Shown piece by piece: positions 1 to 64,000 of a stretch of 64,000 bases of DNA. The notes under the pieces are model-generated. The model was not told the DNA's origin, made no database searches, and saw only the letters and a program-made list of their open reading frames with translations. Location: NCBI GenBank assembly GCA_023920165.1, contig CP089276.1, positions 2,666,001 through 2,730,000 on the forward strand. The letters run 5' to 3'. Made by a program: the position numbers and the translations under genes. The DNA comes from Curvularia clavata (taxonomy: Eukaryota). How positions within the stretch are numbered: position 1 is the stretch's first letter; every line of letters begins with the position of its first letter.

Positions 1-802
1 TTTGTTCCGAATATCTGGTGTCAAAATACTCCGGATAGATACGGATGAGGGGTGAAGCGAAGGGACGCGGGTAGCCAGTATGAGCCGACGAGGGCCTGAT
101 CTGAATTGAAATGCCGAACGTCAGTTGTTTTACCTGGAGATCGGCCCCCAATACGACGGTTGAAGGAATGTCGGAACAAAGGGTTTGTGCAGGCAGAAGG
201 CGTCTCGGTACGTGCTACGGGGGAAATCCAAAAGCTGTTGCATTAGAGGGTGATCGTTGGAGCTTAGTAGAGAAAATCTCATTTAGGCCTCTCCGCAACC
301 TGCTTAGTCGGGTTGCATGTCGTGTGGCTTAGGCCGCCGTCGACTGTTACCCTGCCGATCACGTGGGATGGTTCTGTGGATGTGACATAAGAGCGTCATC
401 AGCCTCACCCGTGTCTAGGATAGCACTGTCTACAAACAGGATCCCTGCCTGTAAAAGTGGGTTTAAAGTGGGGACACAACTGACGCCGCTATCCAGCGGG
501 CCGAAACGGGTGGGCACTAAACTTGTGGTACGTGCCAAGTCGGGGCAACCTTGCTCACCATCCGATCGTCTTATCCGTGTTGCGCTGGCACATATTATCT
601 CCGCAGGTGGCGACGACCACACACCCTTGCTTGTCAAATCAGGGCACCGCGGACGAGGCTGATACAGGGGTTTTATCAACTACGTGCGAACCGTAGGATC
701 TGGGGGAGGGTGTGCTACACATGTTTTTCTTTCGCCGCGCAGCGTCTTAATCAAGTGTTCTGCTCCATCCTCGCACGATTTTCCATTTCTGTTTCTTTCG
801 CA

Positions 803-2279
803 ATGGATTTTAGTCAACTGGACGCAATCTCTTCGGATCTTGCCCTTACTGCGAAAAGACTCAAGGCCCTATGTGAGAACAGTAGCCAAGCAATCACGAG
901 CGCCAACAATGAACCCACAAAAGACGCCCTGGTGCCTTCGGCCATGGCATACAACCTGGAGCATGAAATCGCCTTAGCACAAAGCAATCTCAACAGTATT
1001 TCCTCGCGCTTGGAAACACTCTTGGCTGGTCCTGCTAGTTTTATACGTTCAATGGCCACACAGGTAGGTGAATATGCTTTCCCGTAGGTCCCTTTTGCTA
1101 TCTTGGCGCGACTTAGCTAAGTCTGGTTCAAAATAGAGTCAACTCCTGGCATGTTTAAAATGGATGGGAGAATACCAGATCATTGCCTACATACCACTGG
1201 ACGACATTATTTCGCTTGAAGAGCTTGCCAACCTGGCTGATGTGTCAGAACACACGCTCAGCCGAGTCGTAAGAATGACTGCAACTGCAGGTTTCTTGTA
1301 CGAGCCACAGCCCGGACACGTTGCACACACTCCTTTGTCTCTATCGTTTACGACTGAGTTGTCATATTTTGATGCCGCCATGTTTTTGGCAAATAAAGTT
1401 GCTCCAGCTTCCTTCAATCTCGCCTTTTTCGCAAATGAACACGACAGTACGGCGATGCATTTGCAGTCACCACGCCCGCTAGATCTTCTTTCCCAAGAGC
1501 CACAGACCAACCGTCAATGGCAGGCCTTCCGTCAGAGTATGGGTAGCATGAGCAATTCGCTAGCATATCTCCCCAACCTGCTCAATTGGCGCAGTCTCGG
1601 GGATGCATCCGTTGTAGATGTAAGTAATCCGAGATACGATACCGGGTGAATTTTTTTTGTTCATGTTTTACTGACAAAATTCCCATCGCAACAGATCTGT
1701 GATAGTGACACTACATTGGCGCAAGACCTTGCACAGGCCGCTCCAGCACTTCGAGTCACTGTACAAACCTACGACTTTACACCCACGGAAACGGCCCTTT
1801 CCGCTTTGGGGAACAGCGACAAAGACACCATCATGAGTCAACGTGTCGTCATACAACGAAGGAAACCCACGATATCCCAGCCGATAAAGGATGCAGCAGT
1901 GTACCTTCTACATCCTTCCTTTGGTGCAGCAAGCACACGTGGCTATACCCCCAGCGAATTGGTCACCATGGAACTCAAGGCGCATTTCGGTATCCTACGA
2001 GCCAATCCAACCGCACTGTTGATTCTGGCTCCGGCAATGTTGCCCGAACCGGGGTCCGTCGCAGTCAATCTTGAGACGCAAGCAAGGTTACTCGATTTCG
2101 CAGAGACGCATCTCACTGGGCAGGGTGCTATGGAGGTATCCGAGCTGTACCGATTGACTGACAGCGTATGCGACGCGCGTGGAAGACTAATCATCAAAAG
2201 CCGGGTCCGGTCCGCTGACGGTGCAACTATTGCCTTAGTTGTCAAATATCAACCATGTGAGAGCGCAGAGCTCATCTGA
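803..2279 (+). CDS. AflJ/AflS (MdpA-like) transcriptional coactivator, O-methyltransferase-like fold
   Basis: Exons 803-1063, 1137-1619, 1695-2279 with GT..AG introns. Spliced protein has 'SQLLACLKWMGEYQIIAYIPL' and 'LSRVVRMTATAGFLYEPQPGHVAHTPLS', typical of AflJ/MdpA. Confidence 0.88.
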
Positions 2280-3296
2280 CAAACCTTACCGAGTCATTTA
2301 TCTTCTTCATATTTCCTGGGGCTTCGCATTGCATACTGTAGCATTATCTCCCCACTACAATAATGTACCAATCAACAGTGTCACCTGCATCCATGTGCCA
2401 TAGTAAATGTTGATATCGAGCTATAAGGGCGGGGCTCGCATTGTCACATCCCCATGTATACTTGAAAGTGGTAACTTATGCGTAGCTTCTGGATGCGGTC
2501 GCTACAGGCATCGCAGCGGGTTTCCCAACTGGTGTGACAGACCAGGTAGCCCCTGGTAGCATGTGCAACGGCGTGGAGTCCGCGTACCCCTCGCATTCGA
2601 GATGAGAACTGCCAAGGGTCCAACACTCGCATTGCATTCCTTCAAACCGGTAGTGGCGTCCGATAGGAAATGATGCCATCGGAGTCCAAGAAACCCAAGA
2701 TCTCGAAGATTGTAAATGTTTTGCTTATTGCCGGGATTTACTGTGGCTGTTCGACGACGACCAAGCTGACGGGCTTCCCCACATTGCTGTACCGAAATGG
2801 CTCCGACAGGAGAAAGCATGCGGCCGCTTGGCATTGTTCCACGGCACAAAAGGCTTGAGGGATCACTGCGGCTGAATTTTGCTTAGCTTACGAATACAAC
2901 CCGAATCGTGAAGCAGGCTGCCAAAAGATACGGACCGATTTGTACAACTTTGAACCGTTTCGAATCAGAACACCCCCCACACCCCCGTACATTTATTGCA
3001 TCAATGGCGTTTGTAGTGTAATTTATGGTTGCACGGGGGGCGATGACATGGTCACATGACTAGGAAGGTGGAGAATCAGCGCTACGGGGAGTATTACGGT
3101 CCAATGTGCTGGGACATGGTAACACGAGGATGTCGGTACTGGAGTGCAGAAGGGTGTTACCCCGAGGGCCGCCTCCGGGGGTTCAAAAGTAAACAAAAGA
3201 GAAGAAGTGATATAAACCGCTTTGCTGGTCGATAGCCTACGATCGACTTGACATGTCAACTCTTTCCATATCGCCCAACCTTTTTGCATCGAGACA

Positions 3297-3827
3297 ATGG
3301 CAATCGACGATACACAGCAGCACAGCAAAGGCCTCCCGCCAAGCAAGTATCTGTGTCTTACCATTCTTGGCTACCGCAAACCGGGTTTAAGCGAGGAGGA
3401 CTATCGTCGCCACATGACGGAGGTATCCGCCCCGCTCACCAAGGATCTCATGGTCAAGCACGGAATCAAGCGTTGGACGGTGATTCATAACCCCAAGGAG
3501 ACGCGAGAGCTCATGAGCCAGCTGTATGATCAGCAGATGGCAAACGTGGCTGATTACGATTGCTTCAGCCAGGTTGTTTTTGAGAGCATCGACGACTACA
3601 AGAGGCTTCGGGAGGACCCGTGGTACAAGAGCCGTCTATTCGGGGATCATGAAAAGTTTGCTGACACTCGGCGAAGCCAGTAAGTTTGTTGGCGCCGTAT
3701 GGTGAATGCGAGATGCGGGTCATGACTGATGATGCACAGGATGACTATTGGATGGATTGAGGAATGGGTGCACAATGGACAGATTCGGGAGAGTATGGAC
3801 GCACCCTGGCCGTCGTTGCAGGGCTAA
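3297..3827 (+). CDS. EthD-domain protein, probable atrochrysone carboxylic acid decarboxylase (TpcK/MdpH-type)
   Basis: Exons 3297-3679, 3740-3827. '[27 protein letters not shown]' and '[16 protein letters not shown]...DPWY...DHEKFADT' EthD signature. Confidence 0.88.
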
Positions 3828-4992
3828 TGCTGTGCAATTGTCCAATGAAGGGGCCGTGTGTTTAAATAAATTCGTGCCTAGTAAACAAATGGTACCTCGC
3901 GTGGTTAGATTATTGAATGCTGATGACGAGTGGCATGATTTGGTGCTGTGCAAAATGCCCTTGGCCAGTTTGGGAAGGGACGCGGGATGGGCTTGGATCG
4001 GACTGGCCGGCCTGGACCATCTCGCAAAACGTGACTGCTTGTGTCTAGGCCAGAACATGTGTGTTGCAGACACGTAAGATTTTGGAGCATGGCCCAGTTA
4101 ACATTTTCCTCAGGCGGGAAGGAAGCTAGCGGTAGGCAAGAATGATGGGCGGCCCGCTGGGATCCACGCTGGCAAAAGCGAGGCTGGACGTTGGAAAGTC
4201 GGGACAAGGACGCTAAGCCGTTTCGGGTTGGCGCACATGAGGCTAGTCCCGACACAGCGGCCGCCGGAGGAATACCCCGCGAGTGTTACCGAGTCGATGG
4301 AGTCGTGGGCAGGCCGGATTGCTAGGCAGACGTAAGGGTCTGGAGCTTAAGACTGGGATCGCCGGAAACAAAACGGGCAGTGCTGGCGGCTCGAGCGAGT
4401 CGAAGCAGGCTTGGGTGGGTCTGCGGCGGCGTTGACGGTGGTACTTTTTGGAGTTCGCGACACATGCAGGAGTCCCAAGTGCTAGGACAGTCTCCGGCAG
4501 CATACGGGCCTTGCTGGCCGGGGGACGTGCCAGGTTGTGGAAACGAGCAAGCCAATGATGGCCGGGGCTTACATTCCTATTCAGGGACCAACACAGTGGG
4601 CCTTATCAGGGACGTGGGCGGAGGGTACGGTGCCATGTCTCAGTGACCGGTCCGCAGCCACCAGCGTCAAGGGACCCGGCCGCAGCTGGGGCGGAAAGGC
4701 GTTTAGCTCTGCGAGGCTCCCGATTTGCTGCACGATCCCAGGAACCATATAGCAGCAAGATCGGTGATTTGGGCGTAATCGGGCGGCAAGTGACACAAGG
4801 CCGTCGACAGCGCTGAGGGCGAAGCCTGATAGGCGATGTGGTCCCCGGCAGCGCGTGATTTTGGCCGTGATCGTGGAGGAGCCTGAGACGGGCATCATGG
4901 ATACTAAAGAGTGAAGACCGTCCGAGCAGTGTGTGTAGTTCAGTGACAAAAACGCAACAAGAGGAGCGCAAGCAGCGTTGTTGATGTTGGCC

Positions 4993-6711
4993 ATGAACCC
5001 CCTCGCCAAGACGAACGACTCTGCTTCAGCCGCCGCCACCAGTTCGGCCAGTAGCCGCCCCGCCGCCTCGGCGCGAACTGCTAGCGGCGGCCCCAAGGTG
5101 CGCGACTGCTGTCAGGCCTGTGCCAAATCCAAAGTCCGCTGTACAAAGGAACGTCCAACATGCTCGCGCTGCGAGAGCAAAGGCATCGAATGTCGCTATC
5201 TTCACTGTCGTCGCCCTGGCCGGGTGCCTGGCAGCGGTGCACGACGCGCCAATCCTCCACAACCAGCCGACCGTCCCAAGAGCCAGGTCGCAGGGGCTCC
5301 AGCTGCAGGCAAACCCCTCCGCCTGCCCACGTCTCCATCGCCTTCGCCACACGACAGCAGTAGTACAGCAGACCATGGGATTGCGTCGCTGCTCCTGTCG
5401 CCCGTATCCACGACCCAGCCGCCGGATCAGACCCCAGTCTGTAACACAAACACGCATCACCGCGTCGACTCGTTCCAGACGCATTCCAGCGCCTCCGATG
5501 TCCTCGCCTCCGACCTCTTTCCCGCCCTCACCTTTGACAGCTCCCACCCCTCCTATGGCGTCTGGGACGACTGCCTGGATACGCTGGCCGGCCTCGATGC
5601 GCCCTCGTATCCTCAACTCATGGATTGGGATCCCTCGGCCACGGCTATGTCTGGAAATCTGTCCCTCGACTCGGGCTTGGGCCTAGACATGTTCGACAGC
5701 GCCAGCACCAGCGGCCCTCAGTCGCCAGCTAGCCGCCTGCTACCGCCTGATGTTTTGATGTCATCAGCCAGCACCTTTTCTACCGAGCCGAGCTCACGAG
5801 CATCGTCTTCAGAGTCACTATCGTCATCGTCATCTGCATCATCTTCTGCATCCACAGTGCCCACATCACTCTCATCTGCATCTTCGTCGTCATCGAGGCA
5901 TCCCAGCTTGCCGAGGGACGTTATGGCGCTACCAGCCCTACCCAGTAGCCAGTCATGTGGCCAGTCGATGCATCCAGAAGGAGCCCACTCGACCGTTTCA
6001 AAAGGGGGCAATGGCACCAACTGCAACTGTCTGGACCAGGCTCTAGATCTGTTCAAAGCCGTGACCAAAGACCCCTGCTCGGACGCGTCTTCCGCTTCCG
6101 GCAGCCCCCTGACTCAAGTTATTCTGAGCAAGAACAAGGAGACGATTCAGGCTATGCTGGCCCTCGTCAACTGCAGCAACTGCAGTAACGATAGGCTGCT
6201 CATCGCTGTTGCCCTGCTCATCACTATGAAGATGCTGTCCTGGTACGCTTCAGCTGCCGCTTTGACTGGCGGTTCTGGCCCCGGCCACAGCATCGAGGAC
6301 GTCTCTAGGGCTAGTAGCAGTGGGCACTCGAGCCCCGTATCAGGCACATCAGCGGCACCGGGCCGTGATCAGCAATGTCATCGACAGGCTAAACAACAGG
6401 TTTTGCGTGAACTGCATTCCGTGCAACGACTCATTACTTCACTTTCAGCCAGACTAAAGGGTCTCGAATCGGACAATACCGGCACTACCGCAAACACTAG
6501 ACTCTCACAGCTCTATGCTGCCTCCAGAGAGCCAGAGCGCAGCTTCGATGGCCGCAAGCGCATGGCACATGCCATGCCATTCCAGCCCGGAGTCGTCGAC
6601 ACGGCACTAATGCCCATCTCCACTCGGACGCTGGAGGCGGTCGAGGTGGATGCCAGGAGCAGTCTTGGCTTCTTGTCAGCAGTGGTGAGAAATGCTCTCA
6701 AGGAAAGTTGA
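4993..6711 (+). CDS. AflR/MdpE-like Zn(II)2Cys6 pathway-specific transcription factor
   Basis: CQACAKSKVRCTKERPTCSRCESKGIEC binuclear cluster, Ser-rich linker, AflR-type C-terminus ('CNCLDQAL', 'QVLRELHSVQRLI'). Start taken at ATG 4993; ATG 4984 is an alternative. Confidence 0.88.
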   Translation: MNPLAKTNDSASAAATSSASSRPAASARTASGGPKVRDCCQACAKSKVRCTKERPTCSRCESKGIECRYLHCRRPGRVPGSGARRANPPQPADRPKSQVAGAPAAGKPLRLPTSPSPSPHDSSSTADHGIASLLLSPVSTTQPPDQTPVCNTNTHHRVDSFQTHSSASDVLASDLFPALTFDSSHPSYGVWDDCLDTLAGLDAPSYPQLMDWDPSATAMSGNLSLDSGLGLDMFDSASTSGPQSPASRLLPPDVLMSSASTFSTEPSSRASSSESLSSSSSASSSASTVPTSLSSASSSSSRHPSLPRDVMALPALPSSQSCGQSMHPEGAHSTVSKGGNGTNCNCLDQALDLFKAVTKDPCSDASSASGSPLTQVILSKNKETIQAMLALVNCSNCSNDRLLIAVALLITMKMLSWYASAAALTGGSGPGHSIEDVSRASSSGHSSPVSGTSAAPGRDQQCHRQAKQQVLRELHSVQRLITSLSARLKGLESDNTGTTANTRLSQLYAASREPERSFDGRKRMAHAMPFQPGVVDTALMPISTRTLEAVEVDARSSLGFLSAVVRNALKES

Positions 6712-7751
6712 GTGTATGCCATCACCCTATCTGATTGACCAAGTCTCAAGGACAGGTACGCTCGGGGGGCTTTCTTTCCATTCTTTTTCGTAGGGCTACG
6801 GTTCACCTCAGACTATACCACATTTTCAACCACTGGCGGAATATGGCAGGCGTTCTTTATCCATGTGTATGTATGATGGTCACTAGACGTGTATATGCTC
6901 GTTTTCGAATCAATGGTGCGATGCGGCAGACGGCGTTACAAAACAGGCCTCTCATGGCACTGCAAGGTTCTTCGTAGCAAATTTATATTCCTCTCTGTCT
7001 CTTCAGCTAGCTACCCACTTCTCGTGCAGCAATGTAGTCATCGACACGATGAGGACTGTGGCGGTGAGCTATGTTGTTTGAAACCCAACAGTCAGGTCAT
7101 TGTGCGGGTCCTCGTGAAGCCTCGACGGCACACCCAGAAAAGAACACATGTCGCGATGATTGCTGTGAAGTCTAGCATACCAGTATCACCAAGAATCAAT
7201 GCACTCTATGATGATAATGCTGCAGACATGTGGCTGCTGGTAATACATTGCTAGCTCGGGGCGATGTCTGGCCAATCATCGGTAGGCTCTCGGAGTCCGC
7301 GGGCTCCAGGGCGCGATCTTCAACACATTCCCCAAGTCGATTACGTGCCAGACCCACCACCAAACCCTGTAGACTTCCCATGCCACCAATGGCTCAAACG
7401 TCTATTAGTGCCCGACCGCCAGCCGCAATTACTTGCTCTAGGTTTCGCTCGGCGCCCGCGGTATCCAGCCCCTACCGGCGCGCACATCTGCCGCCATAGC
7501 ATTGGCCAGGGTATGCCTATTGTTGCGGCGCTGCAGCCTCATGCCCTTGTCCTTTCACGTGTATCCGATCTACGTACTTGGTGATCATTCCTGGCCATCG
7601 GAATGTTTGATACACTCACCGTACTTGGACTCGCTATAATACCTATGTCTACAGCAGGATGTCCAAATCATGCATTGAAACTGTGCCTTACTTGCTTTTC
7701 GTTACTCTAACTTCTTTGCTGTCCGCTTCTTTGTCCAACTGAGTTTTCAAA

Positions 7752-10700
7752 ATGGACACCCAGGGCGGGCCAGCCCCTGTCCCGAAAGAAATTGCCCATG
7801 AGGAGGTAAACATGTCTTCTCAATCCTCGATATCTCCCTCATCCACCGAGAAGCACCAGCGAGATGAGGTGAAAGATCTTGACAGCGCGGACCAGAGTTC
7901 GACCAACACTCAAGTTGAACAATGGCGACTGGCCAAAGATCTCAAATATTTTGATTTGAACAACCAAGCTGGTAGCCGCAAGCTTGGCGTCACATGGAAG
8001 AACCTGAGTGTGAATGTAGTTCCTGCGGATGAACGATTCAAGGAGAACATTCTCAGCCAGTTCAACCTCCTTCAGCTTGCCAAGGATCTTCGGGCGAAGC
8101 CAGCTCTGAAAACAATTCTCGAATCCAGCTCAGGATGTGTTCGTCCTGGAGAGATGCTGCTTGTCTTGGGACGTCCAGGTTCCGGATGTACAACATTGCT
8201 CAAGATGCTAGCTAACAAGCGGAATGGGTATGTGACAAACCATTGTACTCATGACCGAGCTAACTAAATCCATAAGATACGCACAAGTGGACGGCGACGT
8301 TTACTTTGGGTCACTCAACGCCGAAGAAGCCAAACAGTACTCCGGCAGCATTGTTATCAACAATGAGGAGGAGTTATTCTATCCGACCCTCACTGTCGGC
8401 GAAACCATGGACTTTGCTACCCGCCTAAATATGCCCGCGAACATAGAAGGAAATGGCGCTAGCCGCACCGAAGCCCGACGCAACTTCAAGCAATTCCTCC
8501 TCAACTCGATGGGCATTGCACACACAGAAGGCACTAAGGTCGGTGATCCATACGTAAGAGGAGTCTCTGGTGGTGAGCGGAAGCGAGTTTCCATCATTGA
8601 AACTCTGGCAACACGTGGTAGCGTGGTATGCTGGGACAACTCAACACGAGGCTTGGACGCCTCCACTGCCCTTGAGTACGTACGCGCGCTACGTTGTCTC
8701 ACAGACACCATGGGCATGTCCACCATCGTCACTCTATACCAGGCTGGCAACGGTATCTATGATCTGTTTGATAAGGTGCTGGTTCTCGACCAAGGCAAGC
8801 AGATCTACTATGGCTCTCGTGAGGAGGCTCGACCCTTCATGGAAAGCCTTGGCTTTGTCTGCGGTGACGGAGCCAACGTCGCGGATTTCCTCACTGGTGT
8901 CACTGTGCCCAGTGAACGGCAAATCAAATCCGGTTTCGAGACGACATTCCCTCGTAGGAATACCGATATACGAGATGCCTATGCGCAGTCGACGATTAAA
9001 GCCAAGATGGACCAGGAACTCGAATATCCCTTCACGGACGAGGCGAAGACTACCACAACGACATTTGTCGAATCCGTAAGAGCAGAGAAATCAGGACAAC
9101 TTCCAAAGTCCTCCCCCATGACGGTATCATTCCTCGACCAAGTCAAAGCTTGCGTGGTTCGCCAATACCAGGTGTTATGGGGAGACAAGCCGAGTCTGAT
9201 CATGAGGCAAGCCACCAACATCATCCAAGCTTTGATTTCTGGATCGCTGTTCTATAATGCGCCAGACAACACTGCTGGGTTGTTCCTCAAGTCCGGAGCT
9301 CTCTTTCTCTCGCTTCTGTTCAATGCCCTTTTCACCCTGTCAGAAGTCAACGACTCGTTTGTTGGTCGTCCAATCTTAGCAAAGCAGAAGAACTTTGCCT
9401 TCTTCAATCCCGCTGCTTTCTGCATTGCCCAGGTCGCCGCAGATATCCCCATTCTCATCTTTCAGACTGCCTGTTTTGTCCTGATAGTCTATTGGATGAC
9501 GGCGTTGAAGGCGACTGCTGCCGCATTCTTTACCAACTGGTTCCTTGTCTACGTCGTCACTCTCGCCATGACTGCCATGATGAGGACGATCGGTGCGGGC
9601 TTCCCCTCTTTCAACTCTGCGTCAAAAGTGTCTGGCTTTGCCATCACCGCAACCATTGTCTATATGGGTACGTGATCGCATCTTTGACCTACAAAAATAT
9701 TTGCTGACATCTCTAGGATACGAAATTCCGAAGCCAGACATGCACCCATGGTTCGTTTGGGTCTACTGGATTAATCCACTATCCTACGGATTTGAGTCTC
9801 TTATGGCAACTGAGTACGAAGGAACCGAGATCCCGTGCGTCTACGACAACCTGATTCCAAACTATCTTCCTCAGTACCAAGACTCAAGCGCACAATCCTG
9901 TGCGGGCATCCGCGGTGCACGACCTGGCGCAACTTCGCTCACCGGACAAGAGTATCTAGACAGTCTGTCATACTCCCCGTCCAATGTCTGGCGCAACGTG
10001 GGTATCCTTTTCGCATGGTGGGCTTTGTTCATCGCCTGCACAATCTTCTTTACTCTTCGCTGGAACGACACTTCCAGCTCGAGCACTACATATATTCCAC
10101 GTGAGAAGCAGAAGTATGTTCAAAGACTTCGCGCATCTCAGAAGCAGGATGAGGAGTCTCTGCAAAGCGAAAAGATCACACCCAACAACGACACACTTGG
10201 CAAGCCGGATGGGTCGCAAGACAGACTCGACAAGAGCCTCATTCGCAACACGTCCATCTTTACTTGGCGAAACCTCACTTACACCGTCAAGACTCCGTCA
10301 GGTGATCGTACTCTGCTCAACAACGTCCACGGCTACGTCAAGCCCGGAATGTTGGGTGCGCTCATGGGATCCTCTGGTGCTGGCAAAACTACTCTTCTCG
10401 ACGTTCTCGCTCAACGGAAGACTGCTGGAACCATTAAAGGTGAAATCTTGGTTGATGGTCGACCACTTCCAGTCTCTTTCCAGCGATCCGCTGGCTATTG
10501 CGAGCAACTTGATGTTCACGATGCTTACTCTACTGTTCGAGAAGCCCTCGAGTTCTCGGCTTTGCTCCGTCAAAGCCGTGACACGCCTGTCGAGGAGAAG
10601 CTCGCGTATGTGGACACCATCATTGATCTGCTAGAACTACACGACCTGGAGAACACACTTATTGGCACTGTCGGTGCTGGACTTTCAGTCGAGCAGCGCA

Positions 10701-12163
10701 AGCGAGTCACTATCGGAGTGGAGCTTGTTTCCAAGCCATCTATCCTCATCTTCCTTGACGAACCCACCTCTGGTCTAGACGGTCAAGCAGCATTCAATAC
10801 CGTTCGCTTCCTGAGGAAGCTTGCCGACGTCGGGCAGGCAGTTCTCGTTACTATCCACCAGCCTTCAGCCTTGCTGTTTGCTCAGTTCGATGTCCTCCTT
10901 CTCCTCGCCAGCGGCGGCAAGACCGTCTACTTTGGTGAGATCGGCGAGAATGCAGAGAAGATCAAGGAGTATTTTGGTCGCTATGATGCACCATGCCCCA
11001 TCGGTGCCAATCCCGCCGAGCACATGATCGACGTCGTCAGTGGCTACCACCCCAGCGGCAAAGACTGGCATGAAGTCTGGCTCAGTTCCCCAGAGTCAGC
11101 AGCTCTGAACCAGCAGTTGGAGGAGATAATCTCCGATGCAGCTAGGAAGGAGCCCGGCACCAAGGACGATGGACACGAGTTTGCGACCACGTTCTGGACT
11201 CAGACCAAGCTCGTCTTGCATCGCATGAATGTCGGTTTCTTCCGCGATACAGCCTACTTCAACAACAAGCTCCTTCTCCACGGCGGTGTTGCTTTCTTCA
11301 TCGGCTTCACGTTCTGGCAAATTGGTCACTCGGTCGGCGAGCAAAAGTACATTCTGTTCTCCATCTTCCAATATATCTTCGTCGCACCAGGAGTCATTGC
11401 TCAGCTGCAACCTATCTTCTTGGAACGACGCGATGTCTACGAGACGCGCGAGAAGAAATCTAAGATGTACTCATGGCAAGCATTCGTTACCGCCTTGATT
11501 GTATCTGAGATGCCGTACCTCGTCATCTGCGCCGTCCTTTACTATCTCGTCTTCTACTTCGCGTCTGGCCTTCCTACCGATCCCAGCAGCGCGGGTGCCG
11601 TCTTCTTCGTTTTCCTAATCTACCAGTTCATCTACACCGGATTCGGCCAATTCGTGGCCGCATACGCACCAAACGCCGTCTTCGCCTCCCTCGTAAACCC
11701 TCTTCTCCTCGCTGTCTTGTGCTGCTTCTGCGGCGTCCTCATTCCCTATGACAACATTCAAGAATTCTGGCGCTACTGGATCTACTACCTCGATCCCTTC
11801 AAGTACCTCATCGGTTCGCTCCTCGTCTTCACCGACTGGGATTGGAAGATCGATTGCAAAGATAGCGAGTTTGCGATCTTCAATCCTCCTGGCGGCGGAA
11901 ACCAGACGTGTGGAGAGTACTTGGAGGCGTGGTTGAGTGGGCCAGGTGCACGCACGAATCTTGTCAATCCCGATGCGACGTCTGACTGCCGCGTCTGCCA
12001 GTACACATGGGGAAGAGACTACTTGGCTACGGTCAATCTCACTGAAAAGTACTTTGGATGGAGAGACGCTGGTATTTGCGTTATCTTTTCGCTGTCTGGC
12101 TATGCGCTCGTCTATCTTCTCATGAAGTTGAGGACTAAGGCTAGCAAGAAGGCTGAGCAGTAA
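7752..12163 (+). CDS. Full-size ABCG/PDR-type ABC transporter
   Basis: Introns 8228-8276 and 9668-9716. NBD1 [33 protein letters not shown]2 [34 protein letters not shown]; two TM domains. Confidence 0.95.
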
Positions 12164-12992
12164 GCGTGTTTGGATATTTGAATTTCAAGTTCGAGCGTCA
12201 GCAGTATGCAAGTGATGCATCTATCCTAATTTGGACTGTTTGAGATGGGAGGTTTCACTTTTTTCTTGTATTGTGGGCGGCATTGAGCGGTGTTTCGCAG
12301 TTTTGAGATTGCCTGAAACTTCTCACGTCTTCTTAGAAAGATAGAGAAAAAGACGTTTAATACCCTGTTGTTTAGATAACGCAAACATACATTCACATTA
12401 ATATATTCGTATTCCAAATGAAACGAATAGCCATTGTATTCACATCTGTATTCCCCTTGCGTGTACTTTCTCTCGGGACATACTCGTCGCAGGATGACTC
12501 CACCATAAAAGGATGTGAACCAGGTACAAGGGTTCTTTAGGACTGGGGCAATAAGTGTAACCATTGACACCCTGGAACTTAACAACCATAGCGTTGTCCC
12601 GGAGAGAAAAGCCCTGCAGCATAACACACTCTGCTATAGTTCCGTTCCTACAAGGATCTCAATTCCACCGGGATGGATGTCTTTAGCGAAGCCTCGTGAC
12701 AGCATTGTCCCGAAAACGTGCCGACACTAGATCTCGGGGATATCACGTGATGTCAGAATATCATGACGTCGTTATGGGACGACGCTTGCATACAGTAGTA
12801 GCATTGACATTGCTGAGCCAACAGTGTAGCCTCGGTTTTGATACTGAATGTATACATAAAGTTTAAAAATGCACGGAATGATCTCTCTATTCATCCAAAC
12901 TACCTGTTGCTATAATGCCCTAACAAGAAATTACATATAGGCCAAGAAGAGCACCGAGTACCTAGCTGACAACACCTCACCCGCTATCTCGT

Positions 12993-13805
12993 TTATGCAG
13001 CACCGCCATCCAGAGTCAGAACCTTGCCGTTCACCCATTCACCCTCCTTGCTGACTAGGAAGCCTACAACGTTGGCAACATCCTGCGGCCAGCCGTTTCG
13101 GTGCAGCGGGGATGCGTGCGCGGCCATCTGCTGGCGCTGCTCAGCGGTGTAATCTGTTCCGTTGGGAATGTAGTGGTGGGAGACCTCGTGGAACATGTCT
13201 GTGACAGTACCACCGGGAGCAACGGCATTGACAGTGATCTTCTTATCGCCGCAGTCCTTTGAGAAAATGCGCACAAAGGAGTCAACAGCACCCTTGGATC
13301 CAGAGTACAGTGAGTGCTTTGGAACGCTGAAGTCCTTGGAGGTGTTGGAGGAAGTGAGGACGATGCGGCCGCCCTCAGTTAGGTGGCGATAAGCCTCGCG
13401 AGCAACAAAGAATTGGCCTCGTGTGTTGAGGCTGAAGACGCGGTCAAATTCCTCCTCAGTCACGTCCTTGAGGTGTCCGAAGCTCACAACACCGGAGTTG
13501 CTGACGGCGATGTCGAGGTGGCCAAAGTGGGCTACAGCCTGGTCGAAGAGCTTTACAATCTCAGGAACCTGGCGGATGTCGGCCTTGATGGCAATGGCGT
13601 CGCTTCCCAGCGCCTTGATCTCGGAGACGACCTTCTCAGCGTCCTTGGTGGAGTTGGCGTAGTTGACAACGACTTTGGCGCCAAGGCGACCCAGATGAGT
13701 GGCTACGGCTGCGCCGATACCTCGACCAGAGCCTGTGACAAGGGCGACCTTGCCATCAAGTCGGCCGGGGATGTAGGTTTCGGATGTGTTCTCTACGTGT
13801 GGCAT
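12993..13805 (-). CDS. Short-chain dehydrogenase/reductase, MdpC/AflM-like anthrahydroquinone reductase (fungal 17beta-HSD type)
   Basis: Intronless 270 aa; [17 protein letters not shown] catalytic motif. Recognised from memory as nearly identical to C. lunatus 17beta-HSDcl. Confidence 0.95.
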
Positions 13806-14134
13806 TTTGAAAATTGCTGTGACTGAGAAAGGAGAAAAAGAGAATTAGAGAGTTGGTGTGAAAGTCTAAGAGATGATGATGCACAATGGTGAAGTTGTAG
13901 AGTCTATCCGTTGCTTATGTGCTCTTGTCAGTTTGAAACAGACCGTGAATAAGCTCCTAAGCGGCTCATTGTGTGGAGTTCACAGTCTCGATTACGCGCA
14001 GTATACCGCAGCAATGGGACGTGTGCGAGACCAAAATCAATCCGATCTCCAATCATCAAAGTCGTAGGGTCGCATTCGCTGAATGATGATGATCCATCGC
14101 CCCGGGTCCCTGGTCGGCACGGAGCGAAGTGGTT

Positions 14135-14150
14135 TGTCCCGATCGGGACA
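14135..14150. promoter_or_regulatory. Perfect 16-bp palindrome TGTCCCGATCGGGACA in the SDR/MdpK-like divergent promoter
   Basis: The sequence equals its own reverse complement; function is inferred only. Confidence 0.35.
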
Positions 14151-14550
14151 TGGCCCGAATAATCCACTTTGCCTACTTTGAACGTTTATTCAGAGCCCGT
14201 CATTGGTTAGATATATTCTTTTTGGCCACTCAGGTACTTGAATTCAAATAACATATCATAGAATAAGCGGTTTCTCAAAACAATAACCACGTCGATTCGG
14301 ATAAACATCATTACAAGACGTCTTTGTACCGGCGATCGGATTTTTAACTAGTACCCTGTCGGCGAGATCTCTGGCACCAATTAAGTCGGCATAATAACTG
14401 TCTTCTTTATGCAGCTTGGAACGTGTTTATTATTAAAGACAGGAAAAGAGAGATGGTGTAACATCAATTTTGTTCATCCCCAAATCATTTACTGGGCCAG
14501 GTGGAGCAGCTACCTTAATCTACTTCGAAGTTTATTGAAACACTGCCAAT

Positions 14551-15336
14551 ATGGTGTGCTACTCAATTCTCGGTGCCACAGGTAACTGCGGCACCGCCCT
14601 CCTCGAGCTTCTTCTCAAGAACACCGATGCCAAAGTCAAGGCCTACTGCCGCAACAAGGACAAGCTCTTCCGACTAGTCCCAGCGGCTGCGAACAATCCT
14701 AGAGTTGAAGTCTTCAATGGCAGCATCTTAGATGCTGACCTACTCGGCAAAGCCATGTACGGTTCCAAAGCCGTCTTCCTCACAGCTACTACCAACGACA
14801 ACGTTCCTGGATGCCACATCAGCCAAGACCTTGCTCACACCGTGATCAAGGCACTGGAGAAAATCAAGGGCGAAGAAAACGCGCCACCCATGCCGAAACT
14901 AGTTCTGTTGTCCTCCGCCACCATCGATCCTTGGATCAGCCGAAAGAACCCTTGGGTCAACGCCATTGTCCGTCGGTCAGCATGGCATGTGTACCGAGAC
15001 TTGGAGCTTGCAGAGGAGTTTCTGAGGAAGCACGAGGACTGGGTCAAGTGCGTGTACATCAAGCCAGGAGGCTTGTCTGTGGATATCCAAAGGGGCCACA
15101 GGTTGACACTGGATGATGAAGAGTCGTTTGTTTCTTACCTCGATATCGCTGCTGGTATGATTGAAACAGCGGAAGACGAGGAGGGCAAGTGGGATAATAA
15201 GAATGTTGGTGTGGTGAATGCGGGTGGCAAGGCTAAGTTCCCCAAGGGCACGCCTAAGTGCATCTTGTGTGGCCTGTTGACTTATTACTTTCCTTTCTTG
15301 TACCCTTATCTTCCGTCAGGTACGGGACCTGCTTAA
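14551..15336 (+). CDS. NAD(P)-binding oxidoreductase, MdpK/AflX/AvfA-like
   Basis: Intronless 261 aa; N-terminal 'ILGATGNCG' Rossmann motif, '[11 protein letters not shown]', '[17 protein letters not shown]', 'SYLDIAAGM'. Confidence 0.88.
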
Positions 15337-15965
15337 TTATACCACATGTTTCCATTTTTTTCTGCAATGTTTACCTATATGTTGGTAGTATTAGGAAATT
15401 GAAATTGAAGCCTTAATTCTTTTTTAAAAAAATACTTAGACACTGTTAAAATGTGATCGGATGCCACTTGCTTGGCATATTATGAGAGATGTTAAGTGAA
15501 ATTAACTACGTGAGAACTATCCAAATATATTACATTACTCTAGGTGTAGTTGAAGATTCAACCCGATGATCTATTAAGACCAATGATTCTTGAAGGCGCG
15601 AAACTACCATGTCACATGCGTAATGTAGATATTGGGGTCCTCGACTGTGAAAAACATCCTACCATACTATCTGTAGTGGAATTAAAATGTTCCTTCTCTT
15701 TGAATACACACATTGCATGCTTTATTGCGCACGTGTCTCGAAGATTTCCTTTGTAACTGCACGACATCATCATAGATCGTCTTCTCTCACTGAGTACAGC
15801 ATTTACTGCTTTCGAAACGCGAAGTACGAATGTCGTTCCTGGCTACCCAATCAGCGGGCCTCTCAATTGTTCCGAATTAGTGCAACCAAAACCGGGTTCG
15901 GGTTAATGCTAGGCTATTCCTCGATATGTGCCGATGCCAAGCACGCGATGAAGCGGCAGGACTGT

Positions 15966-15979
15966 TCGGAACTAGCCGA
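15966..15979. promoter_or_regulatory. Putative Zn2Cys6 site TCGG-N6-CCGA upstream of the dehydratase
   Basis: TCGGAACTAGCCGA about 125 bp before ATG 16104. Confidence 0.5.
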
Positions 15980-16103
15980 CACCTGACCGTCGCGACTTTG
16001 GAAAAGAAGTCTACAAAACTACGCAAGATAAAACATTCCTTTAGTTTCTCATCCGCTGGGTGTGAAAGGAGAATTAAGAACACACCTTTGAAGAAAATTC
16101 ACA

Positions 16104-16708
16104 ATGCCTCATAAAACGGAAGTTAGGCCGGACCCAGCAGGTAATTTCCTGATTCAAGTCTATTTAGCGCTGATACGCTAGTACTAACATTGCCATTCCA
16201 GATATTGTTGGGTGCCAGGCTGCAGCATTCGAGTGGGCTGAGAGTTATGACACCAAAGATTGGGATCGCCTCTCGAGATGTGTTGCACCTGAACTCTACG
16301 TAAGCCTCCCAAAATAATTCTACACGTGTGACTCAGTAGTGATACGTTTACTAGATTGATTACCGCACTGTCATGGGAATGATGTGGGAGAAGATGCCTG
16401 CGGCTGAATTCCTTGGCATGGCTTCCAGCCCCAGGTTCCTCGGCAACGCACGCATCAAAACCCAGCATTTCATGGGCCAGACGAAGTGGGTTCAGAAAGA
16501 GCCAGGTTACATCCTCGGGTATCATCAGATGCGTGTGGCGCATCAGAAATACGAAGATGACGATCTCACTAAAGTCCTTTACAAAGGGCACGCTCATGGT
16601 AAAGCAACACTACACTATCGTCAAGTAGACGGCGAATGGAAATTTGCTGGTCTTGAGCCTGATATCCGCTGGTCTGAGGGCGATTATGGCAAGATCTTCC
16701 AGGAATGA
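16104..16708 (+). CDS. Scytalone dehydratase-like enzyme (MdpB-like)
   Basis: Exons 16104-16140, 16202-16299, 16355-16708. '[15 protein letters not shown]...IDY...TQHFMG...[10 protein letters not shown]...[14 protein letters not shown]'. Confidence 0.92.
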
Positions 16709-17625
16709 TTGTATAGAAGGGGCAATTGGTGGTGTAATATATTAATACACATCTAGATGGAAAAAATAAGTTTTCGCATTCAGCACCATCCCCTTTGGTC
16801 ATCATGCTCATCTGCGACAAGGAATGGGAAATCATGAGATATTGTTCCAGCCATGTATTTTGTAGTTGATGTTTGCTCGATAATTAGCATTTTGCAACAG
16901 CCAGTCGTTGGATACATTATCTGACAAAAGATTTCATTTCACATTCCCTGACATTTGGATGCCTTATCATGCCAAGTGGCAATAACTATGAGATTGAATG
17001 TGATGTAAGGTGAGGTAGCCTGATCAGGCCTCCTACATGCATATGTATGGTTATCTGTCAATTCAAACGTGTTTTCACTCATCCTTTCCGTATCTGTTCG
17101 TTCTCAGACGTAGCATGACCTTATGCACGTGCTAAACATGTTTTAAAATTGACTCCGGCTGCATTACTAGGTACATGTAGACGAAGTCTGAACGAAATTT
17201 GATCGACCTAGGTGGATGCCTGAGGAAGAATGGTGGCCCTGTTGAAGCAGTGGGTACTGGTGGGGCTGGTATGCCTGGCAGCATCGGTCCGATTAGGCTT
17301 GTTTCTCCCGAGAAGACGGCGATCTCCAAATAGTGCAGGTAGGTGATCAACTTAGAATTAGGAGCGTAAACACGACTTGGAGGACCAATGGTTTCATCCA
17401 AATTGTTTCTAATACTGCCGATATTCATTCCGCTCATGTAAGATGCCCAAGTGACATCACCATTATGCACCTTAACTATTACAGACGTCCACTACTCTTT
17501 CGCTGTCCACATTTTGCCTACATCCTTAGTGCATTCGGGGTAATGATACCTAAGTCGAGAGGCCCTTGATGACCCCTGCTTAAATTCTCCCCTTCCGATG
17601 AATACACACCATTCTCCAACCAGGA

Positions 17626-18214
17626 TCATTTTTGTAGCTTCGCGGCCAACGCAATCAGGGACGCAACTAGCGGTAGTGTCGCCCGAACAGCATGCCATCG
17701 AGACCACTTATTCAGAGACTGGTGGAGAACCTTGCTAGTTGCCTGATCTAGCCAGACTGCGCCAGTACCTCCGTTTTTGCCCTTGCTCTGGTCGAGATTC
17801 GCAATAGATGCCTCGAGGGGAAAGATCATCACTCTTTCCCACCATGCTACTTGCAACAATGTAGCAAATGAGACTGCAAAAGGCTTCCACTGTGCAGCTT
17901 TGGCAGGATCGGGGTGTTGCGAAAGAAGGGCAGCAGTTATGCCGAACAAGAAAGCAAAACTGGCATTCAATGGCTCTAGCCATGCCCCACCGCGTCGGGA
18001 CGTCTCCAAAAGCTGTGCGATAGCGCTGCTGGACGTGTTCAGTTTGATGATCGGAATAATCCATAGGTTGAACGACCACGCTATGCCTACACCACATGTT
18101 GATGAGTACCTTTCTTATGAAGCATTCAATCTAGAGCAACGAACCTGAAACAATAAATAGGGAAACAATCATTCCCCAATGGATGAAGGGTATGATATGA
18201 AATATTGTGTCCAT
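17626..18214 (-). CDS. DUF1772 / anthrone oxygenase-like membrane protein (copy 1)
   Basis: ATG at 18214, intron 18087-18144; several hydrophobic helices and C-terminal 'LNKWSRWHAVRATL' (W..W..R motif). Confidence 0.75.
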
Positions 18215-18573
18215 GGTGGCCATTGTGGTTGCTAAGTGATGTGAGGGCAAGTGGGATACGTCGCACGACTGTACTGCGTTGCTGCGATAGCTCGCTCTGG
18301 TTTGAATATATGAGGGGGAAGTTTATTGAGTCTTTTTGATAAAATCAAGAGATTTGTACCGTCGGGCCCGAAGGAAATCCCTAAAGTGACGCTCGCAAGG
18401 GGAGCCGACAATGTAAGAATGTGTTATTAATGCATGGGCACTGATTCAAATCCTTAAGAAGGGCGTTTCTCGTGACTGTATCAACAATTTAAAATAATAT
18501 CGAGGAACCGATGAGTATCCTTCTAAGCCGGTTGTTTTCGAGCGGTGCAAATGGGGTCGGATGTTGCGTTTGC

Positions 18574-18587
18574 TCGGATTATCCCGA
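18574..18587. promoter_or_regulatory. Putative Zn2Cys6 site TCGG-N6-CCGA in the divergent promoter of the two DUF1772 genes
   Basis: TCGGATTATCCCGA. Confidence 0.55.
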
Positions 18588-18848
18588 CGTCAATCCGCGA
18601 ATTGTATTTCTTCCGAAAAGAACGACAAGTTTTACAGGAATCACATCTGACACTACATCAACACATTTTGAACCGCGAATCCGCGCGGTATGATCAAAAT
18701 ATATCCGGATGTAGAATATATCCGATGCAGATAAGAGGCATGACGGCAACAGCCAGAGATACACGCTTGAACTTAGTGCATCACCCAATTGAACCTCGTT
18801 TTTTTCAAAATTTCTTGAAGTCAATCTCTGAGTATTGTTTGAACGAAA

Positions 18849-19462
18849 ATGTCTGAAGTTCTCATTCATCTAGCGCACGCTTGGGGTGTCACAGGAGCGG
18901 CGCTCCTCTCAGGTAAGCATCGTGTGTTGCGCTTTAAACTAGCACACAAGGAATCAAACGAAACTTCCCAGTAGAGACATGCTGATATTGTTGTTCTATG
19001 ATAGGATTCATTGTGTGCTTCAGCCATGCTGGGGTACCAACGCTCAGCATAGCTCCAGTCGACACTCTTGTGCATCAGTTCAAAACTATGTACAACATTG
19101 GAAAGGCCACATCGCCGCTTGTTGCTATCACGGTCACAATATGTAATGGCTACTCTGCCTATTGTGCCAAGGACAGTACCGACCTAATCGGCAATTTGAT
19201 ATCCCCATTTGCCTTGTACACAGCAGCGACAGTGTGTGTACCTTCGATTGTTCCTTACACGTTGCTGTACATGGAGCCTGCTGTGAACAAAAAGCTATTG
19301 ACATTGGGCGGGATGGTGGAAAATGGTACCAAGGCAAAGGATCTTGGTGTTGGAGACGAGGAAGTTCGGAGTATGTTGAAGAGGTGGAAAGGGATGAACT
19401 TTGTGCGAGCAACACTTGTAGCCACGGGAGCTGTTCTGAGTGCTCTGGCTACCTTCCGCTAG
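18849..19462 (+). CDS. DUF1772 / anthrone oxygenase (HypC/EncC/TpcL-like; copy 2)
   Basis: Exons 18849-18912, 19005-19462. 'QFKTMYNIGK', 'VPYTLLYMEPAVNKKLL', 'MLKRWKGMNFVRATL'. Confidence 0.85.
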
Positions 19463-20027
19463 GCAGATTACTTGCTGTCATTATCAATTTTGGAATTGTG
19501 GTAAATGAAGAGGGCTGTAAAAAGCGTTGGCGACTTACGGGCGCTGGGATGATGGTTAGTAGCATTTGTTGAGATTTTCCACTCTGACTTTGTCGAATAA
19601 TGCAATTTTTCTTTGACGAGTTGCCACTCTCAGATGTGAAGTTCACATGTCTAATCATCCATTCGATCATTGACATGTTTGCAAACTGCTCTATAGTGTC
19701 TGTGTTTTAATCGATCTTCTGAAGTCGGTTCAAATATAACCAGATTTGAAGATGCCCAAATTCCTCCCAGTTCCAGAACATCACCATTCATTGTTCTGCC
19801 AGAGATTGCATTGCTTCTAGTGGCTAGAACTAGGAGTTGCAACCTCGAGACAACATAACCAAGTCGCACATGCGAAAACAAGGTATATGAGTTGATGATT
19901 GAATCCATCTTGGAAAGTAACCCGAGAAAGCAATTAATTTGATATCATACAATCTATCTAGTGCTACATGGATAATGCAATTGGTATCTAAAGCATGCCC
20001 ATCAGAAATTGATCCTGAGATAAAGTA

Positions 20028-21023
20028 TCAGGCGCTAGCACGTGTAACAGGGTATTGCACTTGCTGCATGGGAGCAGTGTGCTGCTGTGCATTCCCAATG
20101 AGAAACCACCTTTTCTGGCCAGCACGAACCTGGAAACCAACTTTGCCGTCGCCAGCGAGCTTCCGAAGCACCTCTTCAATGAATGGCTCCAAAGCCAAGG
20201 TACGTGTTGCCTCGTCCACTGAGCTTCCATATATATTGTCAACAATATCTCGAACGACTGGTCGGCTTTGACCATAATCGTGGAGATTACGCAACGCTCT
20301 AATGACTTGTTTCTCTCTTCTATATTTCGAAGACAACTCTCGGCTAATCTTCGTGTTCAGATCGTCGATGGTGATACCGTGAGCTGGATGGCCAGCCCGA
20401 CATTTCTGATCCATCATCTTGTGCAGGCTAGACATGAATACGCCGAGGTCCTCCACCGCACTAGTGCCGGTGCCGAGAATGTTGTCTCCAGTGAACATGG
20501 AGTTCTCTTCCTTGAGGATGAAGCACATGTGATCTTCCGAGTGACCGGGAGAGTGCAACGCCACAACGGTCGCTCCCTCAACACAAAACTCTTGTCCATC
20601 ATAGATGTCTTGTTGCCCTGGCTCGGGATCGTTTTTGTAAATGTGGTCTTTCAGGTGCGGATACATTCGAATGAGATCTGGCACTCCTCCAGAGTGGTCG
20701 CCATGCCAGTGTGTGATGAGGACATACTTGATGCTAATGTTTCGAGACTCCAAAGTTGATGCAAGCAGTTTGGCGTACTCTGGCTCTCCCCCAGAAGTAT
20801 CAATCAGTATGCGGGAGGAACCGGTGCCGATCAAAAACGTGTTGGTGCCTTGAAAGGTGAACTTTCCCGGGTTTTGTCCCCGCACTCGAATGACTCGTTC
20901 TGTGACTTGTTCTACATCGGGTATCGGTTCAAGGTTGGCCGTTTGACCCTTCAAATAGTCTTCGAAAGCGCAGATGTTAAGTGACTTATTAATCTGCTTG
21001 TAGCCTCCCTTATCATCCGACAT
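20028..21023 (-). CDS. Metallo-beta-lactamase-type thioesterase (MdpF/ACTE-like)
   Basis: Intronless 331 aa; 'GQNPGKFTFQGTNT', THWHGDH metal motif, 'HSPGHSEDH', 'FTGDNILG'. Confidence 0.93.
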   Translation of the reverse strand: MSDDKGGYKQINKSLNICAFEDYLKGQTANLEPIPDVEQVTERVIRVRGQNPGKFTFQGTNTFLIGTGSSRILIDTSGGEPEYAKLLASTLESRNISIKYVLITHWHGDHSGGVPDLIRMYPHLKDHIYKNDPEPGQQDIYDGQEFCVEGATVVALHSPGHSEDHMCFILKEENSMFTGDNILGTGTSAVEDLGVFMSSLHKMMDQKCRAGHPAHGITIDDLNTKISRELSSKYRREKQVIRALRNLHDYGQSRPVVRDIVDNIYGSSVDEATRTLALEPFIEEVLRKLAGDGKVGFQVRAGQKRWFLIGNAQQHTAPMQQVQYPVTRASA

Positions 21024-21480
21024 GGCTGGACTATTGGATGCGGCAAGGAAAAGTTATGTTCGCACTGAGAGCAACGAATAGCGTAAGAATGTGTTCAAGA
21101 CAATTGTACTTTGACAGATTTTGTATATGTGTGCTGTCCCAATTTTCGATTGTCAGCGACTGCTGTACGGCGAGGTTTAAATCTTGCTATGGACTAGCAA
21201 TTGTCAGCCGGAATATCCCAAGCCATGTTTGCCACATAGAACTGAGTGAATTCTTATTGGGTCGCAATACATACCATCAGATCTCGATACGTATGGACAA
21301 CAAGTAGTTGTTGGGGATCGCAGGGTTTATGAGTAAGTGTTCCGAAACATGGCGTTGTGTCTTGCATTATCTGTACCGGCTCTACTTCCTGTGCATGGCG
21401 ATGGGGTAGCACTCGGGTTGATGGTGGTTCGCCAAGAAGGGTTCCACACTCACTCGGTGGAATGCGGCTCGTTTCCTGAT

Positions 21481-21494
21481 TCGGATCATCCCGA
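21481..21494. promoter_or_regulatory. Putative Zn2Cys6 site TCGG-N6-CCGA in the thioesterase/PKS divergent promoter
   Basis: TCGGATCATCCCGA, 13/14 identical to the site at 18574. Confidence 0.55.
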
Positions 21495-21907
21495 ATGTTC
21501 CGTGCCACAAAAACCCGACGGTATGGTTGAGAGCCTCCGATTTCATCATCGGATACCTTTCCACTGGTCCTCGGGGCCTAGTCGTCATCCGGCACGTGTG
21601 ATCAACACTGTGCTTGTTGTGACTAAGCAAGTTCTACCATGCGACAATGGGGTCGCCCAGTAGTACGGCATAGACTACGAATTTTGGAGGTATACGCTCA
21701 TCGCAAGCGGTTGAATACCATGACATTGATATGGACCGAGGTTTATTGTCAGTTTCATAGAAAGATGAATTGAATTCATATATCTCTATGCGACATCTGC
21801 ATTGCTCCCGTCTTCAAACCCACCATCACCTCACAGCCTTTTGTTTTTTATGAACTGGAGAAGGTGATCTCTAATTTCCGGGACTCTGTTCATGAGCCTG
21901 CGCCATC

Positions 21908-24900
21908 ATGGAGGTTGTATACGTCAGTAACGAATTCCCCAAGGATGACCTTGGAGAAATCCTCAGGCAATTGCATAGCCAAAGCAAGACTACCAACCAT
22001 GAGACCCTAGCACGCTTCACCAGAGATGCGACCCAGGCAGTCAAGAAGGAGATTGAAAAGCTCCCCTCGAACTTGAAGAAGCAAATACCTCCGTTCGAAT
22101 CCCTCGTCTCTTGGGCAGAACAGAAAGAGCTTCGCGAAGGTGAACTATGCGGCGCAATCGATGGCGTTTTACTGATACTTGTTCAACTCTCCGTGTATAT
22201 TTGGTAAGTCAGTTCAGCCTTACTACTGTTTCTCTGGCTAATCTAAGTAGTAATGTTGAGAATGGCAACGAGCCAGCATCTGCGGCTGGTGAAAAGCACA
22301 TCACGGGCTTGGGCGTTGGTTTGCTCTCAGCTGCCGCAATTGCTTTGGCTCGAGATGTATCTGAGATACCTTTCTATGGCGCGAAAGCGATTGAAATCGC
22401 CTTCCGCATGGGGATTCACGTACAAGGGATCTCGCACAACTTGGAGGCTCGCAACCTTGATGAGCCACCCAAGACATGGGCTTATGTGGTCCACAACGTG
22501 GATCCTGAGCAGACAAAGAAGGATCTCGAAGCATTCCATGAAGCAGTACCCAGTTCTGATACCAGTCGCATCTTCATCAGTGCTGTTAGTCGCACCTCTG
22601 TTACGATCAGTGGTCCGCCTTCAAAGCTTGAAAACCTTTTCAAGAAAGCTACAGCATTCAGAGACGCCAAGTCAATTGCATTGCCTGTTTACGGAGGACT
22701 GTGCCATGCACCACACATTTACGACTCGCAAGATGTAGACGCTATCGTACAAGACATCGTGGCTTCTTCAGATCTACTGCGTCCGCAAGACGAACCGAAA
22801 CTACCACTCTCGTCAACAAGCACCGGCATCCCGTATACAGCCTCTAATGCAACACAGCTTTTCAAGAGCATTGTGTTCGAGCTCCTGACAAAAGCCATTG
22901 AGTGGGACAAAGTTATTGCGCAAGAGGTCCAATACGCCAAGGACAACAAGCAAACTCAAATTACACTCTCCTGCTTTGGAAACTCCATTCCCTTGAACGA
23001 TCTTCGTTCTGAGTTGCAGAAAGCCGTCAAAGATGTTTCTGTTTCCTTGAACAACTACATGTCAAAACTTCGTCAGGATGCCACTGAAGCCACTACTCCT
23101 CGAGGAACAAAACAGTCCAAGCTCGCCATTGTCGGGATGTCCTGCAGATTCCCAGGCGGTGCAACCGACACTGAGAAATTCTGGGAACTGCTTGAGGCCG
23201 GACTGGATGTGTCTCGTGTGATACCTCCGGATCGATTTGACATCAAGACACATTACGACCCAGAAGGAAAAGACCTCAACAAGACAATGACCCAATATGG
23301 ATGCTTTATTGATGAGCCTGGTCTGTTCGACGCGAGCTTTTTCAATATGTCCCCTCGCGAGGCAATGGTCGTTGATCCCCAAATGCGGCTCTCGCTAGTC
23401 ACTGCATACGAGGCATTGGAAAGAGCAGGTTATGTCGCCAATAGGACTCAATCTACCAAGCTTGAGCGCATTGGAACGTACTACGGCCAAGCAGCTGATG
23501 ACTATCGCGAGGTAAATCAAGGACAAGAAGTCGGAACCTACTATATCCCGGGTGGATGCCGTGCTTTTGGACCAGGTCGTATTAACTATTTCTTCAAATT
23601 CGCTGGCCCAAGCTACAGCATTGACACTGCCTGTTCTTCGGGACTTGCGGCAATTGAAGTGAGTAGATGATGTTCATGAATACCGATAATGATGTATTGA
23701 TTGTTTTATAGGTCGCTTGTAATGCTCTCTGGAACGGTGAGATCGATATGGCTGTAGCAGGCGGCGTCAACATCCTCACGAACCCCGATGGTTTTACTGG
23801 TCTCTGCAAAGGCCACTTTTTGACCAAGGGCCACAACGCCTGCAAGACTTGGGATGCCACCGCTGATGGCTACTGCCGTGCTGACGGTGTAGGATCAATT
23901 GTTATCAAGAGGCTAGAAGATGCACAAGCTGATAACGATAACATCCTTGGAGTTGTTCTCGCTGCGGGCACTAACCACTCCGCCGAGGCTGTCTCCATCA
24001 CCCACCCCCATGCAGGACATCAGGCATATTTGGCGCGCCAAATCCTCAGACAAGCAGCTGTCAATCCTTTGGATGTTTCATATGTAGAGCTTCATGGAAC
24101 TGGCACACAAGCAGGAGATTACGAGGAGATGAAAGGTGTAATGGATGTGTATGCACCAAACACCTTCCCAAGCCGCCGATCTGACCAGAAGCTGCACATT
24201 GGAAGCGTCAAATCAAACGTTGGTCATGGAGAGTCGGTTGCTGGAACTACAGCACTCATTAAGGTCTTGACAATGTTGCAAAAGGGCGCCATTCCTCCAC
24301 ACATCGGCATCAAGACTGAGATGAACCCGCGCCTACCAAAGGACCTGGAGCAGCGAAATGTCGCAATTCCGTTCACTATGACTGAATGGAAGAAGGATCC
24401 AAAGAGAAAGCGCATTGCAGCAGTCAACAACTTCGGAGCTGCTGGTGGCAACACCATGATGATTCTGGAGGAAGCGCCCTCGGTTGAGGTGGCTCGCGAA
24501 AAGGAAACCAGGCCAACACATGTCGTTGCCGTGTCTGCGAAGACCAAGACTTCTCTTCGCAACAATATCGAGCGTCTGATTGCGTACCTCGACAAAAACC
24601 CGGACGCCGTCATTTCGGATGTCGCTTATACCACTACTGCACGCAAATACCACCACTCATACAGAGTCGCGGTCAGCGGTACTGATGTTGCTTCAGTCAA
24701 AAAGCAGCTGACGACACAGTTGAACAAGGTGGATTCTTTGAAGCCACTGAACAAGACCAATCCACCTTCCGTGGCGTTCGTTTTCACGGGTCAGGGTGCC
24801 TCCTACCAGTCGATGGATCTTGAGCTATATCACGAGTCACCGGTCTTCAGAGAGCATATTCAATACCTTGACAAGCTTGCTCAAGCCCAAGGCTTCCCCT

Positions 24901-27463
24901 CCTTCATCCCAGCTCTCGATGGCTCTTACCCTCGCGATCACGAACATGCTCCTGTTGTTACCCAACTGGCGCTGGTATGTCTGGAGATTGCGTTGGCGCA
25001 TTACTGGGCTTCCCTGGGTGTCAAGCCTGACGTTGTCATGGGACATTCTCTAGGAGAGTACGCCGCTATGCATGTCGCTGGAGTCATCAGTGCCAACGAC
25101 GCTATCTACATGGTTGGTTCTAGGGCCCTGATGCTTCAGAAGTCATGCGAAGCAGGTAGTCACTGCATGATGGCTGTTCGCGCATCTCTAGAATCCATTA
25201 TCGCGGCATCGAATGGCAAGCCCCACACTTTAGCCTGTATCAATGGTCCGACCGATACAGTGCTAAGCGGTACCAAGGCACAGATGGATGACATCGCAGT
25301 AGATCTCGAGGCGGCTGGTTTCCGCTGCATCAAGCTCAACGTTGCGTTTGCATTCCACTCCGAACAGGTTGACCCTATCCTTGATGAATTCGAGGCGATC
25401 AGCAAGAGCGGTGTCATATTCCACGAACCCAAGTTGCCTGTAATTTCACCCCTACTTGGCAAGGTTGTCTTTGATGCGCGAACATTGAACGCCAGTTATG
25501 TGCGCAATGCTACTCGAGCGACTGTCGACTTCCTTTCTGCCGCAAGGAATGCTACTGAAGTGTCGATCATCAGCGATGAAACCGTTTTTATGGAAATGGG
25601 CCCTCACCCTGTTTGTGTCGGATTCATCAAGTCGATTCTCCCATCGGTAAAGACTGCTGTGCCATCGATCCGTCGTGGCGACAACAACTGGAAGACTATC
25701 TCCGAGAGTGCTGCAGCTATTCATCTCGATGGCGTCGAGCTAGACTGGAACGAATTCCACCGTCCTTTCTCTAGTGCGGTGCGTCTGCTGGATCTCCCGA
25801 CATATGCCTGGGACGAGAAGAACTTCTGGATCCAATATAATGGCGACTGGTGTTTGACCAAGGGTAACACTTACTACGACAAGAAGGTTGAGAAGGTAGA
25901 ACCCGCCGTCAGCAATACCAAGAAGTACGAGTCTTTGAGCTCTTTGGTACAAAACATCATCGAAGTCGACGTGAAGGGAGACATGGGCAAAGTAGTCATG
26001 CAATCAGACATGATGCAGAAGGACTTCTTGGCTGCCGCCCACGGACACCAGATGAACAACTGTGGTGTTGTGACATCGGTAAGTTCTTGTCCATCTTTAA
26101 TCTTGCGATTTTCATATTCTTCTCTTGGACCTCACTAACAAGTTATCAGTCCATCCATGCCGATATCGCATTTACTTTGGGAGAGTACCTGTATCGCAAG
26201 TTCTATCCAAAGACCAAGCGGGTCGACATGAATGTCACCAACCTCCACGTGACGAGTGCTTTGATCGCCAAGAAGCACTCCATGGATACGCCGCAGAATA
26301 TTCAAGTCACTGCAAGCACAAACAACATCAAGAGCGGTGTTTTGGACTTGACATGGCAAAATGTCGGTGAAGACGGAAGCTGTTCGGAGCCATTCGCGAC
26401 AGCCAATCTCGAGTATGGCAATGCGGAAGAGTGGCTATCGAGCTGGAGTTTCGTGTCTCATTTGGTTCAGCACCGCATCGAGGCCCTAGAACAACTAGCT
26501 GCTGAGGGCAAGGCCAACCGCCTTTCTCGCAACATGGCCTACACTCTTTTCGCAAAGAATTTGGTTGACTACGCGGATAAATACCGAGGCATGCAGTCTG
26601 TCGTCATGAACGATCTGGAAGCATTCGCGGATGTCAAGCTTACCGACAAGGTCGACAGCGGAACATACACTGTACCGCCGTACTTCATCGACAGTGTGGC
26701 CCATCTTGCAGGATTCATTATGAACTGTTCCGACAGCATCGACACAACCAACAACTACTGTGTCACGTCCGGATGGAAGTCGATGAGATTCGCTGAGCCC
26801 TTGACCCCTGGAGCCAGATACCGGTCTTACGTTAAGATGATCCCTACTAAGGAAGATCCATCAGTCTACCTTGGTGATGTGTACATTCTGAACGCTGAAG
26901 GCAATGCTATCGTAGGTATGGTGGGCGGCATTCACTTCCGCCGCTTCCCACGCATCCTCCTCAACCGTTTCTTCACCGCTCCACAGCCCACAAAGGGAAC
27001 AACAGGTCAGCAAGCAAAGGCTGCTCCTGTAGAGAGCAAGCCAGCTGTCAGCAAGTCTGCACCACGCAGTGTGGAAGCTCCTCCTGTTGTCCAAGAAATC
27101 TCTGTTGATACTAAGGAAGAGGACACTCAGTCTTCGGAAAGCGACTTGGATGACCACGACACACCTTCGGTATCTTCAGAGAACACATCCGCCACTAGTG
27201 TTGATGTTCCCGTTGCTGCAGCCCCTGCAAGCGACAGCACATTCGGCAAAGCACTTGTGCTCATTGCCAATGAAACTGGCATCGATAGCTCAGAGCTTAC
27301 GGACGATGCTGAGTTTGCGAACCTGGGTATTGACAGTCTCATGTCCTTGGTTTTGTCCGAGAAGTTCCAGAAAGAGCTTAATGTAAAGGTGAATGGTAGT
27401 TTGTTCCTTGATTACCCAACTATTGGTGATCTTCGGGAGTGGTTGGAGAAGTACTATGGTTAG
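21908..27463 (+). CDS. Non-reducing polyketide synthase SAT-KS-MAT-PT-ACP without TE (group V, MdpG/atrochrysone carboxylic acid synthase-like), about 1794 aa
   Basis: Introns 22204-22250, 23659-23711, 26079-26149. KS DTACSS and HGTGT, MAT GHSLG, PT 'HGHQMN', ACP 'LGIDSLMS'; the protein ends right after the ACP. Confidence 0.95.
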
Positions 27464-27714
27464 TCATAGGTAATTTCTAAATTGTCTGGATTGTTGAATA
27501 TTCCAAGGGATGTTTTGTTGGTTTTCTTTCATTTTGATAGTTGGTATTTGGTTGGTTTGTTCTGTCTAATTACTTTCCTAGAATGTACGTAGTATCTTGG
27601 TGAATAGAAAACTTTTCGATAACTGGTTGTCTGAAAAGATCTGATTGTTACCTGCCATTTATCGAATAGCAAGCTCATTAGCCTTAACATGTTGGCACCA
27701 TTACAAGTTCAACT

Positions 27715-29639
27715 TTACTTCTTGGGAGGGCCGAGCTTGTACTGAGCCGGTCTCTCATACTTCGCCAAATCTCTCAACGCTTCTTCGCCTTCCCGGATGA
27801 TAGTCTGTTTAATTTCCTCGCTTCTAGGGATAAATCTGACTTTGAAGGGCTTGGGGCGCCAATTTGATCCGTTTCTATATCATTTTCAGTCTGGTTGCTG
27901 CACGATCAAACGGCGAGTGGCGATTCGCCGCAAGGGATTGCTTACGTATAGCTGAAGATATCAACAGGCATCTCTTTCCCTGTCTTCTGGTCAATAGCAG
28001 GCTGCACGCGATACGCCCACAACAATCTTGCAACACTGAGATGCGTTCCCTGCTCAGCTAGAGCTTGACCAGCGCAACTTCTCCTTCCCCATCCAAAAGT
28101 CATGTATCCCTTCTCACCTGGGAACGGCCTACGGTCTTCCGTATCAAGGAACCTCCTCGGATTGAAACGATCCGGGTCTGGAAACTCGCGCTCATTGTGA
28201 TGAATGGCCCATACGTTTCCTTGTATCCAAGTACCCTTTGGTATATAGTACCCATTCCAGTAGTCGTCTTGGATAGGCGCGTGAGGCTTTCCTCCGACGA
28301 TAGCAACTGAGCGCCAGCGGAAAACTTCTTTCACGAATGCTCGTACGTAAGGTAGCTCATCTTCGAGTGCTGGACTTCTTGTGTGGCCTACCACGCGGTC
28401 AAGCTCGTCCCATGCAGGCTGTAGGGTCTCGGGGAAGGCGCGCATAGCCATTACAGCTGTAATAAGAGTACTGCTAGAAGTATCTGCACCTGCACCAAAG
28501 AGATTGGAAGCAAGACTAGAAATCTCTCCATCAGTTAAATGGTACTGGGGTGCTTCGCGGAAGATAAACTTTGCATAGTTCTCTTCTGGACTCTGCTGCG
28601 CTTCTTCCGCCAGGGCATAGAAGAAATTATCACGACTGTACTTGGTTTTGTGAGGTGATTTAAAGTTTTTCATCCAGGGCGACATCCAACGTGGAAGCCT
28701 TGCTAGCCCTGTAATCTGGTTAAAATGAGATCGTTCTGAGATTTCGTACGGCTACTTACATGGAAAAGTCTCTAAGATTCGTGGGAAATCTTTCGCTACG
28801 ACAGCATAATGAGCAGCAGTTTGCATATGCGCAATCACTTCGGTTATCAAGGGGTCTTGACTGTCTGAGATGCGCCGCGCAAATCCAACTATAGAGACGA
28901 CGCTCGCTGCATAGCGTTCGAAGTGTGCGACGAATTGGTCAGGTGTGCTCAAAAGATCGTATACTACCACTTTATTCTCATTATCTTGGAAGTTTTGGTA
29001 ACTCAGGACCTAGAAAGAATCAGCACTGACCCACTACCCACGTCTTGTGTGCATCTCTTACTTTTTGTATGCCAACGCCGTGATGCGTAATTTTACGCAA
29101 GTTGCGGAATCTTTCCCTTTGCTCGTTGGTGTACGTGTATTTGTGTATAAGATTTTCTTGGCCATTCATCAATTCGCCGAATAAGAGCATAGCTGGCCTG
29201 GAATTGTAAACGTTGGAACGTTTGACAAGGATCTCATCGGCCGCCCATGCATCATTAATCCAGATTGTGGGCCGTCTGCACAAAATCAGCTCAGTTTACA
29301 CTCGAGTGACGATGACAACCAACCTTCCAATCCAAAACGTGATCACTGGGGAATCGTAATCTTTCGAGAGTTGCTCTATCATGTACCAGGGCTTTTCTTC
29401 CGGCAGATTAAGGCTGTTCCCAACGATCGGCCAAGGCAATGGCCCAGGTGGCTGCCAAACCGTCAGCGTCAAGCACACACGGACATGGGATTAATAAATT
29501 CAGATGATACCATTCGTCTTCTCAGGTACAGCATGCGGCCGTAATCTAAAATAAGGGCAACAACTCCTAGCCAGAGCAGCCATATAGCCAACGAGCCAGA
29601 AGCCGGGAAATGCCAACCTCCTGATGTCTGAGGTTCCAT
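27715..29639 (-). CDS. Cytochrome P450 monooxygenase (cluster tailoring enzyme)
   Basis: Multi-exon. N-terminal TM helix then PPGPLPWP, I-helix AGADTSS, EVFR (ExxR), PDRFNPRRF, heme motif FGWGRRSCAG; last exon ends ...LGPPKK*. Confidence 0.92.
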
Positions 29640-30425
29640 AGCGAGAGCGAAGAGCGCTAAGTGATATGACCAAGAACTTGAGATTGAAGCATGTATCATG
29701 ACTCCGCCCATAGTAAGCAGTGAATATTAAATACTCGAACACATTTGAGCCTCCTTGACCCCACATCCCCCGCACGCTGCCGCGGGGCATCTATTCCCCA
29801 GCTTACATTAGAAACTTTCAGGTAGCAATTATCGGGTTTCCAGTTATCTGCTGTCCAGATTCGTATATCTAATCAGCCGGCACATCCGGATATCGCAGAA
29901 GCAACACCTGGAGTACACGCGTTTCGCATGCACCATTGCTCCCTTCCTCGATAAGTTTTCTTGTACACCAAATATAGTACGCAGAAGTAAGTCAGCATAT
30001 GTTTCGTACCACATAGTGATTTGTATATGTATGCTGTGGGGTAGGAACGTAGCACGTGATGAGGCGTGAGGGGTATAAGTTGTTGATTGGGGGTCTGGGA
30101 GATAAAGACAGCTTCTTTCCTTCATCCTGCTTCAGCGAACGCTCATAACAAGTCTTATGACGATTCCTGCATCAGCCTACGAGCCAATGTCTACAAACCC
30201 CCCTGCTCGATTCTCCGCCATCTTACGATGGTCTTTTTATTTGGGTTGCAGTTCGTTTTCGCGGATGCACTTCTGCTCTGGGGCTAGCGTCGATGTCTGT
30301 TGACGCAACGTGGATGGCCTGGCACGCTTATGCGACAGGAATACAATGTTCGAACAGCGCTCGAGCATGCCTTGGAAAACCCTCATTCCTCGTATACGAA
30401 TGATTCAGCAGTCGCGCCCACCAGC

Positions 30426-31925
30426 ATGAGCGCAATACAGATATCCGGCGAAGCCTGCGAGGTACCAAATGGCATCCATGGCGTGAAGCGTAAGTCTCCA
30501 CTCGCGCTATGCAATGCAATGCACGTCACAGTCCAGGCCAAGCGCTCACAGTGTCAATGGCAACAGGCCGACGCAGCTCAACTGTGCTCAACCCGAGAAG
30601 CTATGTTAAGGAAGAGCTTTGGAAAAAAGCACCTGTGTTTACGGGCAGCACCTGTTTTGCGCCGCTCGAGGACGTGAAGAATATATTAATCACTGGCGGA
30701 GCAGGATTTATGTACGTTTTCGCACCGAGACCACTGAAAGTCGCGATCTGTGCGTCTCTTTGACTCAGCTGCGAGCAAAAGACTGATATGGATACAGAGC
30801 CTGTTGGTTTGCGCGCCATCTGGTCCTCACCTACCCCCATTACAATGTAGTGTCTTTGGACAAGTTGGATTACTGCGCAACACTCAACAACACGCGCATA
30901 CTCGACGGCAGACCAAACTTCGCGTTTGAGCATGGCGACATCACGTCACCCGCGACCGTAAAGCGCGTACTTCGAAGGCACAAGATTGACACCATATTCC
31001 ACTTCGCAGCGCAATCGCATGTCGATCTCAGCTTCGGCAACTCGTACGAGTTTACACAGACGAATGTTTTTGGAACACACGTCCTACTTGAGAGAGCGAG
31101 GGAACATGGCATCAACAAGTTTATTCACATCTCTACGGACGAAGTATATGGTGACGTACCTGTGGGAGCAGCGGATTTGGGTGAAACGAGCATACTGGCA
31201 CCGACAAACCCATACTCAGCCAGCAAGGCTGCGGCGGAAATGATGGTCAGCGCATACCGGAGTAGCTTCAAACTACCTCTGATCACGGTCCGAGCCAATA
31301 ATGTCTACGGGCCACATCAATTTCCCGAAAGTAAGCGACGTATACATCCAGAAAATAACGCATATCTGACCGTGGCGCAGAAATTATACCTAAATTTATA
31401 ATGCTCCTACAACGGAAGCAGAAGCTTCTCCTCCACGGCGACGGCTCCCCAACGCGACGCTATCTTTACGCTGGTGACATTGTAGACGCTCTAGACACGA
31501 TATTACACAAGGGCGACGTTGGACAGATCTATAACATTGCCTCCAAGGACGAGATATCGAACACGGAAATTTGCCGCCGTCTCCTGGACAATTTCGGCAT
31601 CCCGCGAGATACGCCCGCTGAATTTGCAGAATGGGTTCAACACACCGAGGATCGCCCCTTCAACGACCAACGCTATGCAACTGATGGTTCGAAGCTCAGT
31701 GCGCTAGGATGGGAACCTAAGATGAGCTTTGATGAAGGCCTCAGGACTACGGTAGATTGGTATCGCAGGTTTGGCGAGGTGTGGTGGGGCGACATCAGCA
31801 GGGTCCTGACGTCTTTTCCCGTTGTGACAGGAAATGAAATCAGGACAAAGGAGGAACACGAAGATCTGCCATCGTCTGATGGGGAGGGGACCCATGAAGA
31901 AGACAGTGCGATATGGACGACATAG
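30426..31925 (+). CDS. NDP (dTDP/UDP)-glucose 4,6-dehydratase, RmlB-like
   Basis: 'NILITGGAGF', 'HFAAQSHVDLSF', 'HISTDEVYG', YSASK, 'NNVYGPHQFPE', 'DRPFNDQRY'. Spliced; start uncertain (30426 or about 30557). Confidence 0.9.
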
Positions 31926-32772
31926 CGGAGCGTCTAGCATTGGGCGACGTCGGGCGGCGAAACAAACGATGTATTATGTGTGTGGACAGGTTGCACTAGA
32001 AGGCAGCATTAAGATACCCCAATGATGTATTCAGCATCTACAATTCGTCCTGGTCTTACTGCAGCTGCTTTTCCTGCTCTATTTTGGTGCGAATGTCTAT
32101 ATTCTTTTTCTTTTCCGTAACAATGCCCTTGCACAGCACACTGGCGCCTTGCGCGGGTGACACAACCAGGGCGCCGTAATGATATATGCAGGGACCAAAC
32201 AGTATGGGCCCAAGCATACAGCCCAACCTCGCGCAGTAACAAATCTTGGAGCGCTTCAGAACGCCGTAGATGACCTTCACAAGGTTGACGGTGTTCCTGA
32301 CGCATTGAGCAAGCATTGCAGTCCGAAGACCGGCTTTGGCCACGAATCTCTGGGTACACTGCCACAACCACGAGCGGTGGCGTTCTTGAACTCCGCCCTC
32401 CAGCTAGCGTCAGCTTCTGGGCGCTCGAGCGTATTGAAACACCAAACGCCCCGGCTACTGTCGCTCAAACACCGCTACCCTTCTTCCTCGCCAGCTTCAT
32501 ACATATATACACATAGAACCATCGTCGCCTCTTATTTCCCAATTTCCACGCCCCTTCGATCCCACGTCAAGTTACAGAGCGACGTCTGCTGTTGGCGCAA
32601 TCGATAAGACGCACCCCACAATTAACTAGCTGCCTCCGACCCGTCACCCCTACCACGACCCAACAGCGACCCCCGAACTCGTCTCGCTCATCCAGTACAC
32701 AAACACAGACCCCGTAACGTCCTCGAGTCCCCTCATATATTACCTGGAATTTGAGTATCCTAATCCTTCAAC

Positions 32773-34285
32773 ATGGGCTTGTTCGGCAAGAAGAAGGACA
32801 AGGGTGCTGAGGCTGAGGATAGCAACCGCTCCGCCCTTTTCGGCAACCGCAAGGGAAAAGAGAGCCCTGCAGCTCAAAACCCCTATGCCGCCCCTCCAGC
32901 AAACGACCCCTACGCCCAACCGCCTCCTTCGTACTCTTCTGGTGGCCAGGACAACTCCTACCGTCAGGAGAAGACACCAGCTGTGACCGGGCCAGGCCAG
33001 AGCTACGGACAGCGACCTGGTGGTTATGGTGCTCAGGGAGGTAGTTATGGCGCTCAGTCGGGATACGGAAACGACCGCTACGGTGGCGGTGCCCCTCAAC
33101 GCCCTGGTGGTTACGGCGGCCTTGGAAGAACTGCCTCGGACGATACCATGACCACTGACGCTGGCCGTAACGAGCTTTTCGGCAATGCTGCCCAACGACA
33201 ACAAGCACGACCCCAACAAGAATCCGGTGCATACGGACAGAGCGGCGCCTATGGTGACAGCCAGAGTGGTGGATATGGCGGCGGTGCTGGTGCTGGGGGC
33301 TACGGCTCTGCTCCTGGCGGCTACGGCACCTACGAAGATCGCCAGCTGACAGCTGAAGAGCAGGAAGAGGTCAGTTTACCAAATCTAATCAAGTACGACG
33401 TATTTGCTGACTTTGTTTTTTTCAATGTGACAGGAAGACATCAATGCCACCAAGCAAGAGATTAAGTTCATCAAGCAGCAGGATGTTTCTAGCACGAGAA
33501 ATGCTCTTCGTCTAGCTGAACAGGCATTGGAGACTGGCCGAGGAACCCTCGCCACTATGGCAGCACAAGGAGAGCGCATTCACAAGTATATCAGCCCTTA
33601 CTCAGCTATTTTGTATCGCCTCTAATACTTTACCAGCACCGAGCGTAACCTCGACCTCGCCTCGATCCAGAGTGACAGGGCTTCGGGACAGACTAAGGAG
33701 CTGGCTCGTAAGTACCCGATCCAGGCCGAAACTCCAACATAAAAAGCTGACTTTCTCCAGGTATCAACGCAAGCATGTTTTCCGTCGTGCCCAACCCCTT
33801 TACCGGCAACTCGAAACGCGAGAAGGAGATGCAGCGAGCCATGGACCAGCACGCACGTGATCGCGAGACTCGTGAAGCAACAAATCGGGCTGCCTGGGAA
33901 TCAGCAGCACGTGTGAACCAGGCCCAACGGGGAATGCAAGGCGCTGCTGCGGGCGCAGGTGGCAAGAAGGCCTCGCTCGCCCAACGATCAAAGTACCAAA
34001 TGGAGCCGGATTCCGAGGACGATGAGATGGAGAACGAGATTGAGAACAACTTGGGTATGTGTTCTTTTTTTTTTCCCTCATGATGTACATTGTCGGAGCA
34101 AAAGGCTAACATGACATGCACCAGATCAACTACACATTGCTGCAAAGAGCCTGAACCAGCTCGGTCGCGCTATGGGCACCGAAGCCGACAAGCAGAACGA
34201 GCACATTACCCGCATTACGGGCAAGACAGATGCTGTCGACGACAAGATTGCAAGGAACAGGCTCAAGTTGGATCGTATCCATTAA
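32773..34285 (+). CDS. SEC9: Plasma-membrane t-SNARE Sec9 (SNAP-25 family)
   Basis: G/Y/Q-rich N-terminus, then SNARE helices 'EEEDINATKQEIKFIKQQDVSSTRNALR' and 'EMENEIENNLDQL...QNEHITRITGKTD'; four introns. Confidence 0.9.
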
Positions 34286-34624
34286 ACTTTCAATTGCGTC
34301 TGGAGTTGTTTTTTGTTCGTGTTCTGTGCAAAAGAAGAAAATCTTAGCTGTACATGTCGCATAGTTGGTCCTTGAGGGAAGGACAGCTTCTCAAACACTT
34401 AAAACATGGATGAGATGATAGGCTTGAATTGCATCTGGGCGTTTTTCCGTCTCGGGCTCTTCTATTGTGGATGTCATTGTCACATGCAAACTGTCATTTC
34501 CCATGTCCTTGAACTTTGGATCAAGACGTCTTCTTTCCATCATGTCAATAGTGATCAGAAGCAAAAAAAAAAAAAGCACAGAACGACATGTGCATTCATT
34601 ATTACAATACCTACCCTTTACATC

Positions 34625-37600
34625 TTACCCAAGCACCAACTTGTAACTCGCAATCTCAAATGCCCTAACCTCAATCTCCACGCCCGTCTCTTCCTGGCCC
34701 TCAGCCTCAGTCTTAAAAGACCCAATCTCAAGCTCGCCATTCTCCTCTTCATCCTCAAGCGCATTCACTCTAACCACCTTCTTAACATTCAAATCGCCCC
34801 AAGTAAGCACACCCTTGCTCTTTCCACCTAGCGCATCGTAGACGCGTAGAATAACGCAGTGCCCCTTCTTCACTGGCAACTCACCCCTGGAAACATCTTC
34901 ATCATCTTCACCACGCTTGATAGTGTCAAGAACCAGGTTTGGTGCCTTGTAGATATGGAAAGGGTTGAGCAAGCTACCGTGAAGCGCATCGACATGCTCG
35001 GCCTTGCGGCTGACAATCTTGAGAGGATTGTTGAATTCAAAGGCTTTGCGAATGGTGCGTTCGTCGAGGGGCCCCTCGTGTAGGAACATGGCGTAGCGTG
35101 TCTTGTGGTTGCCCATGTCGGCGTGGGCATCTGGGGCTTTGGCCGCGCGGAGCAGTGAGAGACGCATGACGTTGCCGGCGGTTGCGAAGCCGTATTTGTT
35201 GTCGTTGAGGATGGAGACACCGTATGTGGCTTCGGAGAGATCGGCCCATTTGTGGCAGCAGACTTCGAATTTGGCCATGTCCCAGGACGTGTTATAGTGG
35301 GTTGGCCTACGGATAATGCCAAATTGCGTCTCGTAGCTGGCTTCCGTGTTGACGATATCGACAGGGAATTCGACCTTGAGGAATTTCATTGTCTCGTGCC
35401 ATTCGATTTCAGTGTCGAATTCGATGGCCGACGGGGTGGCACCAGCTGCTGGCAAAGCCATTGTTGTTCTAACCCATGACTTATCCGAGATATTGGTAAC
35501 AATTTCCAAGCTCACGCGATGAGCGCTCTTCTCTGAGATGGTGACCTTGCTCGGCTTGAGCTCCTTGCGCGACTGAAGGTGATAGACTTCGACATCCCAG
35601 GCTTGCCAGTAAAGCGGCTTATCGTCAAAGATGACAAGCTGGCCAGCTTTAGCCCCCTTCGGAATCAATTCACGGCGGGCATGAACGTCATAGAGTGAGG
35701 TGATGGCACCATCGGTAACCTGTACAACAAGCCGAGAGTTGCGCATCTCAAAAACATCTGGGCGGATTTCTTTGATGGAAGCCTCGGACGTAGCCGACTG
35801 CGAAGTGATTGGAACAATGTCCAAAGCACCGAAGCCTTTTTGAGATTCGTTTGTGCACGCGAGACCATATCTGGGCTCAACTGGGGCCTTTCCTGAGTCT
35901 ATTTCTCCGCCAGGGAGCTTGACAATCTCACAGCGATTCCACGGCAGTGTGTTGATAGCCATAAGCTTACTCTCTTCGTCCCAGCTCTTGTTGTCATCGA
36001 AGCCCAGCTCAGCGAGCGCCTCGGAAAGCAGTCTCTCTCCAGTGGCGAATACAGAGGCATAGATCTAGTTTCATCAGTACCTTTCTTACATGAATGAGCA
36101 ATTGAGCAATAATGACTTACCCGATCAGAGTCATCGTAGCACATCTCGATCGAACTTCCGGGCAGGCAATCGTGGAATTGACATAGCAACACATTCTCCC
36201 ACATATCGTCAATGTCCTTCTTGGGATACTTGTATGAGCTTGTCTTTCCAAAGCCATTCTTGACACTCGCCAGCGTCGCAAGATATTCAATATCTCTGAG
36301 CATGATCTCAGACTTTCTGTTGTTACGCTTGTTGTTGGCCTGTGTGGTGTACGTTCCACGGTGGAGCTCAAAGTAAAGCTCACCATACCACGTTACCAGC
36401 TCAGTACCGTTTGCCACCTTCTTCTCTAGACGGTCAAAAAAGTCATCAGCCGAGTCACCGAGTTTGATGCGAGGTAGCAATCCGGTAGTGTCGCTCATAC
36501 CACGGCAACGCCTCAGCTTTTCCAAGTGCTGCCATGTTGGGCCGCCACCTCCGTCTCCCTTTCCGAAGACGAGTAGTGAAGTCTTATCCTGGTCAAGGGA
36601 CTTGTGTTGTGTGACACTCCGTTTTACATCACCAAAGTTGGCCTCACACGTGTAGGTTTCGCAGGGCGGCATGTGACAGATGACCTGGCTGTTGTCGAGA
36701 GCAACCCAATTGAAGGTGGTATGGGGGAAGTTGTTGATGTTGTTCCAACTCAGCTTTTGTGTTAGGAAGCGAGTCATTCCTGATATGCGGCAGACTTGCG
36801 GTAGCTGTGAGGAATATCCAAACGTATCTGGCAGCCAGAAGGTGCGGGTTCGCTGACCAAATCTACTTTCAAAGTAACGCTGGCCATACAAGAACTGCCT
36901 GATTAGAGATTCTCCACCAGGCAAGTTGGTATCGTGTTCGACCCAGCTGCCACCAATGGGCTGAAAGCTACCCTCCTTGACCTTTTTCTTGACGCGGTCA
37001 AATGTGGACGGGTAATACTGCTCCAGCCATTTGTACTGTTGTGGTTGGGAGCAACAGAAGCGCAACTCAGGGTATCTGTCAATGAGGTCACATTGGTTTG
37101 ACCATGATCGATTGACCTTGCGCTTGGTTTCGTCGAAGGGCCACAGCCAACACGTATCGATATGGCAGTACCCGATACCATGCACGATAGCTTCTTGGTC
37201 GCCTTCATAGACCTTGTGAGAATCTACGTCCTTTCCTACGTATTCGGCAGCAATCTTGCGTGCCGCCCTGATACTCTCTCGACTTCCATCGCCAGCGATG
37301 AAGGTATCCATGATGCGATTGCAGACTTGTTGGGCATCGTGGACCTGAGTGGAGTCCGAGGGGAACTCGCGAGCGGCGTCCGAGATCTCCCAAAAGTCAA
37401 AGTAGAGCCCTCTCGCGTCTAGGTTCACAGCCTGAACCTCAACAGTGTGCAGAGTGTAATACCGATCGGGTTTTGGCGGCTGGATCGAATCTCCTCCTGG
37501 TGCATTCCCAAACATGCCGTTGCAAGCCATCTCGATGTAGAAGGTGTGCTCCTTGCCGTCTCGGAATGACTTGGGCAGTATCCATTGTGTCCGCTCACCT

Positions 37601-38121
37601 CCGCCTGTCAGTCCATGCACGGTGTGTCCGTCTTCGGTCCAAATCAAACCCTCATTGTCTGCATCCCAGACGAATTCAAGATGTTCCTTGTCCAGCATGT
37701 ACTCTGGGAGTGTAAGTTGCACCTTGAACCAGTGCGTCGACCAGCTAGGACCGAAGGACTCGCCGACCTTGGTCGGATGGAACGCATGCGATGTTGCCTC
37801 TTTAAAGAGTGGACGTGACAGGTTTGGCGGCGAGTAGACGGATAGCTTGATCCAATCAGACCCTGACGCGACAGCTTCGGTGAGCTTGCTGTATGACGGA
37901 TAAGCATGACATGTTAAAGTCGATAGAGTAGTGACTATGGCCACCACGACTCAAACAGCTTACCCTATGAGGCTCTGTTCCCTATACTGGCCCCCATCAA
38001 AGAACTGTCTTAAGCGGCTCTCGTAGATGCTGTGGATCTGCTTGCCGACAGGGCCATCGGATAGCTTTGGGTAGTCGTGGACTACAGGCATAGGCACGCT
38101 GCGATGTGATTCTCCGCCCAT
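34625..38121 (-). CDS. AMS1: Alpha-mannosidase, glycoside hydrolase family 38
   Basis: '[12 protein letters not shown]', '[10 protein letters not shown]', '[12 protein letters not shown]', '[10 protein letters not shown]', '[15 protein letters not shown]'; ATG 38121, two introns. Confidence 0.93.
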
Positions 38122-39863
38122 AGCTACGATGTTGGAGTTACCAAACGAAGGAACTGGTGGATAAGTTGAGAGAGAGATGGATTGGATAGGTCAGCTGAGA
38201 GCTACAAGAGCTGTGGTACCTTGCGTCAGCTCCATGTTGGGGGAGAGCTTTCCCCGCATCTTGGCAAGGAACGGCCCATGCACCCCATAAAACCAAATGC
38301 TGCCTACTTCCTGACAGACCTTCAAGGCACTATATCTATAAACAAATGTGGCAGTTATATCAGTGGCTTTTAGATATCACTGTGTATCCAAATCAAATGC
38401 AATGCATTGCTGTAGTTGAGTTGTGGTTGAGTTGTACGGCTGTGAGTTTCTGGGGTGGGCCCATGCTTCGACGTCTGTTCCTATCGATTGCCCGCCGATC
38501 TCCACTTTCCTCTAGACATTTCTTCTGGATGCTGTTATGCATGCGGGTTTATTTGTTGAATCCACATTTGCAATTTACCGAGGACATAGCCTATTCACAC
38601 CGCACCTTGCCATGCTTTTGACACATTGTTGTCTCGATGCTATCTAGTCATCTCACTCAGCGTGTCTCCAACAGACGCCGCAGTAACGCCACTACACTAT
38701 CCCAACCGGGCTTGGTCTGATTTGTCTTCAATGTTTATTTTCGACTTTTCTTCTCCACCAATAGCTACACACGTTGTACCAAGCATTCTTTTTGCTCTTG
38801 ACTGCAGTTGTTTCCTATGCCAAAGAGCATGCCACGTAGTAATAGGCCGTGTTCGTACAAGAGAATCCAGTACTCCTGCATCACATGCACTAGATGATGG
38901 TGGTTCTGTAGCCGTCGTCTAGGGGGAAGATGATGGTTGACCTTGACGGGCCGAAACGCTGCTTGCATATGAATTTTAAATATTAGCTGATTCGCTGCAC
39001 CGAGAGAGTTTGAAGCTGCGTAAGTGTGGTTTCTTGGCAAACCAAGGTCTCGTCAATGGATGTGTCATGCGGCAGCGTGCTTAGTTCTGTTGTGCTCCCA
39101 TATTTTGCGAAGGTAGCGACGAACTTCATGCGCACGTGACCTTGTTCACACACACGCACACATCCATTTGCATCCCAGGCGATCTGCGTGAATTCTGTAT
39201 GACTGCACCACATACACCCGATATTGCGCTCCAAGCCCTAGCACAGAAGAGACTCCCCCTCAGTGGAAAACAGGCCACAAAGCATTGTTGTACATAGTGT
39301 CCGAAAGCACTCCCTACTCTCGGCACTGTGGTACAGAGCTTCGTGATGGTTTCGCATAGTATGGCTCCAAATAATTAACAATGGAAGAGCAACTCTCTTT
39401 CTCTCTCGGCAGGCTGATCTGCGGTGAGGCATTGGACTCTACGCCTGTTGGCGTTAGCACGATCGAGGCTTTGAGTATTTTCTGGTACGTGCCCTGCGCG
39501 CTAGCCGACGATTTGGAAATATCACTGATGTCATTTCTACACACTTGTGAACGATGAAACCGCGGTTTGTACCACAGTCATGACGGGATCTGGCTGCGCA
39601 GGTAGCCTGCGAGGTGGCTTTTGATGATGTGCTTGATTTGGGGTGGCTGGATTCCAAGAGGAAAAGAAACATGCAGTGCTGGGAGTTGTACGTCAGTGGA
39701 GGCAGATCCTGGGTACATAGATGATTGCGTTTGCTCGTCATTGTGTCTGTTCAGAATGCATAGTGCTTTTGCTCGTAGCAACCGATTTCTTGAGAAAGCT
39801 TGTCGCATTTCCCACTGAAGAACATCCCACTCAAGCCTCCGTGTCCGAAGTTACGCAGTCAGT

Positions 39864-40815
39864 ATGCCTTCAAAGACTGACGACAAGTATACGGATCCCG
39901 AGCTCCGCGAGCAAGTCAAGGAGGAGATTCAGGCAGGTGACAAGGGAGGCGCGCCTGGTCAATGGTCGGCGAGGAAGGTACGCTGCAACATGGGCGAGTA
40001 CTACGTCTTTGGCTGACCACGTGCGATCATAGGCACAGATGATGGCATCGGAATACAAGAAACGAGGAGGAGGCTACACAACGGACAAGAAAGACGACAA
40101 GGCCGAGCACTTGGACAAGTGGACAAAAGAAGAGTGGCAAACCAAGGATGGAAACGGCAAGGCCAAAGACGAAGATGGTACCGAGCACCGGTATTTGCCT
40201 AAGAAAGCATGGGAGGAGATGGACGAGGAAGAAAAGGAAGCGACAGATGAGAAGAAGCAGCAAGGAAGCAAAGCGGGTCAACAGCACGTTGCGAACACGG
40301 CAAAGGCAGCGCAGGCCAGGAAAGACGCCAGCAAGCACGACGAGAAGGGGAGTCAGGGGTATACCAAGATTGAGCGTAAGAGCGTCACAGACTGCACGAC
40401 GCACTGGGACGATCCAGAATACATGGAAGACAATGCACGGGAATTTAAGAAGTTTCAGGAAGACCAGCGCAGGTCCAAGGGTACCTCGCAGGAGGATCAC
40501 GGCGGGAAGAAGCGTGGGCGGGGAGCGAACGCAGCATGCCCGAATAAGAAAGCAAAGAGTGGTGGTGGGGGAAAGCAAGGGGAGCCAACAGGGGCAGCCG
40601 GGGACAAGACTCGGGTGCCGCAGAAGGGCCAACAGGTGCAGTGGCATGCGCTTCCTGGCTATGTCGATGGCCAAGTGGTCGAGGTTGTGTACGAGGAGAA
40701 GGAGGTCGAGGGCCACAAAGTCAAGGGGAGCAAGGAAGACCCACGGCTTGTGCTCAGGAGCGACGCGTCGGGCAAGATATGTGTACATAAGCCGGAAGCT
40801 GTGTACTTTGACTAG
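39864..40815 (+). CDS. Hydrophilic protein with N-terminal DUF5872-like domain and C-terminal Hva1/DUF2945 Tudor-like domain
   Basis: Exon 1 'KYTDPELREQVKEEIQAGDKGGAPGQWSARK', intron about 39978-40032, then 'AQMMASEYKKRGGGY...LDKWTKEEWQT...RYLPKKAW'; C-terminal 'VQWH...GQVVEV...KGSKEDPR...GKICVHKPEA'. Confidence 0.75.
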
Positions 40816-42726
40816 AGTGGAGCTGAGGGGGGGTGATAAGAGCGGTGGGAAGGGCGGACGAGGTGGTGTAGCATTGAATCAAGAGCGTGTCCAATGGCAC
40901 TGTGGTTGTGTGTTCGCGGTGTGCATGGCGTTGAGCAGGTGGTGATTGTCGCTAGCGTGGCGCTAGTGCTGTGGTGGTGGGGGACATTACGTGCTTGCAA
41001 GCGAGACAGCGGACAAGCGGACTTTACTTTAGTGTTTTGGGCTCGAGAAAGCGCCTAGCGCTGCGAGAGAGGGAGGGAGAATAGAGCTCTAGGCTGACGT
41101 CGAATAGGAATGGCACGGGAGCGGAGATATGTTCGGTCCAGCATGTGCAGATAGAGCAGACAAAGCGCCAGTGGCCGCGGACAACAACAGAGGTTGCTAG
41201 GTGCTGACGTAGTGGGGCCTGGGCCGCATGGATGCAGACGGGGAAGAGGGCAGGGAGGATGCGGCGGCGCGATGATTGGCCGGATAGGGGCGATGTGCAC
41301 GTCGGGGATGGCATGGCGTATATGGTGTATCCAAGGCGACGCTGCAAGGTCCTGGTGCTGGCGAGGGGCTGCTTGTTGTCGACGCAGCGGCGGTGCCCCG
41401 TGTGACAAGTTGGGGGAGCAGGGCCACGGCCACGGCCACGACGGTGCTCGGCTGATGATGGCGTGAATACGGATGCAGACGCACGACAGTGATAGGCAGA
41501 CGAAGCCGACGCGCCGTTTGGACCGATGGCAGTGCCCGCGGGTGGTGGTGGTGATGTTTTTTTTTGGGAGCCGGACCCTGTTGGGTCTTGGGTTGGAGGG
41601 GCCCTGGCCTCGAGATGGTCTTGTGCGTGCTATAAGCTGACCAAGCGGCATGGCCGTGGTGGCCGTCGCAGCAGCAACAATATGTAATAGCAACCGCAAC
41701 GGCGCCAGGGAACAGGCATGCACTTGACCAGACCAGACGGTGGCTGAAGGGTGCGTCCATGAGGCCCTGAGGCGGTCAGTGACAGGCGCAATGGCGGCAG
41801 CGTGGCTTGACTATCAACAGAGGATTAGCAGTGGCCAGCGGCGCCCCCGTTGCCCAGGCAGGGCCATATATACACAACATGGTAGCAATCTACGGCGCAG
41901 CGTGCCGGGAGCGAGGGCGTCGAGGGTTGACGTCTCTGCCGTTATTCTGGCGGCCGGGATCATGGCCGGCGGCGGCAGCGCAGCAGGCGAGCCGTGCGCG
42001 CACAGGGTCAGCAGCATCATATGCACCCGCTGCACTGCACTGCTTAGGCTCCGCCCTGGCCTGCCCTGGCACTGCACGGCTGTTTTCCGTGTGACTTCCT
42101 CAAGACGCGTGTGGCCTGGCGACTTTTGCCAACGCCATAGCCGTCAACCTCCCCTCACTGCTCCCGCCAGTCTGCAGCCTGCAGCCCTCCCTCTGCCCGT
42201 CTCTTCGCCTCCCTCTCCATCTCGACGCCGCTGCGCCTGCTCCCTCTCCCGTCAACACTCTCCTGGCGCCGTTCCACGCTCGTGCTGCCCGGCTGATACC
42301 TCCACCCGCTGCCCCTCTCCACCCAAACATCAACCACTCCAATCACGCCCCAAAAAATAATCCTCTGCTCGACCACCACCACCCCAAACACCACCACCGC
42401 TCACGGCCACCGGCCCTTTGGCCCCCATTGCACCCTCCAATCGCCCTTCTGGCACCCCAATGCTCCTTCTCTAGACTCGACTTTGTTGCCGGCAGCACCG
42501 CACCGCACCCTACTGCACCACAACCGCCAGGCTTCCCGCTCTACAACTCCCCCACGCCCGTTTCCGGACCCCCTCGTAACCCATCATGGTCTTGGGACGA
42601 CTCTGCTCATAGCAAATCACCAATCAGCCCTCGGGCACTCGCCCAAACCTCTTCCTTCCCGGCGACGGGCCTACCAAGCAGAGCCGCACCCAGTGCACTC
42701 GTAACCCCCCAGCATCAGCAGCAATC

Positions 42727-45700
42727 ATGGCTGACGAGAAGAAACCTGCTACCCTAGCACCTCCCGCCGTCACTGCTCTCAAGCAGGGAGCGGCGGGCTC
42801 GCCTGGACATCGACAGAACATGGAGAGGACCGTTAGTCAGGACATGCGCAACGAGCGTGCAGATCTCAAGGAAGCCGCCGAGCACAGTCTCAACATCATC
42901 ATGGACTTGGATCTCGAGGGCAAGATTCGTTATGTTAGTCCCTCGTGGGCCGACGTCATCGGAACCCTACCCAACCAAGTCATGGGTAAGCCCGTCCTCG
43001 ACCTGATATGCAGCGGTGGCGACGGCTTTGCTGAGGCAATCGAGTCTGTCCGCAAGGATGACTCGAGGAGCCACATTGCCCGCTTTACCGTCCAGTTGGG
43101 CCCCCATTCCATCTTGCGGCAGCGACGAGCAAAACCAACCGTCGCCGAGGGCCAAGAATCCATACCTCGCTCACCAACCAACGTGCCCGAAGAGGAACAG
43201 GAAGAGCAGTTCCTCAATGTAGAAGCCCAGGGCATCATGGTCTACGACCGCACAACCGGAGCCGAAAGCCACGTACGTATCCGCACGCGACCCACACTTG
43301 CACCCGACTAACCATTGCAGACCATGTGGATGGTGCGACCCTCGGTCATTCGTGAAGTCACCATTGATCTTCCAGAGGTCCTCGTTGAAGCTCTCGGTGT
43401 GGGAGCAGAAGTCCTGGCCCACTACCTGACGGGTCTCGCCGAGCAAAGTGCTACTGACCCTGGAAACTACGCACCTCCGCTTCCCGTACTGTGTCGCATC
43501 TGTGAGCGGCAAATCACTCCTTGGTGGTTCGAGAAGCACTCTGAGTTATGTCTCCAGGAGCACCGCGCTGAGATGGATGTCCAAATGGCCCAGGAGACCC
43601 TTGCCGAACACCGCAATGCCATTGTCAAGGTCTTGGATACTCTCGAGTGCCATAGCCAGCGTTCAAGAGCGGCTTCAAATGACTCTGTGCAACCCCTTCA
43701 ACCCGCAGAATACAAAGGTCTCATCATTCACTCGACATCTTCGCCCTCTTCAGGTAGCCCCTCAAGTACTCCGTCTGGGCGCAACTCGCCGGCATCACCA
43801 CCCTCACGGTCTCGCGAACGTGCTGAGCGACCATCAGGCTTTGGCCATCATCGTGCGCGATCATTTGCTGTCCGAAGGCCGCTAGCTCGCATTGTAGAGC
43901 TGGTCTTGGATTTGTGTGATACTGCTCTTGAAATTAATACCCCAGCCGTCAAGGACAACGCCCGTGGTCAATCAGTCGCCGAGTTTCGCACCCAATCACC
44001 ACAATCAGAGAACCGCATATCCCAGGTTCTCCAATGGCAATCGCCCACTACTGGCTCAGCTGACCACACAGAAGGCCTAAAACTGCTGTGCGAGGATACA
44101 AGCAGGCTCGCAAAGGCAAAGGTCGATGCAGTCACACGCCACAGACGCGTTCTCGAGTACTCTGAACGTCTACGCATCGAATTTGACATCCTGGTTCAGG
44201 AGTGTATTGAAGCCGCCATTTTGAAAGCTGCCCGCATCGCTGCAGGCGAAGACAGCTCGTCCGAGGATGAGCCACCAGAAGAAGTGCAGTCTGATGCCAA
44301 TGACACCGACACAGCTACCGACATTGCCCCTGGCGAAGAAGGCATATTCCCTTGCTCTTATGATGCTCCCTCTTCAATGGTGCATGCGCTTCGCAACACG
44401 TCAGATGCTTCGTTGCCAGCTCGTGTTGGACGACGTGAGTCTTCTGTGGCTGGCTCTAACAGATCCAGCAGCCCGAGAGGAGGCTGTCAGACACCTAGGT
44501 CACACGCTGGTGCCATTAGCATAGCAACCCACAACAAGCGCCAATCCATGCATTTCGAAAGCGACACTGGTGCTGAGAGTGACACAAGCATGCGTTCCTC
44601 GGTTCTCTCTGGTCCTCGTCGAGCAGACTCGCCTGCGACATCCGACGTTGGCTTGGGCAGGGTAGCCAGCTCACGAGAGCGCAAACGCAAGAGTTTGATC
44701 CTTCCTAGTGTCATGTCTAGTCGGCAACAGTCGCCCGCTCGCTCCATGGTGCCGCCGCCATCTTCCCCGCTGCGGACAACCAAGCCCCGTCTTCCCAGTG
44801 GTGTCGAAGGTATCCATTCGCCCATCACCTCACCTGTGTTGCAGACAACTGAGTTCTCGTCGCCGGCGATGATGCACGCGATACATCACCACCGCAGACA
44901 GTCATCCACTGCTGGCTCCGACGGCCCGAGACCAATCTCCCCTCGTCTTATCGCTACCACCCAACCGCAACCGCGGGCCGTTCCTCCATCCATTAAGGAT
45001 TTTGAAATTATCAAGCCCATCAGCAAGGGCGCTTTCGGCAGTGTATATTTGGCTAAGAAAAAGTCCACGGGCGAGTATTATGCCATCAAAGTGTTGAAAA
45101 AAGCAGACATGGTCGCAAAGAACCAGGTCACCAACGTCAAAGCTGAGCGCGCCATTATGATGTGGCAAGGCGAGAGCGACTTCGTCGCCAAGTTGTACTG
45201 GACCTTTTCGAGCAAAGACTATCTTTACCTGGTCATGGAATATTTGAACGGCGGTGACTGTGCTTCGCTGATCAAGGTTCTTGGAGCTCTGCCTGAAGAT
45301 TGGGCGAAAAAGTATCTGGCAGAGGTTGTTCTAGGAGTCGAGCATTTGCACAGCCGCGGCATCGTTCACCGCGACCTCAAACCCGACAATCTTCTTATTG
45401 ATGGTAAAGGCCATTTGAAGCTGACTGACTTTGGTTTGTCGCGTATGGGTATGATTGGTCGTCAGAAGCGTGCCCTCAAGTCGGCAGAACCTGCACCGGA
45501 TCTGCTAAAAACAGGTCCTTTCCATCGCGCGACGTCCGTGGGCTCTTCACGATCTGCCTCGTTCGATCTCAATCACTCGCCTTCGCAAACACCCGCCATG
45601 ACACCTGCCCTGACCGGCGATATCGGCCAGCCATCATACTTCAGTCTGAACCGTGAGACGTCACAGCCCAATCGTGAACGCTCGAGGCGACCCTCAGGGA

Positions 45701-48624
45701 CGCGGAGCGATAGTCAAGATAGTGACGCACTGCAAGCAATGTTTCGTCGTTTCTCGATTGCTGATGACTCGTTTAATCAAGCTCGCGGACGATCGCCCAT
45801 AGAAGAGGAGGCGCTTAGCGATGATGGTTCCCCAGATCCATACTCTGCACCCATTTCAATGAGCCAGTCCGCTGTTGCTCAAAACAGTGTTCTTCCTGCA
45901 TCGTCTACAATGCCACCTCCGCCGATGACGTTGTTCGACCCTGAAGATAGCGACAGGCGATTCGTTGGTACTCCTGACTATCTAGCTCCAGAGACAATTG
46001 CGGGTAATGGTCAAGACGAAGTCAGCGATTGGTGGTCTCTAGGGTGCATTTTGTTTGAATCGCTCTATGGATACCCGCCTTTCCATGCCGACACGCCAGA
46101 CGAGGTTTTCCAGAATATTCTTGCACGAAAAATCGACTGGCCGGAGGACGATGATGAGGTCTATGACATCTCGGACGAGGCAAAAGACCTCATGAATCGT
46201 CTCATGTGCTCCGATCCTGCCCAGCGACTAGGTGCAAATAAGGATGAAAAGTTCGCCAGTGGTGGTGAGGAGATCAGGAATCATCCATGGTTTGCCGACA
46301 TCAACTGGGATACTTTGCGAGATGATGAAGCCTCGTTCATTCCCGCCCCTGAAAATCCAGAAGACACAGAGTACTTTGACTCTAGAGGAGCTGCCATGGC
46401 CAACTTCAATCCTGAATTTGAGGATCAAGCGACTACGCCAGCGGGCACGCCCAGCACTGATTATCCTGACCGCCCTCATGATGCACTATCTAGAGTGCGA
46501 TCTCAAGTGACAGTGTCAACTATGAAACGTGGGCTAATCCCACTGCATATCCCAGCGCATGTGCGCGAGGGTAGGTCGCGGCGGCTTAGTGAGCCTATGG
46601 CTGCGGATGACTTTGGTAACTTCAGCTACAAGAATTTACCGGTCCTAGAGAAAGCGAACAAGGACGTGATTCAAAAGCTGCGCGCGGAAGCCATGCTTCC
46701 ACAGAACAAGTCATCACCTCCGCTCCAATCACCCAGCGTCACGTCACCATCGCCGTCCCTGGAGAACAGCCCAATGTTGCCTGGCTCCCTCAAGCGCACA
46801 TTGTCTACTAACAGACCTACGGGAAGACCTTCGTCTCCCTCGGTTAGCGGGCCGCATTCTTCTCCTAGTCGTGGTTCACAACCTTCCTCTCCGTTGCTTG
46901 TTCAGTTTAGTACTGGACAACACCATGACCGACGAAAGACGTCTAGTAGCTCATCTACACTGTCACACTCGACCAGTAACCCGTCGTCGCTACAGCCAGG
47001 CAACTCCTTCGATGCTTCACGTATATCAGGCCTGCGACCATCGCCAGAAGGCGTGTCGCCTATCAGGCTCCCCAAGACCCCTTCGGCAGCGACTGGAACT
47101 TCTCAGGACAAAGCCGCAGCTGGACAGCGCCAGACCTCTGCAGGACCGGCAGCCGCTGACTCACCCCGTGCCCGATCACAGACAATGGGGTCTCAAGAAG
47201 AGGATACTGTACGCGATCTATTGCCAGGACACTACAAGCGACGAAGCCAGGTTCTTGATGTGTCACCATCTTCATCAGATACTGAAGATTCTCGTGCTAA
47301 GGCGCTCCTCCGTGTGCAACGACGCAGGCAAAGCTCTCGGAGACTTTCTCAGATCAGTTTTGGTGACGGTCCTTTCTTCAGGCCACTGGACGTCTTGATC
47401 TGTGAAGACCATCCAGTGTCTCGATTGGTCATGGAAAAGCTGCTGGAGAAGCTACGTTGCCGTACTTTGACCGTTACCAACGGGTCTGAAGCGATTCGCT
47501 ATGCCATGGGTGAGGTCAAATTTGATGTCATCATGATGGAGTTCCGGCTACCCCAAGTCAATGGTGCAGACGTTGCCCGGATGATTCGAGACACTAAGAA
47601 CGCAAACACCCACACACCTATTGTTGCCGTTACTGGTTACCTCAAGGAGCTTCAGGCACCCCATTACTTCGACGCTCTCATTGAGAAGCCGCCTACGGTC
47701 GCCAAGCTCACTGACACGCTGAGCAGACTATGTCAATGGAAAGCACCCCCGCCAGGATGGACGCCAAGTCAGTCTTACCCATCCATCATGCCTTCTGGGC
47801 TTCGGCAAGAGTCTTCCCGTCAAGAGGATAGCCCCTCGTCGCATTCGTCAGGCTTTCCCGCGGTGCCATCCGCCAGCTATCGAGGATCTAGCCGCGAAGA
47901 CTCCATTAGCTCTAGTTTCTTCGGAGACAATGATAGTCGTGCAGGCGAGGACATACCTGTCAGGATCCACAACGCAGACGATTGGCGGGAAAGAGATATG
48001 GCGCGAGCAATGGGTGGTCTAACAATTGGGGATGAGGCCGCTAATGCAGATCCCAAGATTGCTTCATCCAATCGTGTCGGCCCACCTGACTTACCCCACG
48101 GGGGCTCCGCACAAGCTCCTCTCGAGGAGGCAACGATCCGCCGTCAGCGATCGACAGAGCAAGTAGGTGCCAAACGCCGCATATTGGAGACGCGGAAGCA
48201 TGAGTCGGCAGAGTCTGGTGATGACGAAGACGACGAATTGGGCCATGCTCCTATCCGAAGGAGTCCAAAGACACGACCAAAGTCAACCTCGAAGCTTGGA
48301 ATCGAGATGATGCGTACCAACAGCAGAGGCAGCGTCATCTCTGTAGAAGACCCCAGTCAGCCAGACTCGACGCTCCCTTCATCTCCACCTCCCATGATCA
48401 CAGAGGATCGGGCAGCCGAAGAGTATGAGGGCAGCCTTCCCGCTCCTGGGATCGCACCTCCTACTTTACTGACGCCGCCCGTCATTTTCCCCGAGCAGCC
48501 GGGCGATGACGTCGAGGAGTTTGTCATGGAAACCCCAAAAGCGCACAAGGAAGAAACTAGTCCTGATCCAGACCCGACGCCCAAAGCGAAGAATGCGACG
48601 ACACCCAAAACAAGCAATGCATAG
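42727..48624 (+). CDS. RIM15: Rim15/Cek1 PAS-kinase with C-terminal receiver domain
   Basis: PAS exon, intron 43273-43320, C2HC finger 'CRICERQ...HSELC', kinase ISKGAFG/HRDLKPDN/DFG with long insert before FVGTPDY, REC 'VLICEDHPV'. Confidence 0.93.
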
Positions 48625-49699
48625 ACAGTCTCGTATCAGTCGCTTTGCAACTTGCTTTGGATAAGAATGGGCCCATTTTGAGTTTTTCACAGCTTTCGAT
48701 ATGTATTTGGCAACAGCGTGGTGTTGGTGGTGTTTCTCAAATTGGTAGTGTACCGGGAAACAACCATTGTGTTTTGTTTTTTTGCGGAAGTTCTTTTCGC
48801 ATTGCCCTTGTTCTTTGTCCTTGGATCTTTGCCTTTTTTTTCAACTCGCTGAACATCTCCTTTTTTTTCCGACAGCAGCAAGAGTACCGCTGCTACTCGC
48901 TTTTGTTGACGCGCGTTTTTGTAGCGGCCAAAAGCTTATGTGTGTGTGTGTGTGTTTTTCGGTTTTCTTGGACTACCAAGCACTTAAAAACGCGCTTTGT
49001 GTGTCTTATCTACATGTCTATCTAGTCGAGCTATTTTCCATCGATTGATGATGTAACATTTGGGAGGGGCATGGGCAGGTACGACAATGTCTATTTGAAG
49101 GGGTGTTTGGAAGGGGGAAGGCAGGGAGTGTTGGGGATTTGGCCATCATATAACGGTTTTTTTTGTATATACCCACGTTCCACAACGAAGTGCTCGTTGG
49201 GGGTATATACCCAGAGAGAAACATCCTGCCATTCGCTTTTTGATTGGTTTCTAATTACCTTTTGTTTGGCTGTGAACGCTAGCTTGCCTGTCTGCTAATT
49301 AGCATAGATGAAGATGATATGTGATTTTATATATCAAAGTACCCATCCACAATCTCACTAAAATCTGTTAGAATGTCGGTTAGATAGTAGCACAGCACGA
49401 GGTAGGTCAGAGCAAACCATGTGTAAACAACCGCATGCTTACGAGAAGAATCGCTAGCGAGCCTCCCTAGTGACTACTTAGTATTCATAGCTCTAGTTAC
49501 TCCCTTGCCTACTAAAAGAGGTAGAGCTGGGGTGAATTAATTAGGCTGGATCGGCCCAATCTGGACTAGATCCCGACATTTATATAGATTTTTTTTAGGT
49601 GATTCTATCGAGTATATCCTTGTGTTCAATCCTCTAAGATTCTTAGATATGCAACCAATCTATATACACAAACTAGTTAACCCTTAGAGTACATTACGT

Positions 49700-50210
49700 A
49701 TTACTTGTCTTCACTATCTAGCATCTCTATTTCATCTGTAGTGATTAGTTGTTGCTTTTTTTTAAATAAAGGTGGTGCATCCTGCAATAGCTTGTTCTTA
49801 TTTTACCTTGGCTTAGCTGAAGTTGTTGCTTCTGCGGCTTCGCAAAGGCCGCGACACTTTCTCCTCTGGGGAACCTCATTTAGCGAGGGTTGCAGATTCC
49901 AGATTTGATTGGCTAGTTCCAGTACACGAGGATGTCAATCATGGAGGGATGAATATCAGGCCCTAATATATATTGAATCATAGCTTCTACACTTATTACC
50001 TGTCGAACACGTAGGTACGGGGCTGTGTGTTTGAAAACTGTGTGTACTCTGTCTTTATAGTATCTAGTACTATCTTCATCTATGCGTAGTGCATAGCTAT
50101 TCCTTCTTCTTGTTGAGATGGTGCATCCCTGTTTCTGTTACAGTAGCCTGTTGCCCTGGCCCAGCTGAAATCATTGCTTCTACAACCCTGCAACGGCTCC
50201 GATGTTACAC
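49700..50210. repeat. Degenerate direct duplication (about 160-170 bp units) with strong transition bias, RIP-like relic
   Basis: Manual alignment of 49806-49858 with 50154-50206: 35/53 identical, 16 of 18 mismatches are transitions; AT/TpA-rich surroundings. Confidence 0.6.
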
Positions 50211-51299
50211 TCTCATGCACTTGCAGCTTCCGCTTTGCGCATGTAGACCAGTGCTCTTGCTATCTGATTGGTCATTTTCGGTCTACAGAGACGGACGTCA
50301 GAAAAAGAGGTGATTTTATGCAAGAATAAGCACTGGTCAAATACAATAACGTAGGTATGCACATGCGCTTCTGAAGATTCGTTACAATATATACAAATAG
50401 TCTCCCTTCAACTCTCAATAGTAAGTTCACAGCATGTTAGCGCGGGGATAGGACTAATAAGTTACTGTTACTTCGCGCTCTTTCGATACCTATCTCCCAA
50501 AGGCAATTAATCTTGTCATTGTAGAAGGCCCATTTTGGTAGGCTTTTTCTACCTTTTTGTACATAGCATGAGCTATTCTAGCCTCTCAGTAATTTAAATA
50601 CTTATCAGTCTAACATAGTTTTGAGTTCTTACTCAACAAATAACTATGGCCGATACAGTTGATCCAACATATCCCCTTCCTATTTTCTGTTCAGACATCT
50701 ATTTTCCCTCACCCTCGTTCAAAAGCAAAAGACGCAACATGATGAAAATATGCAGTGTTGCCATTGTCAAATATCACTATCTAGGGCGCAAACTAATATT
50801 GCCTCCGGAATCTCAATTATTGCTAGTCAATCATTCGACTTGATTCGTTTTTCCCCCCTTGAAGATGTAAGAAATCCTCAGTGCATGCACACACGCGCAA
50901 AAACAGACCAGCAAGAAAGCCATGTTCCCAGTTCATGAAACCTCGAACAGTTTGTCTCTCTATGCTATGTAAGAAAATATCCAGTGGTATGTGTAGCAAT
51001 CCAACCGCGTTCTACTCCCCCTTGCTGCCAGAAAAAAAAAGAAAATACCAATTTTTGAATTCTCACTCTGCTGCAGTCTCACCTCAATCTTATGATGGGC
51101 TCACTGGGATGCCGTATAGCTGGGCGACAATGCTATTACAGAAAGAAATAAAAGAAGAAAATGGTAGTGCAAAGATATGCCAAACGCCCGCTAAGAAGAG
51201 GCAAAAATTGTTGATGTGATAGAAACCGAAAAGAAATGAACGGATACTGTGATATCCCCGAAATAGATAGAAAAAGATCAACCGACACCAGGTGATCGT

Positions 51300-54200
51300 T
51301 TACTGCGACAGTCTATTGCCAATGAGCGTACTGAAACTTTCGCCTGCTGGTCGCGGGTCCTTGCCGGAACCCAGGTAGAATTCACAGCGGAACTTGAGGC
51401 ACTCGGTTCCGCGTGAGTCGTGGTATACCTGAACGATGTCACCAGTGTGCAAGTGACCAAATAGCGCACGTCCCTTTTCATCTTTCTGTCGGAGGTGCTT
51501 GCCGTTAATGGAGATGCCATGAGTAGCACATGTCCAGATGCCGACGTGCAGATCTTGTAAGCTGGTCCAGTCCTTGCCCTGTTGGGATAGGTTGTCAACA
51601 GTCTCCTGGGACTGGCCACCAGGCGAGTAAAAGAAGATGATGAATGCTGTTTTTGGGATACGCGTGTCGCGGCTATGCTCATATACAATGGTATTGTTTG
51701 CGAGCCGGCCCCACGAGGTTTTGCTCTGGGTGATGTTGAGGGTCAGGTTGGGCGCGAACGAATCTGACGTCGCCACAAGCTTGCCTAAACGCCTTGGAGG
51801 TGGGCGAAAGTTGAGTTCAGCAGGGACAGAAGGTATTTCAGCAGCAGGTGAAGGTGCTGCTGCGACACTCGATGCCCTTGATGTCCCGCTTGTCTGCGAT
51901 ACGGCTGCCGTATCGGGATACGCGGACGTCTCGCTTGTAGCGTCTCTGTGCATGGATACAAAGTCTCGTCCGCTTATCCTAGATGCGTACTCCAGATTGT
52001 GCGTATTAGGATCCCTTGGGTCGTAATAGTAGGATGCAGTGACCGGAAGCTCAATCAGTCGATTCATTCCGGATGGTCGTGCTTTCGGAGTCGGCTCGCT
52101 CACTTGGCTAAAGTCCTTAGATGAATGCTCTAAGGAGCTGTGCTGAACAACCTCCGGTGTCTTGGGAGTTACTGGCATTACAGGACTTTGCGTTCGGGAA
52201 ACTGGAGAATGCGGTGAGGTCATGTTGAGATCTCTCACGAGCGACTCGGTACCCAACAGACTAGGTGATGACAAACCCCGGTTTAGTCGTGCAGGCGCGG
52301 TGAAGGGCCCTCCGTGGTGCTGTGAACCAGCTCCAGCGTGACTCAACCCTGCAGCGTCATCATCTTGAGCACTCTGAACAGATTCTTCGCGCGACAAAGC
52401 ATCATTGGCGTGTGCACTCAGTACTCCCGAGCTTTCCAAAGCAGACTGTCCAATTTCGCCGAAGAGACGAGGTTGCCTAGGTGTTGGCATGACTTGGAAG
52501 CTCTCACCTTCGTTAACGAGATGGGAGGATGTAAAAGAGGGCTCAACACTCGAATCATCGCGGTCCCTGACATGATGCCGGGGATACAAGGGGTCGGCAC
52601 GAACTCTTTTTGGCCGTCGCTCTGTGACAAAGCCCATTAGTTCTTCATCAGAGAGAACATCTGCTTCATCTTCAGATTCTGGGATCTCCTCCTGAAGGCT
52701 AAGTTGTGATAACTGCTGCTCGGGTTCTTCTTCCTCCTCTTCCTCTTCATCCTCCTCGATAATCGACTGCAAGACGGGGTCAGCAGGGATGGTTGCACCG
52801 TCCTTTAGCCATGGATGGTTCAGACAGTCACGATCGGTGGGTCGTTCGGCAGGATCAGTCCGCAGCATCCGCATCAAAAGGTCGATACACGCGGCTGAAA
52901 CACCCGCTTTCCGGAGAGGAGTCGGGTCCAGTGGAGTGCCCATAATATTGTTGTACATAGCCTCGCCCGTGGCGTCGGCAATGCCCCTGAAGGGAGGCTC
53001 GCCACTGAGTGCATACCACAAGACTCCCCCAAATGACCATATGTCCACCGAGGAGCTGTAGGAATGATACACCTTGGCCCCGCGTCGACGTTTGGTACCT
53101 TTTGATTGCCCGTTGAAGTCGGGGAACACCTCAGGAGCACAGTACAGTAATGTGCCGCAAAAGGTCTTGAGAAATGTTTCCTCGTGTTTGACAACTTTAG
53201 ACAATCCAAAATCTGATAGCTTGACGGTGAAGGGATCAAAGTCGGCGATGAGAATGTTGTCGGGCTTAATGTCACGATGAGTGATCTTAGCTCGATGCAG
53301 GTAAGTAAGGGCGTTAAGAATCTGCTGAGCCATGCTCCTGGCAGTGTCTTCCTTCATCGTGCCGTATTGATTGAGGTAGCCCTGTAGATCGCCTTGCCTG
53401 ACAAACTCCATGATGATGTACAAATAGTCGCCTTGGTCGTAGTATTCGACAAACTCTACGATGTTGGGGTGTCGTAGATCTTGCATGATCTTCATTTCGT
53501 TGTCGATCTTCTTGTCAAGCATACCATTCTTCATGAACCGCCGCTTCTCAAGTTCCTTTGCGGCTAGCAGCTTGCCAGTCATCTTGGTTGCGAGCTGATA
53601 AACGGTAGCAAAAGCACCTTTACCAATCTGGCCTGGCAAGGGTTAGCATGTATCCGGCTTACGAAGGTGGTAGTACGCACCGATAATGTTGTAGTTTTGC
53701 CCACCGTCCCATTTCATAGAAGGTCCGCCAAACTGTTTCGTCACCCGCTGCACAACCTTTTTCTGTTCCTCGTCGGAATCGGGCGCACATTCTGTAATGA
53801 AGTTGCGGAGATTCTCCCGGAAGCGTTCCATATAGGATACTCTTGAAGGAATACGGACGATGAATTTGATCATCTCTGAATCGTTGGAGTTCTGTATACA
53901 GATGATGGAACCGGAGCTGAGCATTCGAATTTTGCTGAAGCGTGAGTCTTTGCATTTGAGAAGTGAGTCGTCAACAATAGTGCCGTTGGTGGACATATCT
54001 TCGATCATGAGCAGACCATCCATGTTGAGGTAGATTCGGAAATGCTGGTTGCTGATCCTCTTGCCAGAGTCCTGGCCAAAGATGATGTCAGAGCTCTGAT
54101 GATTGCGCCCGAATATGAAACCAAGCTTCTTGAACTTGAGCTTCTTTGCAGATGATAGGCGAAGGGCTAGGTCGGCCCCGACGCGGGAGCCCTGTTCAGG

Positions 54201-54479
54201 ATATTCTTCGCGCGCGTTGATAATGAAAGTCTCCTGCTCCTCGACGTCGTCGATCGATCCACTCATCGAATCCAAAGAATTCCGAAACAGCACATGCTCA
54301 GGCCTGTTTTGTGCTGCGTTCTCGACGATCTTGATCGCAGTCGGTGTAGCTGGATGAAGGATAACGAGAACATCTGAGATGTCACAGTCGTTCAAACCAG
54401 AGTTGTTTCTGCCTAAGCGTCGAGGATCCAACACTTGTTGTGTGGCAGGCTGAGTCTGCTGTGACGGCTCATTCTCCAT
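51300..54479 (-). CDS. Rad53/Chk2-like checkpoint kinase (SQ/TQ - FHA - kinase - FHA-like)
   Basis: N-terminal SQQTQPATQQ, FHA 'FIFGRN...ISNQHF...DMSTNGT', intron 53633-53680, kinase GKGAFA/HRDIKPDN/DFG/TFCGT, C-terminal 'WGR...RIPK...THGISING'. Confidence 0.88.
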
Positions 54480-56126
54480 GACGAATACAGAGCAGCGTTT
54501 ATTGATTCCGAGTATAAAGAATAGCTCCGCTAGCTGTGTTCGAAATGTAGGAGGAGGTGTACCCGGTGAGGTTCAAGGCGAGGGGGTATGTGGCTTTGAG
54601 CACACACAGAGTGAGCGGAGGTGATGGGGCGCGGCTTTAGGTATTTATAGAGGTGGTAGCGCGTTGCGGGGTATCGCGGTATCTGTACGATGAGGGTCTA
54701 GTGCAGGCTGGGTTGTTTGCGTTGATAGCAGAGCAGGCGATCACTTAGTTGTAGGCACGCAATGGGGCCGTGCGCGCGGTGGGTGAATGAACCAGGCTGA
54801 AGGGCTTCTTCGGTAATGGCACAGAACGGTCTGAGCGAGGCCCTGTAGAGAGCGCAGTATTGGTTTTACGTTTTCCAATTCAATGGGACGTAGCAGTGAC
54901 TCATCAGAGTCCAACAGCAGCAACTCTACTCCTGAACGTTTCTTTTGTGACACGATCCTTCACCACCTGTCGTTCTATAGTCCGCCAGATGGATACCGCG
55001 CTTAGCACAGCTTCTTGTCAAAATAAACTTGACAATGTGATAGCCTGCGCTCTGGATTTGGGTGTATTAATGGCGTCCTGCACCTGGGACGATGCGGAGA
55101 ATCGGAACGAAATATGCCCTGATGGATGGGGTTTTGAACGTGCGAGGCAAACAGCAAAGGCGGGGGAAACACAGAGTATATGGTACAGCGATGCGACGGC
55201 AGCGGCTAAGGTGCGTGCTGCATACGTAAAAACAGCGAGAGCTGATGTTTGCCTTCCTAGACAAGGCAAGGAGCGAAGAGGTGGGATGGGACGATGCGAA
55301 GGGTTGCCCTGGGGATAGGCTCTGTGGCAGAGGGGTCAGCGTGAAAGTTCTTCTACTCTCATCCGTTCGCGCAATTGCAATTGAGGCAGTGACACACCTT
55401 ACTAGCAGAACCAAAGCGAACACCTGACACGTCGAAGGTGAATGGAAGCAGCTTTCGTCTCGTCGCGCGGGTTGCGAGGCTTTGGAAGCGGCCCGCGCGT
55501 GTACCCTGATTGGTTGAAGTCCCTCTAAAGTGGGTCTTTCCCCTGCGCAAGGCAGCAATCGGCGGTGCTGTTTTGCCCCGTAAATGGCAGTCACGTGTTT
55601 TCGCGTTACCGTGCGACCAGCTCACCGCGCCTCTCTTGACGTCATATTGTCTCCTTGCATAATCTACGCAAGATAGACTTACTAGATGTCTTAAAACGCT
55701 AGTTTAATAATATCAAGCAACTATACGAATTCAAGTTTGGCAGCTTCCACGTGTTATCGTCATTGGTGATAATGAATTACAGTCACTCCAAATACTATTG
55801 CCACTGTTGACAGACTTACCAGGATTCTGAAATGGCTTCGCCCACCACAACACCGCACGAGTCCACTAAAGCAATTTTTGTATTAGTGAGCATACTTGCA
55901 TATACTCTAAGACAAATGTAATAAACTTTATGTGAAAAGCAGAAGAGATCTAAAGAAAAAATACTTGCAGATATTCTGAGATAAATGCAACGAACACTGT
56001 AAGAAAACTGTTTAGTGGTACTGAATCCTGGTATTCTTGTCAATAGGTGCTTTGCATCTCGAAAGACGTTCTCACGGAATTTTTTCAAACAGCAGGTCAA
56101 CGACCAGATTTCGCCATTATGACGGC

Positions 56127-58491
56127 TTACACAAGCTCTATGTCGAATACAGGACGTGGGCCGTGGGTCATTCCGTCCATCCATCCATCTACATAGCAGT
56201 CGCCGATGATCTCGTATCTATACCTGTCCACAGTCTCATACATGCCCTCCTCGCCCTTCTGTAGCCTAGTCGTAAATCCACGTGGGCGCAAAATAAATGG
56301 CGTCTTTCCCCCAGGTAGAAGACATATTTCATCGCCAACAGCCATGTCTGCAGGTCCCAACCCAATCGCTAGACTGCCGTAGATTAACCGTCGCGACAGT
56401 GTTGCTATACTTATCGATCGCTCTATACTGGGAATCTGGCTTTTCTCCCTATCTGAATATAGGCATGTATCGGCCCCATAATGGTCTCTGAGCGCCTGGT
56501 AGACGGTCAGGTAGAGAGTCCTCCAGTCGAATGAAGACTTGCGATCCCCTGACCTGAATTCCAGGATATCCGGCTCAGGAAATTGCATCAAATCATGTAT
56601 TGCATTGTATGCAGCGTCGAGATCTTCCAAATGACTAGGAATATATTCGTTGGGCGCATTCGGCTCCTCGTCGTTTATTTCTGTGGGCCACGTGGAGAGG
56701 AAGAGGCTCCATAATTCTGCTTTGCTAGACCAATTGCTAGCCAATTCTCTGTTTTCCCGGGTGCTAAAAGGGGACAAGCTCGAGTATTTTGCCCATGTTT
56801 CAAAAGCGGACATGTCATCAGGTTGCACTTTTCGTGTGCTCCCTGTTGTTATGTGTTCCTGTATGACGTCTGCACACATCGCCTTCCAAAATTCGTACAT
56901 GTATATTCTTTGTGATGGTTTCCTGTTCTCACCCGTCTTCGACGGCCGCTCGTCCTCGGGTACACATAATTGTTCCAGCCACAAATAAAACCATTGGTTG
57001 AGCGTCTTTCGGCTATAAGAAGGATCTTCACCCCACATGATCTCACCCACTCGCTCCACTGTGGTGATTCTCGTGGCTCTCAGACGGAGCTTCGCGCCTT
57101 CTATTGGTACGATTGAGGCTGGTGTGGCTTCTTCCATGGATGCCTTATAATGCTTGATCATATTTGCTCTCGAGCGATACAGATGACCTCCTGGAGCACC
57201 CCAATCAGGAACCCATGACGCCAAGTCGCTTCTGAACTTTCTGCCTAGTTCTGTACTAAACACTGAGAGTGATTTGGTAGAGTATATCGACACCAACGTT
57301 GCTATGCGGAAAACCTCGGCTTCACTCAACGAGTAATCTGGTGCTAAGAGATCTAGTCCTGGCAGAAGCCGGGCCATGCTCAGCAGAGCGTATACCTTAT
57401 CTCTGGGGTCAGATGCTCTCCTGTCTCGAAACTGGCTCAGCAAATCCAGTAGAGAGAGATGTGTACTTTGAGACCGATTCGCGTGGTAGCGCAATCGAAG
57501 ATCCTGTATTGCTGAGATGGTTTCAAAGCTGTTGCTAACAACACGTTCTTGATCGCGGGGCAAACCCCGGATGAACTCCCTACAACATGTATTACTGTGG
57601 ATTTTGTATTCATTCGCGGCCTTGGAAAACATAGTCCACGGCGCAGTAATCGTACCATACGATAATATGACGTGAGGAGGAAGTGCTACCTCTTGTACGG
57701 TCCATATCCGACTCCACCAGGGCGTGAATGGAGCATGCATAAACATCCTTAAAGCCTCAAAGAAGACTGATCGGATCTTCAGGTCGTTGTGGTTGCCAGA
57801 TTCTATCTCTGCTCCTTGGTGTTCGATACGCAAGGGTAATGTCTCGTGGAAGTGCTTGGAATTGCTCAGTTTGTGGAAAAACTCAAACACATCGTGTAAC
57901 GTTCTATTACGTTGTGTTTCCATGTTCCTGCAAGTTTGAGCATATATATCGATTGCACCAAAGTCCAGAACTGGTGCTGGCTCAGTAGTTGCTCCGGGAT
58001 TGCCATCGAGGCTTTGTCCAAGATAAACCAGACACTCCCGGCAAAGCTCGTAGATGCGTCCCATGATCTCTACTTGACGGGTTCTTTCTTCACTGTCTGC
58101 CTGGTTGATGCATCTGGTGCAAGAGCATGGCAGTATTAGAGGTTTGTAGGTATGTAGCGATCGGCAGTACTCACAGTGCGTCGACCCACAGGACCAACCC
58201 ATCTTTGTACTTTACTCGCAGATGTCTCAATGCGGTCTCTAGATTCAAGGTTACGGGGTAATTACGGCCGTTGAGTCGGATGGACCGCATATTAAATCGT
58301 GAACCCCATACGTAAGAGAGTGCTCGGTACTCCACTGTTCCGAGACAGACATTGTTGAGTTCGCAAACAATGGGATCGGTCCATTTACCAGGCTGCAACC
58401 ACAAGACCCTGATCTCATCTGTCATCAACGATTTCCCGGGATATATTGGTTTCTCTGGCTCTCTTAGTGCACTAGAAGGTGAGAGGAACAT
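56127..58491 (-). CDS. HET-domain (heterokaryon incompatibility, HET-6-like) protein
   Basis: 'YRALSYVWG...VTLNLETALRHLR...LWVDAL|CINQAD..ERTRQVEIMGRIY', 'WWSRIWTVQE', 'ASDPRDKVYALL', 'SWVPDW', 'IIGDCYVDGWMDG'; one intron about 58114-58174. Confidence 0.9.
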
Positions 58492-59118
58492 GTTTTCATG
58501 TCACTATGGTTATATTGGCACGAGATATGGTACAGAGGGATAGAAGTGTTTTAGTGATGCTCGAGAAATGAGCGGGATGGTAATTCAGGAGGCCCACAGG
58601 GCTGGCGGCCCTGCGTAGGACTGCCCCGCATGTCAGACATACTAGAAACCAATCAACGACAGGCTGACCCTCGCTTTCCAAGGCATCCTAGGGGAGACAG
58701 ATTTAACACTTGAATACGCAAGCATCAATATACCTGGCCACCCGCGTATTCGTCAAAATCTACTATCAGTTCTATTTTCATTAGGGTGACTTCTTGATGG
58801 ACCAGGTGAGAGGGATGGTAAGCTCTCAACCAGACTCATCTTTTGATCAAACGCAGTATATGGGAGTTCGAAGGTGTGAGCATGTCCGATATTCTCAAAT
58901 GTAATTCGATAGAATGAAGTTTGAAGTCAAACACATCACCGCGTGAGGTAGAAACACCTGGAGGGCGATCTCTCTCATGGATCTTACCCGATGCGGCATA
59001 GCCTGCCGGAAGTGACATCTGGCTCCAACCAGATGTACCAGAAGTCCGCAACCAGCTCCACGTAGTGTGTATCCTCTCAATCGCATTCACGCCTCACATC
59101 GCACCTGGTTGCGGCGAT

Positions 59119-60893
59119 ATGAGAGGCATATGGGCCCTTCCGGCCGTGTTGCGCATCGCGCTTGCGAGCCAACACGCATTCAGTGTCTTCGACGACTTAC
59201 TCGCTTTTCCACAGGTATGACGCACTACGACGACCTTCTGCAAACACCGCTAAAACACCCCACAGTATGAAGTTCTATGGCCGGATACATTTGTCACCGA
59301 GAACGAGGCGACATCTCTACTTGCAAGCGGATCACCTAGCCCCAGCTCCACGACGCCAGGAGCGCAAGAAACGCAAGAACTGTCCAAGCGCGATAAGCCT
59401 GTGGTGAACGGAAAGCCTATCGACGATGCACTAGAACACACATATGAGGCTGTTGTCCTGCACGGGCAGCGATACCTGTGCAGCATACCCATAATCCCCG
59501 AAGAGGTTCCTCAGAATGACACAACTTCTGCGGAAGAAGCTAAAGCAGAGGAAGAGAGGGAACTCATACGGGCAACAGATCGCGGGTGGGAGCTGCTTGA
59601 AGGCATGCGAGATAATTGCATATATTATTTGAGTGGATGGTGGAGTTACAGATTCTGTTACAAGGGCGAGGTCAAGCAATTCCATTCGCTTCCACCGGGT
59701 CGTGGAGTCCCCATATACCCCCCGGTAGAAGACGAGAGCGTGCACAGCTTCGTGCTCGGAAGATTCTCCAAGGAAGAGAAGAGCAAAAAGGCGGACGCAC
59801 GCAAGACGCTCGGAAACGAACAAGGCAGCAAGGAGGCCTTTGATGACGACGAAGTTGACGAAAAGGATGCTGAAGCCAACGGGTTGGAGCTGCCCAGACT
59901 GGAGACAAAAGGCTCGAGCAGATATATGGTCCAGCGATTGGCTCATGGCACTGTGTGCGATTTGACTGGCAAACCTCGCAAGATCGATGTTCAGGTGTGT
60001 TAATAACTTGATGGTCGTGGTGGATCCTGCCATTCTAACACCAAATCTAGTTCCACTGCAACCCGCAGTCTGCTGATCGCATTTCCATGGTGAAAGAGAC
60101 AAGCACATGCTCTTATCTCATGATCGTCGACACCCCCCGCCTTTGCAACGATGTTGCGTTTACGCCGCCACAAGAGAATTTCGCTCACCCTATAGTCTGT
60201 GAACCTGTCGTGGCAGAGTCAGAAGTGGAGTCTTGGACAGCAGCTCAGGAAGCTGTTCAACTAGCCGCGGCTGAGCGACTCATAGCTGCCGAAAACACTG
60301 GCGACGATGTTAATACAAACCCCCTCCGCGATATTACTAAAGGCCTCGAGGGCTCGACAAAGCGCGGTCCCATTATCGGCGGCATCGAAGTTGGCGCAAA
60401 GAAACTTGTCGGCAGCGAGGGAAAAGTGATTGAAAAATCACTAGTTGTCGGTGGTGGCAAGGAATCATTCATCATCGTAGCAAGTAGCGACGGAAAGCAA
60501 ATGACCAAGGAAGAGATGAAGAAACATGACATTGGGAACTTTAAAGACGTGGAGACATTCAAAAATACTTTGAGGAAGAAGGCGGGGAAGAAAGGGTGGA
60601 AATTGGTACTTGCGGATACGCTTCAAGGCAGAGAATTGAGAGGTATTATTGAATCCGACGATGAGGTTAGCGAGAAAAAGAACAAGAAGAAGAAAGAGAC
60701 TAGCAAGGACAAGGAGGATGAGAGTGCAGGGATGGGAAGGGAGAGGGAGAGGGAAAGGGAAAGGGAAAGGGAAAGGGAAAGGGAAAGGGAAAGGGAAAGG
60801 GAAAGGGAAAGGGAAAGAAAGCAGGACGCTAAGCAAAGCGAGGAGGAAGAGACTTACGAGGGGAGTGAAGAGGTGTACAAAGACGAATTGTGA
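59119..60893 (+). CDS. YOS9: OS-9/Yos9 ER lectin (ERAD)
   Basis: Signal peptide 'MRGIWALPAVLRIALASQHAFSVFDDLLAFPQ|YEV', MRH domain 'CIYYLSGWWSYRFCY...VKQFH', 'GTVCDLTGKPRKIDVQ|FHC', C-terminal KDEL. Confidence 0.92.
60738..60819 (+). repeat. Coding hexanucleotide microsatellite (AGGGAG)2(AGGGAA)11 encoding (RE)13
   Basis: Direct reading of the sequence. Confidence 0.95.
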
Positions 60894-61116
60894 AACAACA
60901 GACCTGCATGAGACTCTTTCAATGTTTCTGCAGTTGCATTTATGAATTCATGACTTGAAACTACTTCCAAATGCTCATTTCCGTCCCTCCATCGCCGCAT
61001 TGACTGTGAAGAGTAAGGCCAGTGGCAATGTTTTTCCATCACGAGAACGCTCAATCCCCATCATCGGATTGTAGACTTCAGCGTCTTTGCCAGAGCCATG
61101 TCGCATTGAACTCCTA

Positions 61117-61895
61117 CTAGCAAACACCATCCCTACAGCCATTCCACAAGAAACTGACTGTAATCTCTCCATCATTGACATTATTGCCTGGATAGATTGG
61201 GCAACTGCCACATTCTAGAACGCATGTGTTTAGCTGTGCTCCGCAATACTATATCAAGGAGAGGAAACTCACTCTTACAGCCGTGCTGCTTGATCATGCG
61301 AACCTTTTCCTTGACAACCATGGCACTTATTCTTTGACCACGGGTCAAATTCAGCGCGAACACGCAAAGACCAGCGCACTGATGAGCTACACAGCGAGCG
61401 GTGGAGTCGCAGGCGCTGCACGCAATCTGTTGACCTTGACGGTAGTATGTGTTGTCGGCTGTATAGAATACATGTTAAGGAGAGTCGCTTGCGCATAGCC
61501 AGCAAAGTGGATGGGACTTACCGATGAGTTCCAAGAGGTCAAGGATCTTGTCTATGTTGGTGTTGCAAGTAGAGCACCGGCCACTTCCGCGGCAACTGAC
61601 ACCAAGCAGTACAGAAGCGTCTTGTGGATTGGGCGAAGATTCTGGCACGGGCGGAGTCTCGATAGGATCATCGGGATTGACGGCACGAGAAATGAGGTCG
61701 TGAGGTTTATGCTTGTTACGGATGGCTTCGGTCATGACCTCGCTCGGAGGAGTGGCGGACAAATGAACGAAGCCGCCATCGTATCCTACTCATGAGTCAG
61801 TGTAATCAAACCGTTCTCGCGTTTGACTTACCTGAAGCTGAGGCGAGGGTGATCATGGCCCAGAAGAAAGCAGCTGAGATGAAGAGGAGCTTCAT
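61117..61895 (-). CDS. Secreted cysteine-rich KP4 killer-toxin-like protein (203 aa, 4 exons)
   Basis: Exons 61895-61832, 61785-61522, 61458-61273, 61214-61117 splice in frame (612 nt). Signal peptide MKLLFISAAFFWAMITLASAS; 'LGVSCRGSGRC' and 'HGCKKCGSCPIYPGNNVNDGEITVSF' match KP4-family motifs LGINCRGS..C and HGC..CGS.P....N.V..G.LTVNY. Confidence 0.85.
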
Positions 61896-64000
61896 CGTGA
61901 CGGTATTTGAGGTGTTTGCCGCAGTGCGTTGAGTGTTTTGCGGAAGTTCGAGAATGCGTAGAGGTGAAGAAACAAACAAACGAGGAAAAGGTCAGAAAAT
62001 ATAGAGTGCTGGCAAGTGAATGTGATGTCACGTGCTGTCTCGAGCAAACACGGCAAGTGCGAGCCTTATGACAGCCGCAGCAAACGGCTATTTTGGTGGC
62101 AACGGCCCGGTGCTATTGTGAGAAGGCTCTTTGTTTCCGAGTATTCATATCATAATATCTACTATTTCACCATCGAGCCATTACTCCTTGGGTTGATCGG
62201 GTGGGCCTCCTAGCAAAACAATTAATAAATACAGGTTTGGGCTGCAAGCTAGGTGGGGCGCTTGTCGGTCGTAGAAATCAGGAGTTTGATCTGGAAGGCA
62301 GGCGTTGGGTAGCTTCAGTATCTGGGGAGTTATTTGCTTGATTTTTGCTATTTTTGCTCTCTTTAGTAGTCAAACGGATACTAATATGATATTCTTGCCC
62401 ACTCCTCTAGTTGTGTGATACTTGTTTTATTGAATATCGTATGTTAAAATTGCTACACACGACTGTAATATGATACCATACTGCCCCTATAGTTTATGGA
62501 AAAAGAAGTTGGACACTACCTGATCCGCAGCCCTCAGGTAAAACCCCACAACTCTATCCTATTCCACCATATTCTCAAACATCCGACATGTCCCTTTGAG
62601 CATCCAGACCTCCTTCATTTCAACACCGCTATCTGCCTCTCTAAAGATCATCTACCACTCTACTTAATATAAGCGAATTCTCAAACTGTCTCTACTTCTC
62701 CATAATCATAAGATGTGCACTCAGTACAGCCACATACAAGGTATCCACCACAACCCCGCATTTAGCTTGACCTGCCCAGACGTGAGGTCTAAACAGGGAA
62801 ATAAAGATCCCACAAGGGTTTCTAGAGGTCAAGGTTTTGGCACGGGTAGACTAGGGGCGTGAAAATTGTTGGGACAAGAGACGCTGCTTTTGCCAGCATG
62901 ACGTGATGGAGGACAATTCACTTCTAGATGATGCTGAGTGCGATTGGGAGCGTTTTATGAATTCCCATGCGCCTAGGTATCTTGGTCCATATTCCTAGTC
63001 GGGTTAATGCTTGATGCAATCATCTTTGCCTGTTGCCCGTTCATGGAGATGCTGAGCGAAACATTCAACCACAGCCGCGCAGTGACAACGAAGTCCGCGT
63101 ATAATCATGGGGCGGAAAAACAAGGCTGAAGACCTCTGCGAGATGAAGCGGTGAAAGATAATGTTAATCTACCAATGTCACGATGCCAACAATGACCTTA
63201 CCGGTACCGTGGATGAAGACCTGAGGGAAAGGGGGGTTGGATAAGATCATCATTAGCATATGGCGCTTATGATGGGGGTATTCGCTGTCAACAAGGCAGG
63301 ACTGAGACAGCATGTCGTGCGTCAATCGAGTTCAATCCACTAAAATAGACGCGGGATTCTACACCTGAGAGCGTGGTCGTCAAATGGTCATGGCGATCAT
63401 GGTGTCTGAGGGTGTTATGTAGGGCGCCTTGCTTCCTGAAAGTCTGAGGCTGTTGGCTTGTTTAAAATTCAGTGTCGCACAGCATCTGCTGCTGCATTAA
63501 CATGTCATATGATAACGCGCCAGCGCGCTAAGGATATACTGTGGTGTACAGCGAATGGTGGCCGTCTCCTTACGGTTGAACCACTGTGTTGTACAGCAAT
63601 AACGACGGAAGCTGTAGTCGGCGCTTAGCTGTGGCTAGCACAATCCCATTGCACTCTTGTTGCGCGATGAATCTTTCACAATCTCTTTGAGCCAGGGTTG
63701 ATAGCTGAGTAGTGAGCTGTGCCGATGGATGGGTAGCTATGGTGGGGCCAAAGATCAAGCGAGCTCCTTAGAAGTTTTCTTCGTGACCAGCTCCGACCCC
63801 TTTTCCTCCAGCTGCACTACAAACTCAACTTTGTTTTCTAGCTCCTGTCTTGAGGTCCTACTCTGGAATGCTATTGCGTCAGTTTTTTTCAATGCCAGTC
63901 GAGCCGCTGCCTGGGTTGCAAGGCTCCATTCAACCTTTCGAAGGATTCCCTCGGTGATGTGTGTCTGCACACCCTCTCGAACCCCTGGCTTATTTGCTTC

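What the first reader, a model, noticed from the sequence alone, without database searches (positions are those of the whole stretch)
803..29639. Twelve-gene anthraquinone cluster with deoxygenation module, two anthrone oxygenases and a P450, but no ring-cleavage or methylation genes
Seen: 12 contiguous genes. Established: a group V TE-less NR-PKS plus MbL-thioesterase, EthD decarboxylase and anthrone oxygenase make emodin; MdpK/MdpC/MdpB-type reductases and dehydratase convert emodin to chrysophanol. No MdpL/AflY-type ring-cleaving enzyme, O-methyltransferase or prenyltransferase lies in the window. Inference: the end products stay anthraquinones, e.g. the hydroxylated chrysophanol pigments helminthosporin/cynodontin known from Curvularia/Bipolaris, or dimers. 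The cluster may extend left of the window.
Basis: partly seen in the sequence, partly recalled or inferred. Interest (0 to 1): 0.8.

Follow-up and report, generated by a model that had tools for sequence, protein, structure and literature searches.

The report
Curvularia chrysophanol-type anthraquinone gene cluster
This is a real, transcribed twelve-gene fungal pigment cluster that most likely makes emodin, then chrysophanol, then hydroxylated anthraquinones, but clusters of this kind are already described, including the one around its well-studied reductase.

Summary
Window 803-29639 carries 12 intact genes. They encode an AflJ/MdpA-like co-activator, an EthD decarboxylase, an AflR-like regulator, a PDR ABC transporter, an SDR, an NAD_binding_10 reductase, a scytalone-dehydratase homologue, two anthrone oxygenases, an MBL thioesterase, a TE-less SAT-KS-AT-PT-ACP PKS and a P450.

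The organism is Curvularia clavata or a near-identical strain: two gene products match its named proteins 442/442 and 179/179. The SDR is 267/270 identical to crystallised 17beta-HSDcl of C. lunata. Papers report that this enzyme reduces emodin hydroquinone and that its gene lies in a group V1 nrPKS cluster.

Contigs of four public runs carry the introns spliced out, so the genes are transcribed. None of the 231 ORFs of at least 85 aa in the window matches a ring-cleaving oxidase, O-methyltransferase or prenyltransferase. Accession numbers indicate the same 12-gene block in four Bipolaris species, and partial numbering in B. maydis fits it.

The P450 belongs to a Pleosporales-only clade beside an ancient conserved P450 family. 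No listed relative was named ClaM, and ClaM itself could not be fetched. Hydroxylation to helminthosporin or cynodontin is the best guess and is untested. The left border could not be checked.

Verdict: new member of a known kind, moderate-to-low interest.

The parts
803..2279 (+). g1: AflS/AflJ/MdpA-like transcriptional co-activator, 442 aa. Exons 803-1063, 1137-1619, 1695-2279.
   Evidence: No Pfam match. Relatives are named AflJ, mdpA and tpcD co-activators. The spliced model is 442/442 identical to Curvularia clavata yc1106_04614.
3297..3827 (+). g2: EthD-domain decarboxylase (MdpH1 type), 156 aa. Exons 3297-3679, 3740-3827.
   Evidence: Pfam EthD 1.1e-20. The model is 140/156 identical to the B. 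sorokiniana EthD protein EMD62934. The intron is inferred, not seen in RNA.
4984..6711 (+). g3: AflR-like Zn2Cys6 pathway regulator, about 575 aa.
   Evidence: Pfam AflR 5.2e-16 and Zn_clus 2e-4. The start ATG at 4984 is my choice.
7752..12163 (+). g4: PDR-type ABC transporter, about 1437 aa. Inferred introns 8228-8276 and 9668-9716.
   Evidence: Pfam ABC_trans_N (22.7 bits, below its 25.4 cut-off), ABC_tran twice, ABC2_membrane twice and PDR_CDR. The introns are inferred from GT..AG sites and frame only.
12993..13805 (-). g5: MdpC-type anthrol reductase, the orthologue of 17beta-HSDcl. 270 aa, no intron.
   Evidence: 267/270 identical to PDB 3is3, 17beta-hydroxysteroid dehydrogenase. The next solved relatives are versicolorin reductases and T3HN/T4HN reductases. 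RNA contigs cover it.
14551..15336 (+). g6: NAD(P)H-binding oxidoreductase, candidate anthraquinone reductase (MdpK/AgnL4/ClaK type), 261 aa.
   Evidence: Pfam NAD_binding_10 3.2e-18 and NmrA 6.6e-7. No solved relative at E<=0.001. Contigs cover it. Orthology to AgnL4 was not tested.
16104..16708 (+). g7: scytalone-dehydratase-family dehydratase (MdpB type), 162 aa, three exons.
   Evidence: Pfam Scytalone_dh 4.5e-42. Both introns are seen as GT..AG joints in four runs. Model.
17626..18223 (-). g8: divergent anthrone-oxygenase/DUF1772 protein, 179 aa, two exons.
   Evidence: Pfam Anthrone_oxy 37.8 bits against a cut-off of 27.3. Both exons are 100% identical to C. clavata yc1106_04621. The intron joint is in X1 and X9. 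The named ones among its 26 relatives are Dothideomycetes.
18849..19462 (+). g9: anthrone oxygenase with the stronger family match, 173 aa, two exons.
   Evidence: Pfam Anthrone_oxy 4.3e-19, 69.1 bits. The intron joint is in four runs. No significant blastp similarity to g8 (best E 0.055).
20028..21023 (-). g10: metallo-beta-lactamase-type thioesterase, 331 aa, with a 5'-leader intron near 21194-21274.
   Evidence: Pfam Lactamase_B 2.7e-17. An HxHxDH motif is visible in the translation. The nearest solved chain is beta-lactamase-like protein 2.
21908..27463 (+). g11: TE-less non-reducing PKS, SAT-KS-AT-PT-ACP, 1794 aa, four exons.
   Evidence: Pfam SAT, ketoacyl-synt, Ketoacyl-synt_C, Acyl_transf_1, PS-DH and PP-binding. 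It ends 6 residues after the ACP match, and the P450 gene on the other strand ends 252 bases further on. All three introns are seen as joints, and one 5526-base RNA contig spans the gene.
27715..29639 (-). g12: cytochrome P450, 547 aa, six exons. Function open; proposed anthraquinone hydroxylase.
   Evidence: Pfam p450 1.4e-46. Five CT..AC joints are in X1, three of them also in X15. It is 80% identical over the full length to B. sorokiniana P0001. It sits in a 13-row Pleosporales-only clade.

Best explanation
The window holds the Curvularia clavata copy of the group V1 (emodin-family) anthraquinone cluster that contains the 17beta-HSDcl gene.

Proposed pathway:
- The TE-less NR-PKS g11 builds the octaketide and the MBL thioesterase g10 releases atrochrysone carboxylic acid.
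- The EthD protein g2 decarboxylates it to emodin anthrone.
- An anthrone oxygenase (g9, the better family match) gives emodin.
- g6 reduces emodin to its hydroquinone, the SDR g5 reduces the keto tautomer, and the dehydratase g7 removes water. The result is chrysophanol (hydroquinone).
- The P450 g12 then hydroxylates the ring para to a peri-hydroxyl, once or twice, giving helminthosporin or islandicin and then cynodontin, the red pigment reported from Curvularia.
- The second, divergent DUF1772 protein g8 may re-oxidise an anthrone or hydroquinone intermediate after deoxygenation.
- g3 and g1 (an AflR/AflS-type pair) switch the cluster on, and the ABC transporter g4 exports the pigment.

Shown here: gene content, intact reading frames, splicing and transcription, near-identity of g5 to the characterised enzyme, and a collinear 12-gene block in Bipolaris. 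Taken from the literature on homologues: the steps up to chrysophanol. Inference only: the roles of g12, g8 and g4, and the end product.

My odds: emodin to chrysophanol about 0.85; a hydroxylated monomeric anthraquinone as end product about 0.5.
For: Domain content.

g5 is 267/270 identical to 17beta-HSDcl. The review PMC9890505 and PMC9867772 (passages read) list that enzyme with MdpC as an anthrol reductase acting on reduced emodin. The review adds that its gene lies in a group V1 nrPKS cluster.

The SAT domain reads GLGVG where other PKSs have GxCxG. The review calls this C-to-G change universal in atrochrysone carboxylic acid synthases.

No ring-cleaving oxidase, O-methyltransferase or prenyltransferase was found among the 231 ORFs scanned. 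The genes to the right are housekeeping types: a sugar dehydratase, a GH38 mannosidase and kinases.

Spliced contigs at 99% identity or more, in 4 of 4 runs laid, show that g7-g12 are transcribed.

Accession numbers indicate the same 12-gene block in B. sorokiniana (EMD62924-62935; GGP41_004971-004982), B. zeicola and B. oryzae. B. victoriae has consecutive XP numbers for its EthD and AflJ genes, and B. maydis numbering fits as far as seen.

Cynodontin is reported from C. lunata and helminthosporin from C. eragrostidis (passage and reference list of PMC9777749).

The P450's relatives carry automatic names of phenol para-hydroxylases (yanC; '3-hydroxyphenylacetate 6-hydroxylase'). These are leads only. 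That these enzymes hydroxylate para to a phenol is my recollection.
Against: No experiment links this cluster to any compound.

The P450 could not be compared with ClaM, RugG or other dimerases. Automatic names are weak evidence, and other relatives in the same searches are named fumitremorgin C synthase, COX2 and O-methylsterigmatocystin oxidoreductase.

Pyrenophora species make catenarin, helminthosporin and cynodontin, yet no Pyrenophora protein appeared in the cluster-type P450 clade among the 120 hits listed. Only a conserved-family paralogue did.

In Pyrenochaeta sp. the P450 clade member and the g8 relative lie on contigs of different lengths, 526,982 and 552,901 bases.

C. lunata also makes the bisanthraquinone cytoskyrin A.

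Related pathways keep a ring-cleaving gene at an unlinked locus, and nothing left of base 1 could be seen.
Confidence: 0.5

Rival explanations
1. The P450 g12 is an oxidative phenol-coupling enzyme like ClaM or RugG, and the cluster's end product is a bianthraquinone (a dimer of chrysophanol or a close derivative).
For: In the closest characterised ring-intact pathway (cladofulvin), the only P450 is the dimerase ClaM, and the putative rugulosin cluster also carries a P450 homologue of it (passages of PMC9890505). C. lunata makes a modified bisanthraquinone, cytoskyrin A. This cluster has no ClaN-type second oxidoreductase and no other tailoring enzyme.
Against: None of the 120 listed relatives (57-85% identity) carries the name ClaM, and none is from Fulvia or Cladosporium. 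The cluster-type P450s form a Pleosporales-only clade beside an ancient conserved family that reaches basidiomycetes, which is not what an orthologue of a Mycosphaerellaceae dimerase would show. The cytoskyrin-related monomer lunatin carries a methoxy group and no methyl, which does not fit a cluster with a deoxygenation module and no O-methyltransferase. Chrysophanol dimers from Curvularia or Bipolaris did not turn up in the papers read.
Confidence: 0.15
2. The 12 genes are only the anthraquinone half of a split pathway. An unlinked (or just-left-of-window) MdpL/AgnL3-type ring-cleaving oxidase carries chrysophanol on to benzophenones or xanthones.
For: The rubellin paper states that the cladofulvin and rubellin candidate clusters have unlinked miniclusters with a BVMO homologous to mdpL (section read). 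Throckmorton 2015 lists a second group V1 PKS with a predicted benzophenone product in B. sorokiniana and B. oryzae. The review mentions xanthones from B. sorokiniana. The window starts only 802 bases before g1.
Against: No such gene lies in the 64 kb. The count of genes between the P450 and the AflJ-like gene is the same, 12, in the Bipolaris species whose numbers were seen. Ring-intact chrysophanol derivatives are the classical pigments of these genera.
Confidence: 0.15
3. The pathway stops at chrysophanol or emodin. The P450 does something else, such as oxidising the methyl group to aloe-emodin-type products, or it is a passenger gene that is not part of the pathway.
For: P450 joints were seen only in X1 and partly in X15. 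The P450 clade member is apparently unlinked from the g8 relative in Pyrenochaeta sp.. Its nearest conserved relatives look like a core-metabolism family.
Against: P450-PKS adjacency is kept in Curvularia and in B. sorokiniana, B. oryzae and B. zeicola, with near-adjacency in Exserohilum. The cluster-type clade has longer branches than the conserved family, as expected after recruitment to a new role. In run X1 it is spliced and present together with the other cluster genes.
Confidence: 0.15

Closest known systems
Gene cluster around 17beta-HSDcl in Curvularia lunata (Furtges et al. 2017, ChemBioChem 18:77; only its title and citations were seen, the paper is not held)
   Same: It is the orthologous locus. 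g5 is 267/270 identical to the crystallised enzyme. The review PMC9890505 places that gene in a group V1 nrPKS cluster and gives it an MdpC-like role.
   Different: The species is different (C. clavata-like). I could not read that paper's gene list, so I cannot say whether it includes the P450, the second DUF1772 gene or the ABC transporter. My memory of its abstract is '17beta-HSDcl and ten other genes', and that figure is recalled, not checked.
Cladofulvin (cla) cluster of Cladosporium fulvum
   Same: It has PKS, MBL-TE, decarboxylase, anthrone oxidase, ClaK/ClaC/ClaB deoxygenation genes and a single P450, has no ring cleavage in its pathway, and its end product keeps the anthraquinone rings (table and text of PMC9890505).
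   Different: cla has ClaN, and its P450 ClaM is a proven dimerase. Here there is no ClaN-type gene, there are two DUF1772 genes and an ABC transporter, and the P450 was not shown to be a ClaM relative.
Monodictyphenone (mdp) cluster of Aspergillus nidulans and agnestin (agn) cluster of Paecilomyces variotii
   Same: They share the emodin module, the MdpK/MdpC/MdpB (AgnL4/L6/L8) route to chrysophanol, and AflR/AflS-type regulators.
   Different: mdp and agn carry the ring-cleaving MdpL/AgnL3 and go on to benzophenones and xanthones. No such gene lies in this window.
Bipolaris and Setosphaeria group V1 clusters with predicted product 'Other anthrone' (Throckmorton et al. 2015, PMC4591646)
   Same: By accession numbers these are the collinear orthologues: EMD62925, EUC45162, EUC29913, ENI07798 and EOA88807 sit next to or near the P450 orthologues.
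   Different: That paper gives only a bioinformatic product class, with no product and no role for the P450.

Membership tests
Emodin-family (group V1) anthraquinone cluster | NR-PKS with SAT-KS-AT-PT-ACP and no thioesterase domain | tested here: met
   Pfam domains. The 1794-aa model ends just after the ACP, and the next gene, on the other strand, ends 252 bases further on.
Emodin-family (group V1) anthraquinone cluster | Discrete metallo-beta-lactamase-type thioesterase beside the PKS | tested here: met
   g10 has Lactamase_B at 2.7e-17 and starts 885 bases before the PKS start, divergently oriented. An HxHxDH motif is visible.
Emodin-family (group V1) anthraquinone cluster | EthD-type decarboxylase and anthrone oxygenase | tested here: met
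   EthD 74.9 bits; Anthrone_oxy 69.1 bits (g9) and 37.8 bits (g8), all above the cut-offs.
Emodin-family (group V1) anthraquinone cluster | SAT motif GxCxG changed to GxGxG, called universal in atrochrysone carboxylic acid synthases by PMC9890505 | tested here: inconclusive
   The SAT region reads GLGVG. I did not align it with PksA, so the position is judged by eye (for the criterion).
Chrysophanol deoxygenation module (MdpK/MdpC/MdpB = AgnL4/L6/L8) | MdpC-type SDR that reduces emodin hydroquinone | tested here: met
   267/270 identical to 17beta-HSDcl. Its activity on reduced emodin is stated in PMC9890505 and PMC9867772. No assay was done here.
Chrysophanol deoxygenation module (MdpK/MdpC/MdpB = AgnL4/L6/L8) | Scytalone-dehydratase-family dehydratase | tested here: met
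   Scytalone_dh 4.5e-42, matching positions 39-154 of the 160-position profile on the last exon alone.
Chrysophanol deoxygenation module (MdpK/MdpC/MdpB = AgnL4/L6/L8) | AgnL4/MdpK-type anthraquinone reductase | tested here: inconclusive
   The domain class fits (NAD_binding_10). No AgnL4, MdpK or ClaK sequence was at hand for comparison, and there is no solved relative.
ClaM/RugG-type anthraquinone-dimerising P450 | Sequence membership of the ClaM/DmxR5/NsrP/AacuE clade | tested here: inconclusive
   None of the 120 listed relatives, of 268 found, is named ClaM. Ten clusters and ten more distant representatives were read in full, and none bears such a name. ClaM itself could not be fetched, and the 2016 paper is not held.
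Xanthone/benzophenone branch (mdp, agn, ged, tpc types) | MdpL/AgnL3/GedK-type ring-cleaving oxidase in the cluster | tested here: not met
   0 of 231 ORFs of at least 85 aa match such a family. An unlinked copy or one left of base 1 cannot be excluded.
AflR/AflS regulator pair | AflR-domain Zn2Cys6 factor plus AflS/AflJ-like co-activator | tested here: met
   g3 has AflR 5.2e-16 plus Zn_clus. g1's relatives are named AflJ, mdpA and tpcD.

The most novel reading that the evidence does not exclude
The cluster P450 arose in Pleosporales by duplication of an ancient, widely conserved fungal P450 that probably hydroxylates small phenols. It was then recruited as an anthraquinone para-hydroxylase that turns chrysophanol into helminthosporin or islandicin and then cynodontin. 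The divergent second DUF1772 protein g8 would be a new, post-deoxygenation anthrone or anthrahydroquinone oxidase specific to ring-intact chrysophanol pathways of Dothideomycetes; a relative, RCC_01328, exists in Ramularia collo-cygni, close in number to a gene examined with the rubellin candidate cluster. Together they would give the first genetic basis for the classical 'Helminthosporium' pigments.
Probability: 0.35. Interest if true: 0.5.

Novelty: new member of a known kind. Interest (0 to 1): 0.3.

Why it matters
The cluster gives a physiological setting to 17beta-HSDcl, an enzyme studied for years as a steroid dehydrogenase. It is also the obvious candidate locus for cynodontin and helminthosporin, pigments known from Curvularia, Bipolaris and Pyrenophora for which my four literature searches found no characterised genes. 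If the P450 is a para-hydroxylase of anthraquinones, it would add a tailoring activity not yet assigned in the emodin family. The cluster architecture itself is well known, so the gain is incremental.

Tried and rejected
- No whole genome is held for the window, so the sequence left of base 1 and any unlinked ring-cleavage gene could not be examined.
- Furtges 2017 and Griffiths 2016 are not held, so the published C. lunata gene list and the ClaM details were not seen.
- The literature search returned only taxonomy papers. Searches found no paper assigning a gene to cynodontin, helminthosporin, islandicin or catenarin hydroxylation. One search found the Bipolaris PKS accessions only in Throckmorton 2015. 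One search found no analysis of this cluster in C. clavata.
- The earlier-findings index was empty.
- The search of 1.84 billion representatives with the B. sorokiniana P450, followed by name look-up of 10 of the 150 listed, gave only generic or automatic names and did not settle the ClaM question.
- The Atlas look-up gave only automatic cluster names.
- Solved-structure searches gave mammalian CYP2/CYP1/CYP17 for the P450 and nothing for g6. Neither is informative on function.
- In runs X4 and X9 no contig lay on 27626-30000, the P450. Contig absence is not evidence that the gene is silent.
- Considered and rejected: that g8 and g9 are recent duplicates. They share no significant similarity.
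- Considered and rejected: an AflN-style P450 ring opening without a Baeyer-Villiger-type partner. No precedent turned up in the papers read.

Full report
WHAT IS THERE

The window is fungal DNA with short introns. A six-frame ORF survey and Pfam scans find twelve genes between 803 and 29639.

In order, the genes are:
- g1 803-2279 (+): AflJ/AflS/MdpA-like co-activator. It has no Pfam match, but its relatives carry those names.
- g2 3297-3827 (+): EthD decarboxylase.
- g3 4984-6711 (+): AflR-domain Zn2Cys6 regulator.
- g4 7752-12163 (+): PDR-type ABC transporter.
- g5 12993-13805 (-): short-chain dehydrogenase.
- g6 14551-15336 (+): NAD_binding_10 oxidoreductase.
- g7 16104-16708 (+): scytalone-dehydratase family.
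- g8 17626-18223 (-) and g9 18849-19462 (+): two Anthrone_oxy/DUF1772 proteins.
- g10 20028-21023 (-): metallo-beta-lactamase-type hydrolase.
- g11 21908-27463 (+): SAT-KS-AT-PT-ACP polyketide synthase that stops right after its single ACP.
- g12 27715-29639 (-): cytochrome P450.

All twelve spliced models read from M to a stop.

WHOSE DNA IT IS

The spliced g1 model is 442/442 identical to Curvularia clavata protein yc1106_04614. Both exons of g8 are 100% identical to yc1106_04621. The seven-tag distance between those two tags equals the distance from g1 to g8, so the public annotation also counts these as consecutive genes.

g5 is 267/270 identical to 17beta-hydroxysteroid dehydrogenase of Curvularia lunata, PDB 3is3.

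TRANSCRIPTION

I laid contigs of four public runs on 12000-30000. One run is on record as oligo-dT RNA; the others are guessed to be RNA. All laid pieces were at least 99% alike.

The contigs carry joints with GT..AG ends on the plus strand or CT..AC ends on the minus strand, in each case on the strand of the gene concerned:
- two introns in g7 (four runs);
- one in g8 (X1, X9);
- one in g9 (four runs);
- three in the PKS, where one 5526-base RNA contig spans the gene;
- five in the P450 (X1; three of them also in X15);
- leader introns before g6 and g10.

Spliced forms can only come from RNA, so the genes are transcribed and 13 introns are confirmed. The introns of g1, g2 and g4 lie outside the laid stretch. 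They are inferred from splice sites, frame and homologues.

WHAT IS ABSENT

One search listed all 231 stop-to-stop ORFs of at least 85 aa in the 64 kb. All were scanned against Pfam: 45 and 69. None matches a questin-oxidase/MdpL-type family, an O-methyltransferase or an aromatic prenyltransferase.

To the right of the P450 come an NDP-sugar 4,6-dehydratase, a GH38 alpha-mannosidase, a PAS/kinase/receiver protein, an FHA kinase, a HET protein and a PRKCSH-domain protein. These are housekeeping types, so the right border is at the P450. The left border cannot be judged: only 802 bases precede g1 and no genome is held.

CONSERVATION

Full names and accession numbers of relatives show a matching block in other species:
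- B. sorokiniana ND90Pr: P450 EMD62924, PKS EMD62925 (Throckmorton 2015), g8 orthologue EMD62928, EthD EMD62934 and AflJ-like EMD62935. That is twelve consecutive numbers with the same spacing as here.
- The same holds for strain GGP41 (004971 to 004982) and for B. zeicola (EUC29912 to 29923).
- B. oryzae fits as far as seen (EUC45161 to 45171).
- In B. victoriae the EthD and AflJ-like genes have consecutive XP numbers.
- B. maydis has AflJ ENI07788, EthD 07789, g8 07795 and PKS 07798.

Consecutive numbers are an indirect sign of adjacency; I did not see the DNA. Throckmorton et al. predicted 'Other anthrone' for these PKSs.

HOW IT MOST LIKELY WORKS

The steps to emodin and chrysophanol follow established homologues summarised in the review PMC9890505 (passages read):
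- PKS plus MBL thioesterase gives atrochrysone carboxylic acid.
- The EthD decarboxylase gives emodin anthrone.
- The anthrone oxygenase gives emodin.
- The AgnL4/MdpK-type reductase gives emodin hydroquinone.
- The MdpC-type SDR and the MdpB-type dehydratase give chrysophanol.

The SDR step rests on near-identity to an enzyme that two papers list as an anthrol reductase acting on dithionite-reduced emodin. The SAT domain shows GLGVG, which fits the C-to-G change that the review calls universal in these synthases; I judged the position by eye.

What happens after chrysophanol is inference. The only further oxygenase candidates are the P450 and the extra DUF1772 protein. C. lunata is reported to make cynodontin, which is chrysophanol plus two hydroxyls, each para to a peri-hydroxyl. 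Helminthosporin is reported from C. eragrostidis. I therefore favour hydroxylation.

THE P450

Its largest exon finds 268 relatives at E<=1e-20, of which the best 120 are listed.
- The closest are Bipolaris (85% on this exon, 80% over the full length), Exserohilum, Alternaria, Parastagonospora, Ascochyta, Pyrenochaeta and Corynespora.
- Behind them comes a very widely conserved family of about 555-567 aa, at 57-67% identity, across several ascomycete classes.

I built a tree from 56 of the 120 hits plus the window model; 64 hits were left out for speed. The cluster-type proteins form a 13-row, Pleosporales-only clade (SH-aLRT 100) with longer branches. It stands apart from the 44-row conserved family, whose branching roughly follows taxonomy.

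Searching all representatives shows that the conserved family reaches basidiomycetes and Pezizales at 40-53% identity. This looks like recruitment of a duplicated core P450 into the cluster.

Automatic names among the relatives (yanC; '3-hydroxyphenylacetate 6-hydroxylase') point to phenol para-hydroxylases, as I recall their chemistry. Other relatives carry unrelated automatic names. No relative is named ClaM, but I could not fetch ClaM, so dimerase membership is untested rather than excluded.

THE TWO DUF1772 PROTEINS

g8 and g9 share no significant similarity (best blastp E 0.055), so they are not a recent duplication. g9 matches the family profile much better (69 against 38 bits) and is my candidate for the emodin anthrone oxidase.

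g8 has only 26 relatives at E<=0.001 among 139 candidates. The named ones are Dothideomycetes. They include RCC_01328 of Ramularia collo-cygni, which is close in number to Rcc_01325, a gene examined with the rubellin candidate cluster.

The known clusters tabulated in the review list one anthrone oxidase each, so the second one is a real difference. Its role is open.

AGAINST MY READING
- No Pyrenophora protein showed up in the cluster-type P450 clade, although Pyrenophora species make catenarin, helminthosporin and cynodontin.
- The Pyrenochaeta clade member seems unlinked from the g8 relative.
- C. lunata also makes a bisanthraquinone.
- Related pathways keep a ring-cleaving gene elsewhere in the genome.

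COMPARISON AND NOVELTY

The locus is the orthologue of the cluster around 17beta-HSDcl. A 2017 paper, seen only by title and citation, analysed that cluster in C. lunata. The locus is also the orthologue of the Bipolaris 'Other anthrone' clusters of 2015.

It works like the early part of the mdp, agn and cla pathways. Like cla, it keeps the rings intact. It differs from cla in three ways: it lacks a ClaN-type gene, it has two DUF1772 genes and an ABC transporter, and its P450 is of uncertain kinship.

It is a new member of a known kind. Its product and the roles of g12 and g8 remain to be shown.

Noticed in passing
window 16019-16085: A minus-strand spliced joint (CT..AC, skips 67) in contigs of runs X4 and X15 lies between g6 and g7, where no gene is modelled and no ORF has a Pfam match. 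It may be an antisense or non-coding transcript overlapping the long leader of g7.
   Followed up: no
window 14205-14260 and 21194-21274: Introns lie in the 5' leaders of g6 (plus strand, X1 only) and g10 (minus strand, X1 and X4), upstream of the start codons.
   Followed up: partly
window 40033-40812 (+): An ORF with a Hva1_TUDOR domain (3.1e-19) sits in a G+C-rich stretch of 40-44 kb (GC 0.59) whose GC skew swings from +0.275 to -0.228.
   Followed up: no
window 61184-61474 (-): A short ORF has a weak Kp4 killer-toxin-family match (24.9 bits, below the 27.8 cut-off).
   Followed up: no
window 56130-58500 (-): A HET-domain gene lies in at least two exons. Together with kinases, a mannosidase and a PRKCSH-domain gene it makes up the non-cluster right half of the window.
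   Followed up: no
window 30787-31925 (+): An NDP-sugar 4,6-dehydratase gene lies directly beside the P450.
   Followed up: no
relatives P0297/P0300 (Pyrenophora tritici-repentis): The AflJ-like and EthD genes (EDU45253, EDU45252) are 21-22 accession numbers away from the group V1 PKS EDU45231. The Pyrenophora counterpart may therefore be split or stretched.
   Followed up: no
relatives P0023, P0240, P0311 (Stemphylium lycopersici): Very long models (1156, 930 and 1023 aa) join a P450, or an SDR plus an AflR domain, with neighbouring genes. These are probably merged gene calls in that annotation.
   Followed up: no
run X9 on window 12000-27600: An oligo-dT metatranscriptome labelled as a tick metagenome holds spliced transcripts of this fungus's cluster at 99% identity or more.
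   Followed up: no

Follow-up and report, generated by a model that had tools for sequence, protein, structure and literature searches.

Candidate AflR-type binding sites with a longer spacer upstream of seven genes in an emodin/chrysophanol-type cluster of Curvularia clavata

Which DNA sites does the regulator of a fungal polyketide cluster use to switch its genes on together? To our knowledge, very few regulators of fungal gene clusters have known binding sites. The question is raised by a stretch of 64,000 nucleotides (hereafter the window) of DNA from Curvularia clavata, a pleosporalean relative of Bipolaris, which by its gene content is home to an emodin/chrysophanol-type polyketide cluster with an AflR-like regulator (Table 1). 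Pfam matches, homologue names and the gene table of PMC9890505 identified a non-reducing polyketide synthase (PKS) devoid of a thioesterase, a metallo-beta-lactamase (MBL) thioesterase, an EthD protein, anthrone oxygenase, and equivalents of MdpK, MdpC and MdpB. The accessible text of that paper describes the emodin-family clusters mdp, cla, agn and nsr, with the regulators MdpE, ClaE and AgnL10. The present cluster resembles them in its group V PKS, MBL thioesterase, EthD decarboxylase, anthrone oxygenase, three Mdp equivalents, and AflR-like and AflS-like genes, and departs from them in having two anthrone oxygenases, a PDR-type ABC transporter and a flanking FAD monooxygenase, with no ring-cleaving MdpL-type gene noticed here. 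The gene at 801..2279 is one that we take to be AflS/AflJ-like from sequence resemblance, and a 35% homologue of it adjoins an AflR-like gene in locus L006; the scytalone-dehydratase-like family label is likewise our presumption.

Table 1. Genes and candidate sites of the cluster, in window coordinates
Feature	Position	Strand	Basis or location
AflS/AflJ-like coactivator gene (presumed)	801..2279	+	sequence resemblance; no Pfam match
EthD-domain decarboxylase, MdpH1/ClaH1-like	3297..3827	+	PF07110
AflR-like Zn2Cys6 regulator, 572 aa	4993..6711	+	PF00172 and PF08493, homologues
PDR-type ABC transporter	7752..12163	+	Pfam; promoter without site
Short-chain reductase (SDR), MdpC/ClaC-like	12993..13805	-	Pfam, gene model
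Candidate AflR-type site TCGCT-CCGTG-CCGA (minus-strand reading)	14114..14127	-	divergent SDR / MdpK-like promoter
NAD(P)-binding oxidoreductase, MdpK/AgnL4-like	14551..15336	+	Pfam, gene model
Perfect site TCGGAACTAGCCGA	15966..15979	.	132 nt upstream of scytalone-dehydratase-like gene
Scytalone-dehydratase-like gene (presumed), MdpB/ClaB-like	16104..16708	+	model; two introns as GT..AG joints
Anthrone oxygenase 1 (DUF1772), one intron	17626..18223	-	PF08592; joint; model
Perfect site TCGGATTATCCCGA	18574..18587	.	divergent anthrone-oxygenase pair promoter
Anthrone oxygenase 2 (DUF1772), one intron	18849..19462	+	PF08592; joint; model
MBL thioesterase, MdpF/ClaF-like	20028..21023	-	Pfam, homologues
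Weak TCG-N8-CGA TCGATTGTCAGCGA	21146..21159	+	123-136 nt upstream of thioesterase start
Further AflR-type site TCGGT-GGAAT-GCGG	21454..21467	+	27 nt before 21481
Perfect site TCGGATCATCCCGA	21481..21494	.	middle of divergent thioesterase / PKS promoter
Non-reducing PKS SAT-KS-AT-PT-ACP without thioesterase, group V	21908..27463	+	Pfam
Cytochrome P450, 3' end approximate, cluster membership unsure	27690..29639	-	Pfam, model; promoter without site
Exact motif TCGGACGTAGCCGA	35784..35797	.	inside GH38 alpha-mannosidase coding sequence, outside cluster

Four RNA runs consist of spliced contigs, mostly 99% alike, and strain footprinting from them was uninformative on the sites. The P450 gene was covered in one of the four; because the runs were found with core genes, this coverage is no evidence on co-expression.

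A preliminary description of this DNA had proposed TCGG-N6-CCGA as a cluster-specific operator differing from the AflR consensus, and had pointed to the Zn2Cys6 protein at 4993-6711 as the cluster factor. Both Pfam domains of this protein mark it as AflR-like. Its zinc cluster (residues 40-67) is followed, as in AflR, by a Pro/Gly/Arg-rich stretch without a heptad pattern, 12 prolines falling within the 60 residues past the last cysteine; judged by composition, the regulator is a factor without a coiled coil. We found no solved AflR structure.

The coordinates and letters of the three perfect copies (15966, 18574 and 21481) proved right, as did the list of seven biosynthetic genes covered, although the window holds four exact matches in total, the one at 35784, probably a chance occurrence, having been overlooked. 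Shuffling of the whole window gave a mean of 0.71 exact matches, and four were reached in 2 of 100 shuffles; across the 32.36 Mb of the genome there are 272 sites, or one in every 119 kb, and a crude non-coding sample has 3 in 142,761 nt. Site 21481 lies 464 nt from the thioesterase start and 420 nt from the PKS start. It has 13 of 14 letters in common with site 18574, and the spacers of two sites agree at five of six letters (about 3% by chance); a tight pattern built post hoc from sites 18574 and 21481, TCGGATNNTCSCGA, has four matches genome-wide, two of them in this cluster.

TCGG-N6-CCGA was the best non-homopolymer dyad among 5,376 tested in the four "core" promoters (3,057 nt; P = 2.5e-6, Bonferroni 0.01), which were picked because sites were present in them. 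Across all nine cluster promoters, a count used because it avoids after-the-fact choice, the strict dyad fails (Bonferroni 0.20). This failure is what would be expected if a post hoc motif and promoters picked after the fact had produced the pattern by chance, as is the lack of positional conservation of the perfect sites; moreover, the number of triplets of sites within 5.5 kb that chance would place in this genome is about 0.28, and one such triplet does exist, on contig C1, with two of its three sites inside long open reading frames. Against this stand the empirical null from random non-coding segments, in which 2 of 400 draws were as good for any dyad and 0 of 400 for CGG-type dyads, the placement of the sites, one per promoter and none in the four convergent regions (one loose TCG-N8-CGA aside), and the single-spacer peak of a literature consensus fixed in advance (below). 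We consider chance a quite unlikely explanation: the sites are real and in excess of it, and, the coding copy at 35784 aside, the enrichment is confined to the upstream regions of the seven core biosynthetic genes.

According to the accessible text of PMC12501005, AflR binds TCG-N5-CGA, also given as TCGSWNNSCGR and TCGG-N3-SCGA, and tolerates G/C latitude in its site at vbs and norA. We scanned with the published consensus TCGSW-NN-SCGR, varying only the spacer from 0 to 13. A peak appeared at TCGSW-N5-SCGR, with five sites in 4/4 core promoters (seven genes) where 0.25 were expected (P = 6e-6); over all nine cluster promoters, the same five sites compare with 0.62 expected (P = 4.5e-4; about 0.006 after 14 spacers). 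The background, a crude sample, consisted of 36 stretches masked for ORFs, and some ends of the promoters as counted include a few dozen bases of coding sequence. AflR's own spacing (n = 2) gave no site in the four core promoters and none in the nine (7,668 nt), which bears out the claim that the spacing is not AflR's, the perfect sites being CGG-N6-CCG; over the whole window, classical AflR spacing occurs at chance level (16 vs 15 expected). The peak spacer is 3 bp longer than that of AflR, giving 14-bp sites. The half-sites, in contrast, are the same as AflR's, all five promoter sites obeying the inverted TCGSW ... SCGR rule, so that the proposed operator differs from the AflR consensus in its spacer only and is better written TCGSW-N5-SCGR.

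Because the AflR half-site consensus was used, the scan brings back site 14114 and adds site 21454. The former had been described, with correct position and letters, as a one-mismatch copy; as such it is unremarkable, because one-mismatch matches in the window are no more frequent than chance predicts (21 vs 21.9), and it does not satisfy strict CGG-N6-CCG, but it is notable because its minus strand fits the AflR half-site rule. Both sites use the G/C latitude that AflR is allowed at vbs and norA. The distances from site 14114 to the starts of the SDR and MdpK-like genes are about 310 and 430 nt, respectively. Neither gene's RNA contig reaches the site (the SDR contig ends at 14085 and the MdpK-like contig begins at 14319), and such contigs cannot fix gene starts. 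Around four other Zn2Cys6 genes of the genome, two of them of the AflR family, n = 5 sites were at background (1 each vs 0.5-1.3). As a positive control, two distant emodin-type clusters showed AflR's own spacing in non-coding DNA (four sites in L018 and five in L070; one and three, respectively, under a stricter promoter definition). That a clear excess of that spacing was seen in only 2 of 19 homologous loci scanned counts against the reading proposed next.

We propose, with a probability of roughly 0.55, that these sequences are binding sites of the cluster's own AflR-like regulator with a longer spacer. Binding, its geometry and activation we infer by analogy with AflR, which has the same inverted half-sites, G/C latitude in the second half and location in divergent cluster promoters. 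Two monomers without a coiled coil would contact one CG half-site each, the half-sites being inverted and lying 3 bp further apart in this lineage (14-bp TCG-N8-CGR vs AflR's 11-bp TCG-N5-CGA). A site, or pair of sites, midway in each of three divergent promoters and in one single promoter would serve as an upstream activation site turning on seven emodin-to-chrysophanol genes together. Upstream sites are found in four of the nine cluster promoters. It counts against this reading that the other five lack one, namely the promoters of the regulator, the FAD monooxygenase/aflS-like pair, the ABC transporter, the P450 and, although it encodes an early pathway enzyme, the EthD decarboxylase gene. 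In the literature searched, mostly without subscription papers, we found no binding site described for MdpE, ClaE or AgnL10, and the accessible main text of PMC7595996, PMC6368318, PMC7232245 and PMC5746545 gave none.

The core promoters are also rich in single half-sites: TCGGAT, their top hexamer (9 vs 1.1), does not occur in any of the four convergent intergenic regions, and a third half-site lies 9-12 nt away from 4/5 promoter sites vs 4/38 background sites, a distance window chosen post hoc. Under the AflR-like reading, the extra TCGGAT half-sites and the third CCG may add cooperative binding. Alternatively, the regulator could read TCGGAY half-sites or direct repeats in flexible arrays, like monomeric factors of the TerR/AlcR type, the N6 dyad being a lineage-specific arrangement rather than the defining operator. 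The accessible text of PMC4360782 reports that TerR, whose site in the terrein cluster is TCGGHHWYHCGG, recognizes direct repeats of CGG, mostly in monomeric form, and leaves inverted repeats unbound; the present sites share with it the T before CGG, the clustering of half-sites and the lack of a full site at several cluster genes, and the composition of the factor, without a coiled coil, would suit this mode. However, when the number of half-sites was fixed and their positions scattered, such a pattern arose at any spacer in only about 0.1% of 20,000 trials, so that half-site density does not account for it; none of the direct-repeat spacers is common to all promoters, and AflR needs both inverted half-sites (PMC12501005, accessible text). 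We regard flexible half-site arrays as rather unlikely.

Conservation was examined in the promoters of two Pyrenophora-like loci, L001 and L002, which can barely be aligned with those of the window, their divergence being too great for footprinting. Neither locus has any of the three perfect sites at the corresponding positions, a point against the proposed operator: the left TCGG is missing, and what seems to persist is the right CCG(A) with another CCG 10-11 nt beyond it. This, together with TCGGAC as top hexamer in L002 (6 vs 0.5), speaks for half-site arrays. L001, however, has no TCGGAY, and the "conserved blocks" that MAFFT aligns at the sites did not reach significance when compared with unrelated DNA (anthrone-oxygenase pair, P = 0.70; thioesterase/PKS, P = 0.91 in L002 and 0.05 in L001). 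L001 and L002 each harbor one degenerate TCGSW-N5-SCGR site in the thioesterase promoter (0.12 expected by chance in L002), reading TCGC-A-N5-GCGG at 121-138 nt, to be compared with the weak site at 123-136 nt in the window; the L002 anthrone-oxygenase promoter has no n = 5 site. A search for closer orthologous DNA yielded two same-clade loci among 80 in a metagenome scan, none in viral collections and one fungal-type locus among 11 in a prokaryote collection.

UaY is the Aspergillus counterpart of Ppr1, and its site is TCGG-N6-CCGA. The perfect sites, letter for letter CGG-N6-CCG, could thus be targets of a genome-wide purine-catabolism regulator of this type, tying the pigment to purine or nitrogen status, with the cluster factor acting elsewhere or jointly. 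In the accessible text of PMC11534201, CGG-N6-CCG is the Ppr1 site and serves purine catabolism in Candida. The same motif marks purine-catabolism promoters of the present genome (five copies, in four of six purine-related promoters, where 1.1 were expected; P = 0.005), one of the five being a perfect TCGG-N6-CCGA in front of the allantoicase gene, so that calling the operator cluster-specific was too strong. But the triplets are broken in two of the five cluster sites (14114 and 21454) and in the orthologue site, the cluster shows no more than a weak enrichment of loose CGG-N6-CCG (3 vs 0.52 in the core, 3 vs 1.32 in all nine promoters), and TCGGAT is rare in purine promoters (one in 6,400 nt). 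Unlike Ppr1/UaY targets, the genes downstream encode polyketide enzymes rather than purine or pyrimidine metabolism, and the cluster factor lacks a Fungal_trans match and a heptad stretch. Since AflR-spaced sites are absent, the cluster factor would be left with no evident site. Control by a purine regulator therefore seems quite unlikely to us.

The five-site, seven-gene prediction made by the AflR-like reading is cheap to test, and its surprise is moderate, because cluster-specific CGG dyads are an expected feature. If true, it would mean that the spacing read by AflR-type factors, which bind as a flexible pair of monomers, can shift over evolutionary time. The two spacers, N3 and N6, would then form a natural comparison for studying how spacing is determined when no coiled coil is present, and the sites would help to define cluster borders in Bipolaris-group fungi. 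Tentatively, and with more doubt than confidence, one may suppose that an AflR-type regulator moved its spacer from N3 to N6, converging on the Ppr1/UaY site and allowing cross-talk between purines and anthraquinones, and that spacer length in emodin-family clusters may follow a clade-specific code. Within 600 nt upstream of the thioesterase gene in 32 loci (14 of 46 having been dropped for short upstream DNA, a truncated match or a duplicate promoter), dyads were N1 in 10, N3 in 7 and N6 in 5, and these spacer classes largely follow a quick thioesterase tree in which kin share labels.

By Pfam, the window holds an emodin-family cluster with an EthD decarboxylase, an AflR-like Zn2Cys6 regulator (PF00172 + PF08493), a PDR ABC transporter, a short-chain reductase, an MdpK-like oxidoreductase, two anthrone oxygenases, a metallo-beta-lactamase thioesterase, a thioesterase-less NR-PKS and a P450, together with genes labelled, from sequence resemblance, as those of a dehydratase and an aflS-like protein. 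These genes agree with the table in PMC9890505 for the route from emodin to chrysophanol. The thioesterase falls into one 90% cluster with proteins of Bipolaris and Exserohilum, and the regulator is 61% identical to a B. maydis protein and 44% to Pyrenophora proteins; in four Bipolaris species, the accession gap between thioesterase and regulator is 7, the same as in the window, which suggests synteny. The cluster probably reaches one gene beyond the window's left end, to an FAD monooxygenase whose promoter is without an N6 site. Four public runs gave spliced RNA contigs over the region, confirming introns; among the pieces listed, the sense contigs, which cannot fix starts, end before the sites. 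One of the four runs also held a spliced antisense contig without a long ORF, running from the dehydratase 5' region back over the 15966 site. L131, from a genome bin labelled Lapillicoccus (an actinobacterium), carries PKS, thioesterase and EthD genes in a split cluster of fungal type; this cluster is close to L003 and is probably fungal contamination.

A pattern scan of the 64-kb window found four exact copies of TCGG-N6-CCGA, comprising the three reported in the preliminary description (15966, 18574 and 21481) and a fourth, inside coding sequence, that it had overlooked; window shuffles gave a mean of 0.71, with at least four copies in 2 of 100. One-mismatch copies (21 versus 21.9 expected) and AflR's TCG-N5-CGA (16 versus 15 expected) were also counted in the window, and the exact motif occurs 272 times, or once per 119 kb, in the genome (32.36 Mb, 8 contigs). 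The background was taken from this genome as 36 stretches, each of 10 kb, which came to 142,761 nt once long ORFs were masked. Against it, TCGG-N6-CCGA was the top non-homopolymer palindromic dyad among 5,376 in the four core promoters (3,057 nt), which were picked as those holding sites (p = 2.5e-6; Bonferroni 0.01). When the test took in all nine promoters of the cluster (7,668 nt), the Bonferroni value was 0.20; with the higher rate of non-coding DNA as background, the uncorrected p values were 6.6e-5 (four promoters) and 9.6e-4 (nine). Among 400 random quartets of non-coding segments, 2 held an equally good dyad of any kind and none held an equally good one of CGG type. Triplets of the motif within 5.5 kb are expected about 0.28 times somewhere in the genome; one other was seen, on C1 of this genome, with two of its three sites inside long ORFs. 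Because of these Bonferroni, random-quartet and triplet results, the enrichment proposed at the outset is real, though not overwhelming with a freely chosen motif. Chance is an unlikely source of the sites.

AflR prefers TCGSWNNSCGR and binds it as two monomers without a coiled coil, G or C being tolerated in the second half (PMC12501005). When the AflR half-sites were held fixed and the spacer alone was varied from 0 to 13, the sole peak in the core promoters was at n = 5 (a 14-bp site), with 5 sites across 4 of 4 promoters versus 0.25 expected, while AflR's own spacer (n = 2) gave none there. Over nine promoters, 0.62 n = 5 sites were expected for the same 5. With the number of half-sites kept and their places randomised, about 0.1% of 20,000 trials yielded a comparable pattern, all spacers counted, and four other Zn2Cys6 neighbourhoods of the genome had n = 5 at background. 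The top hexamer of the core promoters was TCGGAT (9 versus 1.1); none of the four convergent intergenic regions contains it. Since the spacer test peaks at n = 5, the motif consists of AflR half-sites with 3 bp more length as its sole difference; the description of it as differing from the AflR consensus was right for the spacing and wrong for the half-sites.

Location of sites and accompanying features (window positions unless a locus is named)
Feature	Location	Strand	Remark
TCGSW-N5-SCGR	14114	minus	n = 5 site
TCGSW-N5-SCGR	15966		n = 5 site
TCGSW-N5-SCGR	18574		n = 5 site
TCGSW-N5-SCGR	21454		n = 5 site, new
TCGSW-N5-SCGR	21481		n = 5 site
TCGG-N6-CCGA, exact	35784		within GH38 mannosidase coding sequence (Pfam)
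CGG-N6-CCG	L155 2278		upstream of allantoicase
CGG-N6-CCG	L082 1103, 1192		upstream of uricase
CGG-N6-CCG	L083 486		upstream of nucleobase permease
CGG-N6-CCG	L093 3654		upstream of xanthine dehydrogenase
FAD-dependent aromatic monooxygenase	L091 7735-about 9800	minus	PF01494 + PF21274; just left of window (L091 is the adjoining 10 kb on that side), divergent from aflS-like gene
Antisense RNA contig	15637-16140	minus	intron 16019-16085, GT..AG on minus strand
PKS cluster in Lapillicoccus bin	L131 3151-12614
Conserved promoter block	21727-21809		100-180 nt before PKS start
CCGCGAAT	18592-18690		candidate repeat only
G and A skew, strong	40000-42400, 60000-61000
TCGGTCCGA	L011, L013, L016, L030, L031, L035, L041		N1 dyad in 10 of 32 loci overall

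We predict, with a probability of about 0.55, that the AflR-like regulator binds the 14-bp inverted sites as two monomers. Single central sites would control the dehydratase gene and three pairs of divergent genes. The stretch after the zinc cluster of the regulator is Pro/Gly/Arg-rich and conserved in the clade, as would be expected, by analogy, for AflR-type and not Ppr1-type binding. Binding to arrays of half-sites or direct repeats is unlikely, though conceivable: in a post hoc count, a third half-site lay 9-12 nt off at 4 of the 5 sites versus 4 of 38 background sites. The main gap in the regulator reading is that 5 of the 9 cluster promoters, that of the EthD decarboxylase among them, are without a site; TerR-regulated genes without full sites do exist (PMC4360782).

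The UaY form of the purine regulator's site is likewise TCGG-N6-CCGA. In this genome, CGG-N6-CCG occurred 5 times in 4 of 6 purine-related promoters versus 1.1 expected; the allantoicase copy is a perfect TCGG-N6-CCGA, and uricase has two copies, so that a regulon of the Ppr1/UaY type seems, from these sequences, to be present. CGG-N6-CCG is the Ppr1 site, linked to purine catabolism in Candida (PMC11534201). The putative purine regulator could therefore also bind the three perfect cluster sites; that it is what acts at them is quite doubtful. The term cluster-specific must accordingly be dropped for the strict motif, and the proposal of a cluster operator, while favoured by the enrichment and by the AflR-like regulator within the cluster, is weakened by this purine link and by the promoters lacking a site. 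Cluster-specific CGG dyads as such are of an already known kind. The literature searched, with few subscription papers and no supplements, described neither a binding site for MdpE/ClaE-class regulators nor TCGG-N6-CCGA in a secondary-metabolite cluster, and no such binding site is described in the accessible parts of PMC7595996, PMC6368318, PMC7232245 and PMC5746545.

A metagenome scan returned 80 loci, only two of which, the Pyrenophora-like L001 and L002 (thioesterase identity to P. teres 94% and 91%, respectively), belong to the window's clade. Their orthologous promoters hold no CGG-N6-CCG; in alignments the left TCGG is gone, and the right CCG(A) and another CCG 10-11 nt on are seemingly retained, in blocks that did not stand out significantly when compared with unrelated DNA (p = 0.70, 0.91 and 0.05). 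Each locus has one TCGC-A-N5-GCGG (0.12 expected in L002) at 121-138 nt before the start of the thioesterase gene, a place taken in the window by a weak TCG-N8-CGA. The top hexamer of L002 was TCGGAC (6 versus 0.5), and its anthrone-oxygenase promoter has no n = 5 site. Because the perfect sites are gone and one n = 5 site is kept, the comparison leans against fixed site positions and weakly for the spacing. The distant emodin-type clusters L018 and L070 carry 4 and 5 sites at AflR's own spacing (1 and 3 by a stricter definition), and the remaining 17 of 19 loci show no clear excess there. Across the 32 of 46 loci compared, dyads upstream of the thioesterase were of the N1 type in 10, N3 in 7 and N6 in 5 (L001, L002, the near-identical L007/L008, and L043), their spacing largely following clade in a quick tree.

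Between the window and L002, the thioesterase/PKS promoter has a single block of clear conservation, equalled in 0 of 120 null draws; it contains a GACCGA/TACCGA half-site and is probably core promoter or 5' UTR. The candidate repeat is present in two copies in the window's anthrone-oxygenase promoter and in one copy in the L002 orthologue. Group V PKS clusters of another clade have the palindrome TCGGTCCGA (CGG-N1-CCG) at a near-fixed place, 170-240 nt before the thioesterase match; L016 and L034 have a different, non-AflR-like zinc-cluster gene nearby. Elsewhere in the window, the two skewed regions adjoin an ORF of 1,770 aa for a kinase/response regulator and a gene with a HET domain (Pfam).
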